NCBI GenBank assembly: GCA_963765495.1
Contig: CAVXWP010000008.1
Span: forward strand, 576,001 to 640,000
From: Blastocatellia bacterium
GTDB lineage: Bacteria > Acidobacteriota > Blastocatellia > UBA7656
DNA length: 64,000 bases
Direction: 5' to 3'
The position numbers and the translations under genes were made by a program. Position 1 is the first letter of the stretch. Every line of letters starts with the position of its first letter. The notes beneath the pieces were generated by a model, which saw only the letters and a program-made list of their open reading frames with translations, was not told where the DNA came from and did not search any database. Of the stretch, positions 1 to 64,000 are shown piece by piece.

Positions 1-303
1 CGCCACCTCGAAGTTGGCGATCAAGCATTGTGTGCCATGCCGAATGTATTCGTACTCCTGGCGCTCGATCTGGCCAGCCTGATCGGCCAAGCCGGGCTGC
101 ATCAGCTTTGTCGGTGCGGCGCGTTCCAGCGCCTGAATGCCAGTCTTTTCGTCCGTGCTCATCAGATGAATGCCTTGTTCGTGCAGTCGCGGCGCTTGCT
201 CGTAAAGATCGCACACGGTTTTGACTTGTTCGCCGAACGCTTCCGAGTCACGCTCTGGGGCGTTAAGCCAGTATTCACTCCGATGCGGTTTTAAATCGGT
301 CTG
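1..303 (-). CDS. IS630 transposase, DDE part (ORF B, +1 frame, partial)
   Basis: Manual translation: QTDLKPHRSEYWLNAPERDSEAFGEQVKTVCDLYEQAPRLHEQGIHLMSTDEKTGIQALER. Confidence 0.85.
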
Positions 304-793
304 ATTTTAAAAAACGCCCGACACTCGACGCCGAGATGCTTGCAACGATCTGGCGTTTGACGACTTCATCGGCTAACTCCGACGGCGTCCAATGACTGAT
401 CGGGCGGGCACTTTTAGCTGTCGCTTCACAGGCGACGGCGACGATCTGCACGATCTGTTCGGCGGTGAAGGTCGGCGGCGTTCCACGACGCGGCAGATCG
501 CTTAGGCTGGCGACGATCAGTTCGCGCATCTGCTTGTCGCTTTGGTTGGCGACTTCGGCCTGCTGTAGTTTGGGCAGCAGAGCAAGCCAGCGATTGCGCC
601 ACTTACGTACCACGGCGCGATCCATTTGGTGCTGACGGGCGAGTTCGTTATTACCGACGCCAGTGGCCATCGCCAACATCATCAAGGCACGAACGACCAG
701 CCGGTATTCTGTGCTGCGTTGCCTGGCGATTTCTTCAACTATCTTTCGCGATCTCTCTGAGAGATCAATCTTCGGGGAAGTTTGGTTTGGCAT
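275..793 (-). CDS. IS630 transposase, N-terminal HTH part (ORF A)
   Basis: RKWRNRW, LSDLPRRGTPPTFTAEQIVQIVAVACE and SHWTPSELA motifs; ends after a T6A4 run. Confidence 0.85.
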   Translation of the reverse strand: MPNQTSPKIDLSERSRKIVEEIARQRSTEYRLVVRALMMLAMATGVGNNELARQHQMDRAVVRKWRNRWLALLPKLQQAEVANQSDKQMRELIVASLSDLPRRGTPPTFTAEQIVQIVAVACEATAKSARPISHWTPSELADEVVKRQIVASISASSVGRFLKSDRFKTASE

Positions 794-884
794 CTGTCGC
801 TCCCAGCCCTTGATGTAGATTGCTTCAGATGCTGATTCTACCATTCAAAGAACAAGGTGGAGAATTTCAGAAAGGCTCCACTAG

Positions 885-1540
885 TTTCATTTCAGATGCT
901 GCTGGAGATGAACCCAATCTCTTCTCTGATAATGGGCTGGGCGGTGATGCTGGTCGCGATGATGTCGCCGACGTTGATTACACCGTTTAACCACATCTTC
1001 AACTGCAGCTTCAAGCGTCGCCGTGCTCGGTCCGTGACTCTATTCGTATTCGGTTATGCTGCGATTTGGATGGCGGCGGGCGGCGTGCTGATTGCAGCAA
1101 CGCTTATGCTGAAACTGCTTGCGCCGCAATCATATCTGCCGGCGGTCGGAGTGGGGATTATTGCCATCGTGTGGCAGTGTTCGCCCATAAAACAGCGTTG
1201 TCTTAATCGCAGCCATAATCATAGTGCACTGGCAGCGTTTGGCGGCGCCGCAGATCGGGACGCCCTACGTTTCGGGATTACGCACGGGGTTTGGTGCGTC
1301 GGATCCTGTTGGGCATTGATGCTACTCCCTATGCTACTGCTACAAGGGCATGTTGCTGCGATGGCTGTTGTAACCTGCTTGATGATCAGCGAACGTCTGG
1401 AACGACCATGACCGCTGAGTTGGCGTCTGCGGTTTCCCAGCAAGCTTATGCGGATTGTGATCGCCCAGACTCGGATACGATTGCAAAGTTTGCCGTCAGG
1501 TATTAGACCATCTCTGGCAGTGTTGCGAAAATTATTTTAG
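885..1540 (+). pseudogene. DUF2182-like metal-binding membrane protein, 5'-interrupted by the IS and with an internal TGA
   Basis: WAVMLVAMMSP, WQCSPIKQRCLNR and WCVGSCWALMLL motifs; in-frame TGA 1409-1411, frame stays open to TAG 1538-1540; 5' end abuts the IS terminus. Confidence 0.7.
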
Positions 1541-1596
1541 AGTGCAAAAGCTAACACTCTTCTCTTCCTTACGCGGCGATCTTAACGCGGTATTGG

Positions 1597-1679
1597 GCCT
1601 TACCGCTCATTCCAACGGACGCGCTCCAATGTTTCGTGTTCTATCAACTACAAGAGCACCGCTGAATGCGTAGGTAGGC
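1597..1679 (+). repeat. attC site, 85-bp family (degenerate cores)
   Basis: GCCTTAC-CGCTCATTCCAACGGACGCGC...GAGCACCGCTGAATGCGTA-GGTAGGC. Confidence 0.7.
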
Positions 1680-1879
1680 CCGAGCGATGCCCCCCAAAAC
1701 GCTGATGTTGAGAATTCAGAGCAAATTTGATTCTTTCAAGCAAATTGACCGAGATCAATGTATTATCTGGAATATCCTTCGTAGAATCATTCTTCTTAAG
1801 CTCAGATACTTAGGAGTTGCGCTCTTAGTGATCACCAGTTGTTTGAAAAACCTTTTCAATTCTAAGGAAGGAGAACACC

Positions 1880-2848
1880 ATGAACCGAATATCTTCCTGG
1901 GTAGTAGAAGTTCGCCTTGCATCAATTTTTCGAGGCTGCATCATTCTTGGTCTGGTCCTCAGTTCAGGCCTGGCCCGAGGTCAGTCATTGTCGTTCAACA
2001 ACCATGTTCATCTGACGAATGATTCGCCAGAACCTCAGAATGCCCCTATGCCGCATCTTTCTTCAGGGGCGCAAGAAGCGGCTAGAGAGATTGGAGTTGT
2101 TCAACTATTGGAACATCTCTATCGCCTGCCTGAGTCGCAACGTTGCGCAGGACCTTCAGCGACTCTGGAGGCGTTTATGTTGAGGCAAGAGATAACTGAA
2201 GCAGTGCTCGCTACATCGCTTGATGTAGACAGGGTCTCTGCTGAAATCGACGATGAAATAGCTCAGATCACCGCTATTCGCAATGACCTCAAATCACGCC
2301 GGGATCGCGCACTTAAAATCGACAATATTGCTGACATAATCACCAATGGTGGTATAGGTTTAATTGGTTCCTTTCTCGCGCTCAGGGAGAGCACAGCAAA
2401 GAGCGGCGACCTTGTTAGTGCCTTTGCTGGTGGGGCTTCGACCCTCCTCTCTATCATCGGTATTCGCAAGGAGCGCGGTGGGGAAACATCATTTGATGCC
2501 AGAACTAACATGCTTGCCAAACTCTTTGATCGCCCATTGAAGCGACACAGCGATTTTCCAGAAGGGGTCTGGAGTTATCTCAACACCCAGCCACCTTCTG
2601 AGCAAGGAAAGGGGGCGCGGATAGCAGAGTTGAAAACCGAATGGATCAAAGCCGATCTGATAGATAACACTCCCAAGGGTCAGAGAAAGATCGATCTGTT
2701 GACCGATAGTGGTAATCAGCCAGCCAAATTGTCGATAGATTTGCTAAAGGACCGTATAACAATGCTCGCAGACTTACGATCACAAATTTTCCTGATGAAG
2801 CACGATCTGAGCAAGCTTATACAGGGTATCAGGTGCCCTAGCGAGTGA
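1880..2848 (+). CDS. hypothetical exported helical protein
   Basis: 322-aa ORF, RBS AAGGAG, N-terminal hydrophobic segment, coiled coil and Gly-rich hydrophobic hairpin. Confidence 0.75.
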   Translation: MNRISSWVVEVRLASIFRGCIILGLVLSSGLARGQSLSFNNHVHLTNDSPEPQNAPMPHLSSGAQEAAREIGVVQLLEHLYRLPESQRCAGPSATLEAFMLRQEITEAVLATSLDVDRVSAEIDDEIAQITAIRNDLKSRRDRALKIDNIADIITNGGIGLIGSFLALRESTAKSGDLVSAFAGGASTLLSIIGIRKERGGETSFDARTNMLAKLFDRPLKRHSDFPEGVWSYLNTQPPSEQGKGARIAELKTEWIKADLIDNTPKGQRKIDLLTDSGNQPAKLSIDLLKDRITMLADLRSQIFLMKHDLSKLIQGIRCPSE

Positions 2849-3067
2849 GGGACTCCTGCAAATGATTGTATGCTTTTTAGGTCTTTAAGTGCAGTGGCGA
2901 TTCGATATCTAGCATTGATTTTCTCTGGTTACCAGGCTTTGATAAAAAGGCCATCTGGTCAATCGCAAACAAGTACAGCGGTAGATTGAAATGTCTTTGG
3001 CATATTTTTCATATGTTAGTGGTAGCTTTTTGATATCTACCTAAAATTCAAAAGGAGTCACATTATC

Positions 3068-3577
3068 ATGATCTCTAAAATGCAGTTACTAAACCAGTTG
3101 CACAGCCTACGTCATACGGGCTTCGCCACCAAACTTGAACAACACGCAACAACACACGGTTTCCCGACATCATTCTTCTTTGCGATTGCAAGTCGTGAAA
3201 CAAACTGTCTCAATATACTGGGGGATCCTCAGCACGGCGAATTTCACGGTGTAGGAATAATTCAAATTGATACTCAACATCCGATCGCACGTCAGGCGCG
3301 CGACAGCGGCTCTTGGCGGACCAATCCGGATCCACTTATTGAGTTTGGCGCCCGGTTGCTAGAGGACAATATCAAGCGGACAGCGGTGAGATTCCCTAAT
3401 CTCAATCAGCAGCAGCAATTAAAGATTGCCTCAAGCGGGTACAATTGTGGTATCACAAGTGCAATTGATGGCGCACTTCATGGAGACAGTGATCTTCATA
3501 CGACAGGACATAACTATGGTCGAGATGTCATCACGAGAATGACTATCTTTGAAGAACTGATCGCTGAGGAGAATTAG
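3068..3577 (+). CDS. goose-type lysozyme-like (GH23) peptidoglycan hydrolase
   Basis: IASRET, GD..HGVGIIQID, SGYNCG and DLHTTGHNYGRDV motifs. Confidence 0.75.
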   Translation: MISKMQLLNQLHSLRHTGFATKLEQHATTHGFPTSFFFAIASRETNCLNILGDPQHGEFHGVGIIQIDTQHPIARQARDSGSWRTNPDPLIEFGARLLEDNIKRTAVRFPNLNQQQQLKIASSGYNCGITSAIDGALHGDSDLHTTGHNYGRDVITRMTIFEELIAEEN

Positions 3578-3807
3578 GAGTAGACTTTATCAAAGTCAGC
3601 CTCGGGCTTCATTCACTTGCTTTGGACGTCATTTCTCAAGTTACGCCTCTCGTTATTCAGCACAGAGACCGGGCTCCTGCGAAAGATCAACTCAAGAAAC
3701 TCCCCGGGAGGCCTCGACTCTGTTCGTATTGTTCCAGATGAATGCTTGGTGCGAGGGCTTGCTTGTAATATCGACCACACCATCACAACCACTTGCCAAA
3801 GACCGAA

Positions 3808-3892
3808 GGCTAACCGCTCATTCCAGCGGACGCGCATTCCACTTCCAACTTATCCCTTAGCTACCGGCGCGTCGCTGAATTCGGAGTTAGGC
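3808..3892 (+). repeat. attC site, 85-bp family (intact)
   Basis: R'' GGCTAAC, L'' ATTCCAGC / L' GCTGAAT with one extra base, GACGCGC/GCGCGTC stem, R' GTTAGGC. Confidence 0.9.
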
Positions 3893-4063
3893 TACTCTGA
3901 GATGTGCTTCCGAATTTTAGACTTGTCATTTCATTCAATCTTATGAGCGTATTTGACATTTTGACAAACATAGCATAGAAAAGAACCTCACACGTAACTC
4001 ACTTTTTGACTTTGTAAAAATGAAGGTTTAAATTAGTCTGATATTTCTTCAGGAGAATCCATT

Positions 4064-4606
4064 ATGAACAAAATTGGCTCAAATTCTGACCTGGCTAAAT
4101 ACATGCATCGCCGGAACTTTCTAAAGACCGTAGTGTTGGGTGGAGGCGCCAGCCTCTTCTCATTTACCTGGGGCTCTAGTACTTCTCTAAGTGCCGGCCA
4201 AACTGACGCCCTGTTACTTTCCTGCATGGATTACCGGTTAGTTGATTACACGTTGCACTACATGGTTGGGCGAGGTCTAAGAGACAAATATGACCACGTG
4301 GTTCTAGCAGGAGCTTCCTTGGGAGCGATTACCGACAAGTACCCTGAATGGAACAAAACCTTCTGGGATCACCTCGGTCTAGCAATAAAGCTACACAGTA
4401 TACACAAAGTAATGGTTTTGGATCATCGAGACTGTGGTGCGTATAAACTCATTTTGGGGGAAGAATGCTGCAATAATCGGGAAAGAGAAACAAAAGCACA
4501 TAGGACGCAGCTTCAGAGTTTGGGGAAAAGTATAAGCAAGAAATATTCAGACCTTGAGGTAGAGTTACTATTAATGGATCTGAATGGAGTGGTAGAAAAA
4601 ATCTAA
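4064..4606 (+). CDS. beta-class carbonic anhydrase with Tat-like signal
   Basis: RRNFLK twin-Arg motif; zinc motifs CMDYR and HRDCG. Confidence 0.85.
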   Translation: MNKIGSNSDLAKYMHRRNFLKTVVLGGGASLFSFTWGSSTSLSAGQTDALLLSCMDYRLVDYTLHYMVGRGLRDKYDHVVLAGASLGAITDKYPEWNKTFWDHLGLAIKLHSIHKVMVLDHRDCGAYKLILGEECCNNRERETKAHRTQLQSLGKSISKKYSDLEVELLLMDLNGVVEKI

Positions 4607-4650
4607 AGAGAAGCACAATGTCAGCGGGGAGATCTTCAAGAGGTGACTTA

Positions 4651-4736
4651 GCCTTGCTGCTCATTCCCGCGGACGCGCATTCCAATGCTTCAGTTTCCCA
4701 TTACCTACAGCGGGCCGCTTTGTGCCTCAATTTGGC
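4651..4736 (+). repeat. eroded attC site, 85-bp family
   Basis: GCCTTGC-TGCTCATTCCCGCGGACGCGCATTCCA matches the left half of 3808-3892; right half decayed (ATTTGGC). Confidence 0.6.
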
Positions 4737-4896
4737 TCTCTCGGAAGTAGCCAAAACATTGGTTTGGTAACTACCATTCAAATCCATACTCCATGCTCGT
4801 TTTACCATCTTCAATTGAATCTAAAGTCTATTCCTCGTAAGCTTCCTCTTGCTTCCCTTTTCCTCTTCATTCTGAGTCAATCATTTTGGAGGTTTT

Positions 4897-5376
4897 ATGA
4901 ACGATCTTAATCAAGTTGCTCCTGCCTTCCTTGAAATGGCACATCGTATTGTCTGGTGCAGCGCGGCTACGGTGGATGCCAATGGTAGACCTCGCTCTCG
5001 CATCCTTCACCCGATCTGGCAGTGGGATGGCTCTTCACTCGTCGGCTGGGTAGCAACTTCTCCTACTCCTCTCAAACGTGCTCACCTCAGTTACAGTCCT
5101 TATATGTCGTTAAACTATTGGGCTTCCTCCCATGATACTTGTGTTGCTGAATGTCGAGCAACCTGGGCTTTCGACGAACAGACGCGCAGGATGGTATGGA
5201 ATCTCTTTTCCCACACCCCAGAGCCTGTGGGGTATGACCCGGCGATCATTCCTGGATGGGAGAACCCGACCTCGGAAACATTTGTTGCCCTGCGATTAGA
5301 GCCCTGGCGGCTGCGGGTGTTTCCCGGCAGTGTATTGATGGGACAAGGAGGAAATGTGCTAAGGTGGCAAGCCTAA
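4897..5376 (+). CDS. pyridoxamine 5'-phosphate oxidase-like (split-barrel flavin) protein
   Basis: ATVDANGRPRSRILHP and TPLKRAHL motifs; RBS GGAGG. Confidence 0.8.
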   Translation: MNDLNQVAPAFLEMAHRIVWCSAATVDANGRPRSRILHPIWQWDGSSLVGWVATSPTPLKRAHLSYSPYMSLNYWASSHDTCVAECRATWAFDEQTRRMVWNLFSHTPEPVGYDPAIIPGWENPTSETFVALRLEPWRLRVFPGSVLMGQGGNVLRWQA

Positions 5377-5507
5377 GAGCAATGCCCCAAATGCCCCACA
5401 AGCAAGTCCATTGGATTGATCTGTTGAACATAGCGCGAATACTTGGAAATTAAGCACAGTGACTCGCAGTGGAGGGGTTAACGAAGATCATAAAATGGAG
5501 ATTTATT

Positions 5508-6446
5508 ATGTACTATAATCGCCGCCGGTTTTTGACCAGCACGACAAGCCTTCTGTTTTCGACATCGATATTAGTTCCCCCCATCTTCCAGGAGAAAAAA
5601 GGAACGCGGCTTATCTTGCTTGGCACAAAGGGCGGGCCAACTGTTGGCGGTGAACTCCGTAAGAATCCCGCGACGCTGCTATTGATCAACGGCACGCCGT
5701 ACGTCGTTGACTGCGGATATGGCGTCTCGCGGCAACTCATCGCTGCTGGTGTGCCTCTTAACAAGCTGCGCTATATCTTTATTACCCATCATCACTCCGA
5801 TCATACCCTGGAGTATGGAACTCTAGTCTATAACGCGTGGGCTACGGATTTACCGTTCCGTGTGGAAGCCTTTGGGCCGCCTGGGTTGGAGGAGATGACG
5901 CAAACTTTCTTCAACTACATGAAATTTGACATTGATACTCGGATAACAGACGAGGGTAAACCCGACCTGCGCAAGTTTGTTTTAGCTCACGATTTCGATA
6001 GGCCCGGTGTAGTGATGCAAAACGATGATGTAAGGGTAAGCGCGGGTCTAGTACGACACCCGCCAATCAAACAATCTTATGCGTATAGGTTCGACGCTAA
6101 GGATCGTTCGGTGGTCATATCTGGTGATACAACCTATTCGCCGGAGCTTGCCGACTTCGCCAAAGATGCCGATGTGCTCGTACACGAAGTGATGTATTTG
6201 CCAGGTATCGAAAGTCTGATGAAGCGCGTGCCGAACGCGGCACAGTTGCGAGAGCATCTATTGGCGAGCCATAGCAGCCCTGAAGATGTCGGTAAGGTAG
6301 CTGCTCAGGCTAGGGTTAAGACGGTTGTGCTCTCTCACTTTGTTCCTGGTAATGATCCATCGATCACAGATGAGCAGTGGGCGAAAGGAGTACGTAAGCA
6401 TTTCAGAGGTCAAATCATCGTTGGCAAAGATTTGATGGAAATTTAG
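5508..6446 (+). CDS. MBL-fold hydrolase (RNase Z/arylsulfatase-like) with Tat-like signal
   Basis: RRRFL, LLGTKGGP, VDCG, THHHSDH, SGDT and DVLVHE motifs. Confidence 0.85.
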   Translation: MYYNRRRFLTSTTSLLFSTSILVPPIFQEKKGTRLILLGTKGGPTVGGELRKNPATLLLINGTPYVVDCGYGVSRQLIAAGVPLNKLRYIFITHHHSDHTLEYGTLVYNAWATDLPFRVEAFGPPGLEEMTQTFFNYMKFDIDTRITDEGKPDLRKFVLAHDFDRPGVVMQNDDVRVSAGLVRHPPIKQSYAYRFDAKDRSVVISGDTTYSPELADFAKDADVLVHEVMYLPGIESLMKRVPNAAQLREHLLASHSSPEDVGKVAAQARVKTVVLSHFVPGNDPSITDEQWAKGVRKHFRGQIIVGKDLMEI

Positions 6447-6509
6447 ATCAGGTCCCGTACCGTGAAGAAATACAATAAACGGATCAGGTATTAGCTGATC
6501 ACTATAGCG

Positions 6510-7205
6510 ATGAATAGATTGATTTTCAGTGAAGCTATTGATTCCAGCGCGCCAGTTGTCGGAAATCATGATTTAAGCCGTGTCCTAATTGTAGAAGGCA
6601 CTTCGGGTATTGGCAAATCAACCCTGATCGATCTGCTTGTGCGTCGTTTTATTGACGAAAGACCTGCTCGCAAACTCCGAACATTTTTGCACCTTACCCA
6701 AGCCCATACTTATGGTCCTTTGGCAGTAGATGAGGATCAAAATACTCTGACCAAAGATCAAAACCTCCGCCACCTTGATAATGTTGTTTCGATTCTCGAA
6801 TGGCATGTGTTAGCCCTTACAGCCGAAACAAAGGTAAAATTTTTTGCCGTTGTTGACACGCTCCACCTTACCCATTGCCACCGGCCGGGCCTACTAAATT
6901 GGGAAGACGTTTCGGGGCTTGATTCTCGATTGGCTAGTTTAGGCGCAAGACTTTTGTACCTACAGGCAAATTCACAAACTATATGGGAGCGAGGGATCAT
7001 TCCTCGCCGTGATCAAGAGTTCATATTGGGGTATGCGAATCCTAAATTTGGTAACACATTGGAAGAGATTCACCAATACTTCGTAGCTGAGCAGGAGCGG
7101 ATGCGACAACTTCTTTCAGGTACAAGTATGAAGTATCTTGAAATGGATGCAGATGTTGACCTGAGTTCGAGAGTAGAAGAGGCCTACGAGTTCTGGCAAT
7201 CTTAA
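6510..7205 (+). CDS. P-loop NTPase, nucleoside/nucleotide kinase-like
   Basis: Walker A VEGTSGIGKST. Confidence 0.7.
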   Translation: MNRLIFSEAIDSSAPVVGNHDLSRVLIVEGTSGIGKSTLIDLLVRRFIDERPARKLRTFLHLTQAHTYGPLAVDEDQNTLTKDQNLRHLDNVVSILEWHVLALTAETKVKFFAVVDTLHLTHCHRPGLLNWEDVSGLDSRLASLGARLLYLQANSQTIWERGIIPRRDQEFILGYANPKFGNTLEEIHQYFVAEQERMRQLLSGTSMKYLEMDADVDLSSRVEEAYEFWQS

Positions 7206-7457
7206 CAGGACCAAAGGAAGTTGGTCGCCGAGCAGACGGCACCGGCATTGCGACAGGGCCGGCTGAAGGCTATGAGGGGCTGCTTCTATATACCGCAAAC
7301 GGGTATGTATCTGTCTTGGTGCTCGTTCTGAGAGACCGAAACGGGATGGAGGGTAGCGCTAACCGCGAAGAACTACTTGCCTACCATCTCAAAACTCGAC
7401 TCGCCAGGCTTAAACCACTGTGAGGTTCCCGCTAAACATGATAATGTGATTCCTACA

Positions 7458-8195
7458 ATGTTTAAATATTTGCGGCACGTAAGATCTGTCTATTTTAGGT
7501 GCACCTGGGAGATCCGGGTTGTATCAAGTGTCGCGGCGTGCTTATGCGTGCTTGCGGTAGCGGGTACTCTCGCAAGTCTGTTCCCTTTACCCGTCTGCGC
7601 ACAGCAGACTGCACCATCGACACCGGTCGTGGTCCAACCTGGTGCGCCGGGGAAACCGACGCGGACTCTTCCCCCGACGACGAGAGCTAAACTCCCGCCA
7701 GCCTCCCCGGCAGATGTGCAGTTCATGCAAGGTATGATTATGCATCACGCTCAGGCAGTTGAGATGACCGCTCTGATCGAATCGCATACCGAGAACAAGA
7801 ACCTGAGGTCGCTAGGTGCGCGAATCAGCAGATCGCAGTCGGACGAGATAAAGTTTATGAAACGGTGGCTGGCTTCCCGTGGACAGCCAGTTTCACTGGC
7901 GATGCCTGACATGCCACACATGCATATGTCGCACGGGTCGATGATGCTTATGCCCGGGATGCTTACCACGGAGCAGATGGAAGCACTCAGGAAAGCAGGA
8001 GGCGAAGAGTTCGACCGTCTGTTTCTAACAGGCATGATTCAGCACCACGGAGGCGCTTTGACAATGGTGAAAGACTTGTTCAACACCGCGGGCGCAGGAC
8101 AGGACGCTGAATTGTTCAACTTCGCAACTGATGTGGATAGCGGACAGCGCGCCGAAATCCGAATCATGGAACGCATGCTAAAGAAAAACCCTTAG
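7458..8195 (+). CDS. DUF305-domain exported protein (start uncertain)
   Basis: ADVQFMQGMIMHHAQAVEM and FDRLFLTGMIQHHGGA repeats. Confidence 0.85.
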   Translation: MFKYLRHVRSVYFRCTWEIRVVSSVAACLCVLAVAGTLASLFPLPVCAQQTAPSTPVVVQPGAPGKPTRTLPPTTRAKLPPASPADVQFMQGMIMHHAQAVEMTALIESHTENKNLRSLGARISRSQSDEIKFMKRWLASRGQPVSLAMPDMPHMHMSHGSMMLMPGMLTTEQMEALRKAGGEEFDRLFLTGMIQHHGGALTMVKDLFNTAGAGQDAELFNFATDVDSGQRAEIRIMERMLKKNP

Positions 8196-8205
8196 AGGAT
8201 AAGCG

Positions 8206-10224
8206 ATGAATCGAATACATAAGATGGCCTTCCGTTTACTCGTAGCCTCCCTAGTTTTGTTCTGTTTTGTCGGCCAGATGCAGGCCCAAACGCCTTCGCC
8301 TCAGGAGTCATCGAAGCCGGCAGAAGCTAAACCCGATCAAAAGAAAGCAGAAGAAGATCCGTTTGCGCCTGAGCCTGCGCCACCGCTTCCCGCCGGAATG
8401 ACCGGCTCAGATACCAACGACCCGCGAGCCAAGCTGAAACCGGGATTATTCGACGCAGGAGAAGCATCGCTGGGCATGAAGCACCTCCTGCTCCTCAAAA
8501 AACCAGGTCCGTTTCAACTCGACTTTGATCCTGATAATCCAAGAGTTCAGAAGACCTTAGGTCTGCTCGGCGTTGCCGAGCCCGCGAAGATGCCCAAGTC
8601 GCTGCAATTGGTTATTGCTCAACTGGCGTTTGCAAACTCGGACCTCGCCTTCCAGGGACACTACCTGTTCCAGGGTAATTTTTATGGCGTCAATATCTAT
8701 GACATCTCCAATCCCGATAAAGCCCAGTTGTTGACTTCGATGATTTGTCCGGGTGGACAGGGGGATGTGTCGGTTTACAAGAATTTGATGTTTATGTCGG
8801 TCGAGCAGCCAAATGGCCGCCTCGATTGCGGCGCACAGGGATTTCCACCTGCACCTCCGCAGCCCCCCGGCCAGGAGAAAAAGCCAACTATCCCCGCACC
8901 GCAAAAAGACCGATTCCGCGGCGTGAGGATTTTCGATATATCCGACATTAGAAGCCCTAAGCAGGTAGCTGCAGTGCAAACTTGTCGCGGCTCGCACACG
9001 CATACGCTGGTCGTCGATCCGAAGGATAAGAACAACGTCTACATCTATGTATCGGGCACTTCGTTCGTGCGTCAAAATGAAGAGTTGGCCGGGTGCTCGG
9101 GTGAAGCACCGGATAAAGACCCGAACACGTCGCTGTTTCGCATTGATGTGATCAAAGTGCCGCTGGCTGCGCCGCAGGATGCACGAGTGGTGTCCAGTCC
9201 TCGTGTGTTTATCGACCCCCGTACAGGCGCAATCAACGGCTTGAACAACGGAGGCACCCACGGCAAAGACGGCGAGGAGAAGGCAACCGACACCAATCAG
9301 TGCCACGACATCACTGTCTATTCAGCGATTGGGTTGGCCGCGGGGGCCTGCTCCGGAAATGGAATCGTGCTGGACATAAAAGATCCCGTGCATCCAAAAC
9401 GTCTGGACGCCGTGAACGATCCGAACTACTCATATTGGCACTCGGCCTCGTTTTCGAACGATGGTAAGAAGATCGTGTTCACCGATGAGTGGGGAGGCGG
9501 ACTGGGCGCCCGTTGCCGCGCCAACGATCCTAACAAATGGGGCGCTGATGCGGTGTTTCATTTGAAGGACAACAAGCTGAGTTTCGCAAGTTACTACAAG
9601 TTGCCGGCAGCACAGGGCGACACCGAGAATTGTGTTGCACATAACGGTTCTCTCATTCCAGTTCCCGGCCGGGATATAGAAGTGCAAGCCTGGTACCAGG
9701 GTGGCATCTCTGTTATGGACTTTACCGACGCGGACCATCCGGTTGAAATTGCCTATTTCGATCGTGGGCCAATCGATCCACATATGCTCGTACTGGGAGG
9801 CGACTGGTCTGCCTACTGGTACAACGGCCACATCTATGCTTCAGAGATCGCTCGCGGGCTGGACATTTTTGACCTAACCCCAACTGAGTTTTTGACTCAG
9901 AATGAGATCGATGCTGCGAAAACGGTGCGAGTGGCCGAGTTCAACGTGCAGAACCAGCAAAGGATCGAGTGGCCGGCTCAGTTGGTTGTAGCCAAGGCAT
10001 ATCTGGATCAGTTGGAGCGATCACAGGCCCTGCCAGAGAAGCAAATCGCCGCCGTGCGGATGGAGATTCAAAGCGCAGAGAATTCAAATCTGGATCGACC
10101 AGCACTCGCAAAACTTCGGGGCTTGGCGCGATCGCTGAAAGAAAGCGCTGGAATGACCAAGAATACAGTAGACGCGAAGCGATTGCAGGCCCTGGCGGAA
10201 ATCCTACAGCGGCCCGCAAAGTGA
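8206..10224 (+). CDS. secreted LVIVD-repeat beta-propeller protein
   Basis: Signal peptide; repeated IYDISNP/IFDISD units; GSHTHT, CHDIT, DEWGGG and CVAHNG motifs; 10 bp downstream of the DUF305 gene. Confidence 0.85.
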   Translation: MNRIHKMAFRLLVASLVLFCFVGQMQAQTPSPQESSKPAEAKPDQKKAEEDPFAPEPAPPLPAGMTGSDTNDPRAKLKPGLFDAGEASLGMKHLLLLKKPGPFQLDFDPDNPRVQKTLGLLGVAEPAKMPKSLQLVIAQLAFANSDLAFQGHYLFQGNFYGVNIYDISNPDKAQLLTSMICPGGQGDVSVYKNLMFMSVEQPNGRLDCGAQGFPPAPPQPPGQEKKPTIPAPQKDRFRGVRIFDISDIRSPKQVAAVQTCRGSHTHTLVVDPKDKNNVYIYVSGTSFVRQNEELAGCSGEAPDKDPNTSLFRIDVIKVPLAAPQDARVVSSPRVFIDPRTGAINGLNNGGTHGKDGEEKATDTNQCHDITVYSAIGLAAGACSGNGIVLDIKDPVHPKRLDAVNDPNYSYWHSASFSNDGKKIVFTDEWGGGLGARCRANDPNKWGADAVFHLKDNKLSFASYYKLPAAQGDTENCVAHNGSLIPVPGRDIEVQAWYQGGISVMDFTDADHPVEIAYFDRGPIDPHMLVLGGDWSAYWYNGHIYASEIARGLDIFDLTPTEFLTQNEIDAAKTVRVAEFNVQNQQRIEWPAQLVVAKAYLDQLERSQALPEKQIAAVRMEIQSAENSNLDRPALAKLRGLARSLKESAGMTKNTVDAKRLQALAEILQRPAK

Positions 10225-10379
10225 GCCGCAGGCAGAAGATGCCGCATCAGGATGACTTCGTGGTGTTGCGCGCGTTCGGAGTCATCCTTAGATAAACCTG
10301 GGTGGCACTATGAGTAGCCAACAAAGCTGTCTTCTCCCACGAGTTTGCACCCTCCCAAATGATAATAGCTTGACTTCCT

Positions 10380-10398
10380 GATGAATTCGTCGTTAGGC
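10380..10398 (+). repeat. attC right half (L'-R')
   Basis: GATGAATTCGTCGTTAGGC, 18/19 identical to 13150-13168. Confidence 0.6.
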
Positions 10399-10476
10399 TC
10401 CCTTCCCTGATTACTCGCGGTCAGGTAAATCCAATCAAGCACGTCATCGCCATTTTTCAGATCAACAGGGGAGAAT

Positions 10477-11262
10477 ATGAGCCCCGTTTATTCTTGGAGG
10501 AGCATGACTTCAATAGATAGTAATAACTCAATCAACTTCACAGCGAGACTTGCCGGGTTCCTTTATCTCTTAATGTCCCCTTTCGCTTTCTTCACCTTAT
10601 TTGTACACTTCAATCTTTTTGTGCCCCACAATGCCTCAGCTACAGCCAATAATATTTTGGCTTCTCAATCGCTATTTCGTAGCGGTATTGTTAGCTGGCT
10701 TATATGCCAGACAATCTTTATTTTGTTGCTCCTACCTTTATTTAACTTGTTCAAACCTGTTAACACAAACCTTGCCTTGCTAATGGTCATATTTGCTCTC
10801 ATCAGCGTTCCTATCTCATTTATTAACGAGCTCAACCAATTTGCTGCCCTGATACTTTTGAACAACGCTTACTTTTCTAGCGCATTCGAAGTAGATCAGT
10901 TGCATGCCCAAGTGATGTTCTTTCTCCAGTTGCACGAACACGGTTTTCATATCGTCCATATATTTTGGGGCCTTTGGTTGTTTCCGCTTGGTTATTTGAT
11001 ATTTAAGTCTGGCTTCCTTCCCAAAATTCTTGGCATATTGTTGATAATTGGAGGATTGGGCTATCTTATAGATTTTATTACCTTCGTAGTTTTTCCCAAC
11101 TTCGATGCAACAATCACTCAGTTTACATTTATTGGAGAATTCTTACTTCCCTTGTGGCTATTGATTAAGGGGGTAAACGTAGAGCAGTGGGAAAGATGGA
11201 CACTTGAATATAGACCATCCAGAAGAGATAGAGAGTTTGATGCTTTGGCCAATACTGAGTAA
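10477..11262 (+). CDS. DUF4386-family membrane protein
   Basis: ARLAGFLYL, FWGLWLFPLGYLIFKSGFLPKILG and WLLIKGVN motifs; visibly AT-rich. Confidence 0.85.
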   Translation: MSPVYSWRSMTSIDSNNSINFTARLAGFLYLLMSPFAFFTLFVHFNLFVPHNASATANNILASQSLFRSGIVSWLICQTIFILLLLPLFNLFKPVNTNLALLMVIFALISVPISFINELNQFAALILLNNAYFSSAFEVDQLHAQVMFFLQLHEHGFHIVHIFWGLWLFPLGYLIFKSGFLPKILGILLIIGGLGYLIDFITFVVFPNFDATITQFTFIGEFLLPLWLLIKGVNVEQWERWTLEYRPSRRDREFDALANTE

Positions 11263-11263
11263 A

Positions 11264-11290
11264 GGCGCGACGCTGAATTCGGCGTTAGGC
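11264..11290 (+). repeat. attC right half
   Basis: GGCGCGACGCTGAATTCGGCGTTAGGC, near-identical to 3866-3892. Confidence 0.7.
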
Positions 11291-11377
11291 TCGCTGATTG
11301 CCATTTATTAACATCTGATTTACAGTATCGCTGTGATCGCAAATCGAAATAATTCCAATCAGTCACTATTTGATCTC

Positions 11378-11425
11378 TAATCCGCGCTAATCCGCCTGAT
11401 CCGAGTCATCCGCGGCCTATTTCAA
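11378..11425 (-). repeat. 48-bp dispersed CGGAT-period repeat, copy 1
   Basis: Reverse complement reads TTGAAATAGGCCGCGGATGACTCGGATCAGGCGGATTAGCGCGGATTA. Confidence 0.8.
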
Positions 11426-11457
11426 TTCACCGTGCATTCAATTTAACCTGGCAAAAC

Positions 11458-11555
11458 GCCTGACGCATGTTGCCCGCAATTCAAAAACTGAATGACCCTG
11501 AATCAACCTCTTGGTTGAAGGACATTTCGAAGCGCGCTCAACCGGGGGGTTAGAT
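11458..11555 (+). repeat. degenerate attC site
   Basis: GCCTGAC ... GTTAGAT; the R' is the exact complement of the next site's R'' ATCTAAC (12452). Confidence 0.5.
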
Positions 11556-11595
11556 GCGTCTGGAAAATATTGGATAGTTAAAATATGATTTTGAA

Positions 11596-12393
11596 ATGAC
11601 AACTATAGGAACTGTAGAAAGTTTATGGCGTTATCCGGTTAAAAGTATGCGCGGCCAGGAAATTCCCGAAGTTTTTATGGGATTTTCGGGAATCTATGGC
11701 GACCGATGCTACGCTTTCAAAAATTCTGCTGCTCGCAAAGGCTTTCCTTATTTGAACGCAAATGTGCAGCAACAAATGCTGCTTTATCGTCCGCAATTCC
11801 GTCACCCGGAACGAGCATCAAAACCGCCGAATTTGGCTGAAGCGGATAGCATCGCGCCCGGCGTCACTCCTGCAAATGGTGATGCGGAGGATATGGCATT
11901 AGACATTGTTACGCCCTCAGGTGAACTCATTTCCGTTGATGATCCAGCACTTATAAAACTACTTGGCGCAGGAATCAGCGAAAAGAATCAACTAACACTC
12001 GTGCGATCAGACCGAGCTTTAACTGATTGCCGTCCGGTTTCAGTAATCAGCGTGTCAACCGTTCGGCAGGTTGAATCGGAATTGGGTATGCCGATTGATA
12101 AGCGGCGTTTTCGGGCAAACATCTATTTCAATTTCGCGTCTGAGAGCGGCGGATTTGCCGAAGATAATTTTGTCGGTCGCCGTCTGCGTATCGGTTCAAA
12201 GGCGATAATAATGGTTCTTGAGCGTGACCCGCGCTGTAAGATGATTTCGCTCGACCCGGACACCGGTGAACACAACCCTGAAATTTTACGGATGGTCGCC
12301 CAAGCCCACGGTAATTTAGCCGGTGTTTACTGTGCTGTGTTGGTCGAAGGCATATTGAAAAAAGGGGACTTAATCGAACTGATCGCCGATTGA
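11596..12393 (+). CDS. MOSC-domain protein (gene cassette)
   Basis: LWRYPVKSMRG, GDRCYA, RRFRANI and RC motifs. Confidence 0.9.
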   Translation: MTTIGTVESLWRYPVKSMRGQEIPEVFMGFSGIYGDRCYAFKNSAARKGFPYLNANVQQQMLLYRPQFRHPERASKPPNLAEADSIAPGVTPANGDAEDMALDIVTPSGELISVDDPALIKLLGAGISEKNQLTLVRSDRALTDCRPVSVISVSTVRQVESELGMPIDKRRFRANIYFNFASESGGFAEDNFVGRRLRIGSKAIIMVLERDPRCKMISLDPDTGEHNPEILRMVAQAHGNLAGVYCAVLVEGILKKGDLIELIAD

Positions 12394-12451
12394 TTTTTCG
12401 ATTATCGTTTGTGGCTTTCTTTTGACAGTATTTGAATGTAAACAGAGGCAC

Positions 12452-12562
12452 ATCTAACAATTCATTCAACCCCACCGCCCTCAGATTGCCATTCATAAAC
12501 ATTCTTTGGGTTCATTCATGTTGCCGCTTGCGGCGGGCGGCGGGTTAATACGGGTGTTAGGC
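12452..12562 (+). repeat. attC site, 111 bp (different family, intact)
   Basis: ATCTAAC-AATTCATTCAACCCCACCGCCC...GGGCGGCGGGTTAATACGGGT-GTTAGGC. Confidence 0.9.
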
Positions 12563-12590
12563 ATCCAGGGTTCGCTACCGAGGTAGAGTA

Positions 12591-13076
12591 ATGGAAACAA
12601 AATGGCTCCCGGTATGGCCGAAGAAGAAATTGCTAATCATAGTGCCCATACTTCCCATACTGATCCTCACTGCGTTTCTTCTCTCAGGCCCTGTCCTTTT
12701 ACAGACTTACTTATTTGCTGATCTATTTGGCAACTTATCCGACCCTCCCCTGATAATTATGAGCCCTCTCAGGAATAAAGACCCCGAAATGATAGCCAAT
12801 TCTTTTCTTAACCAACTCCAGACCCTCGAACCATCAACTATACTCCGCTCTGTCATCAAGAATGATGCGGACTTTGAGCATATATGTCTTATGGAAAAAG
12901 AACATCGTTTGAAGACCTGGTCTGACTACACCCGCGAAGACAGAGGTGATGAAGTCGTTCTGACGTACTGGCCGCTTCGTGAGAGTTACCTTGATGGATT
13001 TGCCCCTCCCATTATTATCAAAGTGGGCAAAGTTGGGAATGATCTAAGAGTGATTTTCTACAATGCATTATATTGA
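12591..13076 (+). CDS. hypothetical membrane-anchored protein (canonical single-gene cassette)
   Basis: 161-aa ORF filling the space between two attC sites; RBS GAGG; N-terminal TM segment. Confidence 0.75.
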   Translation: METKWLPVWPKKKLLIIVPILPILILTAFLLSGPVLLQTYLFADLFGNLSDPPLIIMSPLRNKDPEMIANSFLNQLQTLEPSTILRSVIKNDADFEHICLMEKEHRLKTWSDYTREDRGDEVVLTYWPLRESYLDGFAPPIIIKVGKVGNDLRVIFYNALY

Positions 13077-13083
13077 AGAACCC

Positions 13084-13168
13084 TCCTAACCACTCATGCC
13101 AGCGGACGCGCTTTCCAACATTTCGTGTTCCACCAGTTCCCTGCGCGCAGATGAATCCGTCGTTAGGC
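13084..13168 (+). repeat. attC site, 85-bp family
   Basis: TCCTAAC-CACTCATGCCAGCGGACGCGC...GCGCGCAGATGAATCCGTC-GTTAGGC. Confidence 0.85.
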
Positions 13169-13500
13169 TTTCTTCCATTTGTGCCAAGGTTCTGGCTTAT
13201 TTACACTTGATCTGCATACTCAACATCAAGATAGCCTCTTCAATTCTCGATGGGTCTGCAATCTGCCTTCTTATAGTCAGATTGCCTCTGGCTTGACTAT
13301 ATAAGCGACCAGTCCTCCTACCTCCGCTCGCTCCGCCTGAGCCTTGACCTTTCCTTGCAGTGTCTCAAGTGTTGCTTTTGCTCGGCGACGGTCCATACAG
13401 TAATCAATATCCCTTTAATTCATGTGATTTTTCCTGATGACTGCAACCTATTGCTCACCTGTAGCACTGACTGGGTGGTTCATCTCATATAGGGGGAATT

Positions 13501-16107
13501 ATGGAGACTTTCTGGCAGGACCTGCGTTATGGCTTGAGGATTTTGCTAAAACAGAAAGGAGTAACGGCGACCGCCTTGCTCTCATTGGCGCTCGGCATTG
13601 GCGCAAACACGGCTCTCTTCAGCATAGTTGATGCGATGCTGTTGAAAACGCTCCCCGTTAAAGAACCGGAGCGGCTGGTGCTTTTCCGATCTGTCTCCCC
13701 ACACGAATTTAGTCCCGGCAGCTATGGTGGCTATTGGGACCTCGATCCGGCGACAGGGCAAAATGTTATGACATCCTTCCCTTACCAAAGCTACTCGCGG
13801 ATGCGCGAGCAGCAGAGCGTGCTGTCGGACCTCTTCGCTTTTGGAGATGTCAGTCTGAATGTGAACGCCGACGGGCAGGCCGACGTAGCCAAAGGGCAGG
13901 CTGTATCAGGCAACTATTACGCCGGGCTGGGTGTCTAGGCGATACTTGGCCGTACACTTACCGATGAAGATGATCGGGCAGGAGCCAGTCCTGTTGCCGT
14001 ACTCAGCTACCGTTACTGGCAAAGTCGCTTCGGCGGCGACGTTGCGGTAATAGGCAAACAGGTCAACTTGAACAATGTCGCCTTCACGATCATCGGAGTC
14101 ACGCCGCCGGGCTTTGAAGGAACAATGCAAGTCGGCTCGACCGAGGACGTAACGATCCCTATTGCATGGGAGCCGCAACTCTATGTAGACCCCAAAAGTT
14201 CGCGGATGTACGGTGCGGGCCAATGGTGGTTGCGACTGATGGGGAGATTGAAACCGGGAGCGACGCCCGAACAGGCAAAGGCCCAGTTGGAAAATGCGTT
14301 TCAACAATCCGTCATCGAGCATCGAGGCGCACGGCAGGCCCAGGCGCGAGCTTCAGGCGGGAATCCAATCAATGATTTAGACTCAAAGGATTATCCGAGC
14401 CTCTTTCTCGACCCCGGCGGGCGGGGCGAAATGAATGAGCGGCGGCATTACGCGCCATCGCTTTATCTATTGCTCGGCGTTGTCGCGCTGGTGCTGCTGA
14501 TTGCGTGTGCGAACGTGGCAAACCTTTTACTGTCACGGTCGGCGGCGCGACACAAAGAGATCGGCCTTCGGCTGGCACTTGGCGCGAGTCGCTGGCGGCT
14601 GGTTCGACAGATGTTGACGGAAAGCGTGCTACTGGCAAGTCTGGGCGGGGCAATCGGTATTGCCTTCGCGGTCTGGATCAAGGACGGATTGCTGGCTGTG
14701 AGTGATTGGGGCGGAAGAGGGATGAGCGCACTGGAGCCACAACTCGACTGGCGCGTGCTGGGGTTCACTATGGGGCTGTCGTTGTTGACGGGGATTATCT
14801 TTGGTCTCGTGCCAGCGTGGCGTCTAACAAATGTAGATTTAACTTTAGCGATCAAAGGGAGCGGACGAGTTTCGAGCCTGGCATCGCGTTCGTTGCTGAG
14901 TCGTGGGCTGGTAGTTTCACAAGTGGCGCTATCATTACTGCTTATGGTTGGCGCGGGGCTGTTTGTGCGGACACTGCTCAATCTGAAACGTGTGGACCCG
15001 GGCTTCAATACACACAATCTGCTGTTGTTCACCGTCCGGCCAGGATTGCTTGGCTACAAGGACGAAAGAGTGACGCAAATATTTGAGCAATTAGCCGAAC
15101 ACATCGAAGCACAGCCGGGCGTACAAAAGGTTACCTTTTCTGGTGTTCCATTACTTGCAAGGATTCAAAGCACACGTAGCGTCTATTTGCGTAACGCGCT
15201 GACTGCCGTGCCCGATGCAGAAGGGAAAATCAAACCAAGCGGGCAGTGCAAAATTAATCACTTGCGCGGAAATTTTCTGGAAGTGATGGATATTCCACTC
15301 CTAGCCGGACGTGCGCTGAACGCGCGCGACGACGCGAGTGCGCCAGAAGTAGTGATCGTCAACCAGACCTTCGCCAGCCAGTTTTTCCCCAATGAAAACC
15401 CCATTGGCAAACGCTTCACCTTCAATTCTAGTAAACCCGACGAATTCGAGATTGTTGGCCTCGCCAGGGATGCAAAATACACGAAGCAACGGGACGAGAT
15501 TTCCCCAACTGCTTATGTGCCGTGGCAGCAATGGCTAAGCGCAATGGAAGGTAAAGCAACTTTTGAGGTACGCACCGCAGGTGAGCCTACCAGCGTTATT
15601 ACAGCGATTCGCCAAGCCGTGCGCGAGGTAGATAGCGATCTGTCGCTTGCTGACGTTCGCACCCAGATCGAACAAGCCGATCAGACGCTGGCAATGGAAC
15701 GATTGTTAGCCAAGTTGATGACGTTGTTCGGGTTGCTCTCTCAGCAACTCGCTGCGATAGGGTTGTTCGGGATAATGGCGTATTCGGTTTCGCAACGCAC
15801 GCGCGAAATTGGGATTCGCATGGCAGTCGGGGCAAATCGCGGCGACGTATTAAAGATGGTTTTGCGGCAGGGGATGACACTTGCCTTTCTAGGCCTCGTG
15901 TTGGGGTTGACTTGTGCGTATGTGTTGACAAAGTATCTGGAAAGCTGGATGAATCTATCGCAGATGTTTTATGGTGTACCTCTTTTCGATCCGTTAACCT
16001 ATAGCCTGATTACCGTATTGCTTATGCTAGTGGCGATGCTGGCCTGTTTGATACCAGCATGGCGAGCAGCGAAAGTTGACCCTAATGTGGCGCTTCGCTA
16101 CGAGTAA
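13501..16107 (+). pseudogene. ADOP/MacB-FtsX duplicated ABC permease with a single in-frame amber stop
   Basis: [35 protein letters not shown] and QRTREIGIRMAVGA motifs; TAG at 13936-13938 in GLGV*AILGR, reading frame unchanged. Confidence 0.85.
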
Positions 16108-16187
16108 TACCAAATCTATTCAGAAGATGAGGTTTGACACTCGAATTCGTAAATTCATAAAGATTTTCAACATGCTGGTTAGAATAC

Positions 16188-16235
16188 TTGAAATAGGCCG
16201 GGACGGACGCGGATCAGACGGATTTTCGCGGATTA
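16188..16235 (+). repeat. 48-bp dispersed CGGAT-period repeat, copy 2
   Basis: TTGAAATAGGCCGGGACGGACGCGGATCAGACGGATTTTCGCGGATTA. Confidence 0.8.
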
Positions 16236-16367
16236 AACCTATCCAACCTGCAACGATAGATCGAAGCTGCCTATGTTGCGATCGACAATAGAGCAGATAC
16301 AGCGCAACAAACAATCCAGTTCGATTGTGTCCGATGGAGGGAATCCTGGTCCCGCCCAGAGCTATCC

Positions 16368-17081
16368 CTAGGCTCCGGCGAGTGTGACCCCTTGCGCATT
16401 TGCATGGGGTGAGTAATGCCGTTCCTTGAACCCCTTGGCCATCAGCCATAGTGCCACTGCCACGTGGATCGGAGCCAAAGGCATCGCCAACTCTGTCACA
16501 GTGTGATAACCCAAAAACCCCAGTAATGTGACCCCTATGAACTGAAGCAATATCCCAATCAGTCCAAGAACAGCCAATACACGCGGAATCAGAGCGAAGC
16601 GCCACAGCACCATGTAGAACAGAAAAATCCAACCGCCGAAGCCAAGCAGTTGCGAATAATGAGCCCACCGCCGTGTCACGGCGACCGCTGCTCCAAGGGC
16701 TTGGGAAAGCCCTGCATCCGAAGCGCCTGCCTTTGTGTACTCCTGGCTCACAGATAACATAGACATCACAGTGACGTTATGGACAGCGTCCAGCGTACAA
16801 CTGACCACGCACACAGCCAGAAACCAGAGCGCCATCGTCTCGCTGTACTGCTGAACGACCGGCCAGGCTGCAATGGCGATGCCGACTGTAAGCACGCCGC
16901 CAACGAACGAGAGAAACACAGCCGCGCGTATCTGAAAAGAACTCTCCGCCGCAGTTGAAAGGAAGGCAGGGGACCCCGTCATCAAGGGCCGCAGCAAGAC
17001 GAAGGGCAGCGTTAGTCCCGCAGCCAACTGTAACAACAACAAGATGCCGGTAGTTTGGCCGATTCTCTTGGCAGTTCTCAT
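16368..17081 (-). CDS. DUF4386-family membrane protein
   Basis: Multi-TM protein; LIPRVLAVLGLIG and LWLMAKGF motifs; RBS GGAGG. Confidence 0.8.
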   Translation of the reverse strand: MRTAKRIGQTTGILLLLQLAAGLTLPFVLLRPLMTGSPAFLSTAAESSFQIRAAVFLSFVGGVLTVGIAIAAWPVVQQYSETMALWFLAVCVVSCTLDAVHNVTVMSMLSVSQEYTKAGASDAGLSQALGAAVAVTRRWAHYSQLLGFGGWIFLFYMVLWRFALIPRVLAVLGLIGILLQFIGVTLLGFLGYHTVTELAMPLAPIHVAVALWLMAKGFKERHYSPHANAQGVTLAGA

Positions 17082-17486
17082 TCTTACCTCCTAAGAATGG
17101 CTAGTTGCCGGGATCGCACATGTGCCGGTTGAGCACTTAACTGTACGGAAGAGTGATCGGAAAGTTCAGCGAAGCTTTCTGGTGCAGCCTAAACCTTAGG
17201 CGATTCGTAGATAAACATTGCCCACTGCATAGCTTGTCATTACCCAAATTTATTCGTTTATGGGTGGTGAAGTTGCAACAGCTTTAATTGCCGCATTTGG
17301 AGCGATGTCAATCGAGAGCCAAATAGCTTGGGTTTTGAACCTGACCCATGCTAAATCCTTTAGATTCGCATCGAATTCTCCCAAGTGAAAAGATTTGGGT
17401 AATGACAAGGTTTGCCGAGATGCCTGGCAGGCCCGCTATAGTACTGAAAAACAATCCCATTCAGTCTTATTTGACAAGGATTGACC

Positions 17487-17572
17487 GCCTGACTGCTCAT
17501 TTTAGCGGACCTTACATGCCAACGATTCAATATCCCGCTGCTACTAGGGCGTCGCTGAATTCGTCGTTTGAC
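17487..17572 (+). repeat. attC site, 85-bp family (partly degenerate)
   Basis: GCCTGAC-TGCTCATTTTAGCGGAC...GGGCGTCGCTGAATTCGTC-GTTTGAC. Confidence 0.75.
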
Positions 17573-17710
17573 GCCTGTGACACTCGCCGTCTTCAAGTTT
17601 TCATTTGCAGGGTTATGCGCTTTCGAACGTAGAGGAACTCTCACCCTACACAGCGTCCACGAAAGTGATCAATGCAGGCCATTCCATTCCTGGCCGTAAC
17701 CGTCTTAGGC

Positions 17711-18949
17711 TCAATCTTCCATATCCGCTAAGCGACAAATGAATCCCCATCCACCGCCGAGTTCGCTCACCGCCAACATCAGTTCATTGCTCCCCTTCTT
17801 CAACTGGAGGTAGACAGCATCGTTCTCCGGGTTAACGATGCCAAGGAACCCGGGGTCGCGAAAGTTCTGGGCGCTTCGGCCACGGTAGAGAATCTTGCCA
17901 TTCAGGAACACGCTGACGTCGTCGCTATAACCGATGTAGAGCTTTTTCACCTGGTCCCGGTCGGAATCAATTATGGTCCGGGCATAGATGGCTTTCATCC
18001 CCGGCTGGGGTTCCAATCGCTTCGAAAAGTCGTTTGCAAATGAGACTCTCAGGTGCGGGGCCTCACGATATCGATATATGACCACAAAGCCGGGCGGTTC
18101 TGCCTCCACCTCCTGCCAACTTCTTACATCGCTATCGGAGGGTGGGAGCGGACGTTCAAGATTACACGCGAGCCCATCGTATGAGGGGGATAAGGTCCAC
18201 TTAACCAGGGTGCCCGGAGGTATCGGCGGCAGGTGTCGCGACCAGGGCGCATCGGGCGTCGTCCGTATTTCGAAATTCGAGAAATAGGTTGCTCCCGTCA
18301 GGACCGTCATGGCCACCTGACCTTTCTGAACACCGCTTTTCAGATCATTCATTACAAGCACGGGCTTATCCATCTTCTCTACATAGAACCTTGCCTGCGC
18401 CCCCACCACCTCCAGACGCAGGTGGAACCAGACATCTTTGGGGATATCGACCGCGCCGGTGAAGCCTGGCCCATTATAGATTTGCCAGTTAAGGCCGGTG
18501 TTGAGAACCGGCGTATACTGTATGGCATCGGGAAGCCCGGATTTGTGCTGGCGGAGATAGATCCATTCCGAGTTGGCGCCGTCATTGGCGATCCGAAACT
18601 GAATGCCGAAGAACCCGCGGATTGCAGGGGTCGCGACATCCACATCGACAACGCCGTCTCGCATTTCAAAGTCCTTCAAAACCGCCGCTCCACCATCGAT
18701 CAACAAGCATTTTCGTCCTCGATATTCAGCTGCCTTCGCTTGTCCTTCTAGATCCCAGCGCTGGGAATCTGCGGGAACGGAGAGCGTCTGAGGCGTCTGG
18801 GAATGGGCAATAGACTCAGACAGCACCCTGGGCGTCGCTGAAGAGGTCTTTAGAGCGACAGAAAAATTGAGACCTATCAGCGCCACAACCAACCACGCTC
18901 TGACCGAAGCAGAACCCAATAGGCAAAGTGCTTTACTTCGCGTCATCAT
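17711..18949 (-). CDS. exported hypothetical protein with a concanavalin-like domain and a C-terminal beta-sandwich
   Basis: WFHLRLEVVG, GYSDDVSVFLNGK and LKKGSNEL...GGGWGF motifs; start uncertain. Confidence 0.7.
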   Translation of the reverse strand: MMTRSKALCLLGSASVRAWLVVALIGLNFSVALKTSSATPRVLSESIAHSQTPQTLSVPADSQRWDLEGQAKAAEYRGRKCLLIDGGAAVLKDFEMRDGVVDVDVATPAIRGFFGIQFRIANDGANSEWIYLRQHKSGLPDAIQYTPVLNTGLNWQIYNGPGFTGAVDIPKDVWFHLRLEVVGAQARFYVEKMDKPVLVMNDLKSGVQKGQVAMTVLTGATYFSNFEIRTTPDAPWSRHLPPIPPGTLVKWTLSPSYDGLACNLERPLPPSDSDVRSWQEVEAEPPGFVVIYRYREAPHLRVSFANDFSKRLEPQPGMKAIYARTIIDSDRDQVKKLYIGYSDDVSVFLNGKILYRGRSAQNFRDPGFLGIVNPENDAVYLQLKKGSNELMLAVSELGGGWGFICRLADMED

Positions 18950-19335
18950 TTCAAATTTATATCCTTCCGTTGAGAATCGAGAGAGAACAAGATAACCACA
19001 ACCAACACTTGCAAATTTTGTTTTCAAAACGACAATGGCGCAAGCCAACGATACCACATTTGGAGCCACTCATCGGCGTTGAAACATAATGTATTCCTTT
19101 GATCGAAAACACCGTTTTGTGACTAAACGGCCCGATGTTGTGACGAACCGGAGGCTTCCTTGATAGCGGGACATGATATATGGGTATGTATGGAAAGCAA
19201 TTCAGGTTTTTCTGTAGGTTGCTCATCTCAATTGAATTCCAATCCAATTGATCGTAGAATCCCTTCTCTTTTGGGACGGTATTTCTCAAATTGGCTGAAG
19301 TGTTATTCGCAGTCTTCATATAGTGAGGTATCACG

Positions 19336-19746
19336 ATGAATAACAGGAAGAAAGATTTGAAAGAACAGTATAAACTAACACCCACATCCATGGGCATCTA
19401 CCAAATTCGCAACCTCACAAATGGCAGAATTTTCGTTGGGGCCGCCCTTAATCTACCCGGTATTCTCACCAGCAATAAGCTTCAATTAAGATCGGGAAAC
19501 CACCCGAATAAGAGGCTCCAAGCCGAGTGGAATGAATTCGGCAGCGAATGCTTTGCATTTGAAGTACTGGATGAACTGACAGCAACACAAGGAGCGGGCC
19601 ATGACTACCGAGGAGATCTAGCCTTCTTAGAGGAGTTATGGCTGGAAAAATTGCAGCCTTACAGTGATCGGGGTTATAACGAAAAGAGGAGAGGCCGAGA
19701 AGAGAGGCTGAGAGAGATGGCGCAAAGGAGGTTGGGTAAACAATGA
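19336..19746 (+). CDS. GIY-YIG-family nuclease-like protein
   Basis: MGIYQIRNLTNGRIFVG and HPNKRLQAEWNEFG motifs. Confidence 0.85.
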   Translation: MNNRKKDLKEQYKLTPTSMGIYQIRNLTNGRIFVGAALNLPGILTSNKLQLRSGNHPNKRLQAEWNEFGSECFAFEVLDELTATQGAGHDYRGDLAFLEELWLEKLQPYSDRGYNEKRRGREERLREMAQRRLGKQ

Positions 19747-19786
19747 GAAGCATTTCACAGGTTGCGTAATGTGTCGCGCAAACCGA

Positions 19787-19887
19787 GTCTGGTTGCTCAG
19801 TCCAACCGACGCGCATGCCAGATTCTCGTGTTCCATCTATTGAAACGCATAGGGGGCCGCAGCACGCCACTGAATCCGGCATTTCTC
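19787..19887 (+). repeat. eroded attC site related to the 85-bp family
   Basis: TGCTCAGTCCAACCGACGCGCATGCCA...TCGTGTTCCA...CACTGAATCCGGC; core boxes lost. Confidence 0.55.
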
Positions 19888-19954
19888 ACCATAACCTGCA
19901 CAGTTGAACTCTCTACTCAATCAATCATAGTATGTCGATAGGTGGAAATTGCTT

Positions 19955-20449
19955 ATGTTTTGTCCAGGGTGTGGCACTCAAAACGATCTTAACCATAGAT
20001 ATTGCCGACAGTGTGGACAGGCTCTCTCCGATGTTCATCTTGCTGTCATCGGGAACACCGATCAATCGCTTGAAAGGCTGAAAAACAGTCAAGAGTGGAT
20101 AAATGCCGGCAGTGGCACGATTGTCGTTTTTACATTGATTGGGGTAGCTTTAACCATTTTAGGCTTTTCTATCAATGAGCCTGTGCTGATCAACATTGCC
20201 TTAATCAACATGATACTTGGTTCGATTATAGGGATTCCTTTGGTCTATCTTGGCAGGGTTAACCTGAAGCGGGCTGCCCGCTTATTATCGAAACGAGAAG
20301 GGGAAGCCAATCATTCAAGCCTTAACCAAAAGCAAGAACCAGAGACCCTGTTAACATCGGGGCTTGACTCAGAATCGAATAGGATGCTGAATCCTGTCTC
20401 GGTAACTGAGCATACTACGCAAAATTTGCAGGATCGCGAACCTACATAG
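19955..20449 (+). CDS. zinc-ribbon membrane protein
   Basis: FCPGCG...YCRQCG, two TM segments, C-terminal SVTEHTT motif. Confidence 0.8.
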   Translation: MFCPGCGTQNDLNHRYCRQCGQALSDVHLAVIGNTDQSLERLKNSQEWINAGSGTIVVFTLIGVALTILGFSINEPVLINIALINMILGSIIGIPLVYLGRVNLKRAARLLSKREGEANHSSLNQKQEPETLLTSGLDSESNRMLNPVSVTEHTTQNLQDREPT

Positions 20450-20502
20450 TTCTGTGATCAATTCTCTTCTGAGTCATAACCCTGTACCCGAAATACACCC
20501 AT

Positions 20503-20931
20503 TTATGATTCCAGCTTCGCATCCATAGTTATTTTTGCATTCAACAGCCGCGATATTGGACATCCTTGCTTCGCATTGTTGGCTGCCGTTTCAAAAGCCT
20601 CAGGGCTTGCTCCGGGAACATTTGCTTTCACATCCAGATGGACTTCGGTGATGGTAAAACCTGCCTCTGTCTTGTCCAAAGTTACGGTGGCTGTCGTGTT
20701 GATACTATCTGCAACCAGCCCCGCCTGACCCAGTTGCCCCGAAAGAGCCATCGAAAAACAGCCGGCGTGGGCTGCTCCGATTAACTCTTCGGGGTTTGTG
20801 CCAATCCCATCCTCAAATCTGGTGCTGAAGGAATACTGAGTGCTGGAAAGTACCCCGCTATCAGTAGATATAGCCCCTTTTCCGCTCTTGAGATCACCCT
20901 GCCAAACCGCAGAAGCTTTTCGTTTCATCAT
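20503..20931 (-). CDS. osmC: OsmC-family peroxiredoxin
   Basis: GTNPEELIGAAHAGCFSMALS and AKQGCPIS motifs. Confidence 0.93.
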   Translation of the reverse strand: MMKRKASAVWQGDLKSGKGAISTDSGVLSSTQYSFSTRFEDGIGTNPEELIGAAHAGCFSMALSGQLGQAGLVADSINTTATVTLDKTEAGFTITEVHLDVKANVPGASPEAFETAANNAKQGCPISRLLNAKITMDAKLES

Positions 20932-21141
20932 ACCCTCCTAAAAATAAAATAACTGCCGACAAGAAAGCATATCATCCAAAAGCCTATTGAGGCGAAGTGA
21001 TACGGAGAGTAGGATAATATGTCGTCTCGTCAATTTGTAATATGACATCCCGAGTTTTGTCGCATTTCGTCTTGGCGTAAGAACAGCTTCCCTCACGGGT
21101 TTAACATCAATCGGGTTATTTATTTCGCAGGGTTGGGAATT

Positions 21142-22215
21142 ATGGCTATAGAAGAACACTTGAATATTTTGAAGCAGGGCGTTGTGGCATGGAATCAATG
21201 GATCAAGACAAACAGGGGGATACGGCCCGATCTTCGTGATGCTGATCTCAGTGGCCTCAATCTTTCCAGCATCAATCTTAAGGAAGCCTGGCTAAAGGGT
21301 GCGAATCTCACAAAAGCCAATCTACAGAAAGCCAAACTTGACAACGCCTACATGAGGAACGCAAATCTCAGCCGTGCGAACCTCACAGAAGCGTCTCTTT
21401 CAGGGACCAATTTGAGACACGCCATATTACAGAAGGCAAAACTCAGACGTGCCTATCTTAGAAGGGTAGACTTCAGTTACGCTGATTTGAGTGGCGCAGA
21501 CCTGAGCGAATCAGTTCTTGAGTATTCCAGATTCGTAGACACCAATCTGAAGAATGCGAATATCAAGTCCTGTTTCATCTATGGAGCCTCGGTTTGGAAT
21601 ATACAGGGCATCCCCAAAGACCAATCCAACCTGATTATTACTCCACGCCCGTTGAAGAGCGCCGCACGCAATGAGCCAACGATCAAAGTAGATAATCTCG
21701 AACTGGCTCAATTCATCTATCTGCTTTTGAATTATGGAAAGCTTCGTGATGTTTTGAATTCCATTACGAAAAAAGGGGTACTGATTCTGGGACGTTTCGG
21801 AGGAGGCGGGCTTGATGTTTTGCATTCGATTGCTTCTAAGTTGAGAGAGATGGAGTATCTGCCGATCATCTTTGACTTTGATAGACCGGAGGACAGAAAT
21901 TATACGGAAACGATCAAGACACTGGTGGGGTTATCTCGATTTGTCATCGTTGATCTAAGCGGCCCCTCAGTCCCACAGGAACTCTACGCAACGGTTCCTC
22001 ATTTTAAGGTGCCGTTTATACCTATAATTGAAAAAGGCAGACATCCATATTCATTATTCATAGAACTCTTTGAGAATGACCATGTCTTACGGCCGATAAT
22101 TGAGTTTGAAAGCATAAAGGACCTGGTTGAGTTAATACCATCTAAAATCATTGCTCCTGCGGAAGAGAAACAGAAGGCGAGACAGAAACTCTTAAGCGAA
22201 TTGTTCGATTCGTAA
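21142..22215 (+). CDS. pentapeptide-repeat protein with a C-terminal alpha/beta domain
   Basis: HLNILKQGVVAWNQW, tandem A(D/N)Lxx repeats, C-terminal VLILGRF...RFVIVDLSGPSVPQEL. Confidence 0.85.
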   Translation: MAIEEHLNILKQGVVAWNQWIKTNRGIRPDLRDADLSGLNLSSINLKEAWLKGANLTKANLQKAKLDNAYMRNANLSRANLTEASLSGTNLRHAILQKAKLRRAYLRRVDFSYADLSGADLSESVLEYSRFVDTNLKNANIKSCFIYGASVWNIQGIPKDQSNLIITPRPLKSAARNEPTIKVDNLELAQFIYLLLNYGKLRDVLNSITKKGVLILGRFGGGGLDVLHSIASKLREMEYLPIIFDFDRPEDRNYTETIKTLVGLSRFVIVDLSGPSVPQELYATVPHFKVPFIPIIEKGRHPYSLFIELFENDHVLRPIIEFESIKDLVELIPSKIIAPAEEKQKARQKLLSELFDS

Positions 22216-22271
22216 TTGAACTCTTTGCAGGAAAGCAGAAAATCCCATCCATCTCGATTCGAAAGGAGAGC

Positions 22272-22745
22272 ATGGTGATAAATTCCCGCTCACAAAAAAA
22301 GATAGACGATTCTCATTTCGTCCCCTACTCCTAAGAGTTTTATGATGTCATCGGAGATGCCCCAAGTTTCTTCAAGGTCATTGATACGAATGCCCATGAA
22401 GGGCATGTATACGTCAAAGATGAGGATGCCCTCTACTTTACGACAGTCCCGCAAAATACAAGTATTCCTCTTTCGGGATTCAAAGAGGTGGCTATAAAGT
22501 GGTAAGTCCCGGGATTCCCGACGGCATGAAACTGGACTCGGCGGGCCGCGTCTACAGTTCATCGGCAAGCGGGCTGTTAGTATATAATGCCTCCGGCGAT
22601 TTGGTTGGAGAGATACTGGCACCGGGAGTAGCCAATTTCACATTTGGCGGTCCTGAAAACTAATGTCATCTACATGATGGCCGATACGGTGATATGGGCA
22701 GCAGAAATCAAGGCCGTCGGCGCAACTCGGCCACAAACTGCTTAA
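22272..22745 (+). pseudogene. SMP-30/gluconolactonase remnant
   Basis: RBS plus ATG 22272; TAA 22332; NAHEGHVYVKDEDALYFTT; jump near 22503 to PGIPDGMKLDSAGRVY...GVANFTFGG; frameshift; TAA 22743-22745. Confidence 0.8.
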
Positions 22746-22895
22746 CCGCTTTTTCGGGCAGATGCTTATATAGAAGAAGCGGGCCGCTGATTTTGTTCTC
22801 AGTCGGCTCACTGCCGGATGCCAAAGTAATGGTATATGGATAGCCACGCGGAATAAGTCACGACGCAAACGCCTTAAGAGTGAATACGGGTAACG

Positions 22896-24116
22896 ATGGA
22901 AACAAGAATTTATCTTGGCGATTGCCTGGAAAAAGCTAGAGAGTTGCCCGCCGATAGCGTGGACCTGATCTATCTCGATCCTCCATTCTTCACTCAAAGG
23001 ATACATAAACTCGGCACAAGAGATCGGGAAAGGGAGTTCCAGTTCAGTGACCTATGGACATCCGAAGACGACTATGGAGAGTTTCTCCACTCAAGATTAG
23101 AGGAATTTTATCGAATACTGGCTTCGACCGGCTCTGTTTTCTTTCATTGCGATCACAATGCATCGCATATCGCGCGTCACATTCTTGATAAGATATTCGG
23201 AAAGGAGATGTTTCGGGCCGAAATCATCTGGCATTACAAAAGGTGGTCCAATTCACAAAAAAATCTTTTGCCGTCTCATCAGAACATCTATTTTTACTCC
23301 AAATCGCCCGCCTACAAATTTAATCAGATTCTTCAAGAATATTCCTCCTCGACAAATGTAGACCAGTTGCTTCAAAAAAGAAGCAGAGACAAATTTGGAA
23401 AGTCAGTTTATGCAAAAGATCACAACGGCAAGCCAATCACAAACGGTCTTAAGAAGGGTGTGCCGCTTGGTGATGTCTGGGATATCCCGCTTCTCAACCC
23501 TAAAGCAAAAGAGCGAACCGGATATCCAACTCAGAAACCAGTGCTCTTGCTCGAAAGAATCATTCAAATCTCAACAGACCAGAATGACTGGGTCCTCGAT
23601 CCGTTTTGTGGGAGCGGCACTACTCTTGTTGCCTCACAATTCTTGAAACGCAATTCAATCGGTATAGATATTTCCCCCGAAGCGATTGAAGTCACGAATT
23701 CGCGGATCAGAAATCCCACAAGGACCGATTCTCATCTGCTCAATAAAGGGAGAGATGCTTTTCAGAATGTTGACCGTGAGGCGCTTGAATACCTAAAGGG
23801 GCTTGATGTAATTCCTGTTCAGCGCAATAGCGGGATTGATGCCCTCCTGAGATCTGAATTTGCTGGAGGGCCTGTTCCAATTCGCGTCCAGCGAGCGGGG
23901 GAATCGCTTATGGAAGCAGGCTACGCGCTTTATAAAGCGGCAAGAAGCAAGAACGCTTCGGCTATGATTCTCATTGTGATAAAGCACCAACCGGGAATTG
24001 AAAACATTGATTCCCTGCCCCCGGGCGTCTTCGTCGTTGATTCCACAAGCAACGCTGTTGAAAAACTTTTGATAAAGCTACGCCGAGAACTACGAGCGGC
24101 AGGCGTTGAAGACTGA
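22896..24116 (+). CDS. beta-class N6A/N4C DNA methyltransferase with a C-terminal extension
   Basis: Motif IV DPPF precedes YPTQKP and motif I DPFCGSGTT. Confidence 0.9.
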   Translation: METRIYLGDCLEKARELPADSVDLIYLDPPFFTQRIHKLGTRDREREFQFSDLWTSEDDYGEFLHSRLEEFYRILASTGSVFFHCDHNASHIARHILDKIFGKEMFRAEIIWHYKRWSNSQKNLLPSHQNIYFYSKSPAYKFNQILQEYSSSTNVDQLLQKRSRDKFGKSVYAKDHNGKPITNGLKKGVPLGDVWDIPLLNPKAKERTGYPTQKPVLLLERIIQISTDQNDWVLDPFCGSGTTLVASQFLKRNSIGIDISPEAIEVTNSRIRNPTRTDSHLLNKGRDAFQNVDREALEYLKGLDVIPVQRNSGIDALLRSEFAGGPVPIRVQRAGESLMEAGYALYKAARSKNASAMILIVIKHQPGIENIDSLPPGVFVVDSTSNAVEKLLIKLRRELRAAGVED

Positions 24117-24335
24117 AGCGATGACAGACTAAAACTGAGGTTGGTTGCACCCGGCAGGCTACATTGATAGAATCTTTACAGGCTGGCGCAGTAAAACCAG
24201 CGGACATTCCATCCTCTGTAGCGTTCAGCCATCCTCGTGAGTTTCTAAACCGACCGAAAATGGATCCTGCAAAGTGACTCCCGAGGTATCATACGAACCG
24301 TCTGGGTCCGGGTAAATAAGAAGGGAGTTTTAGTT

Positions 24336-25370
24336 ATGTTATACCGCAAAGAATTCTCAATGCGAATCATTGCCGTGCTGGTCGCCTTGATGATTTTTGC
24401 CGGGCCTGCATCTGCACTTGGCGCTGACAGCAATGATAAAGAGACCAAACCGCTTAAAGAGAAAGAGAACCCTCTTCTCATCGGCAAGCGGCAAATTAAT
24501 AAAGGCAGCATAAATTTTTACTCGCTCGAAAAGGAGCGAAAACTGGGCCAGGAACTTGCCTCGGAGGTTGATCGAACTGCCAAATTCATCACAGATCCCG
24601 TGATCACCGAGTACATAAATCGAGTGGGCCAGAACATTGCCCTGCATTCGGACGGGCAGATGCCTTTTACAATCAAGGTTATAGACTCATCTGATGTAAA
24701 TGCGTTTGCGCTGCCGGGTGGATTCCTCTATGTCAACACCGGGCTGATACTTGCCGCAGACAGTGAAGCCGAGATTGCCGGGGTGATGGCCCACGAAATA
24801 GCTCATGTAACCGCGCGGCACGGCGTAGAGCAGGCATCTAAAGGGAGGCTATTACAGTTCCTCTCGATCCCCTTGATTTTTGTAGGCGGTCCCGTAGGCG
24901 TGATTGTGCAGAACGCAGCCAATATTCTTGTGCCTCTGACATTTTTGAAATTCAGTCGGGGGGCCGAAGAGGAGGCGGATCGTCTCGGTCTGCAATACCT
25001 CTGGGCATCGGGCTACGACCCAACGGAGATGCTGAATTTCTTTGAGAAACTAAAGTCCAGAGAAAAAGATGATCCCGGCACTCTGGCAAAAGTTTTCAGC
25101 ACACATCCGACAACAAAAAAGCGACTGGAGAAGGCCCGCAGCCTTCTGGCCCGCTTCCCGGAGCGTGATGAATACACCATCTCCACATCAGAATTCAGTC
25201 GGGTAAAAGACAGGCTCCTCCATTTGACCAACCAGCGGGTGCTCGATGGAAGCGGTCGAGGGCCAACGCTTAAGCGAAAGCCCCCCACACTAAAACGTGG
25301 CGATTCCGGCTCCGATGATTCGGTGAAAAATCCGCCTACATTGAAGCGCAAGCCCGATAGCGGCAATTGA
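24336..25370 (+). CDS. M48-family metalloprotease (BepA-like)
   Basis: NAFALPGG, HEIAH, EEEADRLG and FSTHP motifs; signal peptide. Confidence 0.9.
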   Translation: MLYRKEFSMRIIAVLVALMIFAGPASALGADSNDKETKPLKEKENPLLIGKRQINKGSINFYSLEKERKLGQELASEVDRTAKFITDPVITEYINRVGQNIALHSDGQMPFTIKVIDSSDVNAFALPGGFLYVNTGLILAADSEAEIAGVMAHEIAHVTARHGVEQASKGRLLQFLSIPLIFVGGPVGVIVQNAANILVPLTFLKFSRGAEEEADRLGLQYLWASGYDPTEMLNFFEKLKSREKDDPGTLAKVFSTHPTTKKRLEKARSLLARFPERDEYTISTSEFSRVKDRLLHLTNQRVLDGSGRGPTLKRKPPTLKRGDSGSDDSVKNPPTLKRKPDSGN

Positions 25371-25440
25371 TACGATACGCCCCCGCCAGATCGGTGGCCG
25401 GTTGATTCGGTTCCTTTATGCTTAGGACACTGATCGCCGC

Positions 25441-26373
25441 TCACCGGCCACTGCTTTCATCTGGCGAACAGGTTTGAATGAAACTTCGCAAGGCTTCCAG
25501 ATAAGACTTTCCACCGACCAGATACGTAGAATTGTGAGGCGCATTCTTCACTTCATAAAAACGTTTTGGTTCAGGCGCGGCTTCGAAGAGTTTCCGCCCA
25601 AGCGCATAAGGAACCACCTCGTCGGCCGGACTGTGGACGAAAAGCTTTGGACATCGGACGGCTGTGATCTTATCAATGGAATTCATCTTCGAGTGAAGCA
25701 ATATACTCGGAAAGAAAGGCAGGATGGTCCGAGCCATATCGGCTGCGGACGTAAAGCTCGATTGCACGATCAAACCGGCGGGGCTTACTTTTCCGGCAAG
25801 GTCTATCGCTGGAACCCCGCCGAGCGACTTCCCAAAGATGATTATTTTATTCGAGCTTATGCCCCGCTCACTTACCAGGAAATTCCATGCGGCGCGGGCA
25901 TCCAGATACAGGCCCTTCTCCGAAGGAGCGCCTTCGCTTTTGCCGTAGCCGCGATAATCGATGATGAAAATCTGTGCAGGTAAAGCCATCAACACTCTTA
26001 TCATTTCGTAACGGTAGGTCAGGTTTCCCGCATTTCCGTGGAGAAAAAGCAAGACCATTTTTGAAGGCAATTCAATAAGCGCGCCGCCTTCGCTCTTAAG
26101 AGGCGTACAGTACCAGCCGTGTAGCGATACCCCGTCTTCGGTGGTAATAAAACAATCCTCTATTTTGGGAATTATGTCGCCATCGCGCAAAGGTATTCGG
26201 CTTGTGTCCCAGAGGCCATCAGGATACTTTGTCGGGAAAAAGATAAATCGGTCTTCCAACAGCATCAAGGCTATCACCAGACCCGCGCAAAGCAAAAGTG
26301 ATAATCGCGCGATCCGCCAGCCGAAATTGGTGTTGTGGCAGAGATTCTTTAGAAACTTCTTCACTCGCCCCAC
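25441..26373 (-). CDS. alpha/beta hydrolase (ABHD13-like)
   Basis: HGNAGN, DYRGYGKS, GKSLG nucleophile motif, HN. Confidence 0.9.
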   Translation of the reverse strand: MGRVKKFLKNLCHNTNFGWRIARLSLLLCAGLVIALMLLEDRFIFFPTKYPDGLWDTSRIPLRDGDIIPKIEDCFITTEDGVSLHGWYCTPLKSEGGALIELPSKMVLLFLHGNAGNLTYRYEMIRVLMALPAQIFIIDYRGYGKSEGAPSEKGLYLDARAAWNFLVSERGISSNKIIIFGKSLGGVPAIDLAGKVSPAGLIVQSSFTSAADMARTILPFFPSILLHSKMNSIDKITAVRCPKLFVHSPADEVVPYALGRKLFEAAPEPKRFYEVKNAPHNSTYLVGGKSYLEALRSFIQTCSPDESSGR

Positions 26374-26574
26374 CTCTTCCAGTCTTTAACGCCCGATCAG
26401 TTTTTGAGTTGCGACCAATTGGCGAAAAAAATTAATCGCCTACGCTTGGTTAGCCAGAACACGCTTCCGATCTTTACAATCCTTGACCAGCATCAGGGCA
26501 ATATGGTACGCATGGCTATTCAATATTATGTGGGTTGATTCGAATCTTTACTTTAGCACCGGGAGGATCTCAAA

Positions 26575-28269
26575 ATGCGACGTAAGCTTTACATCTCAGG
26601 GCTTTTGCTTCTAATGACCGGGGGCCTCTTGTTTGCCCCGATCTATTCGACCGGAGCAACTGATTCAAATAATTCTCAGGGCAAGTCCGGCTCTTCACCC
26701 TCGCCAAAGCCGGCTTCTTCTTTACCACTTACGGTGAGCGTAAGGATGGTGGGACCGGATCAGGCCGCTATGGATGAGGCAAGAGATAGAGCCGTCAATG
26801 CCCCGTCAGTGCAGAGATATTTGATCGGGAACAAGTATCGCATAGTAGGATTCGAGTTGATAAACCCAGAATTCAAAGGCAAAGGCGATCCGCCGCCGCC
26901 TGAGCTATTCCGCGAAACCATCTATGATTACACCAATAGCAGGACGATCATTGTCGATGGTAGTTTCAAGAAGGCCGATCTTTCGGTCGCTTTGACAAAT
27001 GATCAACCGCTGCCAAGCGAAGAAGAATTTCAGGCCGCTATAGAGATCGCAAAAAGAGACCCGCAGATCGGTGCCGCAATACGCGACGGCAAGCTGGTTC
27101 CCTACCACTCGATGCCGCCGATAATTGAAACAGCGGGTTCCGGCGACCATACAGGGCGAACACTCACAGTCGGATTGAGACCCACGACTCCTGATTTTAA
27201 CAACGAGATAATCGCCGTAAATATGCTCAAGGAAACAGTAGTCAGATTTTCAAAGGGCAGCCCCGACCTATCGCTTGCTGCTCCGACCGCTTGCGGCGTA
27301 CCGAGCGCCGGGCAAACCTCAACTGGCAGGGGCGTGGCGGGAACCTATGAGGTAGTTATAAATCAAGGCCAGACGGAAATCTGGCGATTTACGGCCACGC
27401 GGCCTTCGGCTTCTTCCGGGACACGCGCATCGGGGATCGAATTGAATAATGTGACCTACAAAGGCAAAAAGGTTCTCAATCGCGCTCACGCGCCGATCCT
27501 CAATGTCCAGTATACTCCGAGTTTATGCGGACCCTACCGCGACTGGCAATATCAGGAAGGTATGCTTGTTGCCAACGGTACGGATGTCGCGCCGGGGTTC
27601 CGTCTCTGCGACACTCCTCCTCAGACGATTCTCGACAACGGCACCGACACCGGCAATTTCCTCGGTGTCGCGGTTTATATCTCAGGGCCGGAAGTGCAAC
27701 TGATAAGCGAGATGCAGGCAGGGTGGTATCGCTACATCAGCGAGTGGCGTTTTCACCAAGACGGCACAATCCGCCCCCGCTTCGGATTTGACGGCGTGAC
27801 CAATTCCTGCATTTGCAACATACACCACCATCATGTGTACTGGAGATTCGATTTCGACATAGATACATCGGCAAACAACATCGTCTATGAAGACAACCTC
27901 CGCTCCTGGCCCAATCCTCTGACTACGGAAATCAAGCGAATAAGAGACACTTCGTGGGTTCGCAGGTGGTATATCCAAAATGTCGCTTCGGGGGACACAT
28001 ATGCCATTGTGCCGGGGGACGGGGACGGGAAGGCCGATACATACGCTCGCGGCGATGTATGGGTGCTTCAATATCACAGCAATGAACTCGATGACGGGCA
28101 CAATTCTACAAGCTCTAACACCGAGGCCGATCTGGATCAGTTCGTAACCGGCGAATCGGTGCAGAATCAGGACATCGTCGTCTGGTACGCCGCGCATTTT
28201 ATCCACGACGAACTGGGTGGCACGGCTATTCACATAGTCGGCCCCGATCTTATAAAGGTCGCCTGGTAA
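26575..28269 (+). CDS. secreted copper-amine-oxidase-like protein (divergent)
   Basis: Signal peptide; AGWYRYISEWRFHQDGTI, HHHHVYWRFDFDID and GESVQNQDIVVWY...H motifs. Confidence 0.65.
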   Translation: MRRKLYISGLLLLMTGGLLFAPIYSTGATDSNNSQGKSGSSPSPKPASSLPLTVSVRMVGPDQAAMDEARDRAVNAPSVQRYLIGNKYRIVGFELINPEFKGKGDPPPPELFRETIYDYTNSRTIIVDGSFKKADLSVALTNDQPLPSEEEFQAAIEIAKRDPQIGAAIRDGKLVPYHSMPPIIETAGSGDHTGRTLTVGLRPTTPDFNNEIIAVNMLKETVVRFSKGSPDLSLAAPTACGVPSAGQTSTGRGVAGTYEVVINQGQTEIWRFTATRPSASSGTRASGIELNNVTYKGKKVLNRAHAPILNVQYTPSLCGPYRDWQYQEGMLVANGTDVAPGFRLCDTPPQTILDNGTDTGNFLGVAVYISGPEVQLISEMQAGWYRYISEWRFHQDGTIRPRFGFDGVTNSCICNIHHHHVYWRFDFDIDTSANNIVYEDNLRSWPNPLTTEIKRIRDTSWVRRWYIQNVASGDTYAIVPGDGDGKADTYARGDVWVLQYHSNELDDGHNSTSSNTEADLDQFVTGESVQNQDIVVWYAAHFIHDELGGTAIHIVGPDLIKVAW

Positions 28270-28295
28270 GATTGCGACATTCTCCTTTCGACCCT

Positions 28296-28334
28296 GAAAG
28301 AGCATTGAGCCGCAACTCAATGCTCTTTCTTTTT
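28296..28334 (+). terminator. intrinsic terminator
   Basis: GAAAGAGCATTGAG/CTCAATGCTCTTTC 14-bp stem followed by a T run. Confidence 0.85.
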
Positions 28335-28408
28335 CTGCCTTTCATAGCCCTCCTTCATACTCGCCGACTGTGCAGATTGAGCGATTCGTATGCTATAAAG
28401 TAAGAAGA

Positions 28409-28894
28409 GTGGGAAAGATCATCGAACAGATAGAAATGCTTGAAGAGCGCGAGCGATTGCGCAGGTCGGGCAAGCAACTCGTTTTCACAAACGGCTGTTT
28501 TGACCTCCTGCATTCAGGGCACGTCCGCTATCTGAAGCACGCACGCTCGCTCGGTGATGCGCTTGTGGTAGCGCTCAACAGCGACGCTTCTGTCCGCGCG
28601 CTCAAGGGACCGGGACGCCCAATCCTCGATGAGAATGAACGGGCCGAAGTAATGGCGGCGCTCGAAGCGGTAGACTATGTAATAGTCTTTGACGAAGAGA
28701 CCCCGCAGCAGGTGATTGCGCGCTTGCTGCCCGATGTGCTCGTCAAAGGGGGTGACTGGGCCCTGGACGAGATCATAGGTCGGCGGGAAGTCGAAGCCGA
28801 AGGTGGAATGGTCCTTTCCCTCCCCTATATAGAAGGATCGTCCACGACCGGCATCATCGAAAGGATTCTTAACAGCAGGCAGAAAGAGCGATGA
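28409..28894 (+). CDS. rfaE2: D-glycero-beta-D-manno-heptose 1-phosphate adenylyltransferase
   Basis: [26 protein letters not shown] and SSTTGII motifs. Confidence 0.92.
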
Positions 28895-30804
28895 AGAACA
28901 TCATAGTCGGAACCGCCGGCCATATAGATCACGGGAAAACAGCGCTCGTAAAGGCGCTGACGGGCATTGACGCCGACCGGCTCAAAGAAGAAAAACAGCG
29001 CGGAATAACCATAGACATAGGTTTTGCCGACCTCTCGATTGGCGATTTCCGTTTCGGTTTCGTAGATGTTCCGGGCCACGAACGCTTTGTAAAGAATATG
29101 CTTGCCGGCGCTCACGGGATTGATCTTGTGATGCTTGTCGTCGGAGCAGACGAATCAATAATGCCGCAAACCCGCGAGCATTTCGATATTTGCAGACTGC
29201 TCGAAGTGAAATCGGGTCTGGTCGCGCTTACAAAAGCCGATCTTGTCGATGAGGAATTGCTTGAACTCGCTCGCGCAGAGGTTGAGGATTTCGTAAGAGG
29301 CTCGTTTCTCGAAGAGGCTCAAATCATCGCGGTCAGTTCACGCACGGGTCAGGGGATTGAAGAACTAAAAAACGCTCTGGTAGAGATCGCCTCGTCGATT
29401 TCGCCAAAGACCGCAACGGCGGTCCCGCGCCTCCCCGTTGATCGAGATTTTTCCATAAAAGGATTTGGCACCGTTGTCACCGGATCGCTCATCGCAGGCG
29501 CTCTTAAAGTCGGGGATGAACTCGAAGTCCTCCCCGAAGGCGTGCGAACGCGAATCCGAAACCTGCAAGTCCACGGTGAAAATACCGACCGCGCACTCGC
29601 CGGGCAACGCACAGCCGTAAACCTCCAGGGTGTAGGCGTTGAACAGGTCCCGCGCGGGAGCGTGCTTGCCCCTGCCGGACGCCTTCGCCCCACATCCATG
29701 ATAGATGCGCGGCTTCACCTGCTCGCAAGCGCCCCGCGCCCGCTCACAAACCGGGCACGAGTGCGACTCCACCACGGCACGGCGGAGGTCATGGCCCGCG
29801 TCGTCATCCTTGCCGATGCGGATCAGTCCAATGCCCTTGAGCCGGGAGACAATCGCATAGTGCAACTCAGACTCGAAGGGCAGATAGTTGCCCTGCCTAC
29901 CGACCGTTTCATCATAAGGAGCTATTCCCCACAGGTGACTATCGGGGGCGGCATCATAATAGACGCTTTGCCGGAAAAGCATCGCATACGCGACCGGGAG
30001 GCCCGCGACCGGCTTTGTGCCCTCGAAAAGAGTTCCCCAACAGACCGCGCTGCCAATTTCATAGAGATGGCAGGCGCTCGCGCAATGAGCGGGGCCGAAA
30101 TTGCAGCCCGAACCGGCGCGACCGACGAACAGATCGCGGACTTTGCAAACGAACTTATAAAAAGCGGGCAAGCAATCGAAGTATCCAATTCGCCCCTGAT
30201 TCTGATCTCCTCAACAACATACAAGATGCTGGCCGACCGCGTAGTCACCTTGCTTTCCGAACATCACAAGCGAGAGCCGCTCGCGCTCGGGCTTGGGCGC
30301 GAGGAAGTACGCGAGCGCGTTTCAGTCAATCTGATGCCGGAGGTCTTCCGCACAGTTATTACCCGCCTGTCGGATGAAAAAAGAGTAACGGCAGAACGCG
30401 ATCTTCTGCGGCTGTCATCGCACAGCCCTGCTCTCAGTCGCGAACACGAAGCCGCAAAACAGGCCCTGGAAGCCGCTTTCAAGGCGTCCGGCCTTCAGGC
30501 GGAGTCTCTGGATGATACGGCGGCGAGACTCAAGATACCCCTTGATAAGGCTCGAAAACTTTACAACCTGCTTTCATCCGAGGCCAAAGTCTTGCGGATT
30601 GGCGATCTGGTCTATCACACGGATTCAATCGAGGATTTGAAAGCAAGATTGCGAGCGCAAAAGGAGATCAATTCAAGGATGGATGTAGCGGTCTTCAAAA
30701 ACATAACTGGTGGTCTTACGCGAAAGTACGCCATTCCGCTACTCGAATATCTGGACCGCGAGCGCATCACTCGCCGCATCGGCAACGAGCGGGAAATACT
30801 CTGA
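28891..30804 (+). CDS. selB: selenocysteine-specific elongation factor
   Basis: [23 protein letters not shown] and C-terminal winged helix [13 protein letters not shown]; overlaps the rfaE2 stop (ATGA). Confidence 0.96.
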
Positions 30805-30823
30805 TGCCGAGATGTTACACATC

Positions 30824-31957
30824 TCACGCGGTCTGATTCAGATGCGCGTCTTTTACCGGCGAGAGTTCTCGCGCGAGCTTTTCCCATTCTTCGAGCGGGA
30901 CGCTGCAAAAGGCTTCGACAATTTGTGGATCAAACTGTTTACCTGCGCCGGTCTTAAGCTCGTCACAGGCTTCCTGGAAGCTCCGAGGTTTGTCGTAGAG
31001 CCGATCCGAAGTGATCGCATCAACCGCATCTGCCACGGCGAATACCCGAGCCTTCAAATCTATGTCAGTGCCCGAGAGCCCCGCCGGATAGCCGCCCCCG
31101 TCCCATCGCTCGTGATGTTGCGCCACTACGGGAAGCGCCTCGCTCAGATAGGGGATCCCTTCGATAATCTTTGCGCCTTTCAGAGGGTGTTTCTTCATCT
31201 CTTGCCACTCGTCGGCGGTAAGCCCCATGGGTTTGAGCAAGATGCGGTCTTCGACACCTATCTTTCCTATATCATGAAAGAGCGCGCCGAGCGCCAGCGC
31301 CTTCATCTGTTCATCATCCATTCCGAGATGGCTGGCAAGCTTCAGGCTGTAGGCCACGACCCTGTCTGAGTGTCCCCGGGTTTCGATATTTCGAGTCTCA
31401 AGCACCGTCGCAAGCGCGCTAATCGTCGAGTGATAAACCGATTCGAGATCAGAGAGCGCTTTGCTCAGGCTTTGATTCAGGTTTTCAAGTTCGGAAACAT
31501 AGGCGGCCATGCGCCGCTCATTATGTTGCGCGGTGCGGGCTATTATGTGATGGCTTAACGCGCGTTTTACGCTCAACTCTACGTGTTCCGGGTCAAAGGG
31601 TTTGATTATGTAATCGAACGCCCCCATCCTCATCGCTTTGATCGCGCTCTGTATCCCCGTGACGCCACTGACTACAATGACGGGGGTAGTTGGCGACAGG
31701 GAGGCAACACCGCTTATTATCGAATACCCATCGATGTTTGGCATCATTAGATCGGCCAGCACCACTGAATAATGACGCTTCCTGATCTTTTCCATCGCCT
31801 GCTCACCGGCATAAGCCGCATCGCAACTATAAAATTGCGAAAGGAAGGCAGCCAGCATGTCGCAAGTGTCGCGGTTATCATCAATAATCAGGACTGCGGC
31901 CCTGTCCGGGTCTGATCTCTTTTCCTGTAGTGATTTTTGATCAATAGATTGGGCCAT
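30824..31957 (-). CDS. REC + HD-GYP c-di-GMP phosphodiesterase response regulator
   Basis: IIDD, DLMMP and KPF receiver motifs; GHS, HDIGK and HHERWDGGGYP. Confidence 0.92.
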   Translation of the reverse strand: MAQSIDQKSLQEKRSDPDRAAVLIIDDNRDTCDMLAAFLSQFYSCDAAYAGEQAMEKIRKRHYSVVLADLMMPNIDGYSIISGVASLSPTTPVIVVSGVTGIQSAIKAMRMGAFDYIIKPFDPEHVELSVKRALSHHIIARTAQHNERRMAAYVSELENLNQSLSKALSDLESVYHSTISALATVLETRNIETRGHSDRVVAYSLKLASHLGMDDEQMKALALGALFHDIGKIGVEDRILLKPMGLTADEWQEMKKHPLKGAKIIEGIPYLSEALPVVAQHHERWDGGGYPAGLSGTDIDLKARVFAVADAVDAITSDRLYDKPRSFQEACDELKTGAGKQFDPQIVEAFCSVPLEEWEKLARELSPVKDAHLNQTA

Positions 31958-32176
31958 AATACTCCATCAATCGGACTGGCGTCCTTATCAGCGTTCAGGG
32001 GCGAGAACATTTTTTTGTCGGCTCTGTGAATCGGCAGCCTCGAATGTCACGAGCCCGTCTTTTGTTCTTTCATTCGTCCAGTAGCCTCATTGTACACAAT
32101 TGAGAGGGTGGTTTCCATACTAATTCCTGAGCAGGACAACGCTTATCGACCATTTCAGCAGGGTTACAACAAAAGC

Positions 32177-32206
32177 TTGACTGACCCTGTCGCGGGGCAA
32201 TATAAC
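32177..32206 (+). promoter_or_regulatory. putative sigma70 promoter of the KpsF-like gene
   Basis: TTGACT-N18-TATAAC. Confidence 0.5.
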
Positions 32207-32232
32207 TATCTGTCCGTTCAAGAGGAAACCGT

Positions 32233-32931
32233 ATGGCAACCAGCCGCGAACAAACGACATTAAACGCATTGACACCAAAAGCATCTGAAATGGCCGGCGA
32301 GACCGAGGCAAAATCAACCGAGGGACCCTGGGACTCGACCCGTGAGGTCGAAAGATTCTTTGATCTGATACTGGATGAACTGCGGGCCCTGCGAACCCGT
32401 GCCGAGGTAGAAGCTATAGAACGCGCGGCCGATCTCATCCTGGAGAGTGAATCGCGGGGTGGACGGGTTCACGTAACCGGCATAGGCAAATCCGAGCACG
32501 TAGCCCGCTACGTTGCCTCGTTGCTATCGAGTACCGGGACTCCTGCCTACTTTCTACACGCTACCGAATGTATACACGGATCGGCTGGTCAGGTCCGGCA
32601 GGAGGATATAACGATCGCCGTATCCAACAGCGGTTCAACCCCCGAGTTGATGGCGGCAGTCGAAACACTTCACTCTATCGGCACAAAAATAATAGGGGTT
32701 TCCGGCAACCGGGAATCGCCGCTGGCCAAAGCCTCAGATGTATTGCTTATAGTAGATATAGCCGGTGAGGGCGGGTTGATAGACATCGTCCCACGGGCGA
32801 GCATACTGGCAAAGATTTACATACTCTGCGGTCTTTCAATCTCCCTTGAATCTCGAAAGGGGCTCACACGCGAGCAGTATGCCAAATGGCATCCCGGCGG
32901 CGCGCTTGGAAGACTCGCTCGCGGAGAATGA
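32233..32931 (+). CDS. KpsF/GutQ-like SIS sugar-phosphate isomerase lacking CBS domains
   Basis: TGIGKS, SSTGTPAYFLH, SNSGST; ends just after HPGGALG. Confidence 0.85.
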   Translation: MATSREQTTLNALTPKASEMAGETEAKSTEGPWDSTREVERFFDLILDELRALRTRAEVEAIERAADLILESESRGGRVHVTGIGKSEHVARYVASLLSSTGTPAYFLHATECIHGSAGQVRQEDITIAVSNSGSTPELMAAVETLHSIGTKIIGVSGNRESPLAKASDVLLIVDIAGEGGLIDIVPRASILAKIYILCGLSISLESRKGLTREQYAKWHPGGALGRLARGE

Positions 32932-33106
32932 ACAGTAGGCAGTAGGCAGTTTTTTAAGTATAGGTATCGCTTTCTATCCAACTTTCTGACTAGAGAAGTT
33001 GAAATAGGCCGCGGATGACGCGGATGCGACGGATTTACGCGGATCTGATCATGGCTTCAAAAAACTGCCTACTGCCTACTGCCTACTGCTTACTGCTCAC
33101 TGTTCA
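32929..33106. repeat. inverted heptamer-repeat element (CAGTAGG)n/(CTACTGC)n between convergent genes, containing CGGAT repeat copy 3 (32999-33046)
   Basis: Arms 32929-32958 and 33055-33106. Confidence 0.85.
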
Positions 33107-33790
33107 CTGCCCGGATGCGACGATATCGAATGAAAACTTCAGCTCGTCTTTGACCTTGATTGTGCCGGCCGCCGCAGTAACCTGCTCGATGTTATAATCG
33201 GACTGCTTCAAAGGGAAATCTCCATGCGCGCGGAGGTTATTTCCCTCCTGTGTCAGGGTCGCGCTTATAAAGCCGCTTTGCGTGACTCCGTGCAGAGTCA
33301 GGTTGCCAAATATCTTTGCGCGGTACTGGCCTTCGGCGATCTTGTCCAGGTCGATCTTTGTGCTCTTGAAAACAATGTCGGGGTACCTGGAGGTTTCAAG
33401 GACCTTCTGCCGCATCTTCTGTTCGATCTCCTGCTTATCGCTGGCGCTGACTTTATCTGTGAGAGAAAGCGAGTCGGCCTTGATGGTCATTTGAAATGAG
33501 GCCGGCTGTAGCGTCCCCGGCGTAAGCCGCGCTTCCCCCGAAAAATCGCGTATCGAAATGACGTGATCATGGGCAAAACCTGAGAGGAAACCGCCTACGA
33601 ATACTTTTACCAGGAAACGACTCCTGGCGGCATCCAATCTGTAGCTGCCGCCAAGAGGGGCTGACGCAAGCATCTCGGATGAAACAACTTCCGGGTCGGG
33701 TGAGACCGCTTCGATATGAAGGGGTGGGAATGAAATTGTTAGTATGATCGTCACAAGCAGCCCGCGAATTAAAACGCTAAACTTATCCAT
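33104..33790 (-). CDS. YceI-family lipid/polyisoprenoid-binding protein
   Basis: YRLDAARS, YPDIVFKST, GNLTLHGVT and SDYNI motifs. Confidence 0.88.
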   Translation of the reverse strand: MDKFSVLIRGLLVTIILTISFPPLHIEAVSPDPEVVSSEMLASAPLGGSYRLDAARSRFLVKVFVGGFLSGFAHDHVISIRDFSGEARLTPGTLQPASFQMTIKADSLSLTDKVSASDKQEIEQKMRQKVLETSRYPDIVFKSTKIDLDKIAEGQYRAKIFGNLTLHGVTQSGFISATLTQEGNNLRAHGDFPLKQSDYNIEQVTAAAGTIKVKDELKFSFDIVASGQ

Positions 33791-33957
33791 AAATGTTACA
33801 TCTCCTAAACTTATTTCGGTCCCTCTGTCGGACCTGGCTCATATCGGCAATCCTTTTCGTGCGCTGGTCTTACGAACACCGCTACCCTTATGATGCCGAG
33901 CCTCATATAAATAGACGCCCGGATTCGGGGAAAGATACATGTGAAGGTTTTTAAACT

Positions 33958-34815
33958 TCAGGAATTTGAGGAAAGCACTGTTCCGGTCACGATGATGACA
34001 CGGGCGGGAAATTGCATTGTGCCTTGCGGGAAAAATTCTTTTGCCGAGTCGCGCACCTCCTGCGCAACGCTGATCAATTGCTTTTCTGACAGACGGGCTA
34101 CTTTAGCCCGCAGTGTGTCGCTCATCTCGACGCGCAGAGGCCAGAACTCTTCGAGAGTGACAGGCGCTTCCATGTGGAAATCCACTATCCGTTCAGTCAC
34201 CGTGGTTGCGCCCGCCTTTTGCATAAAAGGGCCGATCAATCCGGGGCGGTCGAATCGGAAGGCTCCCGGCGCATCGGGAGCCTCCTCGACAGGCTCGATA
34301 TAATGAGCCATCACATCTGTGACGATGCGAAAAAACGGATTGAAATCGTTGCTCTGCCAGGCCGCGACCGATACTCTGCCTCCTGGCTTTGTGACTCTCA
34401 GCATCTCGCTCAGCGCACAGTCGGGATCAGTGAAAAACATGATCCCAAGCCTCGAGACTGTTGCATTGAACGTATCAGAGTCGAAGGGTAGCGACTCGGC
34501 CAGGCATTGTTGAAATCTTACGTTTGACAACTGTCGGCGGCTGGCTTCGCGTTCCGCCGCATCGAGCATCGGACGGACGGCATCGGTGCAGACTACTCGT
34601 CCCGACTCCCCGACCATCTGAGCTATTGTCAGCGAAGGCTCACCCGCCCCACCGGCTATATCCAGGACGATATCACCGGTTGAGATGCACGATTCTTGAA
34701 TCAAAGCGCGGGTGATCGGCGAAAGCATGCGCGTGATCGGACGGCGGTGTTTTTCCCAATAGAAGGCCGATTCGCTCCAGGCCCGCAAGATGTCGTCTGA
34801 TTGATCGGGGTTCAT
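33958..34815 (-). CDS. class I SAM-dependent methyltransferase (UbiE-like)
   Basis: VLDIAGGAGEP, AESLPF and LRVTKPGG motifs. Confidence 0.88.
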   Translation of the reverse strand: MNPDQSDDILRAWSESAFYWEKHRRPITRMLSPITRALIQESCISTGDIVLDIAGGAGEPSLTIAQMVGESGRVVCTDAVRPMLDAAEREASRRQLSNVRFQQCLAESLPFDSDTFNATVSRLGIMFFTDPDCALSEMLRVTKPGGRVSVAAWQSNDFNPFFRIVTDVMAHYIEPVEEAPDAPGAFRFDRPGLIGPFMQKAGATTVTERIVDFHMEAPVTLEEFWPLRVEMSDTLRAKVARLSEKQLISVAQEVRDSAKEFFPQGTMQFPARVIIVTGTVLSSNS

Positions 34816-34889
34816 ATCGTATAGAACTATCTTAGCCGATTTTATGAATCCCGGACAATCGGCAAATTGGCGACCGCCTGACTCTGAAG

Positions 34890-34935
34890 AAAAAAAGGCC
34901 CGTCTCTCACTCCCCCCAGATGCTGCGAGACGGGC
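34890..34935 (-). terminator. probable intrinsic terminator
   Basis: GCCCGTCTC/GAGACGGGC stem with a T run on the minus strand. Confidence 0.55.
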
Positions 34936-34964
34936 GCTCCTGCTCCATAAATGTCGGAGCAAGT

Positions 34965-35501
34965 CTAATCCTTTATCTTTTCACCTATTTTTTTGACACC
35001 CTTACCAACCTTTTCCGCTCCCTTTTTGGCTCCCTTACCAATTGCCTTTCCCACATCCTTGCTCGTATCAACGGTCTTGTCGGCTACATCCTCAGATTTA
35101 TCGCCAACCTCTTCACCTACGTGTTTTGTCGTATCCCATGTCTTGTTTGCCGCATCAGCGATGGTATTAGCCGTGGCATCCATAATATCTTCTACGGTGC
35201 TCTTGTCTTCAATATCGACATTGCGATCATCGCGAAATTCAACCCGGGCTGTCTGTTCGCCGTTTGGCCGCGTGGTCCGTGTTACGCGAGCCACTTCGCC
35301 TGTCTTGAACGTTCTGACTTCGGTCTTGGTCCCGTCAGGTGACTGGGTCACAGCGACGGTCGAACCGTCTTCCTTCTCAACCTCTTTTGCATCGGTTCCG
35401 GCGTATGGTTTGTTCAGATGATCCTCATCGGTAGCGCATCCGATCACACTAAAAATCAGCACGCTTATTAGAATCACGATTGCGAGTCTCACTGGCTTCA
35501 T
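34965..35501 (-). CDS. hypothetical lipoprotein
   Basis: Lipobox-like VIGC; low-complexity charged C-terminus. Confidence 0.75.
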   Translation of the reverse strand: MKPVRLAIVILISVLIFSVIGCATDEDHLNKPYAGTDAKEVEKEDGSTVAVTQSPDGTKTEVRTFKTGEVARVTRTTRPNGEQTARVEFRDDRNVDIEDKSTVEDIMDATANTIADAANKTWDTTKHVGEEVGDKSEDVADKTVDTSKDVGKAIGKGAKKGAEKVGKGVKKIGEKIKD

Positions 35502-35723
35502 GGCACATCCATCCTCTCTTAAAATCTGGTTCAATATTGCGAAAATTAGAGTGGCAAGAGGCGTGCCAGTCGGCCGGGGCGCTGAAAAATCGCCGTATTT
35601 GCGGGGGATTACACAAAGATCACGCGCAGAAGGGCGGAAAGGTAGGAGGTGGCAAGTATTAAATCCGCACGCGAAGGAAATTACTGCGTATCAAACTTTG
35701 ACAGTGGGCTCTTTGCTTCAAGA

Positions 35724-36992
35724 CTATTCGAATTTCTTAAAGACGAGCGCAGAGTTTTTCGAGCCGAACGCGATGCAATTGCACAGTGCCGCATCGATTC
35801 GCATTTCGCGGCCTACGTTTGGGACATAATCCAGTTCACATTCAGGATCGGGCGTTTCCACGTTTATAGTCGGAGGAGCAAAATTGTTCTTCATAGCCAT
35901 CAATGTTGCTACAACTCCGGCCGCGCCCGAAGCTCCCTGCGGATGACCAACCATTGATTTTGTAGAGCTAGCCGGTATTTCGCGGGCCCTATCGCCAAAA
36001 GCGATGCGTACGGCGGCCGACTCCGTTCGGTCATTGATTCTGGTTGCAGTGCCGTGGAGGTTGAGATAATCGATCTGGTCTATGGTGAGTCCGGCGTTTT
36101 CCACCGCTCTTCTCATAGCTCGCGCCGCGTCGTGACCCGTGGGCGATATCTGGACTCTATGATAGGCATCACAGGTGGAATAATAGCCTGCGACCTCGGC
36201 GTAAATCTTAGCGCCGCGATTTAGCGCGTGTTCCATCTCTTCGAAGATCAGAATCCATGCGCCCTCGCCCAGTACGAACCCATCTCTATCTCCGTTGAAA
36301 GGCCGCGAGGCGCGCTGTGGCTCATCATTCCATTTGGTAGTGACCGTGCCCATACGACAGAAAGCGGTCATAAGACCAAAGGTAATGCAGGCTTCGACGC
36401 CGCCTGTCACGATGGTTTCCACCTGCCCCAGACGGATCATATTCATGGCATAACCCATGGCATCGGTCGAGCTCGTGCACCCGGTTGAAACCACATGGCT
36501 CATGCCGTGCAGTCTGAAAGCCATATTGATTTCGCTTGAGAGCATTCCTACGAAGGATGCGACGATGGAGTAAGGACTGACTCGCCTGTAAGCGGCCTGA
36601 TGATCGCCCTTGTCGTAATATTGCTTGTATTGACGTTCGGCAAACTCGATTCCACCCGCTCCTGTGCCTACGATCACGCCGATATTTTCGCGCTCTTCGG
36701 GCGTGAGCGATTCCAGATCAATCCCGGCATCCTGTGACGCTTCTTCCGCCGCATAGAACGCCATAGGAACAGCGCGCTGCACGCGATCTTTGTCCTTCTT
36801 GGTGACGTAGCGGTCAAAGTCGAAATCCTTTACTTCGGCTGCGACCTTGCAGGAGAGATCGGAAGCATCGAAAAGAGTGATCGGCCCGGTGCCGCTCTTA
36901 CCACTGGCTGTCGCTTTCCAGTAAGCCTCACGACCAATACCATTCGGGCTCACCGCTCCCATTCCGGTCACTACAACGCGCTTCAAAGTCAT
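35724..36992 (-). CDS. beta-ketoacyl-ACP synthase (FabF/KSalpha-like, divergent)
   Basis: RVVVTGMG, STGCTSS, HGTAT, KSMVGH (C-H-H triad) and DGFVLGEGA. Confidence 0.9.
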   Translation of the reverse strand: MTLKRVVVTGMGAVSPNGIGREAYWKATASGKSGTGPITLFDASDLSCKVAAEVKDFDFDRYVTKKDKDRVQRAVPMAFYAAEEASQDAGIDLESLTPEERENIGVIVGTGAGGIEFAERQYKQYYDKGDHQAAYRRVSPYSIVASFVGMLSSEINMAFRLHGMSHVVSTGCTSSTDAMGYAMNMIRLGQVETIVTGGVEACITFGLMTAFCRMGTVTTKWNDEPQRASRPFNGDRDGFVLGEGAWILIFEEMEHALNRGAKIYAEVAGYYSTCDAYHRVQISPTGHDAARAMRRAVENAGLTIDQIDYLNLHGTATRINDRTESAAVRIAFGDRAREIPASSTKSMVGHPQGASGAAGVVATLMAMKNNFAPPTINVETPDPECELDYVPNVGREMRIDAALCNCIAFGSKNSALVFKKFE

Positions 36993-37197
36993 CGTTTCCC
37001 TCCTCCGATTAATAATGTTCGACTTTTTACCGAGGCCAACTATCCTGATTCTACCCTAAAAGGACCGCTTATTGCCATTCCAGATGGTCAAGGCAAAGAA
37101 TTCAGAATTGCCACAGAGGCATAGAAGCACAGCGAAATGAAGAGAAAACAGACTCTTTTGCTTTGTTCACTGCGACAAATTAGCTCTCTTTTCAAGC

Positions 37198-37887
37198 TCA
37201 CTTCTGCCCGGTCAAGCTTATAAGCAGAGACCTCGCAATCTCGCGGTCTCTCTGATTTTCAAATTCCCATTCGGGGTCAATATCGGTCCTGACCACCTGC
37301 TCCAACATGCGAATGGCGCGGGCACGATCTCCGTATTCGAACTCACGTTCAAAGGCATAGAGCAGGGTAACAGTATTATCTGGAGCAATCCTGAGTGCGC
37401 GGTCAAAGCATTCGCGGCTTCGCCTCCGGCTCCCGCCAAGCAACCGGGGCGCTTTATGTTCCAGGCGGCCCAGGACGCGCAACGGCCCCGCTCCGTGATA
37501 TGCATCTGAGATTGCGACGGCTCGCCGCAACTCATTGCGAGCGCGCATGAGCGCCAGTGCCGCTCTCCAGCCCCCATCGCTTTCCGCAAACAGGGCCAGG
37601 TTTACACCGAGCCAGAAATGCCCTTCTACTCGTTCAGGCGATAGTCTGGCGGCCCTTTTACCCGCGCCGATGGCGGCGGCGTGCAATTGCCGCTTTGAAC
37701 CGGCGGAATCTGCCTCCTGCCCGAGAAAAAACAGCGCGCGCGCAAGTCTCCATTGCACTTCGAATCGCTCGGCTCCATCCAGGGCCCCAGACATAAGCTT
37801 TACAGATTCTCTAACCGAATCAATACTTGACCGCCCTCGGTACAGTTCGTCAGCTCGATTAATCAATGCAAATATATCGTCCTGCAT
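37198..37887 (-). CDS. TPR-like protein (TRAP T-component/TatT-like)
   Basis: WRLARALFFLG, VEGHFWLG and GAGPLRVLGR..KAP motifs. Confidence 0.7.
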   Translation of the reverse strand: MQDDIFALINRADELYRGRSSIDSVRESVKLMSGALDGAERFEVQWRLARALFFLGQEADSAGSKRQLHAAAIGAGKRAARLSPERVEGHFWLGVNLALFAESDGGWRAALALMRARNELRRAVAISDAYHGAGPLRVLGRLEHKAPRLLGGSRRRSRECFDRALRIAPDNTVTLLYAFEREFEYGDRARAIRMLEQVVRTDIDPEWEFENQRDREIARSLLISLTGQK

Positions 37888-37907
37888 GAGCTTGAGGGCA
37901 AAGAATA

Positions 37908-37956
37908 GAGAGCTAAGAGTTAAGAGCCAGGAGTCAAGAGCGAGGAGCTAAGAGTC
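37908..37956. repeat. single-arm heptamer tandem repeat (RGAGYNA-like) x7
   Basis: AGAGCTA AGAGTTA AGAGCCA GGAGTCA AGAGCGA GGAGCTA AGAGTCC. Confidence 0.75.
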
Positions 37957-37990
37957 CTTAACACCTTGCTCTATACAATCTGCCAGTTCC

Positions 37991-38857
37991 CTATCTGGTA
38001 GCAATTTTCTTCAGATGCTCTTGCGTAAAGAGTGAATCCGCCGGGGCCGTGTCATATTTCGCGCTCAAGGTTTTGAAACGAATTTTCTTGTTTCGCGCTA
38101 CATTGTCCACGTGCCAATCCATTCGGGTCCAGTAATTGTCAACCTGTTTCATCTCGTCCACTCTCATGCGACGGATGAGGTCGTTCTGACTGTCGTAAAA
38201 GTCCGCGCCCAGAGCCGTATAATTGTCTTCAGAAATCATGAGATCAATACGCGGAAACTTCGATTCCGCGCCTTCCTTCAGCTTGCCCTGCATGCGATAA
38301 ACGGGCAACGAACCTACTTTATCTTCTCCGGCAAGAGTGAAGTCATATTTTTCAGCCTGACCGTAGGCAAGCTCCTGAAGAGTCATGCCAAAAAGCGAAT
38401 CTTCGCTTGCCGGGTCGGTCACTGTGACAAAGTTATTGGTGCTCTGAGCGTAGCGTGTAGCGCTCACATCCCCTCTGGGGCTAAATTTAATCAAGGCCGA
38501 GCGGTCGCTTTCAATCGGCGGCGCAGTAAACTCGATCAGCATCAGTTGAGTGCCGTCAGCCTGCTTTTTTTCGTAAGTAGTCATCTGGATTTCTCGACTG
38601 CTCCCGTTTGAATCCACGATCTGTACCTGCATTTCGATAGTGCTGCCGGGCGGGGCAGGCAGCGAGCGGTAATGCTGCATGATCTCTTCGGAAGACGCTT
38701 GATTTGCGGCTTTCTTATCCCCAGAAGATGTATTCCCAATGTTTTCGGTATTCGACCCACAGGCAAACGATGCAATCGACAGCGCACACAAACCTGCCAG
38801 GGCCAGCAGGTTCTTCAGCCTCTCTTTTGAGGCTGATTTCACAATCCTTTTTTTCAT
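37991..38857 (-). CDS. LolA-like outer-membrane lipoprotein-sorting protein (lipoprotein)
   Basis: Lipobox FAC; LIEFTAP, FYD..DLIR and LFTQEHL motifs. Confidence 0.75.
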   Translation of the reverse strand: MKKRIVKSASKERLKNLLALAGLCALSIASFACGSNTENIGNTSSGDKKAANQASSEEIMQHYRSLPAPPGSTIEMQVQIVDSNGSSREIQMTTYEKKQADGTQLMLIEFTAPPIESDRSALIKFSPRGDVSATRYAQSTNNFVTVTDPASEDSLFGMTLQELAYGQAEKYDFTLAGEDKVGSLPVYRMQGKLKEGAESKFPRIDLMISEDNYTALGADFYDSQNDLIRRMRVDEMKQVDNYWTRMDWHVDNVARNKKIRFKTLSAKYDTAPADSLFTQEHLKKIATR

Positions 38858-38893
38858 ATTTTAAATCACCATTTTTGATCTACTCACTATCGC

Positions 38894-41266
38894 TCAATCC
38901 ACAACTTTCTCTACACCCGTAAATTCTTTTTCTGACATCCGGTCTTCTGGCGGTTGAGAATCGCCCAGCGTGACATGAGAAAAAAGTCTCGATCTCATCA
39001 GAACCGGCAGAAATATAAGATCGGCAGCCAGACAGGCAATTATGGTCACCGCCCACAGCATCCCCGCAATGCGGACCGGGATAAACGAGGATAACATGAA
39101 GATCAGGAAAGCGGCCACCAGCATCAAATTCGCCAGCACCATCGGTTTACCCGTCCTGAGTACGGTGAGCCACATCGCCCAGCCTTCGGTATCCTCCGAA
39201 TGTGCGCTTTCGAAAACCGCCTGTCTGTACCGGCGAATCATGTGCACCGCGTTGTCTACTGCCAGTCCAAGTACGGAACTCGCTACGAGGCTCGTAGTGA
39301 TGTCAAGAGTATAGCCGGACCAGCCGAGAAAGCCGAAGAAGCAGACTATCGGAAGAAGATTTGGGATCAGCGCGAGCAGCCCTGTTGCAAACGACCTGAA
39401 CAGGAAGGCCATCATCAGGTAAATCGAAACCAGCGCAATTCCAAGACTCCAGGATTGCGATGCTGCCACAGCATCCGAGGCATCGTTTAACAGAACTATC
39501 GACCCTGTGACGCGAGCCGTGATCGAAGAACCGAGATTCGCTCGGGACCATACCAGCAACTTGTCGGTCAGCGCCCGGAGCTTGTTTGAGTCAAACAGAT
39601 TAGTGTTTAAGACAACAAGCGCTCGCGCTCGATCCGGGCTTACAAGCCGCGAAAGCGACTCGTCTTGAGAAAGGTAATCGTCATAAATGGCCTTGAGCCT
39701 CGCAGGGTCTTTGGGCAATTGCTCCCGGCTTTCGGGCGAGGAATCGAGCCTGCTGTTTAATCTTTTGATGATATCGGTGACTGAAAGAACCGCATCAACG
39801 CCTTCCTGATTCGAAGCAAACTCTTCAAGCGCTTCCACTCTCTCTAAAAAGGCCGGGTCCGTGGCCGCCCCTTCCGACCCGGTCACAACTATCTGAACCG
39901 GAGCAGCGCCTGCCAGCCGCTCGTGAAGTTTGTCGGCCGCCTGAACCGTCTCGCTCGAATCGGGAAATATCTTCAGATAATCCGTATTCACCCTAAGCCA
40001 GTAAGCGCCAGCCCCTGTGACACATGTAATCACAAAGGCCGCGATCAAAACCCCTCGCCCGCGAAACATTATCCAGGCGGTGATGTTTCGCAGTATGGGG
40101 TTTAACCATGTAGCATAATCTTTCTCTCCCGAGTGGCCACGCATCAGCGCATCGCGAGGAAGCAGTGTAAGCACAGCCGGTATAAAAGCAAGCGACAGGA
40201 CAAGCATGAAAAATACGCCAAGAGACTCGAACATCCCCATATCGCGTACCGTCGGGACGGGGCTCGACCCGAGCGCCCCAAAGCCTGCCATCGTCGTCGT
40301 CCCTGATACGAGAACCGCCGGGCCTATGAATTTGAGCCCCTCAAGCCAGGACTCGCGCCTCGCTGCTGAATCGGTCTCTTGCCCTAATCGAACCATCGAT
40401 ATGCGATACTGGTTCAGCATGTGAAAGAGATAAGAACTGCCTACGGCCATCAGTGTTGTCGGCAGCGACAGCGTAGCGAAGGTGATGGGATAGCCGAGCA
40501 ACCTCATAAGTCCGATTGTCCATATCAGACCTATTACAAGAGCCGCCATTGGGAGTGCGGCCCCCCAGAAACTGCGAAAGGCGACAAGAAAGACGAGAAA
40601 TGAAAGAATCAAGGCTATGGGCGAAAGCACCAGCATATCACGCACCATGCTGCGTACTCCTCGCGCATCGAGGATCGGCACACCACACACCATATTATCG
40701 TACTGACCCGCCACTTCCCTGACCACCTCTTCCACCCGTCCGGCAGTCGCGCGAGATTCCGCCTCGTCAAGCGGCGCAAGGAAGATATTAACGGCGGCCG
40801 TCCGCCCGTCTGCCGAGATGTAGTGCTTTACATATAGCGGGTCTGCGGTGATCTCTTGTCTGATCTGGCGCAGTTGCTCCGGCGTGGCACCACGAGGGAT
40901 CAGCTTTTCTACAACCACCCCCCGATCATCTCTGCGAACCGATTTTATGTTGGTAAGACTCAGAGTGTCGGTGACACCTTTGACGGCGGCGAGGCGAGTG
41001 GTGAGGCGACCGAGGTCGGCAATAAAGTCGGGTGTGAATACATCGTCCGTCGTAAGCCCCACGACGATGACCCGGTCATCTCCGAAGGTCGAACGAATCT
41101 CGTTAAAGAATTGTAGTTCCTTGTCGTGTCGGGTAAGAGTCTCGGGAGAACCGTTAAAGACTACGCCTCGCGTGGCCATTACGGCGGCCAACCAGATGGT
41201 TATCGCCAGGGTGGCGGCTATCACTATTTTCGGACGACTGACAACGAGCTTTCCTATTCTATTCAT
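38894..41266 (-). CDS. MMPL/RND-family lipid transporter
   Basis: Two repeats of a large soluble domain plus TM bundle; SGTTTMAGFGAL, LIPNLLP and GLAVDNAVH. Confidence 0.9.
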   Translation of the reverse strand: MNRIGKLVVSRPKIVIAATLAITIWLAAVMATRGVVFNGSPETLTRHDKELQFFNEIRSTFGDDRVIVVGLTTDDVFTPDFIADLGRLTTRLAAVKGVTDTLSLTNIKSVRRDDRGVVVEKLIPRGATPEQLRQIRQEITADPLYVKHYISADGRTAAVNIFLAPLDEAESRATAGRVEEVVREVAGQYDNMVCGVPILDARGVRSMVRDMLVLSPIALILSFLVFLVAFRSFWGAALPMAALVIGLIWTIGLMRLLGYPITFATLSLPTTLMAVGSSYLFHMLNQYRISMVRLGQETDSAARRESWLEGLKFIGPAVLVSGTTTMAGFGALGSSPVPTVRDMGMFESLGVFFMLVLSLAFIPAVLTLLPRDALMRGHSGEKDYATWLNPILRNITAWIMFRGRGVLIAAFVITCVTGAGAYWLRVNTDYLKIFPDSSETVQAADKLHERLAGAAPVQIVVTGSEGAATDPAFLERVEALEEFASNQEGVDAVLSVTDIIKRLNSRLDSSPESREQLPKDPARLKAIYDDYLSQDESLSRLVSPDRARALVVLNTNLFDSNKLRALTDKLLVWSRANLGSSITARVTGSIVLLNDASDAVAASQSWSLGIALVSIYLMMAFLFRSFATGLLALIPNLLPIVCFFGFLGWSGYTLDITTSLVASSVLGLAVDNAVHMIRRYRQAVFESAHSEDTEGWAMWLTVLRTGKPMVLANLMLVAAFLIFMLSSFIPVRIAGMLWAVTIIACLAADLIFLPVLMRSRLFSHVTLGDSQPPEDRMSEKEFTGVEKVVD

Positions 41267-41518
41267 CCTAAAAAAGTTGCAGTGTCGAGCTTTATAGTTG
41301 CCTGAGCGTCCGACTATACGCGATAGAAGTAAAGCGCGTCAAATCGCGGGCCAGCCTGTGTGCAGGTCTGGAAATATCCGAAAGCCGCTATTCTTGAGTC
41401 GGGTTTTCTTCTTTGTTATACTCGATAGTGTAGTTTCATGCCTCACCGGGGCAATTGTCAAATCAGGATGCCAATTTTATCTCGCGTCGTTGCGCGGATC
41501 GAAAAGGTCGAATATACG

Positions 41519-41788
41519 ATGGACGAATTGGTGCTTCACCCGAACGCTTTAGCCAGAATCGGCCATCGGCTTATAAAAATAGGGCGTCAGGAAGCTTTTT
41601 TGAACGACAATGCCCGGCTCGCGCCGGGTTGGTTTGCCAGGTTAGAACCTTCGTCCCACGAAACGAAAATACATCCCTGCGTCCCCTTCGCAGAGACCGC
41701 CCCTCAGACATTAGAGACCGAAGCTGCTGATGACTTTCGGGCCGACACCTTTTTTCGCTCCATGAAGGTACTCTTAGCTCCCCTGTAA
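41519..41788 (+). CDS. possible small hypothetical protein
   Basis: 89-aa ORF in the divergent intergenic region; no recognisable motif. Confidence 0.25.
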   Translation: MDELVLHPNALARIGHRLIKIGRQEAFLNDNARLAPGWFARLEPSSHETKIHPCVPFAETAPQTLETEAADDFRADTFFRSMKVLLAPL

Positions 41789-41866
41789 AATTGAAATGCA
41801 CCCTGAAAGGGCTTGCTCTGTCACGGTAATTTTCTTTATGCTCAGAAACAGGAAGTAAGACAAGAA

Positions 41867-44125
41867 ATGGTTGATCTAGAAATCTATACGGACAAATTCT
41901 CAGAAAGCGGCCGTCGGCTTATTCGCAAATCCTACGAAGAGGCCAGAGCGAGGGATCACAATCAACTCGCCCCGGAGCACGTGCTCGTAGGGCTGGCCGA
42001 AGTGGAACGTCCATTTTTCAACGAGGTGATGCAAAGCCTCAATCTCGATCCCCAGGTTGTGTTGCAGGCGATTGAGACAAAACTCGGCCAGCGAGATTAT
42101 TTCGGACGCGGCATAAAGATGTCGGAGTCGCTCAGGACTCTGCTGTCAAATTCGCTCAAGCACGCGCACGAACGTGGCCGCAGGTTGATCGAATCAACAG
42201 ACATTTTCGTCGCGCTTTTCAAAGACGTGCACAGCTTCCCAGCCGAACTGCTCAAACGGTTAGGCGCTGACCGGGAGATGGTGATGCAAAAGATTCAGAC
42301 CCGCGTACGCAGCCACGAAGAGAAGGAGGAGCGCTATCGCCGTCGCTATGAGCTTCCGCCTTACCTGAAACACTTCGGAGTCAGCCTCAACAAGCTTGCT
42401 CGTCAAGACAAACTTCCGCCTGTCATCGGTCGAGGCGAAGAGATTCGTCAGATGATCGAAATTCTCTGTCATCGCGAACGCGCAAACTCGCCTATGCTTG
42501 TCGGCGAAGCCGGGGTCGGGAAGACCGCTGTCGTCGAGGGTCTGGCCCGCAAGATCGAGCTTGAGCCTGATTCGATACCTCAACGCCTCCGCAATTCCCA
42601 CGTAGTGCAGTTGCAAATGTCCGGCATCGTCGCAGGCACGATGCTTCGCGGCATGTTTGAAGAGCGTATTCAGGGCATAATAAACGAAGTCAAGGAACGC
42701 GATAATCTCATTCTCTTCATAGACGAAGCCCATACGATAATCGGCGCAGGATCGGCTCTGGGAGCCAGTTCCGATGCCGCCAATATGTTCAAGTCGGCGC
42801 TTGCTCGCGGCGAGATTCGTATAGTCGGCGCGACTACGATGACCGAGTACAAAGAGTATATCGCGGAAGACGAAGCTCTTGCCCGCCGGTTCCGCCTCGT
42901 AAAAGTGGACGAGCCATCCGTTGAAGACACCCGAAAGATTATCGTCGGCGTGCGACCGAGGCTCGAACGCAATTATTCCGTTACTATCTCTGATGAAGCC
43001 ATCGAAACGGCTCTCGAAATGGCCCCTCGTTATGTCAGAAACCTGCATCTGCCCGACAAGGTAATCGGCTGGCTCGACACCGCCGCCGTAAAGGTCGAGA
43101 TCAATCAACCGGAGCTTGGCGAAGTACGGTCCGAGCACATCATCGACGTAATCAGCCAGGAATCTCGCATCCCGCGTGACATGATCTTCCGCGATACAAA
43201 CGACCGCTTCGTCCATATGGAAGAGGCTCTCTCATCACGGGTAGTCGGGCAGAAGGACGCTATCAAGGCGGTGGCCCGGAGGCTCAGACTCAACAAGGGA
43301 CCGCTTAAAGAGAATTTTTATAAGCCCGACGGTGTGCTCTTGTTCTTGGGCCCCACGGGTGTCGGCAAGACCGAACTTGCCAAATCTGTGGCGGAATTTA
43401 TGTTTGGCGATGACGACAAGATGGTTCGCATAGACATGTCCGAATATCAGGACGGGACCATCGCCGTTGAAAAGCTCATCGGCATGCCACGCGGAATAGT
43501 TGGAAGCGAGCGCGGCGGCATCCTCACCGAGCGACTCCGCGATAATCCTTATACTGTGCTGCTGCTCGATGAAATCGAAAAGGCGTCGCCTTACCTGCTC
43601 AACCTCTTCTTGCAGGCGTTTGATGAGGGCTGGATCACGGACGGGCGCGGCAAAAAGGTTTATCTCTCAGACGCGATCATCATAATGACATCGAACCTCG
43701 GATCGGACAGCTTTAAAAAGTATATGAAGCCGCTCGGATTTGGGACCAAAACGCTTGCCGATATAAAGGCCATAAATCGCGAAGTCATCAAAGCGGCCGA
43801 AGACAGGTTCTCGCCTGAGTTCCGCAACCGCATAGACGAAATAGTAGTCTTTTCGCCGCTCACTCAGGATGAAGTCAAGGAGATAGCTGTGATTTATCTG
43901 AGGAAGATCACCCGCCAGATGAAACATAGCGGTAAAAAGATCGTCGTCACCGAAGCCGCTCTCACACACCTCGTAGAGAAGGGCTTCAGCCCGGCTTACG
44001 GCGCTCGCTTCCTCAAGCGCACGATTGACGAGCTTGTCAAAGTGCCGCTTACGACGATGTGGAAAGATGCCGACAACTTCCTGGTCGATTTCCAGAACGA
44101 TGAGCTAAAGATCATCAAAAACTGA
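41867..44125 (+). CDS. ClpA/ClpC-type AAA+ unfoldase
   Basis: Clp-N repeats; GEAGVGKT and GPTGVGKT Walker A motifs; LGF ClpP-docking loop; no middle domain. Confidence 0.92.
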   Translation: MVDLEIYTDKFSESGRRLIRKSYEEARARDHNQLAPEHVLVGLAEVERPFFNEVMQSLNLDPQVVLQAIETKLGQRDYFGRGIKMSESLRTLLSNSLKHAHERGRRLIESTDIFVALFKDVHSFPAELLKRLGADREMVMQKIQTRVRSHEEKEERYRRRYELPPYLKHFGVSLNKLARQDKLPPVIGRGEEIRQMIEILCHRERANSPMLVGEAGVGKTAVVEGLARKIELEPDSIPQRLRNSHVVQLQMSGIVAGTMLRGMFEERIQGIINEVKERDNLILFIDEAHTIIGAGSALGASSDAANMFKSALARGEIRIVGATTMTEYKEYIAEDEALARRFRLVKVDEPSVEDTRKIIVGVRPRLERNYSVTISDEAIETALEMAPRYVRNLHLPDKVIGWLDTAAVKVEINQPELGEVRSEHIIDVISQESRIPRDMIFRDTNDRFVHMEEALSSRVVGQKDAIKAVARRLRLNKGPLKENFYKPDGVLLFLGPTGVGKTELAKSVAEFMFGDDDKMVRIDMSEYQDGTIAVEKLIGMPRGIVGSERGGILTERLRDNPYTVLLLDEIEKASPYLLNLFLQAFDEGWITDGRGKKVYLSDAIIIMTSNLGSDSFKKYMKPLGFGTKTLADIKAINREVIKAAEDRFSPEFRNRIDEIVVFSPLTQDEVKEIAVIYLRKITRQMKHSGKKIVVTEAALTHLVEKGFSPAYGARFLKRTIDELVKVPLTTMWKDADNFLVDFQNDELKIIKN

Positions 44126-44155
44126 ATGTATCGGACTCGTTTAATAACGGCCCGG

Positions 44156-44192
44156 GAAAGCGGCGCATATGTTTTTGTGCCGCTTTCTTTTT
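44156..44192 (+). terminator. intrinsic terminator
   Basis: GAAAGCGGCGCA/TGTGCCGCTTTC stem followed by a T run. Confidence 0.75.
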
Positions 44193-44231
44193 GACTCGGT
44201 ATCGAGCAAAATCAACATCGGAGGGACGATC

Positions 44232-45017
44232 TTGAGACCACTCAGCTTTGCAATCACATTACTCCTGATCACACTCACCACGCAGGCAGCAGTGCCCGCT
44301 CAAGAGGATAAAGACGACGGGCAGCAGAAGGCGGAAGCGCTGATCCAGAAAGCGATTCGGGCGCGAGGCGGGGATGCTTATCTGACAGTGCGCTCGATCA
44401 TTGGTGAAGGCCAGTACACTCCCTATCAAAAAGGCGTCTCAACACTCCCTCAGAGTTTTACGGATTATATAGTTTATCCGAGTACCGAGCGTACGGATTT
44501 CGGCAAAGGCAAGCAGAAATATATTCAGACCAATCGCGGAAATGAAGGATGGATTTACGACGGGCAGCAGAAGGCTATCCGAGAACAGACCGAAGATCAG
44601 GTCAAGAACTTCCAGCATGGTATGCGCCACGACCTGGATAATCTGCTGAGACGCGAGTGGAAAGAGCCGGGCGCAAAACTCGTCTACATCGGTCGCCGCG
44701 AAGTCTGGCACAACACGTTTTCTGAGGCCATTCGTTTAGAGTTTGCCGAAGGCGAATCGGTGACTCTTCATTTCGATACCCGCGAAGACCTGCCCTTGAT
44801 GATCGAGTTTAAAACCGTAGGCGAGGAAGGAACTACAAACGACCAGATAAGGTACTACAGATGGATAGACTATAACGGAGTCAGGTTCCCAACCATTCAA
44901 GACACATACCGCGAGGGGCAGCAATCGAGTCGAGTCAATTACGAATCGGTGAAAGTCAACCCGAGCCTGCCCGATAAATTGTTTGATAAGCCCGCCGATA
45001 TAAAAGAAGTGAAATAG
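44232..45017 (+). CDS. exported LolA-like hypothetical protein
   Basis: RBS GGAGGG with TTG start; signal peptide; AIRARGG and C-terminal VNPSLPDKLFDKP. Confidence 0.75.
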   Translation: MRPLSFAITLLLITLTTQAAVPAQEDKDDGQQKAEALIQKAIRARGGDAYLTVRSIIGEGQYTPYQKGVSTLPQSFTDYIVYPSTERTDFGKGKQKYIQTNRGNEGWIYDGQQKAIREQTEDQVKNFQHGMRHDLDNLLRREWKEPGAKLVYIGRREVWHNTFSEAIRLEFAEGESVTLHFDTREDLPLMIEFKTVGEEGTTNDQIRYYRWIDYNGVRFPTIQDTYREGQQSSRVNYESVKVNPSLPDKLFDKPADIKEVK

Positions 45018-45024
45018 CAATAAA

Positions 45025-45143
45025 GCGTGATCCGTGATCCGTGATATTTATGGGATCTGCCTGTCAATGACAAATTGCAAGTCAGGTGAATCACGAATCA
45101 CGAATCACGCTTCACGAATTACGTATCACTCTTCACGCATCAC
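45025..45143. repeat. inverted heptamer-repeat element (CGTGATC)n/(ATCACGA)n, copy A
   Basis: About 3 units on the left and 8 on the right; the right arm includes the fbaB stop. Confidence 0.85.
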
Positions 45144-46192
45144 GCCACGGTCACTTCCTTAGCCAGATAGACATCCTGTATAGCGTTTAGAATCTCTACG
45201 CCGTCGGCCATCGGTTTCTGGAAGGCTTTTCGGCCTGAAATCAACCCCGTGCCGCCCGCGCGTTTGTTTATGACCGCTGTCCTCACTGCCTGTTGAATAT
45301 CGTTTTCGCCCGATGCGCCTCCAGAGTTTATCAAACCGGCTCGCCCCATATAACAGTTAGCCACCTGATAGCGAGTCAGATCAATTGGATGATCGGTTGT
45401 CAGTTCGGAATAGACCTTCTTGTGAGTCTTGCCGAATTTCAGCGCGTTGTATCCGCCGTTATTCTCCGGCAGTTTCTGCTTTATTATGTCAGCCTCAAGC
45501 GTGACCCCAAGATGATTCGCCTGTCCCGTGAGGTCGGCAGCAGCGTGGTAATCCGCCTCTTTCGTTTTGAAATCGGAATTGCGCAGATAGCACCACAGCA
45601 CGGTAAACATCCCCAGTTCGTGCGCCGCCGCAAATACCTGGCTGATCTCCTGAATCTGCCGCTTAGAGCCCTCCGAACCGAAATAAACGGTAGCTCCTAC
45701 TCCTACGCAGCCCTGCTCGAATGCCTGCTCTATCGAGGCGAAAAGTATTTGATCGTAGGAGTTTGGGTAGGAAAGAAATTCGTTGTGATTGATCTTGAGA
45801 ATAAACGGTATCTTGTGCGCATACTTGCGAGCGACGGAGCCGAGTACGCCCAGTGTCGAGGCCACCGCGTTACAGCCTCCTTCAATAGCCAGACGCGCGA
45901 TGTTTTCCGGGTCGAAATACTCGGGATTTGGGGCAAATGAAGCCCCTGCCGAATGCTCTATGCCCTGGTCTACCGGGAGAATCGATACGTAACCTGTACC
46001 GGAGAGCCGTCCGTGATTGAAGAGCGCCGAGAGATTCCTGAGCACTGTGGGCGAGCGATCCGTAGCGACCCAGACGCGGTCAATAAAATCCGGCCCCGGC
46101 AGGTGCAGCGATTCTTTTGCGATTGTCCGGCTCTGATAGGTGAGCAACGCTTCGGCCTCGTCGCCAAGTATCTCTTCTATTTTCCTGATCAT
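45140..46192 (-). CDS. fbaB: class I fructose-bisphosphate aldolase (DhnA/FbaB)
   Basis: [30 protein letters not shown] and [10 protein letters not shown] motifs. Confidence 0.95.
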
Positions 46193-46396
46193 TTATTCCT
46201 CCTGTGAATTTATTGCGGGTTTAAATAGCATTTATGTCAGCCTCTAATTCTATTCATCGCAAATTGGTTGGTCAACTTCAACGAAAGTTGAAATTGATTC
46301 TGCTCGTCAACCGGATGTGCTATACTGACAGCCCTGCCAGGCTACTGGTCAATACTTCGGTTGGAATTTTCTGAAACCTCAAGGAGGGCATAAGAG

Positions 46397-47467
46397 ATGG
46401 CGCAAAAGATGGAGCCTAAGAAAGTGCGAATGACTCGCGGCAAGTTTAATGGAATCCAGGCTGTTGCCGATGAAAACGGCGTTATTTCCGCTGCGGCGAT
46501 GGATCAACGCGGCTCGCTGAAAAAGGCGATAGCAAAGGCAAAAGGCAGCGACGCGTCAGACGCGGAACTCACGGAATTTAAGGTGATAGGGACACGCGAG
46601 TTGACACCTTATGCCTCGGCGATCCTGATGGACCCGGAGTATGGACTCGACGCGGTCAAGGCGAAAGCTCCAAACGCAGGCGTGTTGCTGGCCTATGAAA
46701 AGACCGGCTATGACGCCAATACTCGAGGTCGGCTGCCCGACCTTCTGCCAAACTGGTCGGTGGCTCGCCTGATCGCGGCGGGCGCAGACGCCATAAAGAT
46801 TTTGCTTTACTACAACCCGGACGACCCCGCCGAAATCAACGACATAAAGCATGCCTTTATCGAGAGGATCGGGGCCGAATGCCTCGCCTATGACGTGCCA
46901 TTCTTTCTCGAACCGATCTGCTACAGCGAAGAGATTCCCGACGATAAGAGTCTCGAATTTGCGCGCATAAAACCCGATCTTGTGATCCGCTACATGACGG
47001 AATTTTCCAAGCCTCAATATGGTGTGGATATCCTCAAGGTAGAAGTCCCGATCAACATCAAGTATGTCGAAGATACTCCGGCTTTTTCCGGCACTGCCGC
47101 TTACACGCGTGAAGAGGCGAAGGAACTGTTTCGCAAGGCCGAGGCGGTCGCGGGCAAGCCTTTTATCTATCTTTCGGCGGGCGTGACCGATGATATTTTC
47201 CGCGCGACTCTCGAGCTTGCGGCGGAAGCGGGCGTAGGCTTTTCAGGCGTGCTTTGCGGGCGCGCTACGTGGCAGGATGGAGTGCCCGTCTACGGTGCTC
47301 AAGGTCCGGCGGCCTTTGAAGAGTGGCTCAGGGATAGAGGCAGAAAGAATGTCGAGGCGCTAAACGAAGTCCTCGCAAAGGGCGCAAAACCCTGGTACGA
47401 ATTCTATGGCGGACTGGAAAATATAGAGATTATTGACGGGCCGGAACCGCTTACGCCGCGCGGGTGA
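46397..47467 (+). CDS. lacD: tagatose-1,6-bisphosphate aldolase (LacD family)
   Basis: AMDQRGSL, LAYEKTGYD, DILKVEVP, LSAGV and GVLCGRATW motifs. Confidence 0.9.
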   Translation: MAQKMEPKKVRMTRGKFNGIQAVADENGVISAAAMDQRGSLKKAIAKAKGSDASDAELTEFKVIGTRELTPYASAILMDPEYGLDAVKAKAPNAGVLLAYEKTGYDANTRGRLPDLLPNWSVARLIAAGADAIKILLYYNPDDPAEINDIKHAFIERIGAECLAYDVPFFLEPICYSEEIPDDKSLEFARIKPDLVIRYMTEFSKPQYGVDILKVEVPINIKYVEDTPAFSGTAAYTREEAKELFRKAEAVAGKPFIYLSAGVTDDIFRATLELAAEAGVGFSGVLCGRATWQDGVPVYGAQGPAAFEEWLRDRGRKNVEALNEVLAKGAKPWYEFYGGLENIEIIDGPEPLTPRG

Positions 47468-47489
47468 CTCCGCTTAAGACCTTAAAAAT

Positions 47490-47519
47490 AAGGGCGCGGT
47501 CATATCGAGCCGCGCCCTT
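47490..47519. terminator. hairpin between convergent lacD and PBP genes
   Basis: AAGGGCGCGG/CCGCGCCCTT stem. Confidence 0.6.
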
Positions 47520-47645
47520 GTAATGAGGATCCGTGATTCCATTCAATATGTACAGAGAACTCTTTAGCCTTAAAAGTACATTCCTTCCCACCCATTCACA
47601 TCAATTCTCAAATGTCTGATTTAAAATCTGAGATTTCAGATACTT

Positions 47646-50234
47646 TCAGGGCTTGTGGTAGATGTTGTCTATCTTTTTGCGGCCCTCTTCGATGCCTTTT
47701 TCAGCTTCGCGGTGTGGCTTCTTCCGGCCCTCATCGACGCCGTTTTCAATTTCGTGAGGGGCCTTCTTAGGTTTGTCGCGAGGGTCATCAGGCTGCCCTT
47801 CCGGCCATTGATCATCGGGCAGTGGAGGAGTGAGCGGGGGCTCTTCCCCGCTATGTTCGTGACACGGGGTTTCGGGTTGAGTCCCCTGTATGAAATATTC
47901 TGTTCGACGCGCGGGGCAGGATTCCGTGGCAAGCTCACCTGTGGTCGGGTCTATATCTTCGCTCACGATGTTGTCTGGTTTCGGGAAACTATCACCGCCG
48001 AGATCGGGCCTCAAGGCCAGCGCGTCCTTCATAAAGGCCGTCCAGATTGGCAGGGCAGATTTGGCACCCTCAAGCCCAAGCTCGGTGTTGTCGTCAAACC
48101 CCACCCAGACGACGCAAACCAGATTCGGAGTATACCCGGCAAACCACCCGTCGCGCGAAGTCCCGGTCTTGCCCGCGGCTGTTGCGTTGAACCCCATCGC
48201 TCTGGCGCGCGCAGCCGTGCCCTTGTTCAGGACATCCTGCATTATATTGGTCATGAGCCAGCTTATTTCCGGCCTCAGTACGGAGCGTGAATCGGGCCGT
48301 GGTTCAGTGATGCTCACACCGTCAGAATTTGTCACCCGTTTGATCGCGGAGGGCTCGGAGAGATTCCCCCCGTTTGCAAACGCCGTGTAAGCCGAAGCAA
48401 CCTCGATCGGTGTGGCCTCGGCTGTTCCAAGCGCGAGGGCGGGAAAGGCTTGAGTTCGCGGAAGGCCAAGCTTCTCCGCCATCCGCGCTATCTTTGAGTA
48501 ACCGACCTTTTCAGCTATGCGAACCGTCACTACGTTGAGCGAATGCACAAGCGCGTCGCGCAGCGTGACATCCCGGTTTGAATAGACTTTACCGTAATTA
48601 TCCGGGGCGTATGTCTGACCGCGACCATAATAAAAAGTCTCCGGCGCATCCATAAAGACCGAGGCCGGCGTGATGACATCTTCACTTGAATTGGCTTCAA
48701 ATCCTGTGTTGAGAGCCGTCGCATAGACTATGGACTTAAAGACCGAGCCGGGCTGACGGTTTGCGTCCACGGCGCGATTCAACTGGCTCAGACTATAATC
48801 ACGGCCTCCCACCATAGCCACTATCTCGCCCGTTTTTGCGTTGAGCGCCACGAGCGCGGCCTGAAGAGTCCCCGGGGGAAGCGGGTCTTTCTTACGCTTT
48901 GCGAAAATTTTATCAAGATCGGCAAGAGTTTGAGTTACAGCCTTATCAGCCACACGCTGCAAGTCCATATCAATCGTCGTGTAGACGCGGTATGACTGGC
49001 GCGAAAGGTCCCGCGACGCGAGATCGGAGGTCATCTGCTGCTGCAAATAGTCTACGAAATACGGTGCATCTCCGTTTAGCGCGCTACGTCTCGGCTGAAT
49101 CTTCAGTTCCGTGGCCTTCGCCCGTTCGGCGTCGGCAGGCGTGATGTACCCGGCCTCGGCCATCGAGTCCAACACCTGATTGCGGCGCGCTCTGGCTCTC
49201 TGTAGATCTCTGTACGGCGAATAAAGGCTTGGCCCGCGAATCATCCCCGCAAGAAATGCCGATTCCTGTAGATTCAAATTCACCACATCTTTGTTGAAAT
49301 AGATCGAAGAGGCTTCACCCACCCCGTTTATCGAGTAATCGCCCGACTGCCCCATGTAAACTTCATTCGAGTAGAGTTGAAAGATCTCTTCTTTCGAGAG
49401 CTTGGTTTCAAGCACAAGGGCGATCATCATCTCCTGCAATTTGCGCTTGTAGGTTCGCTCAGGCGTCAGGAAGAAGTTCTTCACCAGTTGTTGAGTGATC
49501 GAGGAGCCGCCCTGCTGAATCTCGTTCTCTTCGACATTGCGCCAGAGGGCGCGAGCTATCCCACGATAATTTATCCCCGAATGCTCGTAAAATTGCCGAT
49601 CTTCAATAGCAACCACGCCGTTGACGAAATCTTTTGGCAGGTCTTTGAATGATACGAGCTTTTGCTTCTGGTGTTTGTCGCTCGAAATCGAAGTGAGCAT
49701 CTCGGGTTCAAGCAGCGTGCTGTCGAGATTGCGTTTTGTATCGAGATCGGTGATCTTCGTTATCCCGCCCTTTGGTCCAAAGGCCACGGTGATATTCGGA
49801 AATTGCCGGGCGCCGTTTATAACCGCTTCGCTGCTTGAATGAATATCAATCGTGTTGCCGTCTATCTCATAGCGTCCGCGCTTCGAATCGGCATCCTTCG
49901 TTGAAGAGACATAGCCTATGCCGTCGAGGTAGCTCTTGAGCGAGGCGAGCGTCATCCCCTGTTTGACACTGATCGTGCGAGGCGCGGCAAAGATGCCCGT
50001 CGTCCGCACGATTACGTCGCCGCGCAGCCGGGCATCTATCATCCTCGAATACTTGAAGTAAAAAAATGAGAAGATGGAAACGAAGATCAGCGCCAGAATC
50101 CCCAGTATGGCCAGCTTCATAGGAGAGAAGATGCGCCGGAGAAGGCTCGGGCGTTCTTCCCTTCTGATGACCTGTGTCTTGGGTTTTCTGGTAGCGGTCG
50201 CCAAAGCTCTAAAAACACTTCCCTTTCCAATCAA
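47646..50234 (-). CDS. mrcB: class A penicillin-binding protein (PBP1B-like)
   Basis: TM anchor, UB2H-like insert, EDRQFYEH, GSSITQQLVKN, SVFK, SLN and KTG motifs. Confidence 0.88.
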   Translation of the reverse strand: MIGKGSVFRALATATRKPKTQVIRREERPSLLRRIFSPMKLAILGILALIFVSIFSFFYFKYSRMIDARLRGDVIVRTTGIFAAPRTISVKQGMTLASLKSYLDGIGYVSSTKDADSKRGRYEIDGNTIDIHSSSEAVINGARQFPNITVAFGPKGGITKITDLDTKRNLDSTLLEPEMLTSISSDKHQKQKLVSFKDLPKDFVNGVVAIEDRQFYEHSGINYRGIARALWRNVEENEIQQGGSSITQQLVKNFFLTPERTYKRKLQEMMIALVLETKLSKEEIFQLYSNEVYMGQSGDYSINGVGEASSIYFNKDVVNLNLQESAFLAGMIRGPSLYSPYRDLQRARARRNQVLDSMAEAGYITPADAERAKATELKIQPRRSALNGDAPYFVDYLQQQMTSDLASRDLSRQSYRVYTTIDMDLQRVADKAVTQTLADLDKIFAKRKKDPLPPGTLQAALVALNAKTGEIVAMVGGRDYSLSQLNRAVDANRQPGSVFKSIVYATALNTGFEANSSEDVITPASVFMDAPETFYYGRGQTYAPDNYGKVYSNRDVTLRDALVHSLNVVTVRIAEKVGYSKIARMAEKLGLPRTQAFPALALGTAEATPIEVASAYTAFANGGNLSEPSAIKRVTNSDGVSITEPRPDSRSVLRPEISWLMTNIMQDVLNKGTAARARAMGFNATAAGKTGTSRDGWFAGYTPNLVCVVWVGFDDNTELGLEGAKSALPIWTAFMKDALALRPDLGGDSFPKPDNIVSEDIDPTTGELATESCPARRTEYFIQGTQPETPCHEHSGEEPPLTPPLPDDQWPEGQPDDPRDKPKKAPHEIENGVDEGRKKPHREAEKGIEEGRKKIDNIYHKP

Positions 50235-50374
50235 TTCGAGCGGTTAGATTCCCGCCGGCTCGATTTGGTTTGTTTGAACTCAAATCGCGCGCCTGATTGC
50301 GTTGGGAGCCAATAAAGACTCTATCACTCAGAAAGGGGCTAAAACAAGAAGGGCTATTGAATCAGGGTTGGCCG

Positions 50375-51547
50375 TCAGGAGGCAATCGACTTAAGCCTTT
50401 GCAGGCGCTCTTCGGCGGCCGTAAGAGTCTCATCCTTTTTGCAAAAAGTGAATCGCACCTGTGAGCGACCCAGATGCGGCTCGTGATAGAAACTGCTCCC
50501 CGGAACGACCGCCACCCCGATTTCCTTTACAAGAAAATGAGCGAATTTCACATCATCATCGTAACCAAAAACGCTGATGTCGGTCATAATATAGTAAGCG
50601 CCGTCTGGATCGAAACACTTGAACCCGACATCTTTCAACACAGAAAGCAAACGCGAGCGGCGAATAGAATAATCGGATTGGAGCTTTTCATAATAAGTCC
50701 GGGGCAGGCGAAGCGCGTGCGCGCCCGCTTCCTGCAACGGGGCCGCCGCGCCTACGGTCAGAAAATCATGCACCTTGCGAATGGCCTGCGTAATTTCAGG
50801 CGGCGCGATGGTATAGCCGACTCTCCAGCCGGTGACGCTGTAAGTCTTCGACAGACCATTAATCGTTATGGTTCGGTCGCGCATGCCGTCGAGCGTCGCA
50901 ATAGCCAGATGTTTCTTGTCGTTGAAGAGTATGTGTTCGTAAATCTCGTCGGTGATCGCGATGACGTTCCACTCCTGGCAGAGCGAGGCAATGTATTCAA
51001 GCTCTTCGCGGGAAAACACCTTCCCGGTAGGATTATTAGGCGTATTGATGATGATCGCCTTTGTGTTGTCATTAAAGGCGGAGCGAAGCTCATCGGGGTC
51101 GTATGACCAGTCGGGCGCGCTGAGAGTGACATAACGCGGAATTGCGCCTGAGAGAATCGCGTCGGGGCCGTAGTTCTCATAAAACGGTTCGAAGACCACA
51201 ACCTCATCGCCGGGATTTACGATTGCCATCAGCGCCGCGATCATGGCTTCGGTCGACCCGCATGTGACCGTCAGTTCGCGTTCGGGATCGACCTCAAGGC
51301 CGAGATACCACGAGCTTTTTTCGGCGATGGCATCACGGAAATTCTTTGCTCCCCATGTGATTGCGTACTGATTTATGTCGGCTTGAATGGCATCACAGGC
51401 GGCGAGTTTGATACTTTCGGGGGCTGAAAAATCCGGGAAGCCCTGCGACAGATTCACAGCCTCGTAGAGGTGGGCCTGACGCGTCATATCTCGAATGACC
51501 GATTCCGTAAATTGCTCTGCTTTTTGCGAGATAATCCTTTTTGGCAT
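50375..51547 (-). CDS. PLP-dependent aminotransferase class I/II
   Basis: NLSQGFPDF, NTPNNPTG, DEIY and SKTYSVTGWRVG motifs. Confidence 0.92.
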   Translation of the reverse strand: MPKRIISQKAEQFTESVIRDMTRQAHLYEAVNLSQGFPDFSAPESIKLAACDAIQADINQYAITWGAKNFRDAIAEKSSWYLGLEVDPERELTVTCGSTEAMIAALMAIVNPGDEVVVFEPFYENYGPDAILSGAIPRYVTLSAPDWSYDPDELRSAFNDNTKAIIINTPNNPTGKVFSREELEYIASLCQEWNVIAITDEIYEHILFNDKKHLAIATLDGMRDRTITINGLSKTYSVTGWRVGYTIAPPEITQAIRKVHDFLTVGAAAPLQEAGAHALRLPRTYYEKLQSDYSIRRSRLLSVLKDVGFKCFDPDGAYYIMTDISVFGYDDDVKFAHFLVKEIGVAVVPGSSFYHEPHLGRSQVRFTFCKKDETLTAAEERLQRLKSIAS

Positions 51548-51638
51548 TTGTGGCCTCTGAGACAAGAAAGATTAGACAGGATTTACAGGATACACAAGCC
51601 GGATTTTCAAGTATTCAGAGATCGCGATCAAAACCGTA

Positions 51639-52583
51639 TCATCGCTCGTCTATCTCCTGTTGCAATATCTGAATTATCGACTCAGCCGCCGAGGCCAGCT
51701 CGCCTTCCGGGTCGAGCCTGATGTAATTGCGATATGCCTCAATGGCCTCTTTGTTTCTCTTTTCACCTTCGAGAATCTCGGCCAACTGATAATAAAGGAT
51801 TGGCTCGGTATCCATATCCTGAATCAGACCCGCGCGATAATGCCTGACGGCAAGGTCCACTTCTCCGGCTTCCTTATAGGCGATGCCTATACCGATATTC
51901 GCCTCGAAGGAATCATTTCGCGCCAGTTGGAGCGCCTTTTTGTATTCGGCTATTGCTTCATCATAAAGCCCCTGAGAACGCCGCAGATTGGCAAGAATAG
52001 TATGAGCTTCGGGCGAAGGCCGAGGCATCTCTTTCATCGCCGCTTTGATCTGCTTTTCAGCTTCCTCAAAATCCTGAATCGTTGTCAGGCTTCGCGTCAT
52101 GGCTAAACGAACAACGGGAAAGGCCGATCTTATCGCGAGCGCCTGTCGGTATTCCTCAAGCGCGTCTTTGTTCTGTCCCTTATCGCGCAAGGCATCGCCC
52201 CTTTGATAATGCAGAATCGCTTCATCACTCTCCGGCTTCTGTGTAACATTTAGCGCACTGGTCTTCCCTGCCGCAATGACTATTCGGCCCTGCCAGTCCA
52301 CAAATCCGACCGTACGAACCCTGACAGGATAAGCTCCGGCCTTGACTCGCGGGAGGTTAAGTTCTCCGGCGTCGTTTGTAACTCCGTGCCTCACGTTGTT
52401 TATAAAGACTACCGAGCCGGGATGGCTCGTAGTGATCTTGACGGCCCCCGTGGCTGAGGAAGCCGCCCGCTTTTGCGCCATCCCTTCAACAAAGACGCAA
52501 AACAAAAAGGCGGTAACGGATAGACTGATGGCCGATGCGCAGAGTTTAGAAACGCTGTATCGCTTTGTCAGATTCATGTCCAT
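51639..52583 (-). CDS. exported PEGA-like + TPR protein
   Basis: Signal peptide, beta-rich domain, multiple TPR units. Confidence 0.8.
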   Translation of the reverse strand: MDMNLTKRYSVSKLCASAISLSVTAFLFCVFVEGMAQKRAASSATGAVKITTSHPGSVVFINNVRHGVTNDAGELNLPRVKAGAYPVRVRTVGFVDWQGRIVIAAGKTSALNVTQKPESDEAILHYQRGDALRDKGQNKDALEEYRQALAIRSAFPVVRLAMTRSLTTIQDFEEAEKQIKAAMKEMPRPSPEAHTILANLRRSQGLYDEAIAEYKKALQLARNDSFEANIGIGIAYKEAGEVDLAVRHYRAGLIQDMDTEPILYYQLAEILEGEKRNKEAIEAYRNYIRLDPEGELASAAESIIQILQQEIDER

Positions 52584-52598
52584 AAGACTAACACCCTG

Positions 52599-54845
52599 TT
52601 ATTTATACAAGCGCCTGTAGTTGGCTGAATAGCGCAGCACACCCTGAACATAGCCGCGAGTCTCGCGGAAAGGAATTGATTCGATCCAATCTTCTATGTC
52701 CATTGATCCGCGCTCGGCAATCCATCGTTTTGCGCGACCCGGCCCCGCATTATAGGCAGCCGCCGCATATTCAATCCGCCCGAATTGCCCGAGCATTTGC
52801 GCCAGATAATTCATGCCCAGCTTGATATTGATCGCAGGGGTGTAGAGATCGGCGGTTGAGATACTGCCTGTTCCCGCCCGTTTTGCTACCAGCCGCCCGG
52901 TTGCGGGCATCAGTTGCATCAATCCTCGCGCGCCTACCCGTGATATGGCGTTGGGATTAAAAACGCTCTCCTGACGAATCAACCCCGCCGCCATGTACGG
53001 GTCTATCCCGTACCGCTTCGCCTCCTGCTTGATCGTCTCCCATCCCACCATAGGGAAGAAAATCTCCCACGCCTCGCGGGGCAATTCAGATTCATCATAA
53101 GAGTAGATATCTGGATACCCATGACGCAAAACCAGGGTCGCCTGAAACTTGTCGCCGCGACGAGAATAGTTTTGAGCGAGTCGAAGGTTTAATCTTGGCG
53201 AATCGGGTGCGCGCTCGAGCGCCTTGTTCAACTCCTTAACGGCCTGTTCGTTCAACCCGATCATCTCAAGATCATCGGCTCTGGCCACGCGGTCGGATTC
53301 CGATCCGTCGGCTGTTTCTTGAATCTTTTCAACATGGAGCGCATTCCGGCGGATTTGCTCAAGCTCGGGCCATTTTTTAGCGTCTTCCGGTTTGAGCCGT
53401 GAATCGCTCGCTCGCAGGGCTGATGCTCGCAGCCCCGCGACGTAGCCGTGATAGCCGAAGCGATAGCGCTCTATGGCTATGTCATAGAGCGCTAGAGCAC
53501 GCGACTTGTTACCCATTCGCTCTTCGGATTTGCCAGCCCAGAACGCGGCTTCGCCTATGAATTTTGTGTCCGGGTAGCGATAGTTTGCCAGATGCTGCTC
53601 AAGCAGGCTTGCCGCCTCGGAATACTTTCGATCCTGATAGGCTTCCCATCCCAGATCATAAGAAGCCTCTGGAGCGTATTCGCCTTTCGGATAAGTTGCA
53701 ACCAGTTGCCTGTAACGGGCCGAGGCTTCGGTTTCACGATCCTGTTTGTCATAATAACTGGCCAGATTGTAAAGCGCCTCTTCGGTCCTCCGGCTCTTTG
53801 GATACTGACGCAACATGCGGTCAACTATGGCCGAAGATTCAGATGCGCGATTGGAGCTTCTGAGGGCTTCAGCCTGATAATAGAGAGATTCGGCCTGTAC
53901 ATCGGCATTGCGGCTGTTGACCTTTGCAAGCGGCAACACGGCCTGGGCGGGCTTCTTGCTGCCCACAAGGCTGATACCATAACGCAACTGCACCTCTTCG
54001 AGCCGCTCGGCATCGGGGAACCGCGCCAACAAATCTTCGTAGGCCTGCGAGGCGTCCCCGTACTGCCTGGCCATGAAGAGCGCATCAGCCCGCCCTCGCT
54101 CTTCGTCAAAAGAGCCGGGATTTGTTTTCGGGTCTGCGCCCAATGCGGCAAGCCGGGTTTCGGCCTTTACCCGCGCAGTTGTGGCAGGCAGTTTGTAATA
54201 GAGGTAACGGTACAGATTTAAGGCTTTGTCATTCTCTCCCTTAAATTCCAGCGCCTGTGCCTTTACATAAATTGCATCTGCATCATCTGCCCCAGCCAGT
54301 TCGCTCACCTCTTTGATAGCGCTGTTCGGATCTCCATTTGCGAGCGCGGTCGAGGCTGCCTTGAGTTTTGAATCGCGCGCCATAATTGAATCGGGGTGCT
54401 TCGTATAAAGTATCCCGTAATCGCGCAACGCATCGGAATTTGCGCCTGAGGCAAGCTCGCTTTCGGCACGATAAAATAGAGTGTAATCGCCCAGACTCGA
54501 GTTTGCGCCCACCGCGCGTGAGTCGAGCGCATCTATGGCCGCAGAATAATTTTGAGCCGAATAATACAGATAGCCCCGCAGGAACCGGGCAAGCGAGGCC
54601 GTTCGCGTACGTGGATACTTCGCCTCGATGCGACCTAACTCTTCGGCAGAAGGCTTGCCCGATGAATTTGCTACCAGCATTCTTAGCTCTGCCAGCCCCC
54701 GCTCCGGGTCGCCCGGATTGCGCTGGCACGAGCCGGTTCCCGGCATAATCATATAAACAAGCAGAATCAATAACGGTAGAGCCATGAAGACGGATCGCCT
54801 GGCCAGACTCATAGAGTTAATCAGATTGCGGAGATAATTAAACAT
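52599..54845 (-). CDS. TPR-containing soluble lytic transglycosylase (Slt70-like; start uncertain)
   Basis: IRQESVF, GARGLMQLMP, AAYNAG and ETRGYV motifs. Confidence 0.9.
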   Translation of the reverse strand: MFNYLRNLINSMSLARRSVFMALPLLILLVYMIMPGTGSCQRNPGDPERGLAELRMLVANSSGKPSAEELGRIEAKYPRTRTASLARFLRGYLYYSAQNYSAAIDALDSRAVGANSSLGDYTLFYRAESELASGANSDALRDYGILYTKHPDSIMARDSKLKAASTALANGDPNSAIKEVSELAGADDADAIYVKAQALEFKGENDKALNLYRYLYYKLPATTARVKAETRLAALGADPKTNPGSFDEERGRADALFMARQYGDASQAYEDLLARFPDAERLEEVQLRYGISLVGSKKPAQAVLPLAKVNSRNADVQAESLYYQAEALRSSNRASESSAIVDRMLRQYPKSRRTEEALYNLASYYDKQDRETEASARYRQLVATYPKGEYAPEASYDLGWEAYQDRKYSEAASLLEQHLANYRYPDTKFIGEAAFWAGKSEERMGNKSRALALYDIAIERYRFGYHGYVAGLRASALRASDSRLKPEDAKKWPELEQIRRNALHVEKIQETADGSESDRVARADDLEMIGLNEQAVKELNKALERAPDSPRLNLRLAQNYSRRGDKFQATLVLRHGYPDIYSYDESELPREAWEIFFPMVGWETIKQEAKRYGIDPYMAAGLIRQESVFNPNAISRVGARGLMQLMPATGRLVAKRAGTGSISTADLYTPAINIKLGMNYLAQMLGQFGRIEYAAAAYNAGPGRAKRWIAERGSMDIEDWIESIPFRETRGYVQGVLRYSANYRRLYK

Positions 54846-54949
54846 AGACGGTTCCCCATACATTTTTGCCTGCTGGTGAATAGAATTCAAAGGGGCTGAT
54901 GAAATTATTATCTAAGAGGTTGGCTGACGCAAAAGGAAAGGAGAGAAAA

Positions 54950-55079
54950 AAGGGATGAGAGATGAGGGATGAGGGATGAAAAAGAGTTTAAGATTACAGT
55001 CTGATGAGTTGGTTCGACCTGTTGCTGAATTGTTTTCCCGCTGTCCTTTTCATCCCTCATCCCTCATCCCTCATCCCTT
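54950..55079. repeat. inverted heptamer-repeat element (GGGATGA)4/(TCATCCC)4
   Basis: Arms 54950-54982 and 55047-55079. Confidence 0.88.
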
Positions 55080-55082
55080 AGA

Positions 55083-56459
55083 TCACACTCTGACCGTTGG
55101 TCCGGGAGAGTCGGAGCCGAGTTTGGCCGGGTCGCCTTCGGCAAGCGTGTTTACAAGTTCATCATAAAAGTAGTCGAATTTGGCCGCGACCGTGGGCGTA
55201 ACTCGCTTCTCATACATCTGGCGGCTACGGTCTATGTCTTCCTTCAGCCGGTCGTAAAGATCATTATGGCGTCGCCCATCAGAAACCTTCTGCTCGTTAT
55301 AAAGTTTTATCTCGCTTACGAGCAAACGGGCAAACCGTCGAGCCTCGTTGTGAAGTCTCTTTTCCTCTTCACTTTGCGGATTAGCAGCATCCAACCCATT
55401 GGCGGCGACCGGCGGAGCCGGAGGTGGCGCGGGCTGTGTATTCGTATGGAAAGCAAAACCTTGCGGCTCTTCGGCGGGCGAAGGTGGCGCGGGCTCGGCC
55501 GCCGGCCTGAAATATGTAGGAGATCCATAGGCTGATGGCTGGGCTTCGCTTGCGACTGCGGGTTGAGGCTGTGGAGCCGGTTCTGAGGGCGGGTTAAGCG
55601 CGCCACTCGTCGAAGCCTGTTGCGCAGCCTGAGAAGGTGTATCTCCTCTTTGCTCGGATGCGGCAGGTTGAGCGAGCGTTCCCGTAGACCCGGCTTGCCG
55701 GACGGGTGGTTTTGCGCCTTCCAAAACGCGAGCCCTCAACGAAACCAGTTCCACTACAAGCCCCGAGGTGTAAACCAATAATTCAATAGCCTCAACATTA
55801 ATCGCCCCTTCGTGGCGATCCGCCGAGTCGGCGTAAAGTACGGCCGCAGTTTTGCCGCGCACCTTTAGCGGAACAGCGAGCACGCGTTCCGGGCGGACAT
55901 CCCCCAGATGAGTGAAAATGGAAGAATTGTCAACCTGCTGATCCGGCGGTCCGTAAAATGTCTGTTTTGAGTCAAGCCCGGCGCGCAATGCAGTGTCTGC
56001 CTGCAAGGATATGGAGAGGCCCCGGATCGAGTTATTGTTTACACCGTTATCGAAGCCGCGTGCAGCCCAGGCAAGCGCATTCTGCCCCTTGACTACAAAC
56101 AACACAACACGAGGAGCGAAGTTTTCGGCGCGGGCAACCAGCGCGTTAAGCACATCGGCCTGGGTGCGCTGCTCGTCCAGTTCGGCAACTGAATCTTTCA
56201 ACAATGCTATATCGGCTCCAAGCCGGACGCTTTCAGTGCTGGCCGTATCAATTTGCGCAGTCACCTCCGCTGTGATTTTTGCCAGCGCCTCATCGCCGTC
56301 CGGCAAGGTAGCAGTTGCGTCGGTTCGTTCCAGTAATTTCGTGAACGATTCGTTGACCTCACGCTGCAAATGGCTTATGTCTGTCTCAAGAATGCTGAGA
56401 CGAGAGCGCACGAGTTCTTCTATCTGTCGGCGCAGCCGAATCTCTTGCTCATTCTCCAC
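55083..56459 (-). CDS. hypothetical protein: coiled coil, GAF-like domain, Pro-rich linker, C-terminal helical domain
   Basis: LAVPLKVRGKTAAVLYAD (GAF-like); ARRFARLLVSEIKLYN. Confidence 0.75.
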   Translation of the reverse strand: MENEQEIRLRRQIEELVRSRLSILETDISHLQREVNESFTKLLERTDATATLPDGDEALAKITAEVTAQIDTASTESVRLGADIALLKDSVAELDEQRTQADVLNALVARAENFAPRVVLFVVKGQNALAWAARGFDNGVNNNSIRGLSISLQADTALRAGLDSKQTFYGPPDQQVDNSSIFTHLGDVRPERVLAVPLKVRGKTAAVLYADSADRHEGAINVEAIELLVYTSGLVVELVSLRARVLEGAKPPVRQAGSTGTLAQPAASEQRGDTPSQAAQQASTSGALNPPSEPAPQPQPAVASEAQPSAYGSPTYFRPAAEPAPPSPAEEPQGFAFHTNTQPAPPPAPPVAANGLDAANPQSEEEKRLHNEARRFARLLVSEIKLYNEQKVSDGRRHNDLYDRLKEDIDRSRQMYEKRVTPTVAAKFDYFYDELVNTLAEGDPAKLGSDSPGPTVRV

Positions 56460-56724
56460 CTGGAATCCTCCCTATCAATCGCGAAATGGTTGATGCCGCC
56501 GGGGCTAAAAGGCTTGTCTTCGCGTAAGGCGATTATCACTCACCATTTAGCGCTTGTCAATAATAGGTAAAAAAGCTTTGTCTGCCCTCGGGGCTTCGCT
56601 CCCGGCCACATACAGGTTCAGACGGTTGATAAAAGCGGACAAGCGCGAATACAATTCGGCATCGAGTAAATGTGAATTCGTATTGACATGGATCGTACTC
56701 CAAAGGCCCTGATGGAGGGAAAGC

Positions 56725-57282
56725 ATGCCTGCAAATGATTACCATTTCATCACTGAATGGCGAGTCGAGGGAATTGTCAATGAGGTAGCCGATGTGTTGA
56801 AAAACGCCACAGACCTGCCTCGGTGGTGGCCTTCGGTCTATCTCGATGTAAAAGAATTGGAGCCGGGAGATGAAGAAGGTGTAGGCAAGGTCGTCGCTCT
56901 CTATACAAAAGGATGGCTTCCCTACACCCTTCGCTGGCAGTTTCGAGTAACTGAATCGCGCTATCCACATGGTTTCACCCTCGATGCATGGGGGGACTTC
57001 AACGGGCGGGGCATCTGGACATTCGAACAGGATGGACCTTATGTAAATGTGATCTATGACTGGAAGATTCGCGCCGACAAGGTTCTGCTGAGCGCCCTTT
57101 CTTTCCTGATGAAGCCCATATTTTCCGCCAACCATCGCTGGGCTATGGAGAAAGGCGAGCAAAGCCTGAAATTGGAGATAGCACGTCGACACGCCTCAAC
57201 TCCGGAAGAGAGAGCAAGCATTCCGCCTCCCCCCGGCCCGACCTTTCCACACAATCGCAGAGGGGCGAAGGGTGATGCGTGA
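56725..57282 (+). CDS. SRPBCC/polyketide cyclase-family protein
   Basis: YHFITEWRV, LPRWWP, GDFNGRG and FSANHRWAM motifs. Confidence 0.85.
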   Translation: MPANDYHFITEWRVEGIVNEVADVLKNATDLPRWWPSVYLDVKELEPGDEEGVGKVVALYTKGWLPYTLRWQFRVTESRYPHGFTLDAWGDFNGRGIWTFEQDGPYVNVIYDWKIRADKVLLSALSFLMKPIFSANHRWAMEKGEQSLKLEIARRHASTPEERASIPPPPGPTFPHNRRGAKGDA

Positions 57283-57368
57283 TCGGTGATGCGTGATTTA
57301 CTTGATTTGCAATTTATCTTTATCAAACAGGTTTACATATAGTCACGAATCACGAATCACGCATCACG
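57272..57368. repeat. inverted heptamer-repeat element (GTGATGC)n/(TCACGAA)n, copy B
   Basis: Left arm includes the SRPBCC stop; spacer is homologous to the reverse complement of the 45025-45143 spacer. Confidence 0.85.
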
Positions 57369-57475
57369 TAAAAAGGTTGACCGAGCGTTACCTATATGAT
57401 AAATCGCTGAAAGCAGCGCATAACTAACCTGTGTGAACAAGCGGTACTTCATTTCCCGAGGTTGGAGGGGTCAGG

Positions 57476-58204
57476 ATGATAACTGAAAAAGAGATTTCGA
57501 TTCGCCCGGATTCTCAAGCCAAAACCATGCCGCCGATCTTCCCTACCAATTCGGTAGAGTTTATCAATGCTCTCGCGCATTACTATCGCGGAGAGCTATC
57601 ACGAATGATGAGCTGGCGCGACCGGCTCGACCGGACTACAAACTGGGCCATCGGTGCGGTTGCCGCGATGCTCTCAATCTCGCTATCCTCGCCGCAGGCA
57701 CATCATGGCGTGCTGTTGTTTGCTATGTTGCTGGTCTTACTGCTGCTCGGGATCGAATCGCGCCGGTATCGCTTCTTTCACGTCTATCGCAGTCGCGTTC
57801 GGCTGATAGAGCGCAATTACTATACCCGCATATTCTCTCCGCGTGAATCCGTTGACCCCACTCACTGGATGAATAAACTCGGAGAGGACCTGCGACTGCC
57901 GCAATTCTCTTTGAGCCTGTCGCAGGCAATGGCCCGCAGACTGCGTCGTAACTATTTTTGGATGTTCCTGATCCTGCTGCTGGCGTGGTTTCTCAAAACA
58001 ACTACGGTCATCCTTCAGCCAAAGAGCGGCGAAACCGAGTTTATCCATTCAACAACCGAATTGTTCAAAAACGCCGCCATAGGCTATCTGCCCGGCTGGC
58101 TCGTCATGGCTAGCGTTCTATCTTTCTTTGCCTGGATGATTTACATAATGATTGTGCACAGAGAGAGCACGGGAGAACTGGCCTACGGCGACGTACACGT
58201 TTGA
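57476..58204 (+). CDS. DUF2270-family membrane protein
   Basis: AHYYRGELSRM..WRDRLDRTTNWA, ESRRYR and RRLRRNY motifs. Confidence 0.88.
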   Translation: MITEKEISIRPDSQAKTMPPIFPTNSVEFINALAHYYRGELSRMMSWRDRLDRTTNWAIGAVAAMLSISLSSPQAHHGVLLFAMLLVLLLLGIESRRYRFFHVYRSRVRLIERNYYTRIFSPRESVDPTHWMNKLGEDLRLPQFSLSLSQAMARRLRRNYFWMFLILLLAWFLKTTTVILQPKSGETEFIHSTTELFKNAAIGYLPGWLVMASVLSFFAWMIYIMIVHRESTGELAYGDVHV

Positions 58205-58251
58205 CCTCCGCTGAATGCCCTTCGATCAGTAAATCCAATTAGCAATAAAGG

Positions 58252-58290
58252 GTGTTGCAACACTCTTTCTTTTATGCTATAACATAAGCC
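58252..58290 (+). promoter_or_regulatory. marR promoter with an overlapping palindromic operator
   Basis: GTGTTGCAACAC palindrome over the -35 TTGCAA; N17; TGnTATAAC; ATG 7 nt later. Confidence 0.7.
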
Positions 58291-58758
58291 ATGGGAGATG
58301 GATTAAAGAAGCGAATAAAGCAGGAGCAGTTCGAAAGTCCGCTACAGGAGGCTATACTCAACCTGCTGGTAGCTGCCGGGCACCTCCGCGATCGCCTTGA
58401 ACAAGTATGCGCAAAATTTGACATCACTCATCAGCAATATAACGTCTTGCGAATATTAAAAGGAAAGTACCCCGAAGGGTATGCGCGCTGCGACATATCA
58501 GAAAGAATGGTCGAAAAAGCCCCGGATGTTACAAGGTTGATTGATCGCCTGGAATCTCAAGGGCTTGTTGAAAGAAAACGCTCGGATGAGGATAGGAGGC
58601 TTGCAATCACTCGAATTACACAACAGGGACTCGATCTGCTTGAGAGCATGGCTCCCTCTCTAAAAGAGATTAACGATTATTTCGGCGAGAGAATCTCTCT
58701 AAAAGATCGCCGCGATCTTTCACGCATCTGTGAGGGCCTTTACTCCGAGGAGTTCTAG
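58291..58758 (+). CDS. MarR-family regulator
   Basis: QQYNVLRIL, DVTRLIDRLE and DRR..ITQQG motifs. Confidence 0.92.
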   Translation: MGDGLKKRIKQEQFESPLQEAILNLLVAAGHLRDRLEQVCAKFDITHQQYNVLRILKGKYPEGYARCDISERMVEKAPDVTRLIDRLESQGLVERKRSDEDRRLAITRITQQGLDLLESMAPSLKEINDYFGERISLKDRRDLSRICEGLYSEEF

Positions 58759-58765
58759 CTTTTTT

Positions 58766-58796
58766 TTGAAACATTATGTGTTATCACACGTATAAT
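58766..58796 (+). promoter_or_regulatory. putative doxX-pirin promoter with a second operator copy
   Basis: TTGAAA-N19-TATAAT containing GTGTTATCACAC. Confidence 0.5.
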
Positions 58797-58828
58797 CCAA
58801 TTGAAATGATAATCTGGAGGTAAGAGGG

Positions 58829-59233
58829 ATGAAAAGGAATTTGCTGAGAATTGGGCGAGCGCTTGTAGCGCTCATATTCATTGTTTCGGGGCTAGGGAAG
58901 ATAGCAGGGTTTGAGGCCACCAGAGAGATGATGGCCGGGGTAGGCTTTCCGATGCCGGGGCTTTTTCTGGTCGGAGCAATACTGATCGAAGTGATCGGGG
59001 GGCTGGCCCTTTTTTTTGGATACAGGGTTCAGTGGGCAGCCGGGCTGTTGATCATTTTTCTTGTGCTTGCGACGCTGATCTTTCACATCCCGTATCTGGG
59101 AGATCAGGCACAATCACAGATGCAGACGGTTCAGGTGCTAAAGAATCTGGCAATCCTCGGGGCTTTGATCAGTTTCATGACACGTGAAAACGAAGCTTTG
59201 CCGGCCGCGCTAGCCGGTACCGGCGCGCACTGA
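58829..59233 (+). CDS. DoxX-family membrane protein
   Basis: GR..ALIFIVSGLGK, IEVIGG, FH and KNLAILGAL motifs. Confidence 0.9.
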   Translation: MKRNLLRIGRALVALIFIVSGLGKIAGFEATREMMAGVGFPMPGLFLVGAILIEVIGGLALFFGYRVQWAAGLLIIFLVLATLIFHIPYLGDQAQSQMQTVQVLKNLAILGALISFMTRENEALPAALAGTGAH

Positions 59234-59266
59234 CACGGATTTGAGGGAATGGATAAGGAGGTTGAA

Positions 59267-59965
59267 ATGTTCAACATAATAAGGAACGAAGACCGTTACC
59301 ACTTTCAAAGCGACTGGCTTTCGACATACTGGCATTTCAGTTTCGATCATTATTACGATCCGGCAAACATGGGTTTCGGGCCGCTAAGGGTCTTCAATGA
59401 TGATGTGGTACAACCCGCTTCGGGCTTCCCCATGCATGGGCATAGAGAGATGGAAATCATCACCTATGTCTTGAAAGGCGAGCTTGAACACAAAGACAGC
59501 ACAGGCGGTTACGGACGGATCGGGCCCGGCGAGGTTCAAAGGATGAGCGCGGGAACAGGCATCCGCCATTCTGAATACAACGCTTCAAAAGAGAACCCCG
59601 TCCACTTGCTGCAAGTATGGTTCATGCCGTCGGTAAGCGGGCTTGAACCGGGCTATGAGCAAAAACTCTTCGATAAAGAGCAGCGCACGGGCAGATTCCT
59701 TGCGGTCGCAACGGGTCAGGATATGCCCGGCACGCTGAAGGTTCACCAGGACCTTACCTTCTATGTGGCAAATCTCCGGCCCGGCGATAAAGTAAATCAC
59801 AACCTGCGCGCAGGCAGAAGGGCATATCTTTTCGTAGTAGATGGTGAGGTAGAGGTGAACGGTAATCGGATTGTGAGCGGCGATCAGGCAAGGATTGAAG
59901 GCGAACAGGAATTGAGGTTTTCAGCAGTGAAAGACTCGGAATTGATCCTGATAGACCTTCCTTGA
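59267..59965 (+). CDS. pirin-family protein (YhhW-like)
   Basis: LRVFNDD, GFPMHGHREMEIITY and MSAGTGIRHSE motifs; RBS AAGGAGG. Confidence 0.92.
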   Translation: MFNIIRNEDRYHFQSDWLSTYWHFSFDHYYDPANMGFGPLRVFNDDVVQPASGFPMHGHREMEIITYVLKGELEHKDSTGGYGRIGPGEVQRMSAGTGIRHSEYNASKENPVHLLQVWFMPSVSGLEPGYEQKLFDKEQRTGRFLAVATGQDMPGTLKVHQDLTFYVANLRPGDKVNHNLRAGRRAYLFVVDGEVEVNGNRIVSGDQARIEGEQELRFSAVKDSELILIDLP

Positions 59966-59977
59966 TTGAGCGTTTTT

Positions 59978-60057
59978 TTTGACAGGGTCGACAGGATTTC
60001 TTAAGGATAAAACAGGTTTCTCGTTTAATCCCAAAGAATCCCGCCAATCCTGTCAAA
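59978..60057. repeat. imperfect inverted repeat built from ACAGGAT/ATCCTGT units
   Basis: TTTGACAGGGTCGACAGGATT...AATCCCGCCAATCCTGTCAAA; half copy at 51574-51591. Confidence 0.7.
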
Positions 60058-60170
60058 GCCTTTTTCACACATCACGCGGGCGACATGTGGCCGAAATCGC
60101 TCGCAAGCTTGCGCACAAATGAGACTACGCCGTATTGTTACTATTCAGGTCATATTTTTGGCCCGGCTAT

Positions 60171-62621
60171 ATGATGACAGGAAAGGTAGTCCTCCATTAT
60201 AGAATAGGTGAGCAACTCGGCGTGGGTGGCATGGGAGAGGTTTACCGCGCCGAAGACACCCGACTCGGACGCCCGGTGGCGCTCAAGTTTTTACCCGCTT
60301 CCTATCAATATGACATAGACCGGCGCGAGAGGTTTTATCGAGAAGCCCGCGCAGCTTCTGCGCTTCGTTCACCAAACATAGCGGCCATTTACGATATAGG
60401 CGAACACGAAGGGGCAAGCTTTATCGTAATGGAGCTTGTTGAAGGCGAATTGCTCTCCTTTAAATTAAAGCAGGGGCCGCTCCCAATCTGCGATACGATA
60501 GATATTGCCAGACAGATAGCCGATGCGCTTGATGAAGCGCACTCGCAAAGCATCATTCACAGAGACATAAAAAGCGCAAACATAATGATCACAGGGCGCG
60601 GGCTGGTCAAGGTACTCGACTTTGGGCTGGCCAAGGTCGCGAGGGTTGCAAATTCTGCAAAGGGCGAAAGAGATGACGACAGCGCCGGACCTACGGTCAG
60701 GCTTGGGCAGGAGACCTCAACAGGGATCGTGATGGGAACGGTCGGTTACATGTCGCCCGAGCAGGCGCTTGGTCGCAATGTTGATAATCGCTCCGACCTC
60801 TTCTCTCTCGGCGTGGTCTGCTATGAAATGCTGACCGGCAGATTGCCCTTCATGGGGGACAGCGCTACGGAGATCATAGATCAGATCGTGAATCGGGAGC
60901 CTCCGGCGGTGGCGCGCTTCAATTACAGCGTTATGCCCGAGCTTGAGAGAATACTGCGTAAAGCCCTCGAAAAGGACCCGCAGTTCCGCTATCAGACGGC
61001 TCATGATATACAGATCGATCTGCGGAATTTGCGACGCGACCTTGAAGCCAAAGACATAGTTCAGGCCAAGAGCCAGGCCCTTGAGGATCGTTTGCCCACC
61101 GTGGCGCTATCGGATTCCTCAATACTCACGACCGGCGGAATGGCCCAGCAAAAGATCAAAAACGGCGTTGCGGTTATGACCTTTTCAAACATCACAAAAG
61201 AGGCGGCTGACGATTGGATAGGCTCAGGGATAGCCGAGACCGTAACAGGCGATTTGAAGAGCGTAAAGGGAGTCTCTGTCATAGGGCGCGAGCGCGTATT
61301 TGAAGCTCTCAATAACCTCGGCTCGGGCCAGTTACTGGACCTTGATGAAAAATTCGCCATTGATATAGGCCGCAGACTTGGTGCGTCTTATATAATCAGC
61401 GGCGGCTATCAACGGCTGGTGGAGATGATTCGCATAACGGCCCGCGTAGTGGAAGTGGATACGGGCGCATTGATCAGGTCAGTAAAGATAGACGGGAAAG
61501 TGGCGGAGATATTCGACCTGCAAGACCGAATAGTTTACGAACTGAGCAAGGGGTTGAATCTTCAGCTCGACACGGCCCAGATTTCCGAGATCGAGCGAGA
61601 TGAGACGCAATCGGTTGAAGCCTACGAACATTACTCACGAGGAATGATGAATCTCCGCATGGCGAGCCGCGATTCGCTCGACCGTGCCATAATTCTTTTT
61701 GAGCAGGCCACCGGCCTTGATCCAAATTATGCACGTGCATGGGCGGCGCTTGGCGCGGCTTATGATCTCAAGGGCGAGTTTCTAACTATTCCCGAGCTTT
61801 CTTATAAGGCTATCGAGTTTGAGAAGAAAGCTATCGAATTAAACCCGATGCTTGCTCAGGCGCACAGATGGATAGGCGGCGCGTACAGCAACATTGGCAA
61901 GTATGATGAGGCGATAGAAGCTATCAAGGAAGCGGTGCGTCTGGAACCCGACAATTTTGGCAGCCACGCCTCGCTCGCTCGCACATACTGGCTGGGTAAG
62001 GGGATGCTCGATGAGGCTGTCGGAGAATTTCGCCACGCCATCTCGCTCAATGCTCAAGCGGGTTATGCATATCTCCAGCTGGGATTCCTTTATACATTGA
62101 AAGAGGATTTCGAGCGTGCAGAGACCATGTGCAAACGAGCCATCGAGTTGCAGGAAAAACTCATTTCAGGCAAGGAGGGGTTGCAGGTCGTGGGCGCGCA
62201 CACACGGCTTGGCTATGTTTATTACTGTCAGAGGCGATATGACGATGCCATTCGCGAGTACAGGCGAGAGCTTGATTTTCTCACGATGACCGATCACGCC
62301 CTGCGCGAGCGCACGATGATCGAGCTAAATCAAAAGCTCGGCTCGGCGCTTCTGAGGAGAGGTGAAACGGAGGAGGCAGAACGCCACTTCAACCTAGCCA
62401 TAAAGAAATTCGATGAGCGGGTTTCAAAAGGTGCCGACGATCCCGCGACAAAGTATTACATGGCCTGTCTTTACGCGCTGAAGGGGGACCGGGAGCGAGC
62501 AATAAAATATTTTGAAGAGACGCTTGAACGGCTGCGCGACATCAACATCGTCCGTGCGCGGAAGGACCCGGATTTCGAGACCCTTCGAGACGATCCCAAA
62601 TTCCTCAAACTCATTGCTTGA
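60171..62621 (+). CDS. Hanks-type Ser/Thr kinase with TolB-N-like and TPR domains
   Basis: GVGGMGEVY, VALK, HRDIK, DFG, MSPE; WIGSGIAETV; multiple TPRs. Confidence 0.93.
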   Translation: MMTGKVVLHYRIGEQLGVGGMGEVYRAEDTRLGRPVALKFLPASYQYDIDRRERFYREARAASALRSPNIAAIYDIGEHEGASFIVMELVEGELLSFKLKQGPLPICDTIDIARQIADALDEAHSQSIIHRDIKSANIMITGRGLVKVLDFGLAKVARVANSAKGERDDDSAGPTVRLGQETSTGIVMGTVGYMSPEQALGRNVDNRSDLFSLGVVCYEMLTGRLPFMGDSATEIIDQIVNREPPAVARFNYSVMPELERILRKALEKDPQFRYQTAHDIQIDLRNLRRDLEAKDIVQAKSQALEDRLPTVALSDSSILTTGGMAQQKIKNGVAVMTFSNITKEAADDWIGSGIAETVTGDLKSVKGVSVIGRERVFEALNNLGSGQLLDLDEKFAIDIGRRLGASYIISGGYQRLVEMIRITARVVEVDTGALIRSVKIDGKVAEIFDLQDRIVYELSKGLNLQLDTAQISEIERDETQSVEAYEHYSRGMMNLRMASRDSLDRAIILFEQATGLDPNYARAWAALGAAYDLKGEFLTIPELSYKAIEFEKKAIELNPMLAQAHRWIGGAYSNIGKYDEAIEAIKEAVRLEPDNFGSHASLARTYWLGKGMLDEAVGEFRHAISLNAQAGYAYLQLGFLYTLKEDFERAETMCKRAIELQEKLISGKEGLQVVGAHTRLGYVYYCQRRYDDAIREYRRELDFLTMTDHALRERTMIELNQKLGSALLRRGETEEAERHFNLAIKKFDERVSKGADDPATKYYMACLYALKGDRERAIKYFEETLERLRDINIVRARKDPDFETLRDDPKFLKLIA

Positions 62622-62644
62622 CAGGCATCCTTTTACAATTTGCT

Positions 62645-62729
62645 CTAAATCGAAATGCAAGAGATTGGTACAAATGAATCTGCCTTTCATTCAAATTCAT
62701 TTGTACCAATCTCTTGCATTTCGATTTAG
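62645..62729. repeat. perfect 35-bp inverted repeat with a 15-nt loop
   Basis: CTAAATCGAAATGCAAGAGATTGGTACAAATGAAT (62645-62679) and its exact reverse complement (62695-62729). Confidence 0.95.
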
Positions 62730-62795
62730 TCTGGAAAATATTTTCCCGCTCGCATTCATCTGAGATTTCAAATCTCATATCCGGGGCCGACATCT

Positions 62796-64000
62796 TCAAG
62801 GCCGAGCAAAGACTATCGGCTGGGCGGAGCTAATTCCCTTCCCTTCCTGAATAACTATCTCTTGATTGGCACCAACATCGGACAGATTATCCACCTTTCC
62901 TGAAGGCCATGCCACCTCTATCGAAGCGATCTTGTCTGCTTTGCCGAGTCCGAAGGTCAAAGGCAATTCGCTCGTCGAGGCATAGCTCGACCCGGTCTTC
63001 ACTACCTGCCACAACTTTACCCCGCTTGTGAGCTTCAACGTGACCTTTGCGCCTATCCCGTCGCGATTCGACTGAGTGCCCACGGTCTTTATTCGAAGCA
63101 GATTGTTCTGGTTTCCTCCGTCGTTTCGAATCAAACGGGCCGGTCCGTTGTTAGTAGAGATAAGGAGGTCCTGGTCTCCGTCATTATCGAAATCGCCATA
63201 GGCCGCGCCTCGCGATACCATAGCGACCTGAAGCGCCTGCCCGAGTTTCGGTGCCATCTCTTCAAATTTTTTCTTACCGAGATTGCGGAACAGATGAGGC
63301 GGCTCGGCATACTTTACCTTTGGCTGCACCTTGTTTATGTCGTCGGATACATGGCCGTTTGCGGCAAAGATGTCGGGCAATCCGTCCAGATCGTAATCGA
63401 AAAAGAAGCAGGCGAAAGAGAGCGTCAAAAGCGACGACTGGCCTATGGCCGAAGTCGGGGCCTCGTCTATAAACAACCCCGTCCCCTCGTTGTGATAAAG
63501 CGCCATCATCTCGTTTGAAAAATTGCCGATGATAAGCCCCTGTCGGCCCGATCCGTCGTAATCGGCCGCGTCAACTCCCATGCCTGCGCGGGCGGCCCCT
63601 GTCTCGCTGAAGGCGACTCCCGCCGTCATCGCCTCATCCGTAAATGTGCCGTCGCCCTTGTTTCTGTAAAGCTTGTTCGGCTGAGTGTCGTTGGCCACAA
63701 ACAGGTCGGTCCAGCCGTCGCCGTCATAATCGATCAGAGCCACGCCCAGAGACTTCGAGCTTGGATCTTTCAGCCCGGCGCGTTCGGTAGCGTTCTCAAA
63801 CGTCCCGTCGCCCTTGTTGTGGTAAAGCGTAGAGCTTTGTCCCTTGTAGGACTCGGGCGTGCAATATGACTTGTTCTTGCCGTCGAGCGTGCAGACAAGG
63901 TCTTTTTCAATCGTCCACTCGACATAGTTGCAGACAAACAGATCGAGTTTGCCGTCCTTGTCATAATCGAAAAAGGCCGCGCTTGTCGAAAAGCCGGGGT
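62796..64000 (-). CDS. CRTAC1-family FG-GAP/ASPIC-UnbV protein (5' end beyond the window)
   Basis: Repeated DYDxDGxxDL motifs, SNRDGIGA, FGLG and WPSG; frame open to the window edge. Confidence 0.9.
   Translation of the reverse strand, partial: PGFSTSAAFFDYDKDGKLDLFVCNYVEWTIEKDLVCTLDGKNKSYCTPESYKGQSSTLYHNKGDGTFENATERAGLKDPSSKSLGVALIDYDGDGWTDLFVANDTQPNKLYRNKGDGTFTDEAMTAGVAFSETGAARAGMGVDAADYDGSGRQGLIIGNFSNEMMALYHNEGTGLFIDEAPTSAIGQSSLLTLSFACFFFDYDLDGLPDIFAANGHVSDDINKVQPKVKYAEPPHLFRNLGKKKFEEMAPKLGQALQVAMVSRGAAYGDFDNDGDQDLLISTNNGPARLIRNDGGNQNNLLRIKTVGTQSNRDGIGAKVTLKLTSGVKLWQVVKTGSSYASTSELPLTFGLGKADKIASIEVAWPSGKVDNLSDVGANQEIVIQEGKGISSAQPIVFARP

Follow-up and report, generated by a model that had tools for sequence, protein, structure and literature searches.

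The region 857-19885 is very probably a gene-cassette array of an integron on a Blastocatellia chromosome, eroding and without an active integrase nearby. An integrase-less, decaying cassette array is a well-known and fairly ordinary kind of element. An integron cassette consists of an open reading frame (ORF) followed by an attC site, whose bottom strand forms a hairpin made up of the R box, a central spacer that stays unpaired, the L box, where some bases are extrahelical, and a variable loop; the integrase, IntI, recognises this hairpin and cleaves at a conserved triplet, so that cassettes leave as circles and re-insert (as described in Nivina 2016). Genes would once have accumulated here as such cassettes, most of whose recombination sites now appear to be eroding.

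A repeat family of ~85 bp, reported in an earlier note on this DNA, is present as six full copies and two 3′ half-copies, all on the + strand between 1597 and 19885 and far above chance. The 19-mer of its 5′ arm, at up to three mismatches, matches five times, always on the + strand (1606, 3817, 4660, 13093 and 19796; 0.00 matches expected from shuffles, 0/100 shuffles reaching five), and its 3′-arm pattern six times, again always on the + strand (1661, 3874, 10380, 11272, 13150 and 17554; 0.23 expected, 0/100 reaching six). Pattern and profile searches found no family copy in the other 44 kb of the window (the whole 64-kb stretch analysed), and the family profile found no further copy anywhere in it (best other rows 18821-18842, E = 0.38, then E ≥ 3). 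MAFFT aligned the six full copies across ~85 nt, together with the two 3′ halves. Mean pairwise identity of family copies is 58% (46-72, 15 pairs).

Two covariance models were built from attC sites of other genomes. Model R1 derives from 16 sites of two arrays: one in a Rhodanobacteraceae genome (L006), with 13 co-oriented sites within 7 kb and a divergent ORF start at 7782-8000 that shares 55% identity with residues 15-87 of IntI1 (E = 5e-18), and one in a Pyrinomonadaceae genome (L004), with four sites, each directly 3′ of a co-oriented ORF. The L006 site type has matches in 33 plasmid records; in four of the six examined, the match lies directly 3′ of a cassette gene with an annotated, divergent intI1 upstream, and R1 found 13 sites at these four loci, all on the cassette strand. 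Model R2 was built from only those 13 attC sites of intI1-linked class 1 integrons, a training set thus selected by R1. Both models are home-made substitutes for that of IntegronFinder, and their E-values are roughly calibrated. The sites and candidates in the window are:

1597-1680, + strand: attC of the ~85-bp family with eroded R boxes (R″ GCCTTAC, R′ GGTAGGC), both conserved triplets lost; R1 25.4 bits, E = 6.3e-5; R2 15.0 bits, E = 0.14.
3808-3892, + strand: best-preserved family attC (R″ GGCTAAC, R′ GTTAGGC, 5×5 unpaired spacer, ~31-nt loop); R1 48.2 bits, E = 6.5e-12; R2 42.4 bits, E = 7.9e-10.
4651-4734, + strand: decayed family copy, aligning with the family; 5′ arm kept (one mismatch), triplets lost (R″ GCCTTGC, R′ ATTTGGC); no R1 or R2 match at E ≤ 10.
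10380-10398, + strand: 3′ half-site, L′-R′ only (R′ GTTAGGC), 5′ arm gone; 3′-arm pattern with one mismatch; family profile (nhmmer) positions 67-85, E = 1.3.
11264-11291, + strand: 3′ half-site with ~28 nt of the 3′ arm (R′ GTTAGGC); 3′-arm pattern with no mismatch; family profile (nhmmer) positions 56-85, E = 0.0021.
11441-11566, no strand assigned: imperfect 112-nt hairpin, not supported as attC.
12452-12562, + strand: intact 111-bp attC of a second family (R″ ATCTAAC, R′ GTTAGGC), each end conforming to the strict consensus; R1 32.0 bits, E = 5.8e-7; R2 39.7 bits, E = 5.4e-9.
13084-13168, + strand: attC of the ~85-bp family with weakened L stem (R″ TCCTAAC, R′ GTTAGGC); R1 27.3 bits, E = 1.7e-5; R2 19.7 bits, E = 0.0053.
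17487-17573, + strand: family attC with eroded boxes (R″ GCCTGAC, R′ GTTTGAC); R1 27.5 bits, E = 1.4e-5; R2 20.5 bits, E = 0.0032.
19787-19885, + strand: most decayed family copy (R″ GTCTGGT, R′ ATTTCTC), aligning with the family, with a 16-nt insertion in the loop and three mismatches in the 5′ arm; both conserved triplets lost, no R1 or R2 match.

These repeats are attC sites, as the earlier note had proposed, on the strength of the matches to both models and of covariation. R1 matched five sites, all on the + strand (E ≤ 6.3e-5, 25-48 bits); the remaining 12 of its 17 rows had E ≥ 0.95, two of them being the reverse strands of true sites. R2 matched the same five, strongly at just two of the ten listed sites (3808 and 12452) and more weakly at 17487, 13084 and 1597, and beyond those found nothing in the window below E = 4.5. 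Across 37 sites, in an alignment fitted to the model, 87% of cells are paired compared with 18-43% when the partners are slid, and changes on both sides occur in 12 of 18 pairs, values reached by 0/500 shuffles; folding energies of single family copies are unremarkable against shuffles (z −0.5 to −1.3). The attC anatomy of boxes and extra unpaired bases is borne out at the best site, 3808-3892, whose bottom strand folds into a 5-bp R stem, a 5×5 internal loop and an L stem in which two single bases bulge out of the R″-L″ arm, and which scores 48 bits forward and 11 bits in reverse (R1); bulged bases on the R″-L″ arm and strand asymmetry are attC features in Nivina 2016.

Not every detail of the earlier list stood. 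Its ten sites comprise five matched by an external model (1597, 3808, 12452, 13084 and 17487), two recognisable solely as decayed family copies (4651 and 19787), two 3′ halves (10380 and 11264) and one that failed, a site of another family at 11458. The hairpin there (11441-11566) has strict RYYYAAC...GTTRRRY ends and a fold of −20.8 kcal/mol (11455-11566; z −3.5), but neither R1 nor R2 matches either of its strands at E ≤ 10, and the arms bordering its candidate R boxes do not pair. The quoted family consensus holds in general but not in details, as 3808 begins with GGCTAAC rather than GCCTAAC.

That these are ordinary REP/BIME- or MITE-like palindromes or terminator hairpins resembling attC by chance is largely refuted, and we consider it highly improbable. 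They are indeed short, imperfect palindromes with 7-bp inverted ends, intergenic and 3′ of genes; the window holds a second, unrelated intergenic repeat; and hairpins with the same arms, lacking R boxes, occur singly near rpsB, map and glnD in four Rhodanobacteraceae-like genomes, outside arrays, so arm sequence alone does not prove integron context. However, all eight copies share a strand and fall inside 18 kb, with none in the other 44 kb, their ends obey the RYYYAAC/GTTRRRY rule, they are matched, with strand asymmetry, by models from integrase-linked attC sites of other genomes, and their relatives in L004 and L006 are organised as cassette arrays, of which one adjoins the start of an intI.

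The genes in and beside the array are:

1-850, − strand (ORF 275-844): IS630-family transposase fragment, the N-terminal HTH part, running off the window's left end; Pfam HTH_32, E = 4.9e-12; NCBIfam IS630 family transposase, E = 5.3e-12, covering profile positions 2-111 of 299, an incomplete length that keeps the match under the curated cut-off.
857-1411, + strand: cassette ORF, PpoB2/DUF2182 copper-chaperone family (Pfam PF09948, E = 4.4e-30).
1880-3577, + strand: ORFs 1880-2848 and 3068-3577, not separated by an attC and neither with a Pfam, NCBIfam or PADLOC match.
4064-4606, + strand: cassette ORF, putative carbonic anhydrase (Pro_CA_2; Pfam PF20393, E = 1.2e-9).
4897-10224, + strand: five ORFs in the same orientation, not separated by any attC, either fused cassettes or a non-cassette insert; in order, an unknown protein, an MBL-fold hydrolase, an unknown protein, a DUF305/CopM-like protein and a 672-aa choice-of-anchor-B-like protein.
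10477-11262, + strand: cassette ORF, DUF4386 (Pfam PF14329, E = 2.1e-50), its stop codon abutting the half-site at 11264.
11596-12393, + strand: cassette ORF, MOSC-domain protein (Pfam PF03473, E = 4.9e-17).
12591-13076, + strand: 161-aa ORF with no family assignment in Pfam, NCBIfam and PADLOC scans.
13501-16107, + strand: ADOP-family duplicated permease gene (NCBIfam TIGR03434) with an in-frame TAG at 13936-13938.
16368-17081, − strand: reverse-oriented ORF, DUF4386 (Pfam PF14329, E = 3.5e-20).
17711-19069, − strand: reverse-oriented 452-aa ORF with no family assignment in Pfam, NCBIfam and PADLOC scans.
19336-19746, + strand: 136-aa ORF, weakly homing-endonuclease-like (TIGR01453, E = 4.6e-7, below cut-off; PADLOC HEase, E = 1.2e-7).

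The co-orientation described in the earlier note is real for the attC sites, which share one strand and lie 3′ of mostly co-oriented ORFs; speaking against the array reading, two "cassettes" are unusually large, with several genes each, and two ORFs run in the opposite direction. Within 4897-10224 neither model gave a match at E < 3 and a generic palindrome scan gave nothing convincing. The IS630 noted at the left edge is confirmed as a transposase fragment by Pfam and NCBIfam, the two ORFs at 1-216 having no Pfam match. The host, taken to be Acidobacteriota-like, is indeed of that phylum: the organism-named relatives of FabF among 120 matches listed are all Blastocatellia (81-87% identity) and an ADOP permease is present. 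The array lies on a soil-type Acidobacteriota (Blastocatellia) chromosome.

No Phage_integrase (Pfam) match was found among 64 scanned ORF translations of the window, and the best IntI1 tblastn match to it had E = 1.8; this absence applies to the window, whose edge is 850 bases from the start of the array. Within 64 kb the array is a CALIN by definition, being attC sites without an integrase, as the earlier note had it: Cury et al. 2016 (PMC4889954) and the preprint of Néron et al. [quoted passage not shown] Cassettes mostly of unknown, non-resistance function and an insertion sequence at the edge add to the likeness, whereas model-supported sites up to 8.6 kb apart and several too decayed to be called set the window apart; under the published 4-kb clustering rule it would probably yield two small CALINs (1597 with 3808, 12452 with 13084) and a single site, 17487.

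The array is eroding, as judged from family identity, half-sites and the in-frame stop in the ADOP gene. Both conserved triplets and paired arms are retained at three sites (3808, 12452 and 13084), R boxes are point-mutated at three (among them 17487, where R′ GTT is still kept, and 19787) and the whole 5′ arm is gone at two (10380 and 11264). The decay is patchy and not, as the earlier note had claimed, graded, with no steady fall of R1 bits along the array (25, 48, none, half, half, 32, 27, 27.5, none). The ADOP gene is probably a pseudogene: 13501-13938 corresponds to TIGR03434 positions 1-124 and 14068-16107 to positions 169-803 (696 bits), in one frame with the stop between. As a result of site erosion, adjacent cassettes have merged into two blocks, one of 8.7 kb and the other of about 4.3 kb.

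The earlier note's reading of the array as the distal part of a larger one with an integrase is not supported within the window. A possible but doubtful alternative is that a complete, still active sedentary chromosomal integron ends here, with intI, attI and younger, more uniform cassettes just to the left and the IS630 merely inserted, in which case IntI would still excise and reshuffle cassettes between intact sites. Cassette orientation does place any attI or intI on the left, as the earlier note expected, a layout shared with L006 and with the four class 1 loci; three sites are structurally intact, the array extends to 850 bases from the window edge, and Cury 2016 reports that a quarter of complete integrons contain insertion sequences and that arrays can be split by rearrangements. 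However, site 1597, nearest the presumed integrase, lacks both conserved triplets, no intI fragment lies within the window, and its copies are far more diverged than the 13 sites of the integrase-adjacent L006 array (mean pairwise identity 58% versus 78%). Because family copies average 58%, the argument that a homogeneous family marks a sedentary integron is also weaker than originally put; this family is moderately homogeneous.

It is improbable that an integrase encoded elsewhere, or present only transiently, put each cassette separately into a secondary chromosomal site, with never an attI/intI platform at the locus. Cury 2016 names secondary-site integration among CALIN origins, a preprint reports efficient cassette insertion outside att sites, and neither attI nor intI is visible in the window; but an array built at one attI explains more simply an ordered, co-oriented run of at least eight related sites, and the half-sites keep 19-28 nt of the 3′ arm, which a G/TT crossover should be unable to yield, so that deletions in an existing array would be needed anyway.

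For the eroding array, the most likely situation is that no nearby active integrase now homogenises or replenishes it, either because the integrase was lost or because the IS630 or another rearrangement parted it from the array. Mobilisation in trans, by an IntI encoded elsewhere, would be possible only for units bounded by competent sites. The clearest still-mobilisable unit would be 12557-13162, a predicted excisable segment whose crossover positions follow from the G/TT rule for R′; its ORF (12591-13076) is the only single-gene cassette between two sites with both R boxes kept. The remainder would be frozen into the chromosome.

Sedentary chromosomal integrons with eroded platforms are described from Xanthomonas (Gillings 2005, as summarised in bioRxiv 10.1101/2025.06.18.660453), and the window resembles that summary in that its array is chromosomal and co-oriented and a single attC family dominates, and in its signs of integrase-activity loss, array stabilisation and gradual cassette loss; it differs in its Blastocatellia host, in having no intI remnant in the window, and in attC copies that are more diverged and, at 85-111 bp, longer than the 58-69 bp of the Rhodanobacteraceae array L006. 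By alignment, its R and L arms are like those of the Rhodanobacteraceae array and of plasmid attC sites after smr, aadA1/2, aadB, cmlA and blaOXA-732; Ghaly et al. 2021 (PMC8352920) describe a "Xanthomonadales-like" attC type common to many class 1 resistance cassettes (aadA, aadB, smr/qac). The window family differs in its long loop and in having one base fewer in the 3′ spacer. The separate Acidobacteria attC model of Ghaly et al. 2021 may fit the window sites better. The unrelated intergenic repeat in the window is ~50 nt long, and one copy lies at 11399-11425, beside 11441-11566.

The locus is an integron cassette array that is integrase-less within the window, and it fits the definition of a CALIN (cluster of attC sites lacking integron-integrase) in Cury 2016 (PMC4889954), as the earlier note had proposed. 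The array totals nine sites or remnants: the members of one ~85-bp family, recognized by sequence reading and a repeat finder, and a site at 12452 that had been assigned to another family. The sites are listed here with their matches to two covariance models, R1 and R2.

Sites and remnants of the cassette array, with R1 scores (bits) and R2 E values where a model matched
1597-1680, + strand, full copy of the ~85-bp family; R1 25.4 bits, R2 E 0.14
3808-3892, + strand, full copy of the ~85-bp family; R1 48.2 bits, R2 E 7.9e-10
4651-4734, + strand, full copy of the ~85-bp family
10380-10398, + strand, 3'-end remnant only of the ~85-bp family
11264-11291, + strand, 3'-end remnant only of the ~85-bp family
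12452-12562, + strand, site of another family; R1 32.0 bits, R2 E 5.4e-9
13084-13168, + strand, full copy of the ~85-bp family; R1 27.3 bits, R2 E 0.0053
17487-17573, + strand, full copy of the ~85-bp family; R1 27.5 bits, R2 E 0.0032
19787-19885, + strand, full copy of the ~85-bp family

All eight family copies (six full and two half-sites) could be aligned by MAFFT. In the window, a 19-mer of the 5' arm, allowing up to three mismatches, occurred five times against 0.00 expected from shuffles, and the 3'-arm pattern six times against 0.23 expected, in both cases on the + strand every time; these arm scans, together with R1, bear out the co-orientation originally claimed for the listed sites. 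The family is confined to 1597-19885, with no copies in the other 44 kb of the window, and a family profile search across the 64 kb revealed no further convincing copy. One nhmmer row (18821-18842, E 0.38) falls within the reversed ORF 17711-19069 and was taken as chance.

At gathering thresholds, Rfam gave no matches on the window or on six related loci; Rfam is without an attC family, so this null says little, and stand-in models were built. A scan of the genome collection with a degenerate pattern derived from the site returned 11 loci, six of them true relatives and five (L001, L002, L008, L009 and L010) GC-rich DNA in which R1 had no match at the pattern position and which look like chance. 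One relative, L006 (a Rhodanobacteraceae MAG contig), carries 13 co-oriented sites of 58-69 bp in 7 kb and, at the locus edge (7782-8000, +) and divergent from the array, the start of an ORF 55% identical to IntI1 residues 15-87 (E 5e-18). This is the canonical integron layout, and L006 is a complete chromosomal integron of that MAG, truncated by the locus end. Another, L004 (a Pyrinomonadaceae MAG contig), carries four sites, each immediately 3' of a co-oriented ORF. R1 was trained on 16 of the 17 L006 and L004 sites, with window sequence excluded; the fourth L004 site (2600-2712), outside the training set, was found afterwards by R1 itself. On the window, R1 recovered five of the ten sites of the earlier note at E <= 6.3e-5, and the next rows, two of them reverse strands of true sites, had E >= 0.95.

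The L006 site type also has matches in 33 plasmid records. In four of the six that were examined, a cassette gene immediately precedes the match and an annotated intI1 lies upstream and divergent, and on these four class 1 loci R1 found 13 sites, all at cassette ends and on the cassette strand. R2, trained on those 13 class 1 sites alone, recovered four of the ten listed sites at E <= 0.0053; beyond its five matches, none fell below E 4.5. The earlier note had made recognition of 3808-3892 and 12452-12562 by a covariance model its decisive test, and the R2 result means that this was passed in surrogate form, with both home-made models matching both sites. In blastn against plasmids the 3808 site had no matches at E <= 1, in contrast to the shorter L006 site. 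Window sites and the short class 1 sites differ in length, which inflates their global pairwise identities, and these values were discounted as evidence. Among the plasmid loci, L015 (Desulfohalobium retbaense plasmid pDRET01) has an attC at 5999-6056 (R1 56 bits) with a short 'site-specific integrase' gene just past it on the opposite strand (6096-6752), the C-terminal part of which is 37% identical to IntI1. In two others, a group II intron reverse transcriptase (L014, 1237-2592) and an IS110-family transposase (L017, 3884-4927) are inserted between a class 1 cassette gene and its attC, and the attC beyond each insertion is still detected by R1.

The anatomy of the sites was read against the attC outer boxes, which on the top strand are R'' 5'-RYYYAAC and R' 5'-GTTRRRY and mutually complementary (Nivina 2016). 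The site at 12452 shows the strict consensus at both ends and, with its R1 and R2 matches, stands as an attC of another family; at 3808 and 13084, R' is perfect and R'' deviates at one position. Mutated triplets take 1597, 4651, 17487 and 19787 out of the box consensus, and the two half-sites lack the 5'-side boxes. Folded as the bottom strand, the form in which an integron integrase recombines attC sites, 3808 forms an R stem, a 5x5 unpaired spacer, an L stem and a variable terminal loop, with two bulged bases, both on the R''-L'' arm, in agreement with the attC features described in Nivina 2016. Folding z-scores of single sites were unremarkable. Across 37 sites of all sources, in an alignment that had been fitted to the model, 87% of proposed-pair cells were paired, compared with 18-43% when slid, and compensatory (double) changes occurred at 12 of 18 pairs, values reached by none of 500 shuffles.

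The other site assigned to a separate family, at 11458, did not hold up: neither R1 nor R2 matches 11441/11458-11566, and its arms are unpaired beside the boxes. The segment 11441-11566 is a hairpin adjoining an unrelated repeat. A strict RYYYAAC...GTTRRRY scan gave five candidates per strand, and inside the array these were only 12452 and 11441; eroded sites escape a scan of this stringency. A generic scan for AAC...GTT plus arm pairing gave 68 candidates per strand and was non-discriminating; it yielded no convincing extra sites in 4.7-10.4 kb or 19.9-24 kb.

Cassette ORFs are usually co-oriented and promoterless, each with an attC at its 3' end. All ORFs of 857-13076 lie on the + strand, and eight ORFs directly precede a site or remnant, with a stop-to-attC gap of 7-230 nt. 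Across the array the cassette products are varied and include a PpoB2 copper chaperone, a putative carbonic anhydrase, an MBL-fold hydrolase, a DUF305/CopM-like protein, two DUF4386 proteins, a MOSC protein and several proteins without family assignment. The pattern is looser at 13.2-19.9 kb, where an ADOP-family permease and two reversed ORFs are found; the duplicated permease gene (13501-16107) has a single in-frame TAG at 13936-13938 and is thus probably a pseudogene. PADLOC found no defence systems among the 15 array ORFs, the sole weak match being homing-endonuclease-like (19336-19746).

No Phage_integrase or tyrosine recombinase match was found in 64 ORF translations scanned from the window, the best IntI1 tblastn match on the window had E 1.8, and no intI with the IntI-specific domain, attI or Pc promoter was found within it; this absence applies to the window from its left end, 1.6 kb before the first site, rightwards. 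Complete sedentary chromosomal integrons have numerous attC sites of high mutual similarity; sedentary integrons, according to Cury 2016 (PMC4889954), are those present in all genomes of a species or having more than 19 attC sites. The window, with its nine sites or remnants, only moderately similar family copies and no intI, attI or Pc, does not qualify as a complete sedentary chromosomal integron. If clustered by the published 4-kb rule, the supported sites would probably be split into two small CALINs and a lone site. In other respects the locus is of a kind to be expected: both CALINs and eroded chromosomal integrons have been well described, RefSeq containing similar numbers of CALINs and complete integrons (2961 versus 2760; Néron 2022 preprint), and models already exist for the chromosomal attC sites of Acidobacteria (Ghaly 2021, PMC8352920).

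Pairwise identity among the six full family copies averages 58%, compared with 78% in the integrase-adjacent L006 array, and only three sites look competent, which together suggest that no nearby integrase maintains the array any more and that it is being fixed into the chromosome. Site quality shows no steady fall along the array, and the 'graded' decay proposed earlier is not borne out. Both conserved triplets are lost at 4651 and 19787, which are identifiable solely by descent, and the half-sites retain 19-28 nt of 3' arm, lengths beyond the reach of the G/TT crossover that point to deletions. The locus thereby shows, side by side, stages of attC death, in which conserved triplets are lost to point changes, the L stem weakens, an entire arm is deleted and cassettes end up fused as fixed chromosomal genes. 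It documents a partly fossilized cassette array from Blastocatellia, an Acidobacteriota class that has been little sampled. On its sequence, 12557-13162 is predicted to be the best candidate unit for excision in trans.

The attC arms of the window and L004 are similar to those of Xanthomonadales chromosomal integrons and of aadA/aadB/smr-type class 1 cassettes, a likeness that bears on the origin of mobile cassettes; 'Xanthomonadales-like' here means arm similarity to L006 and class 1 sites, clade assignment proper using the authors' clade-specific covariance model and score cut-off. Ghaly 2021 (PMC8352920) reports that clade as 99.4% Xanthomonadales among complete chromosomes, with two non-Xanthomonadales genomes carrying such attCs, and leaves open whether it is ecological or taxonomic in nature. 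Judging from the arms, it is conceivable but rather unlikely that the Blastocatellia array, L004, Xanthomonadales and class 1 cassettes share both an integrase specificity and a cassette pool. If they did, soil Acidobacteriota would belong to the reservoir that supplies cassettes to mobile integrons, and the Xanthomonadales-like clade would be an ecological, not a taxonomic, grouping. In the portions consulted of the literature on integrons, attC and Blastocatellia, Blastocatellia appear only as a beta-lactamase host, and the remainder concerns soil beta-lactamases and resistomes.

Solitary hairpins with attC-family L arms and without R''/R' boxes occur, one each, in four Rhodanobacteraceae or Gammaproteobacteria MAGs (L003, 1834-1908, +; L005, 3793-3871, -; L007, 2664-2742, -; L011, 3875-3947, -). 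R1 matches them locally, at model positions 10-57 only (13-54 in L011), with 29-33 bits. They sit in a conserved rpsB/tsf - map - glnD neighbourhood with conserved flanks and may represent attC arms that were orphaned or exapted.

At the left edge, the window boundary truncates an IS630-family transposase fragment, and from ~24 kb rightwards lie housekeeping genes (SelB, FabF, Clp ATPase, PBP1 and others), the flanking core genes beginning with an M48 peptidase at 24336; among the matches listed, all FabF relatives with organism names (81-87% identity) are Blastocatellia. No tRNA genes were found in the window. PADLOC on five further ORFs to the right found one type II methyltransferase, outside the array. 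This N4/N6 DNA methyltransferase (22896-24116; MTase_II, E 1.9e-165) lies beside two small reversed ORFs without family, in a low-GC stretch (22290-24116, 45-48% GC) that separates the array from the core genes and may be what remains of a restriction-modification system, or another island. The repeat finder also returned a second repeat of ~50 nt, without an Rfam match, in which CGCGGAT/CGGAT units are reiterated after a conserved TTGAAATAGGCC head; two of its copies lie between convergent gene ends.

Copies of the ~50-nt second repeat
11399-11425, - strand
16168-16233, + strand
32979-33044, + strand
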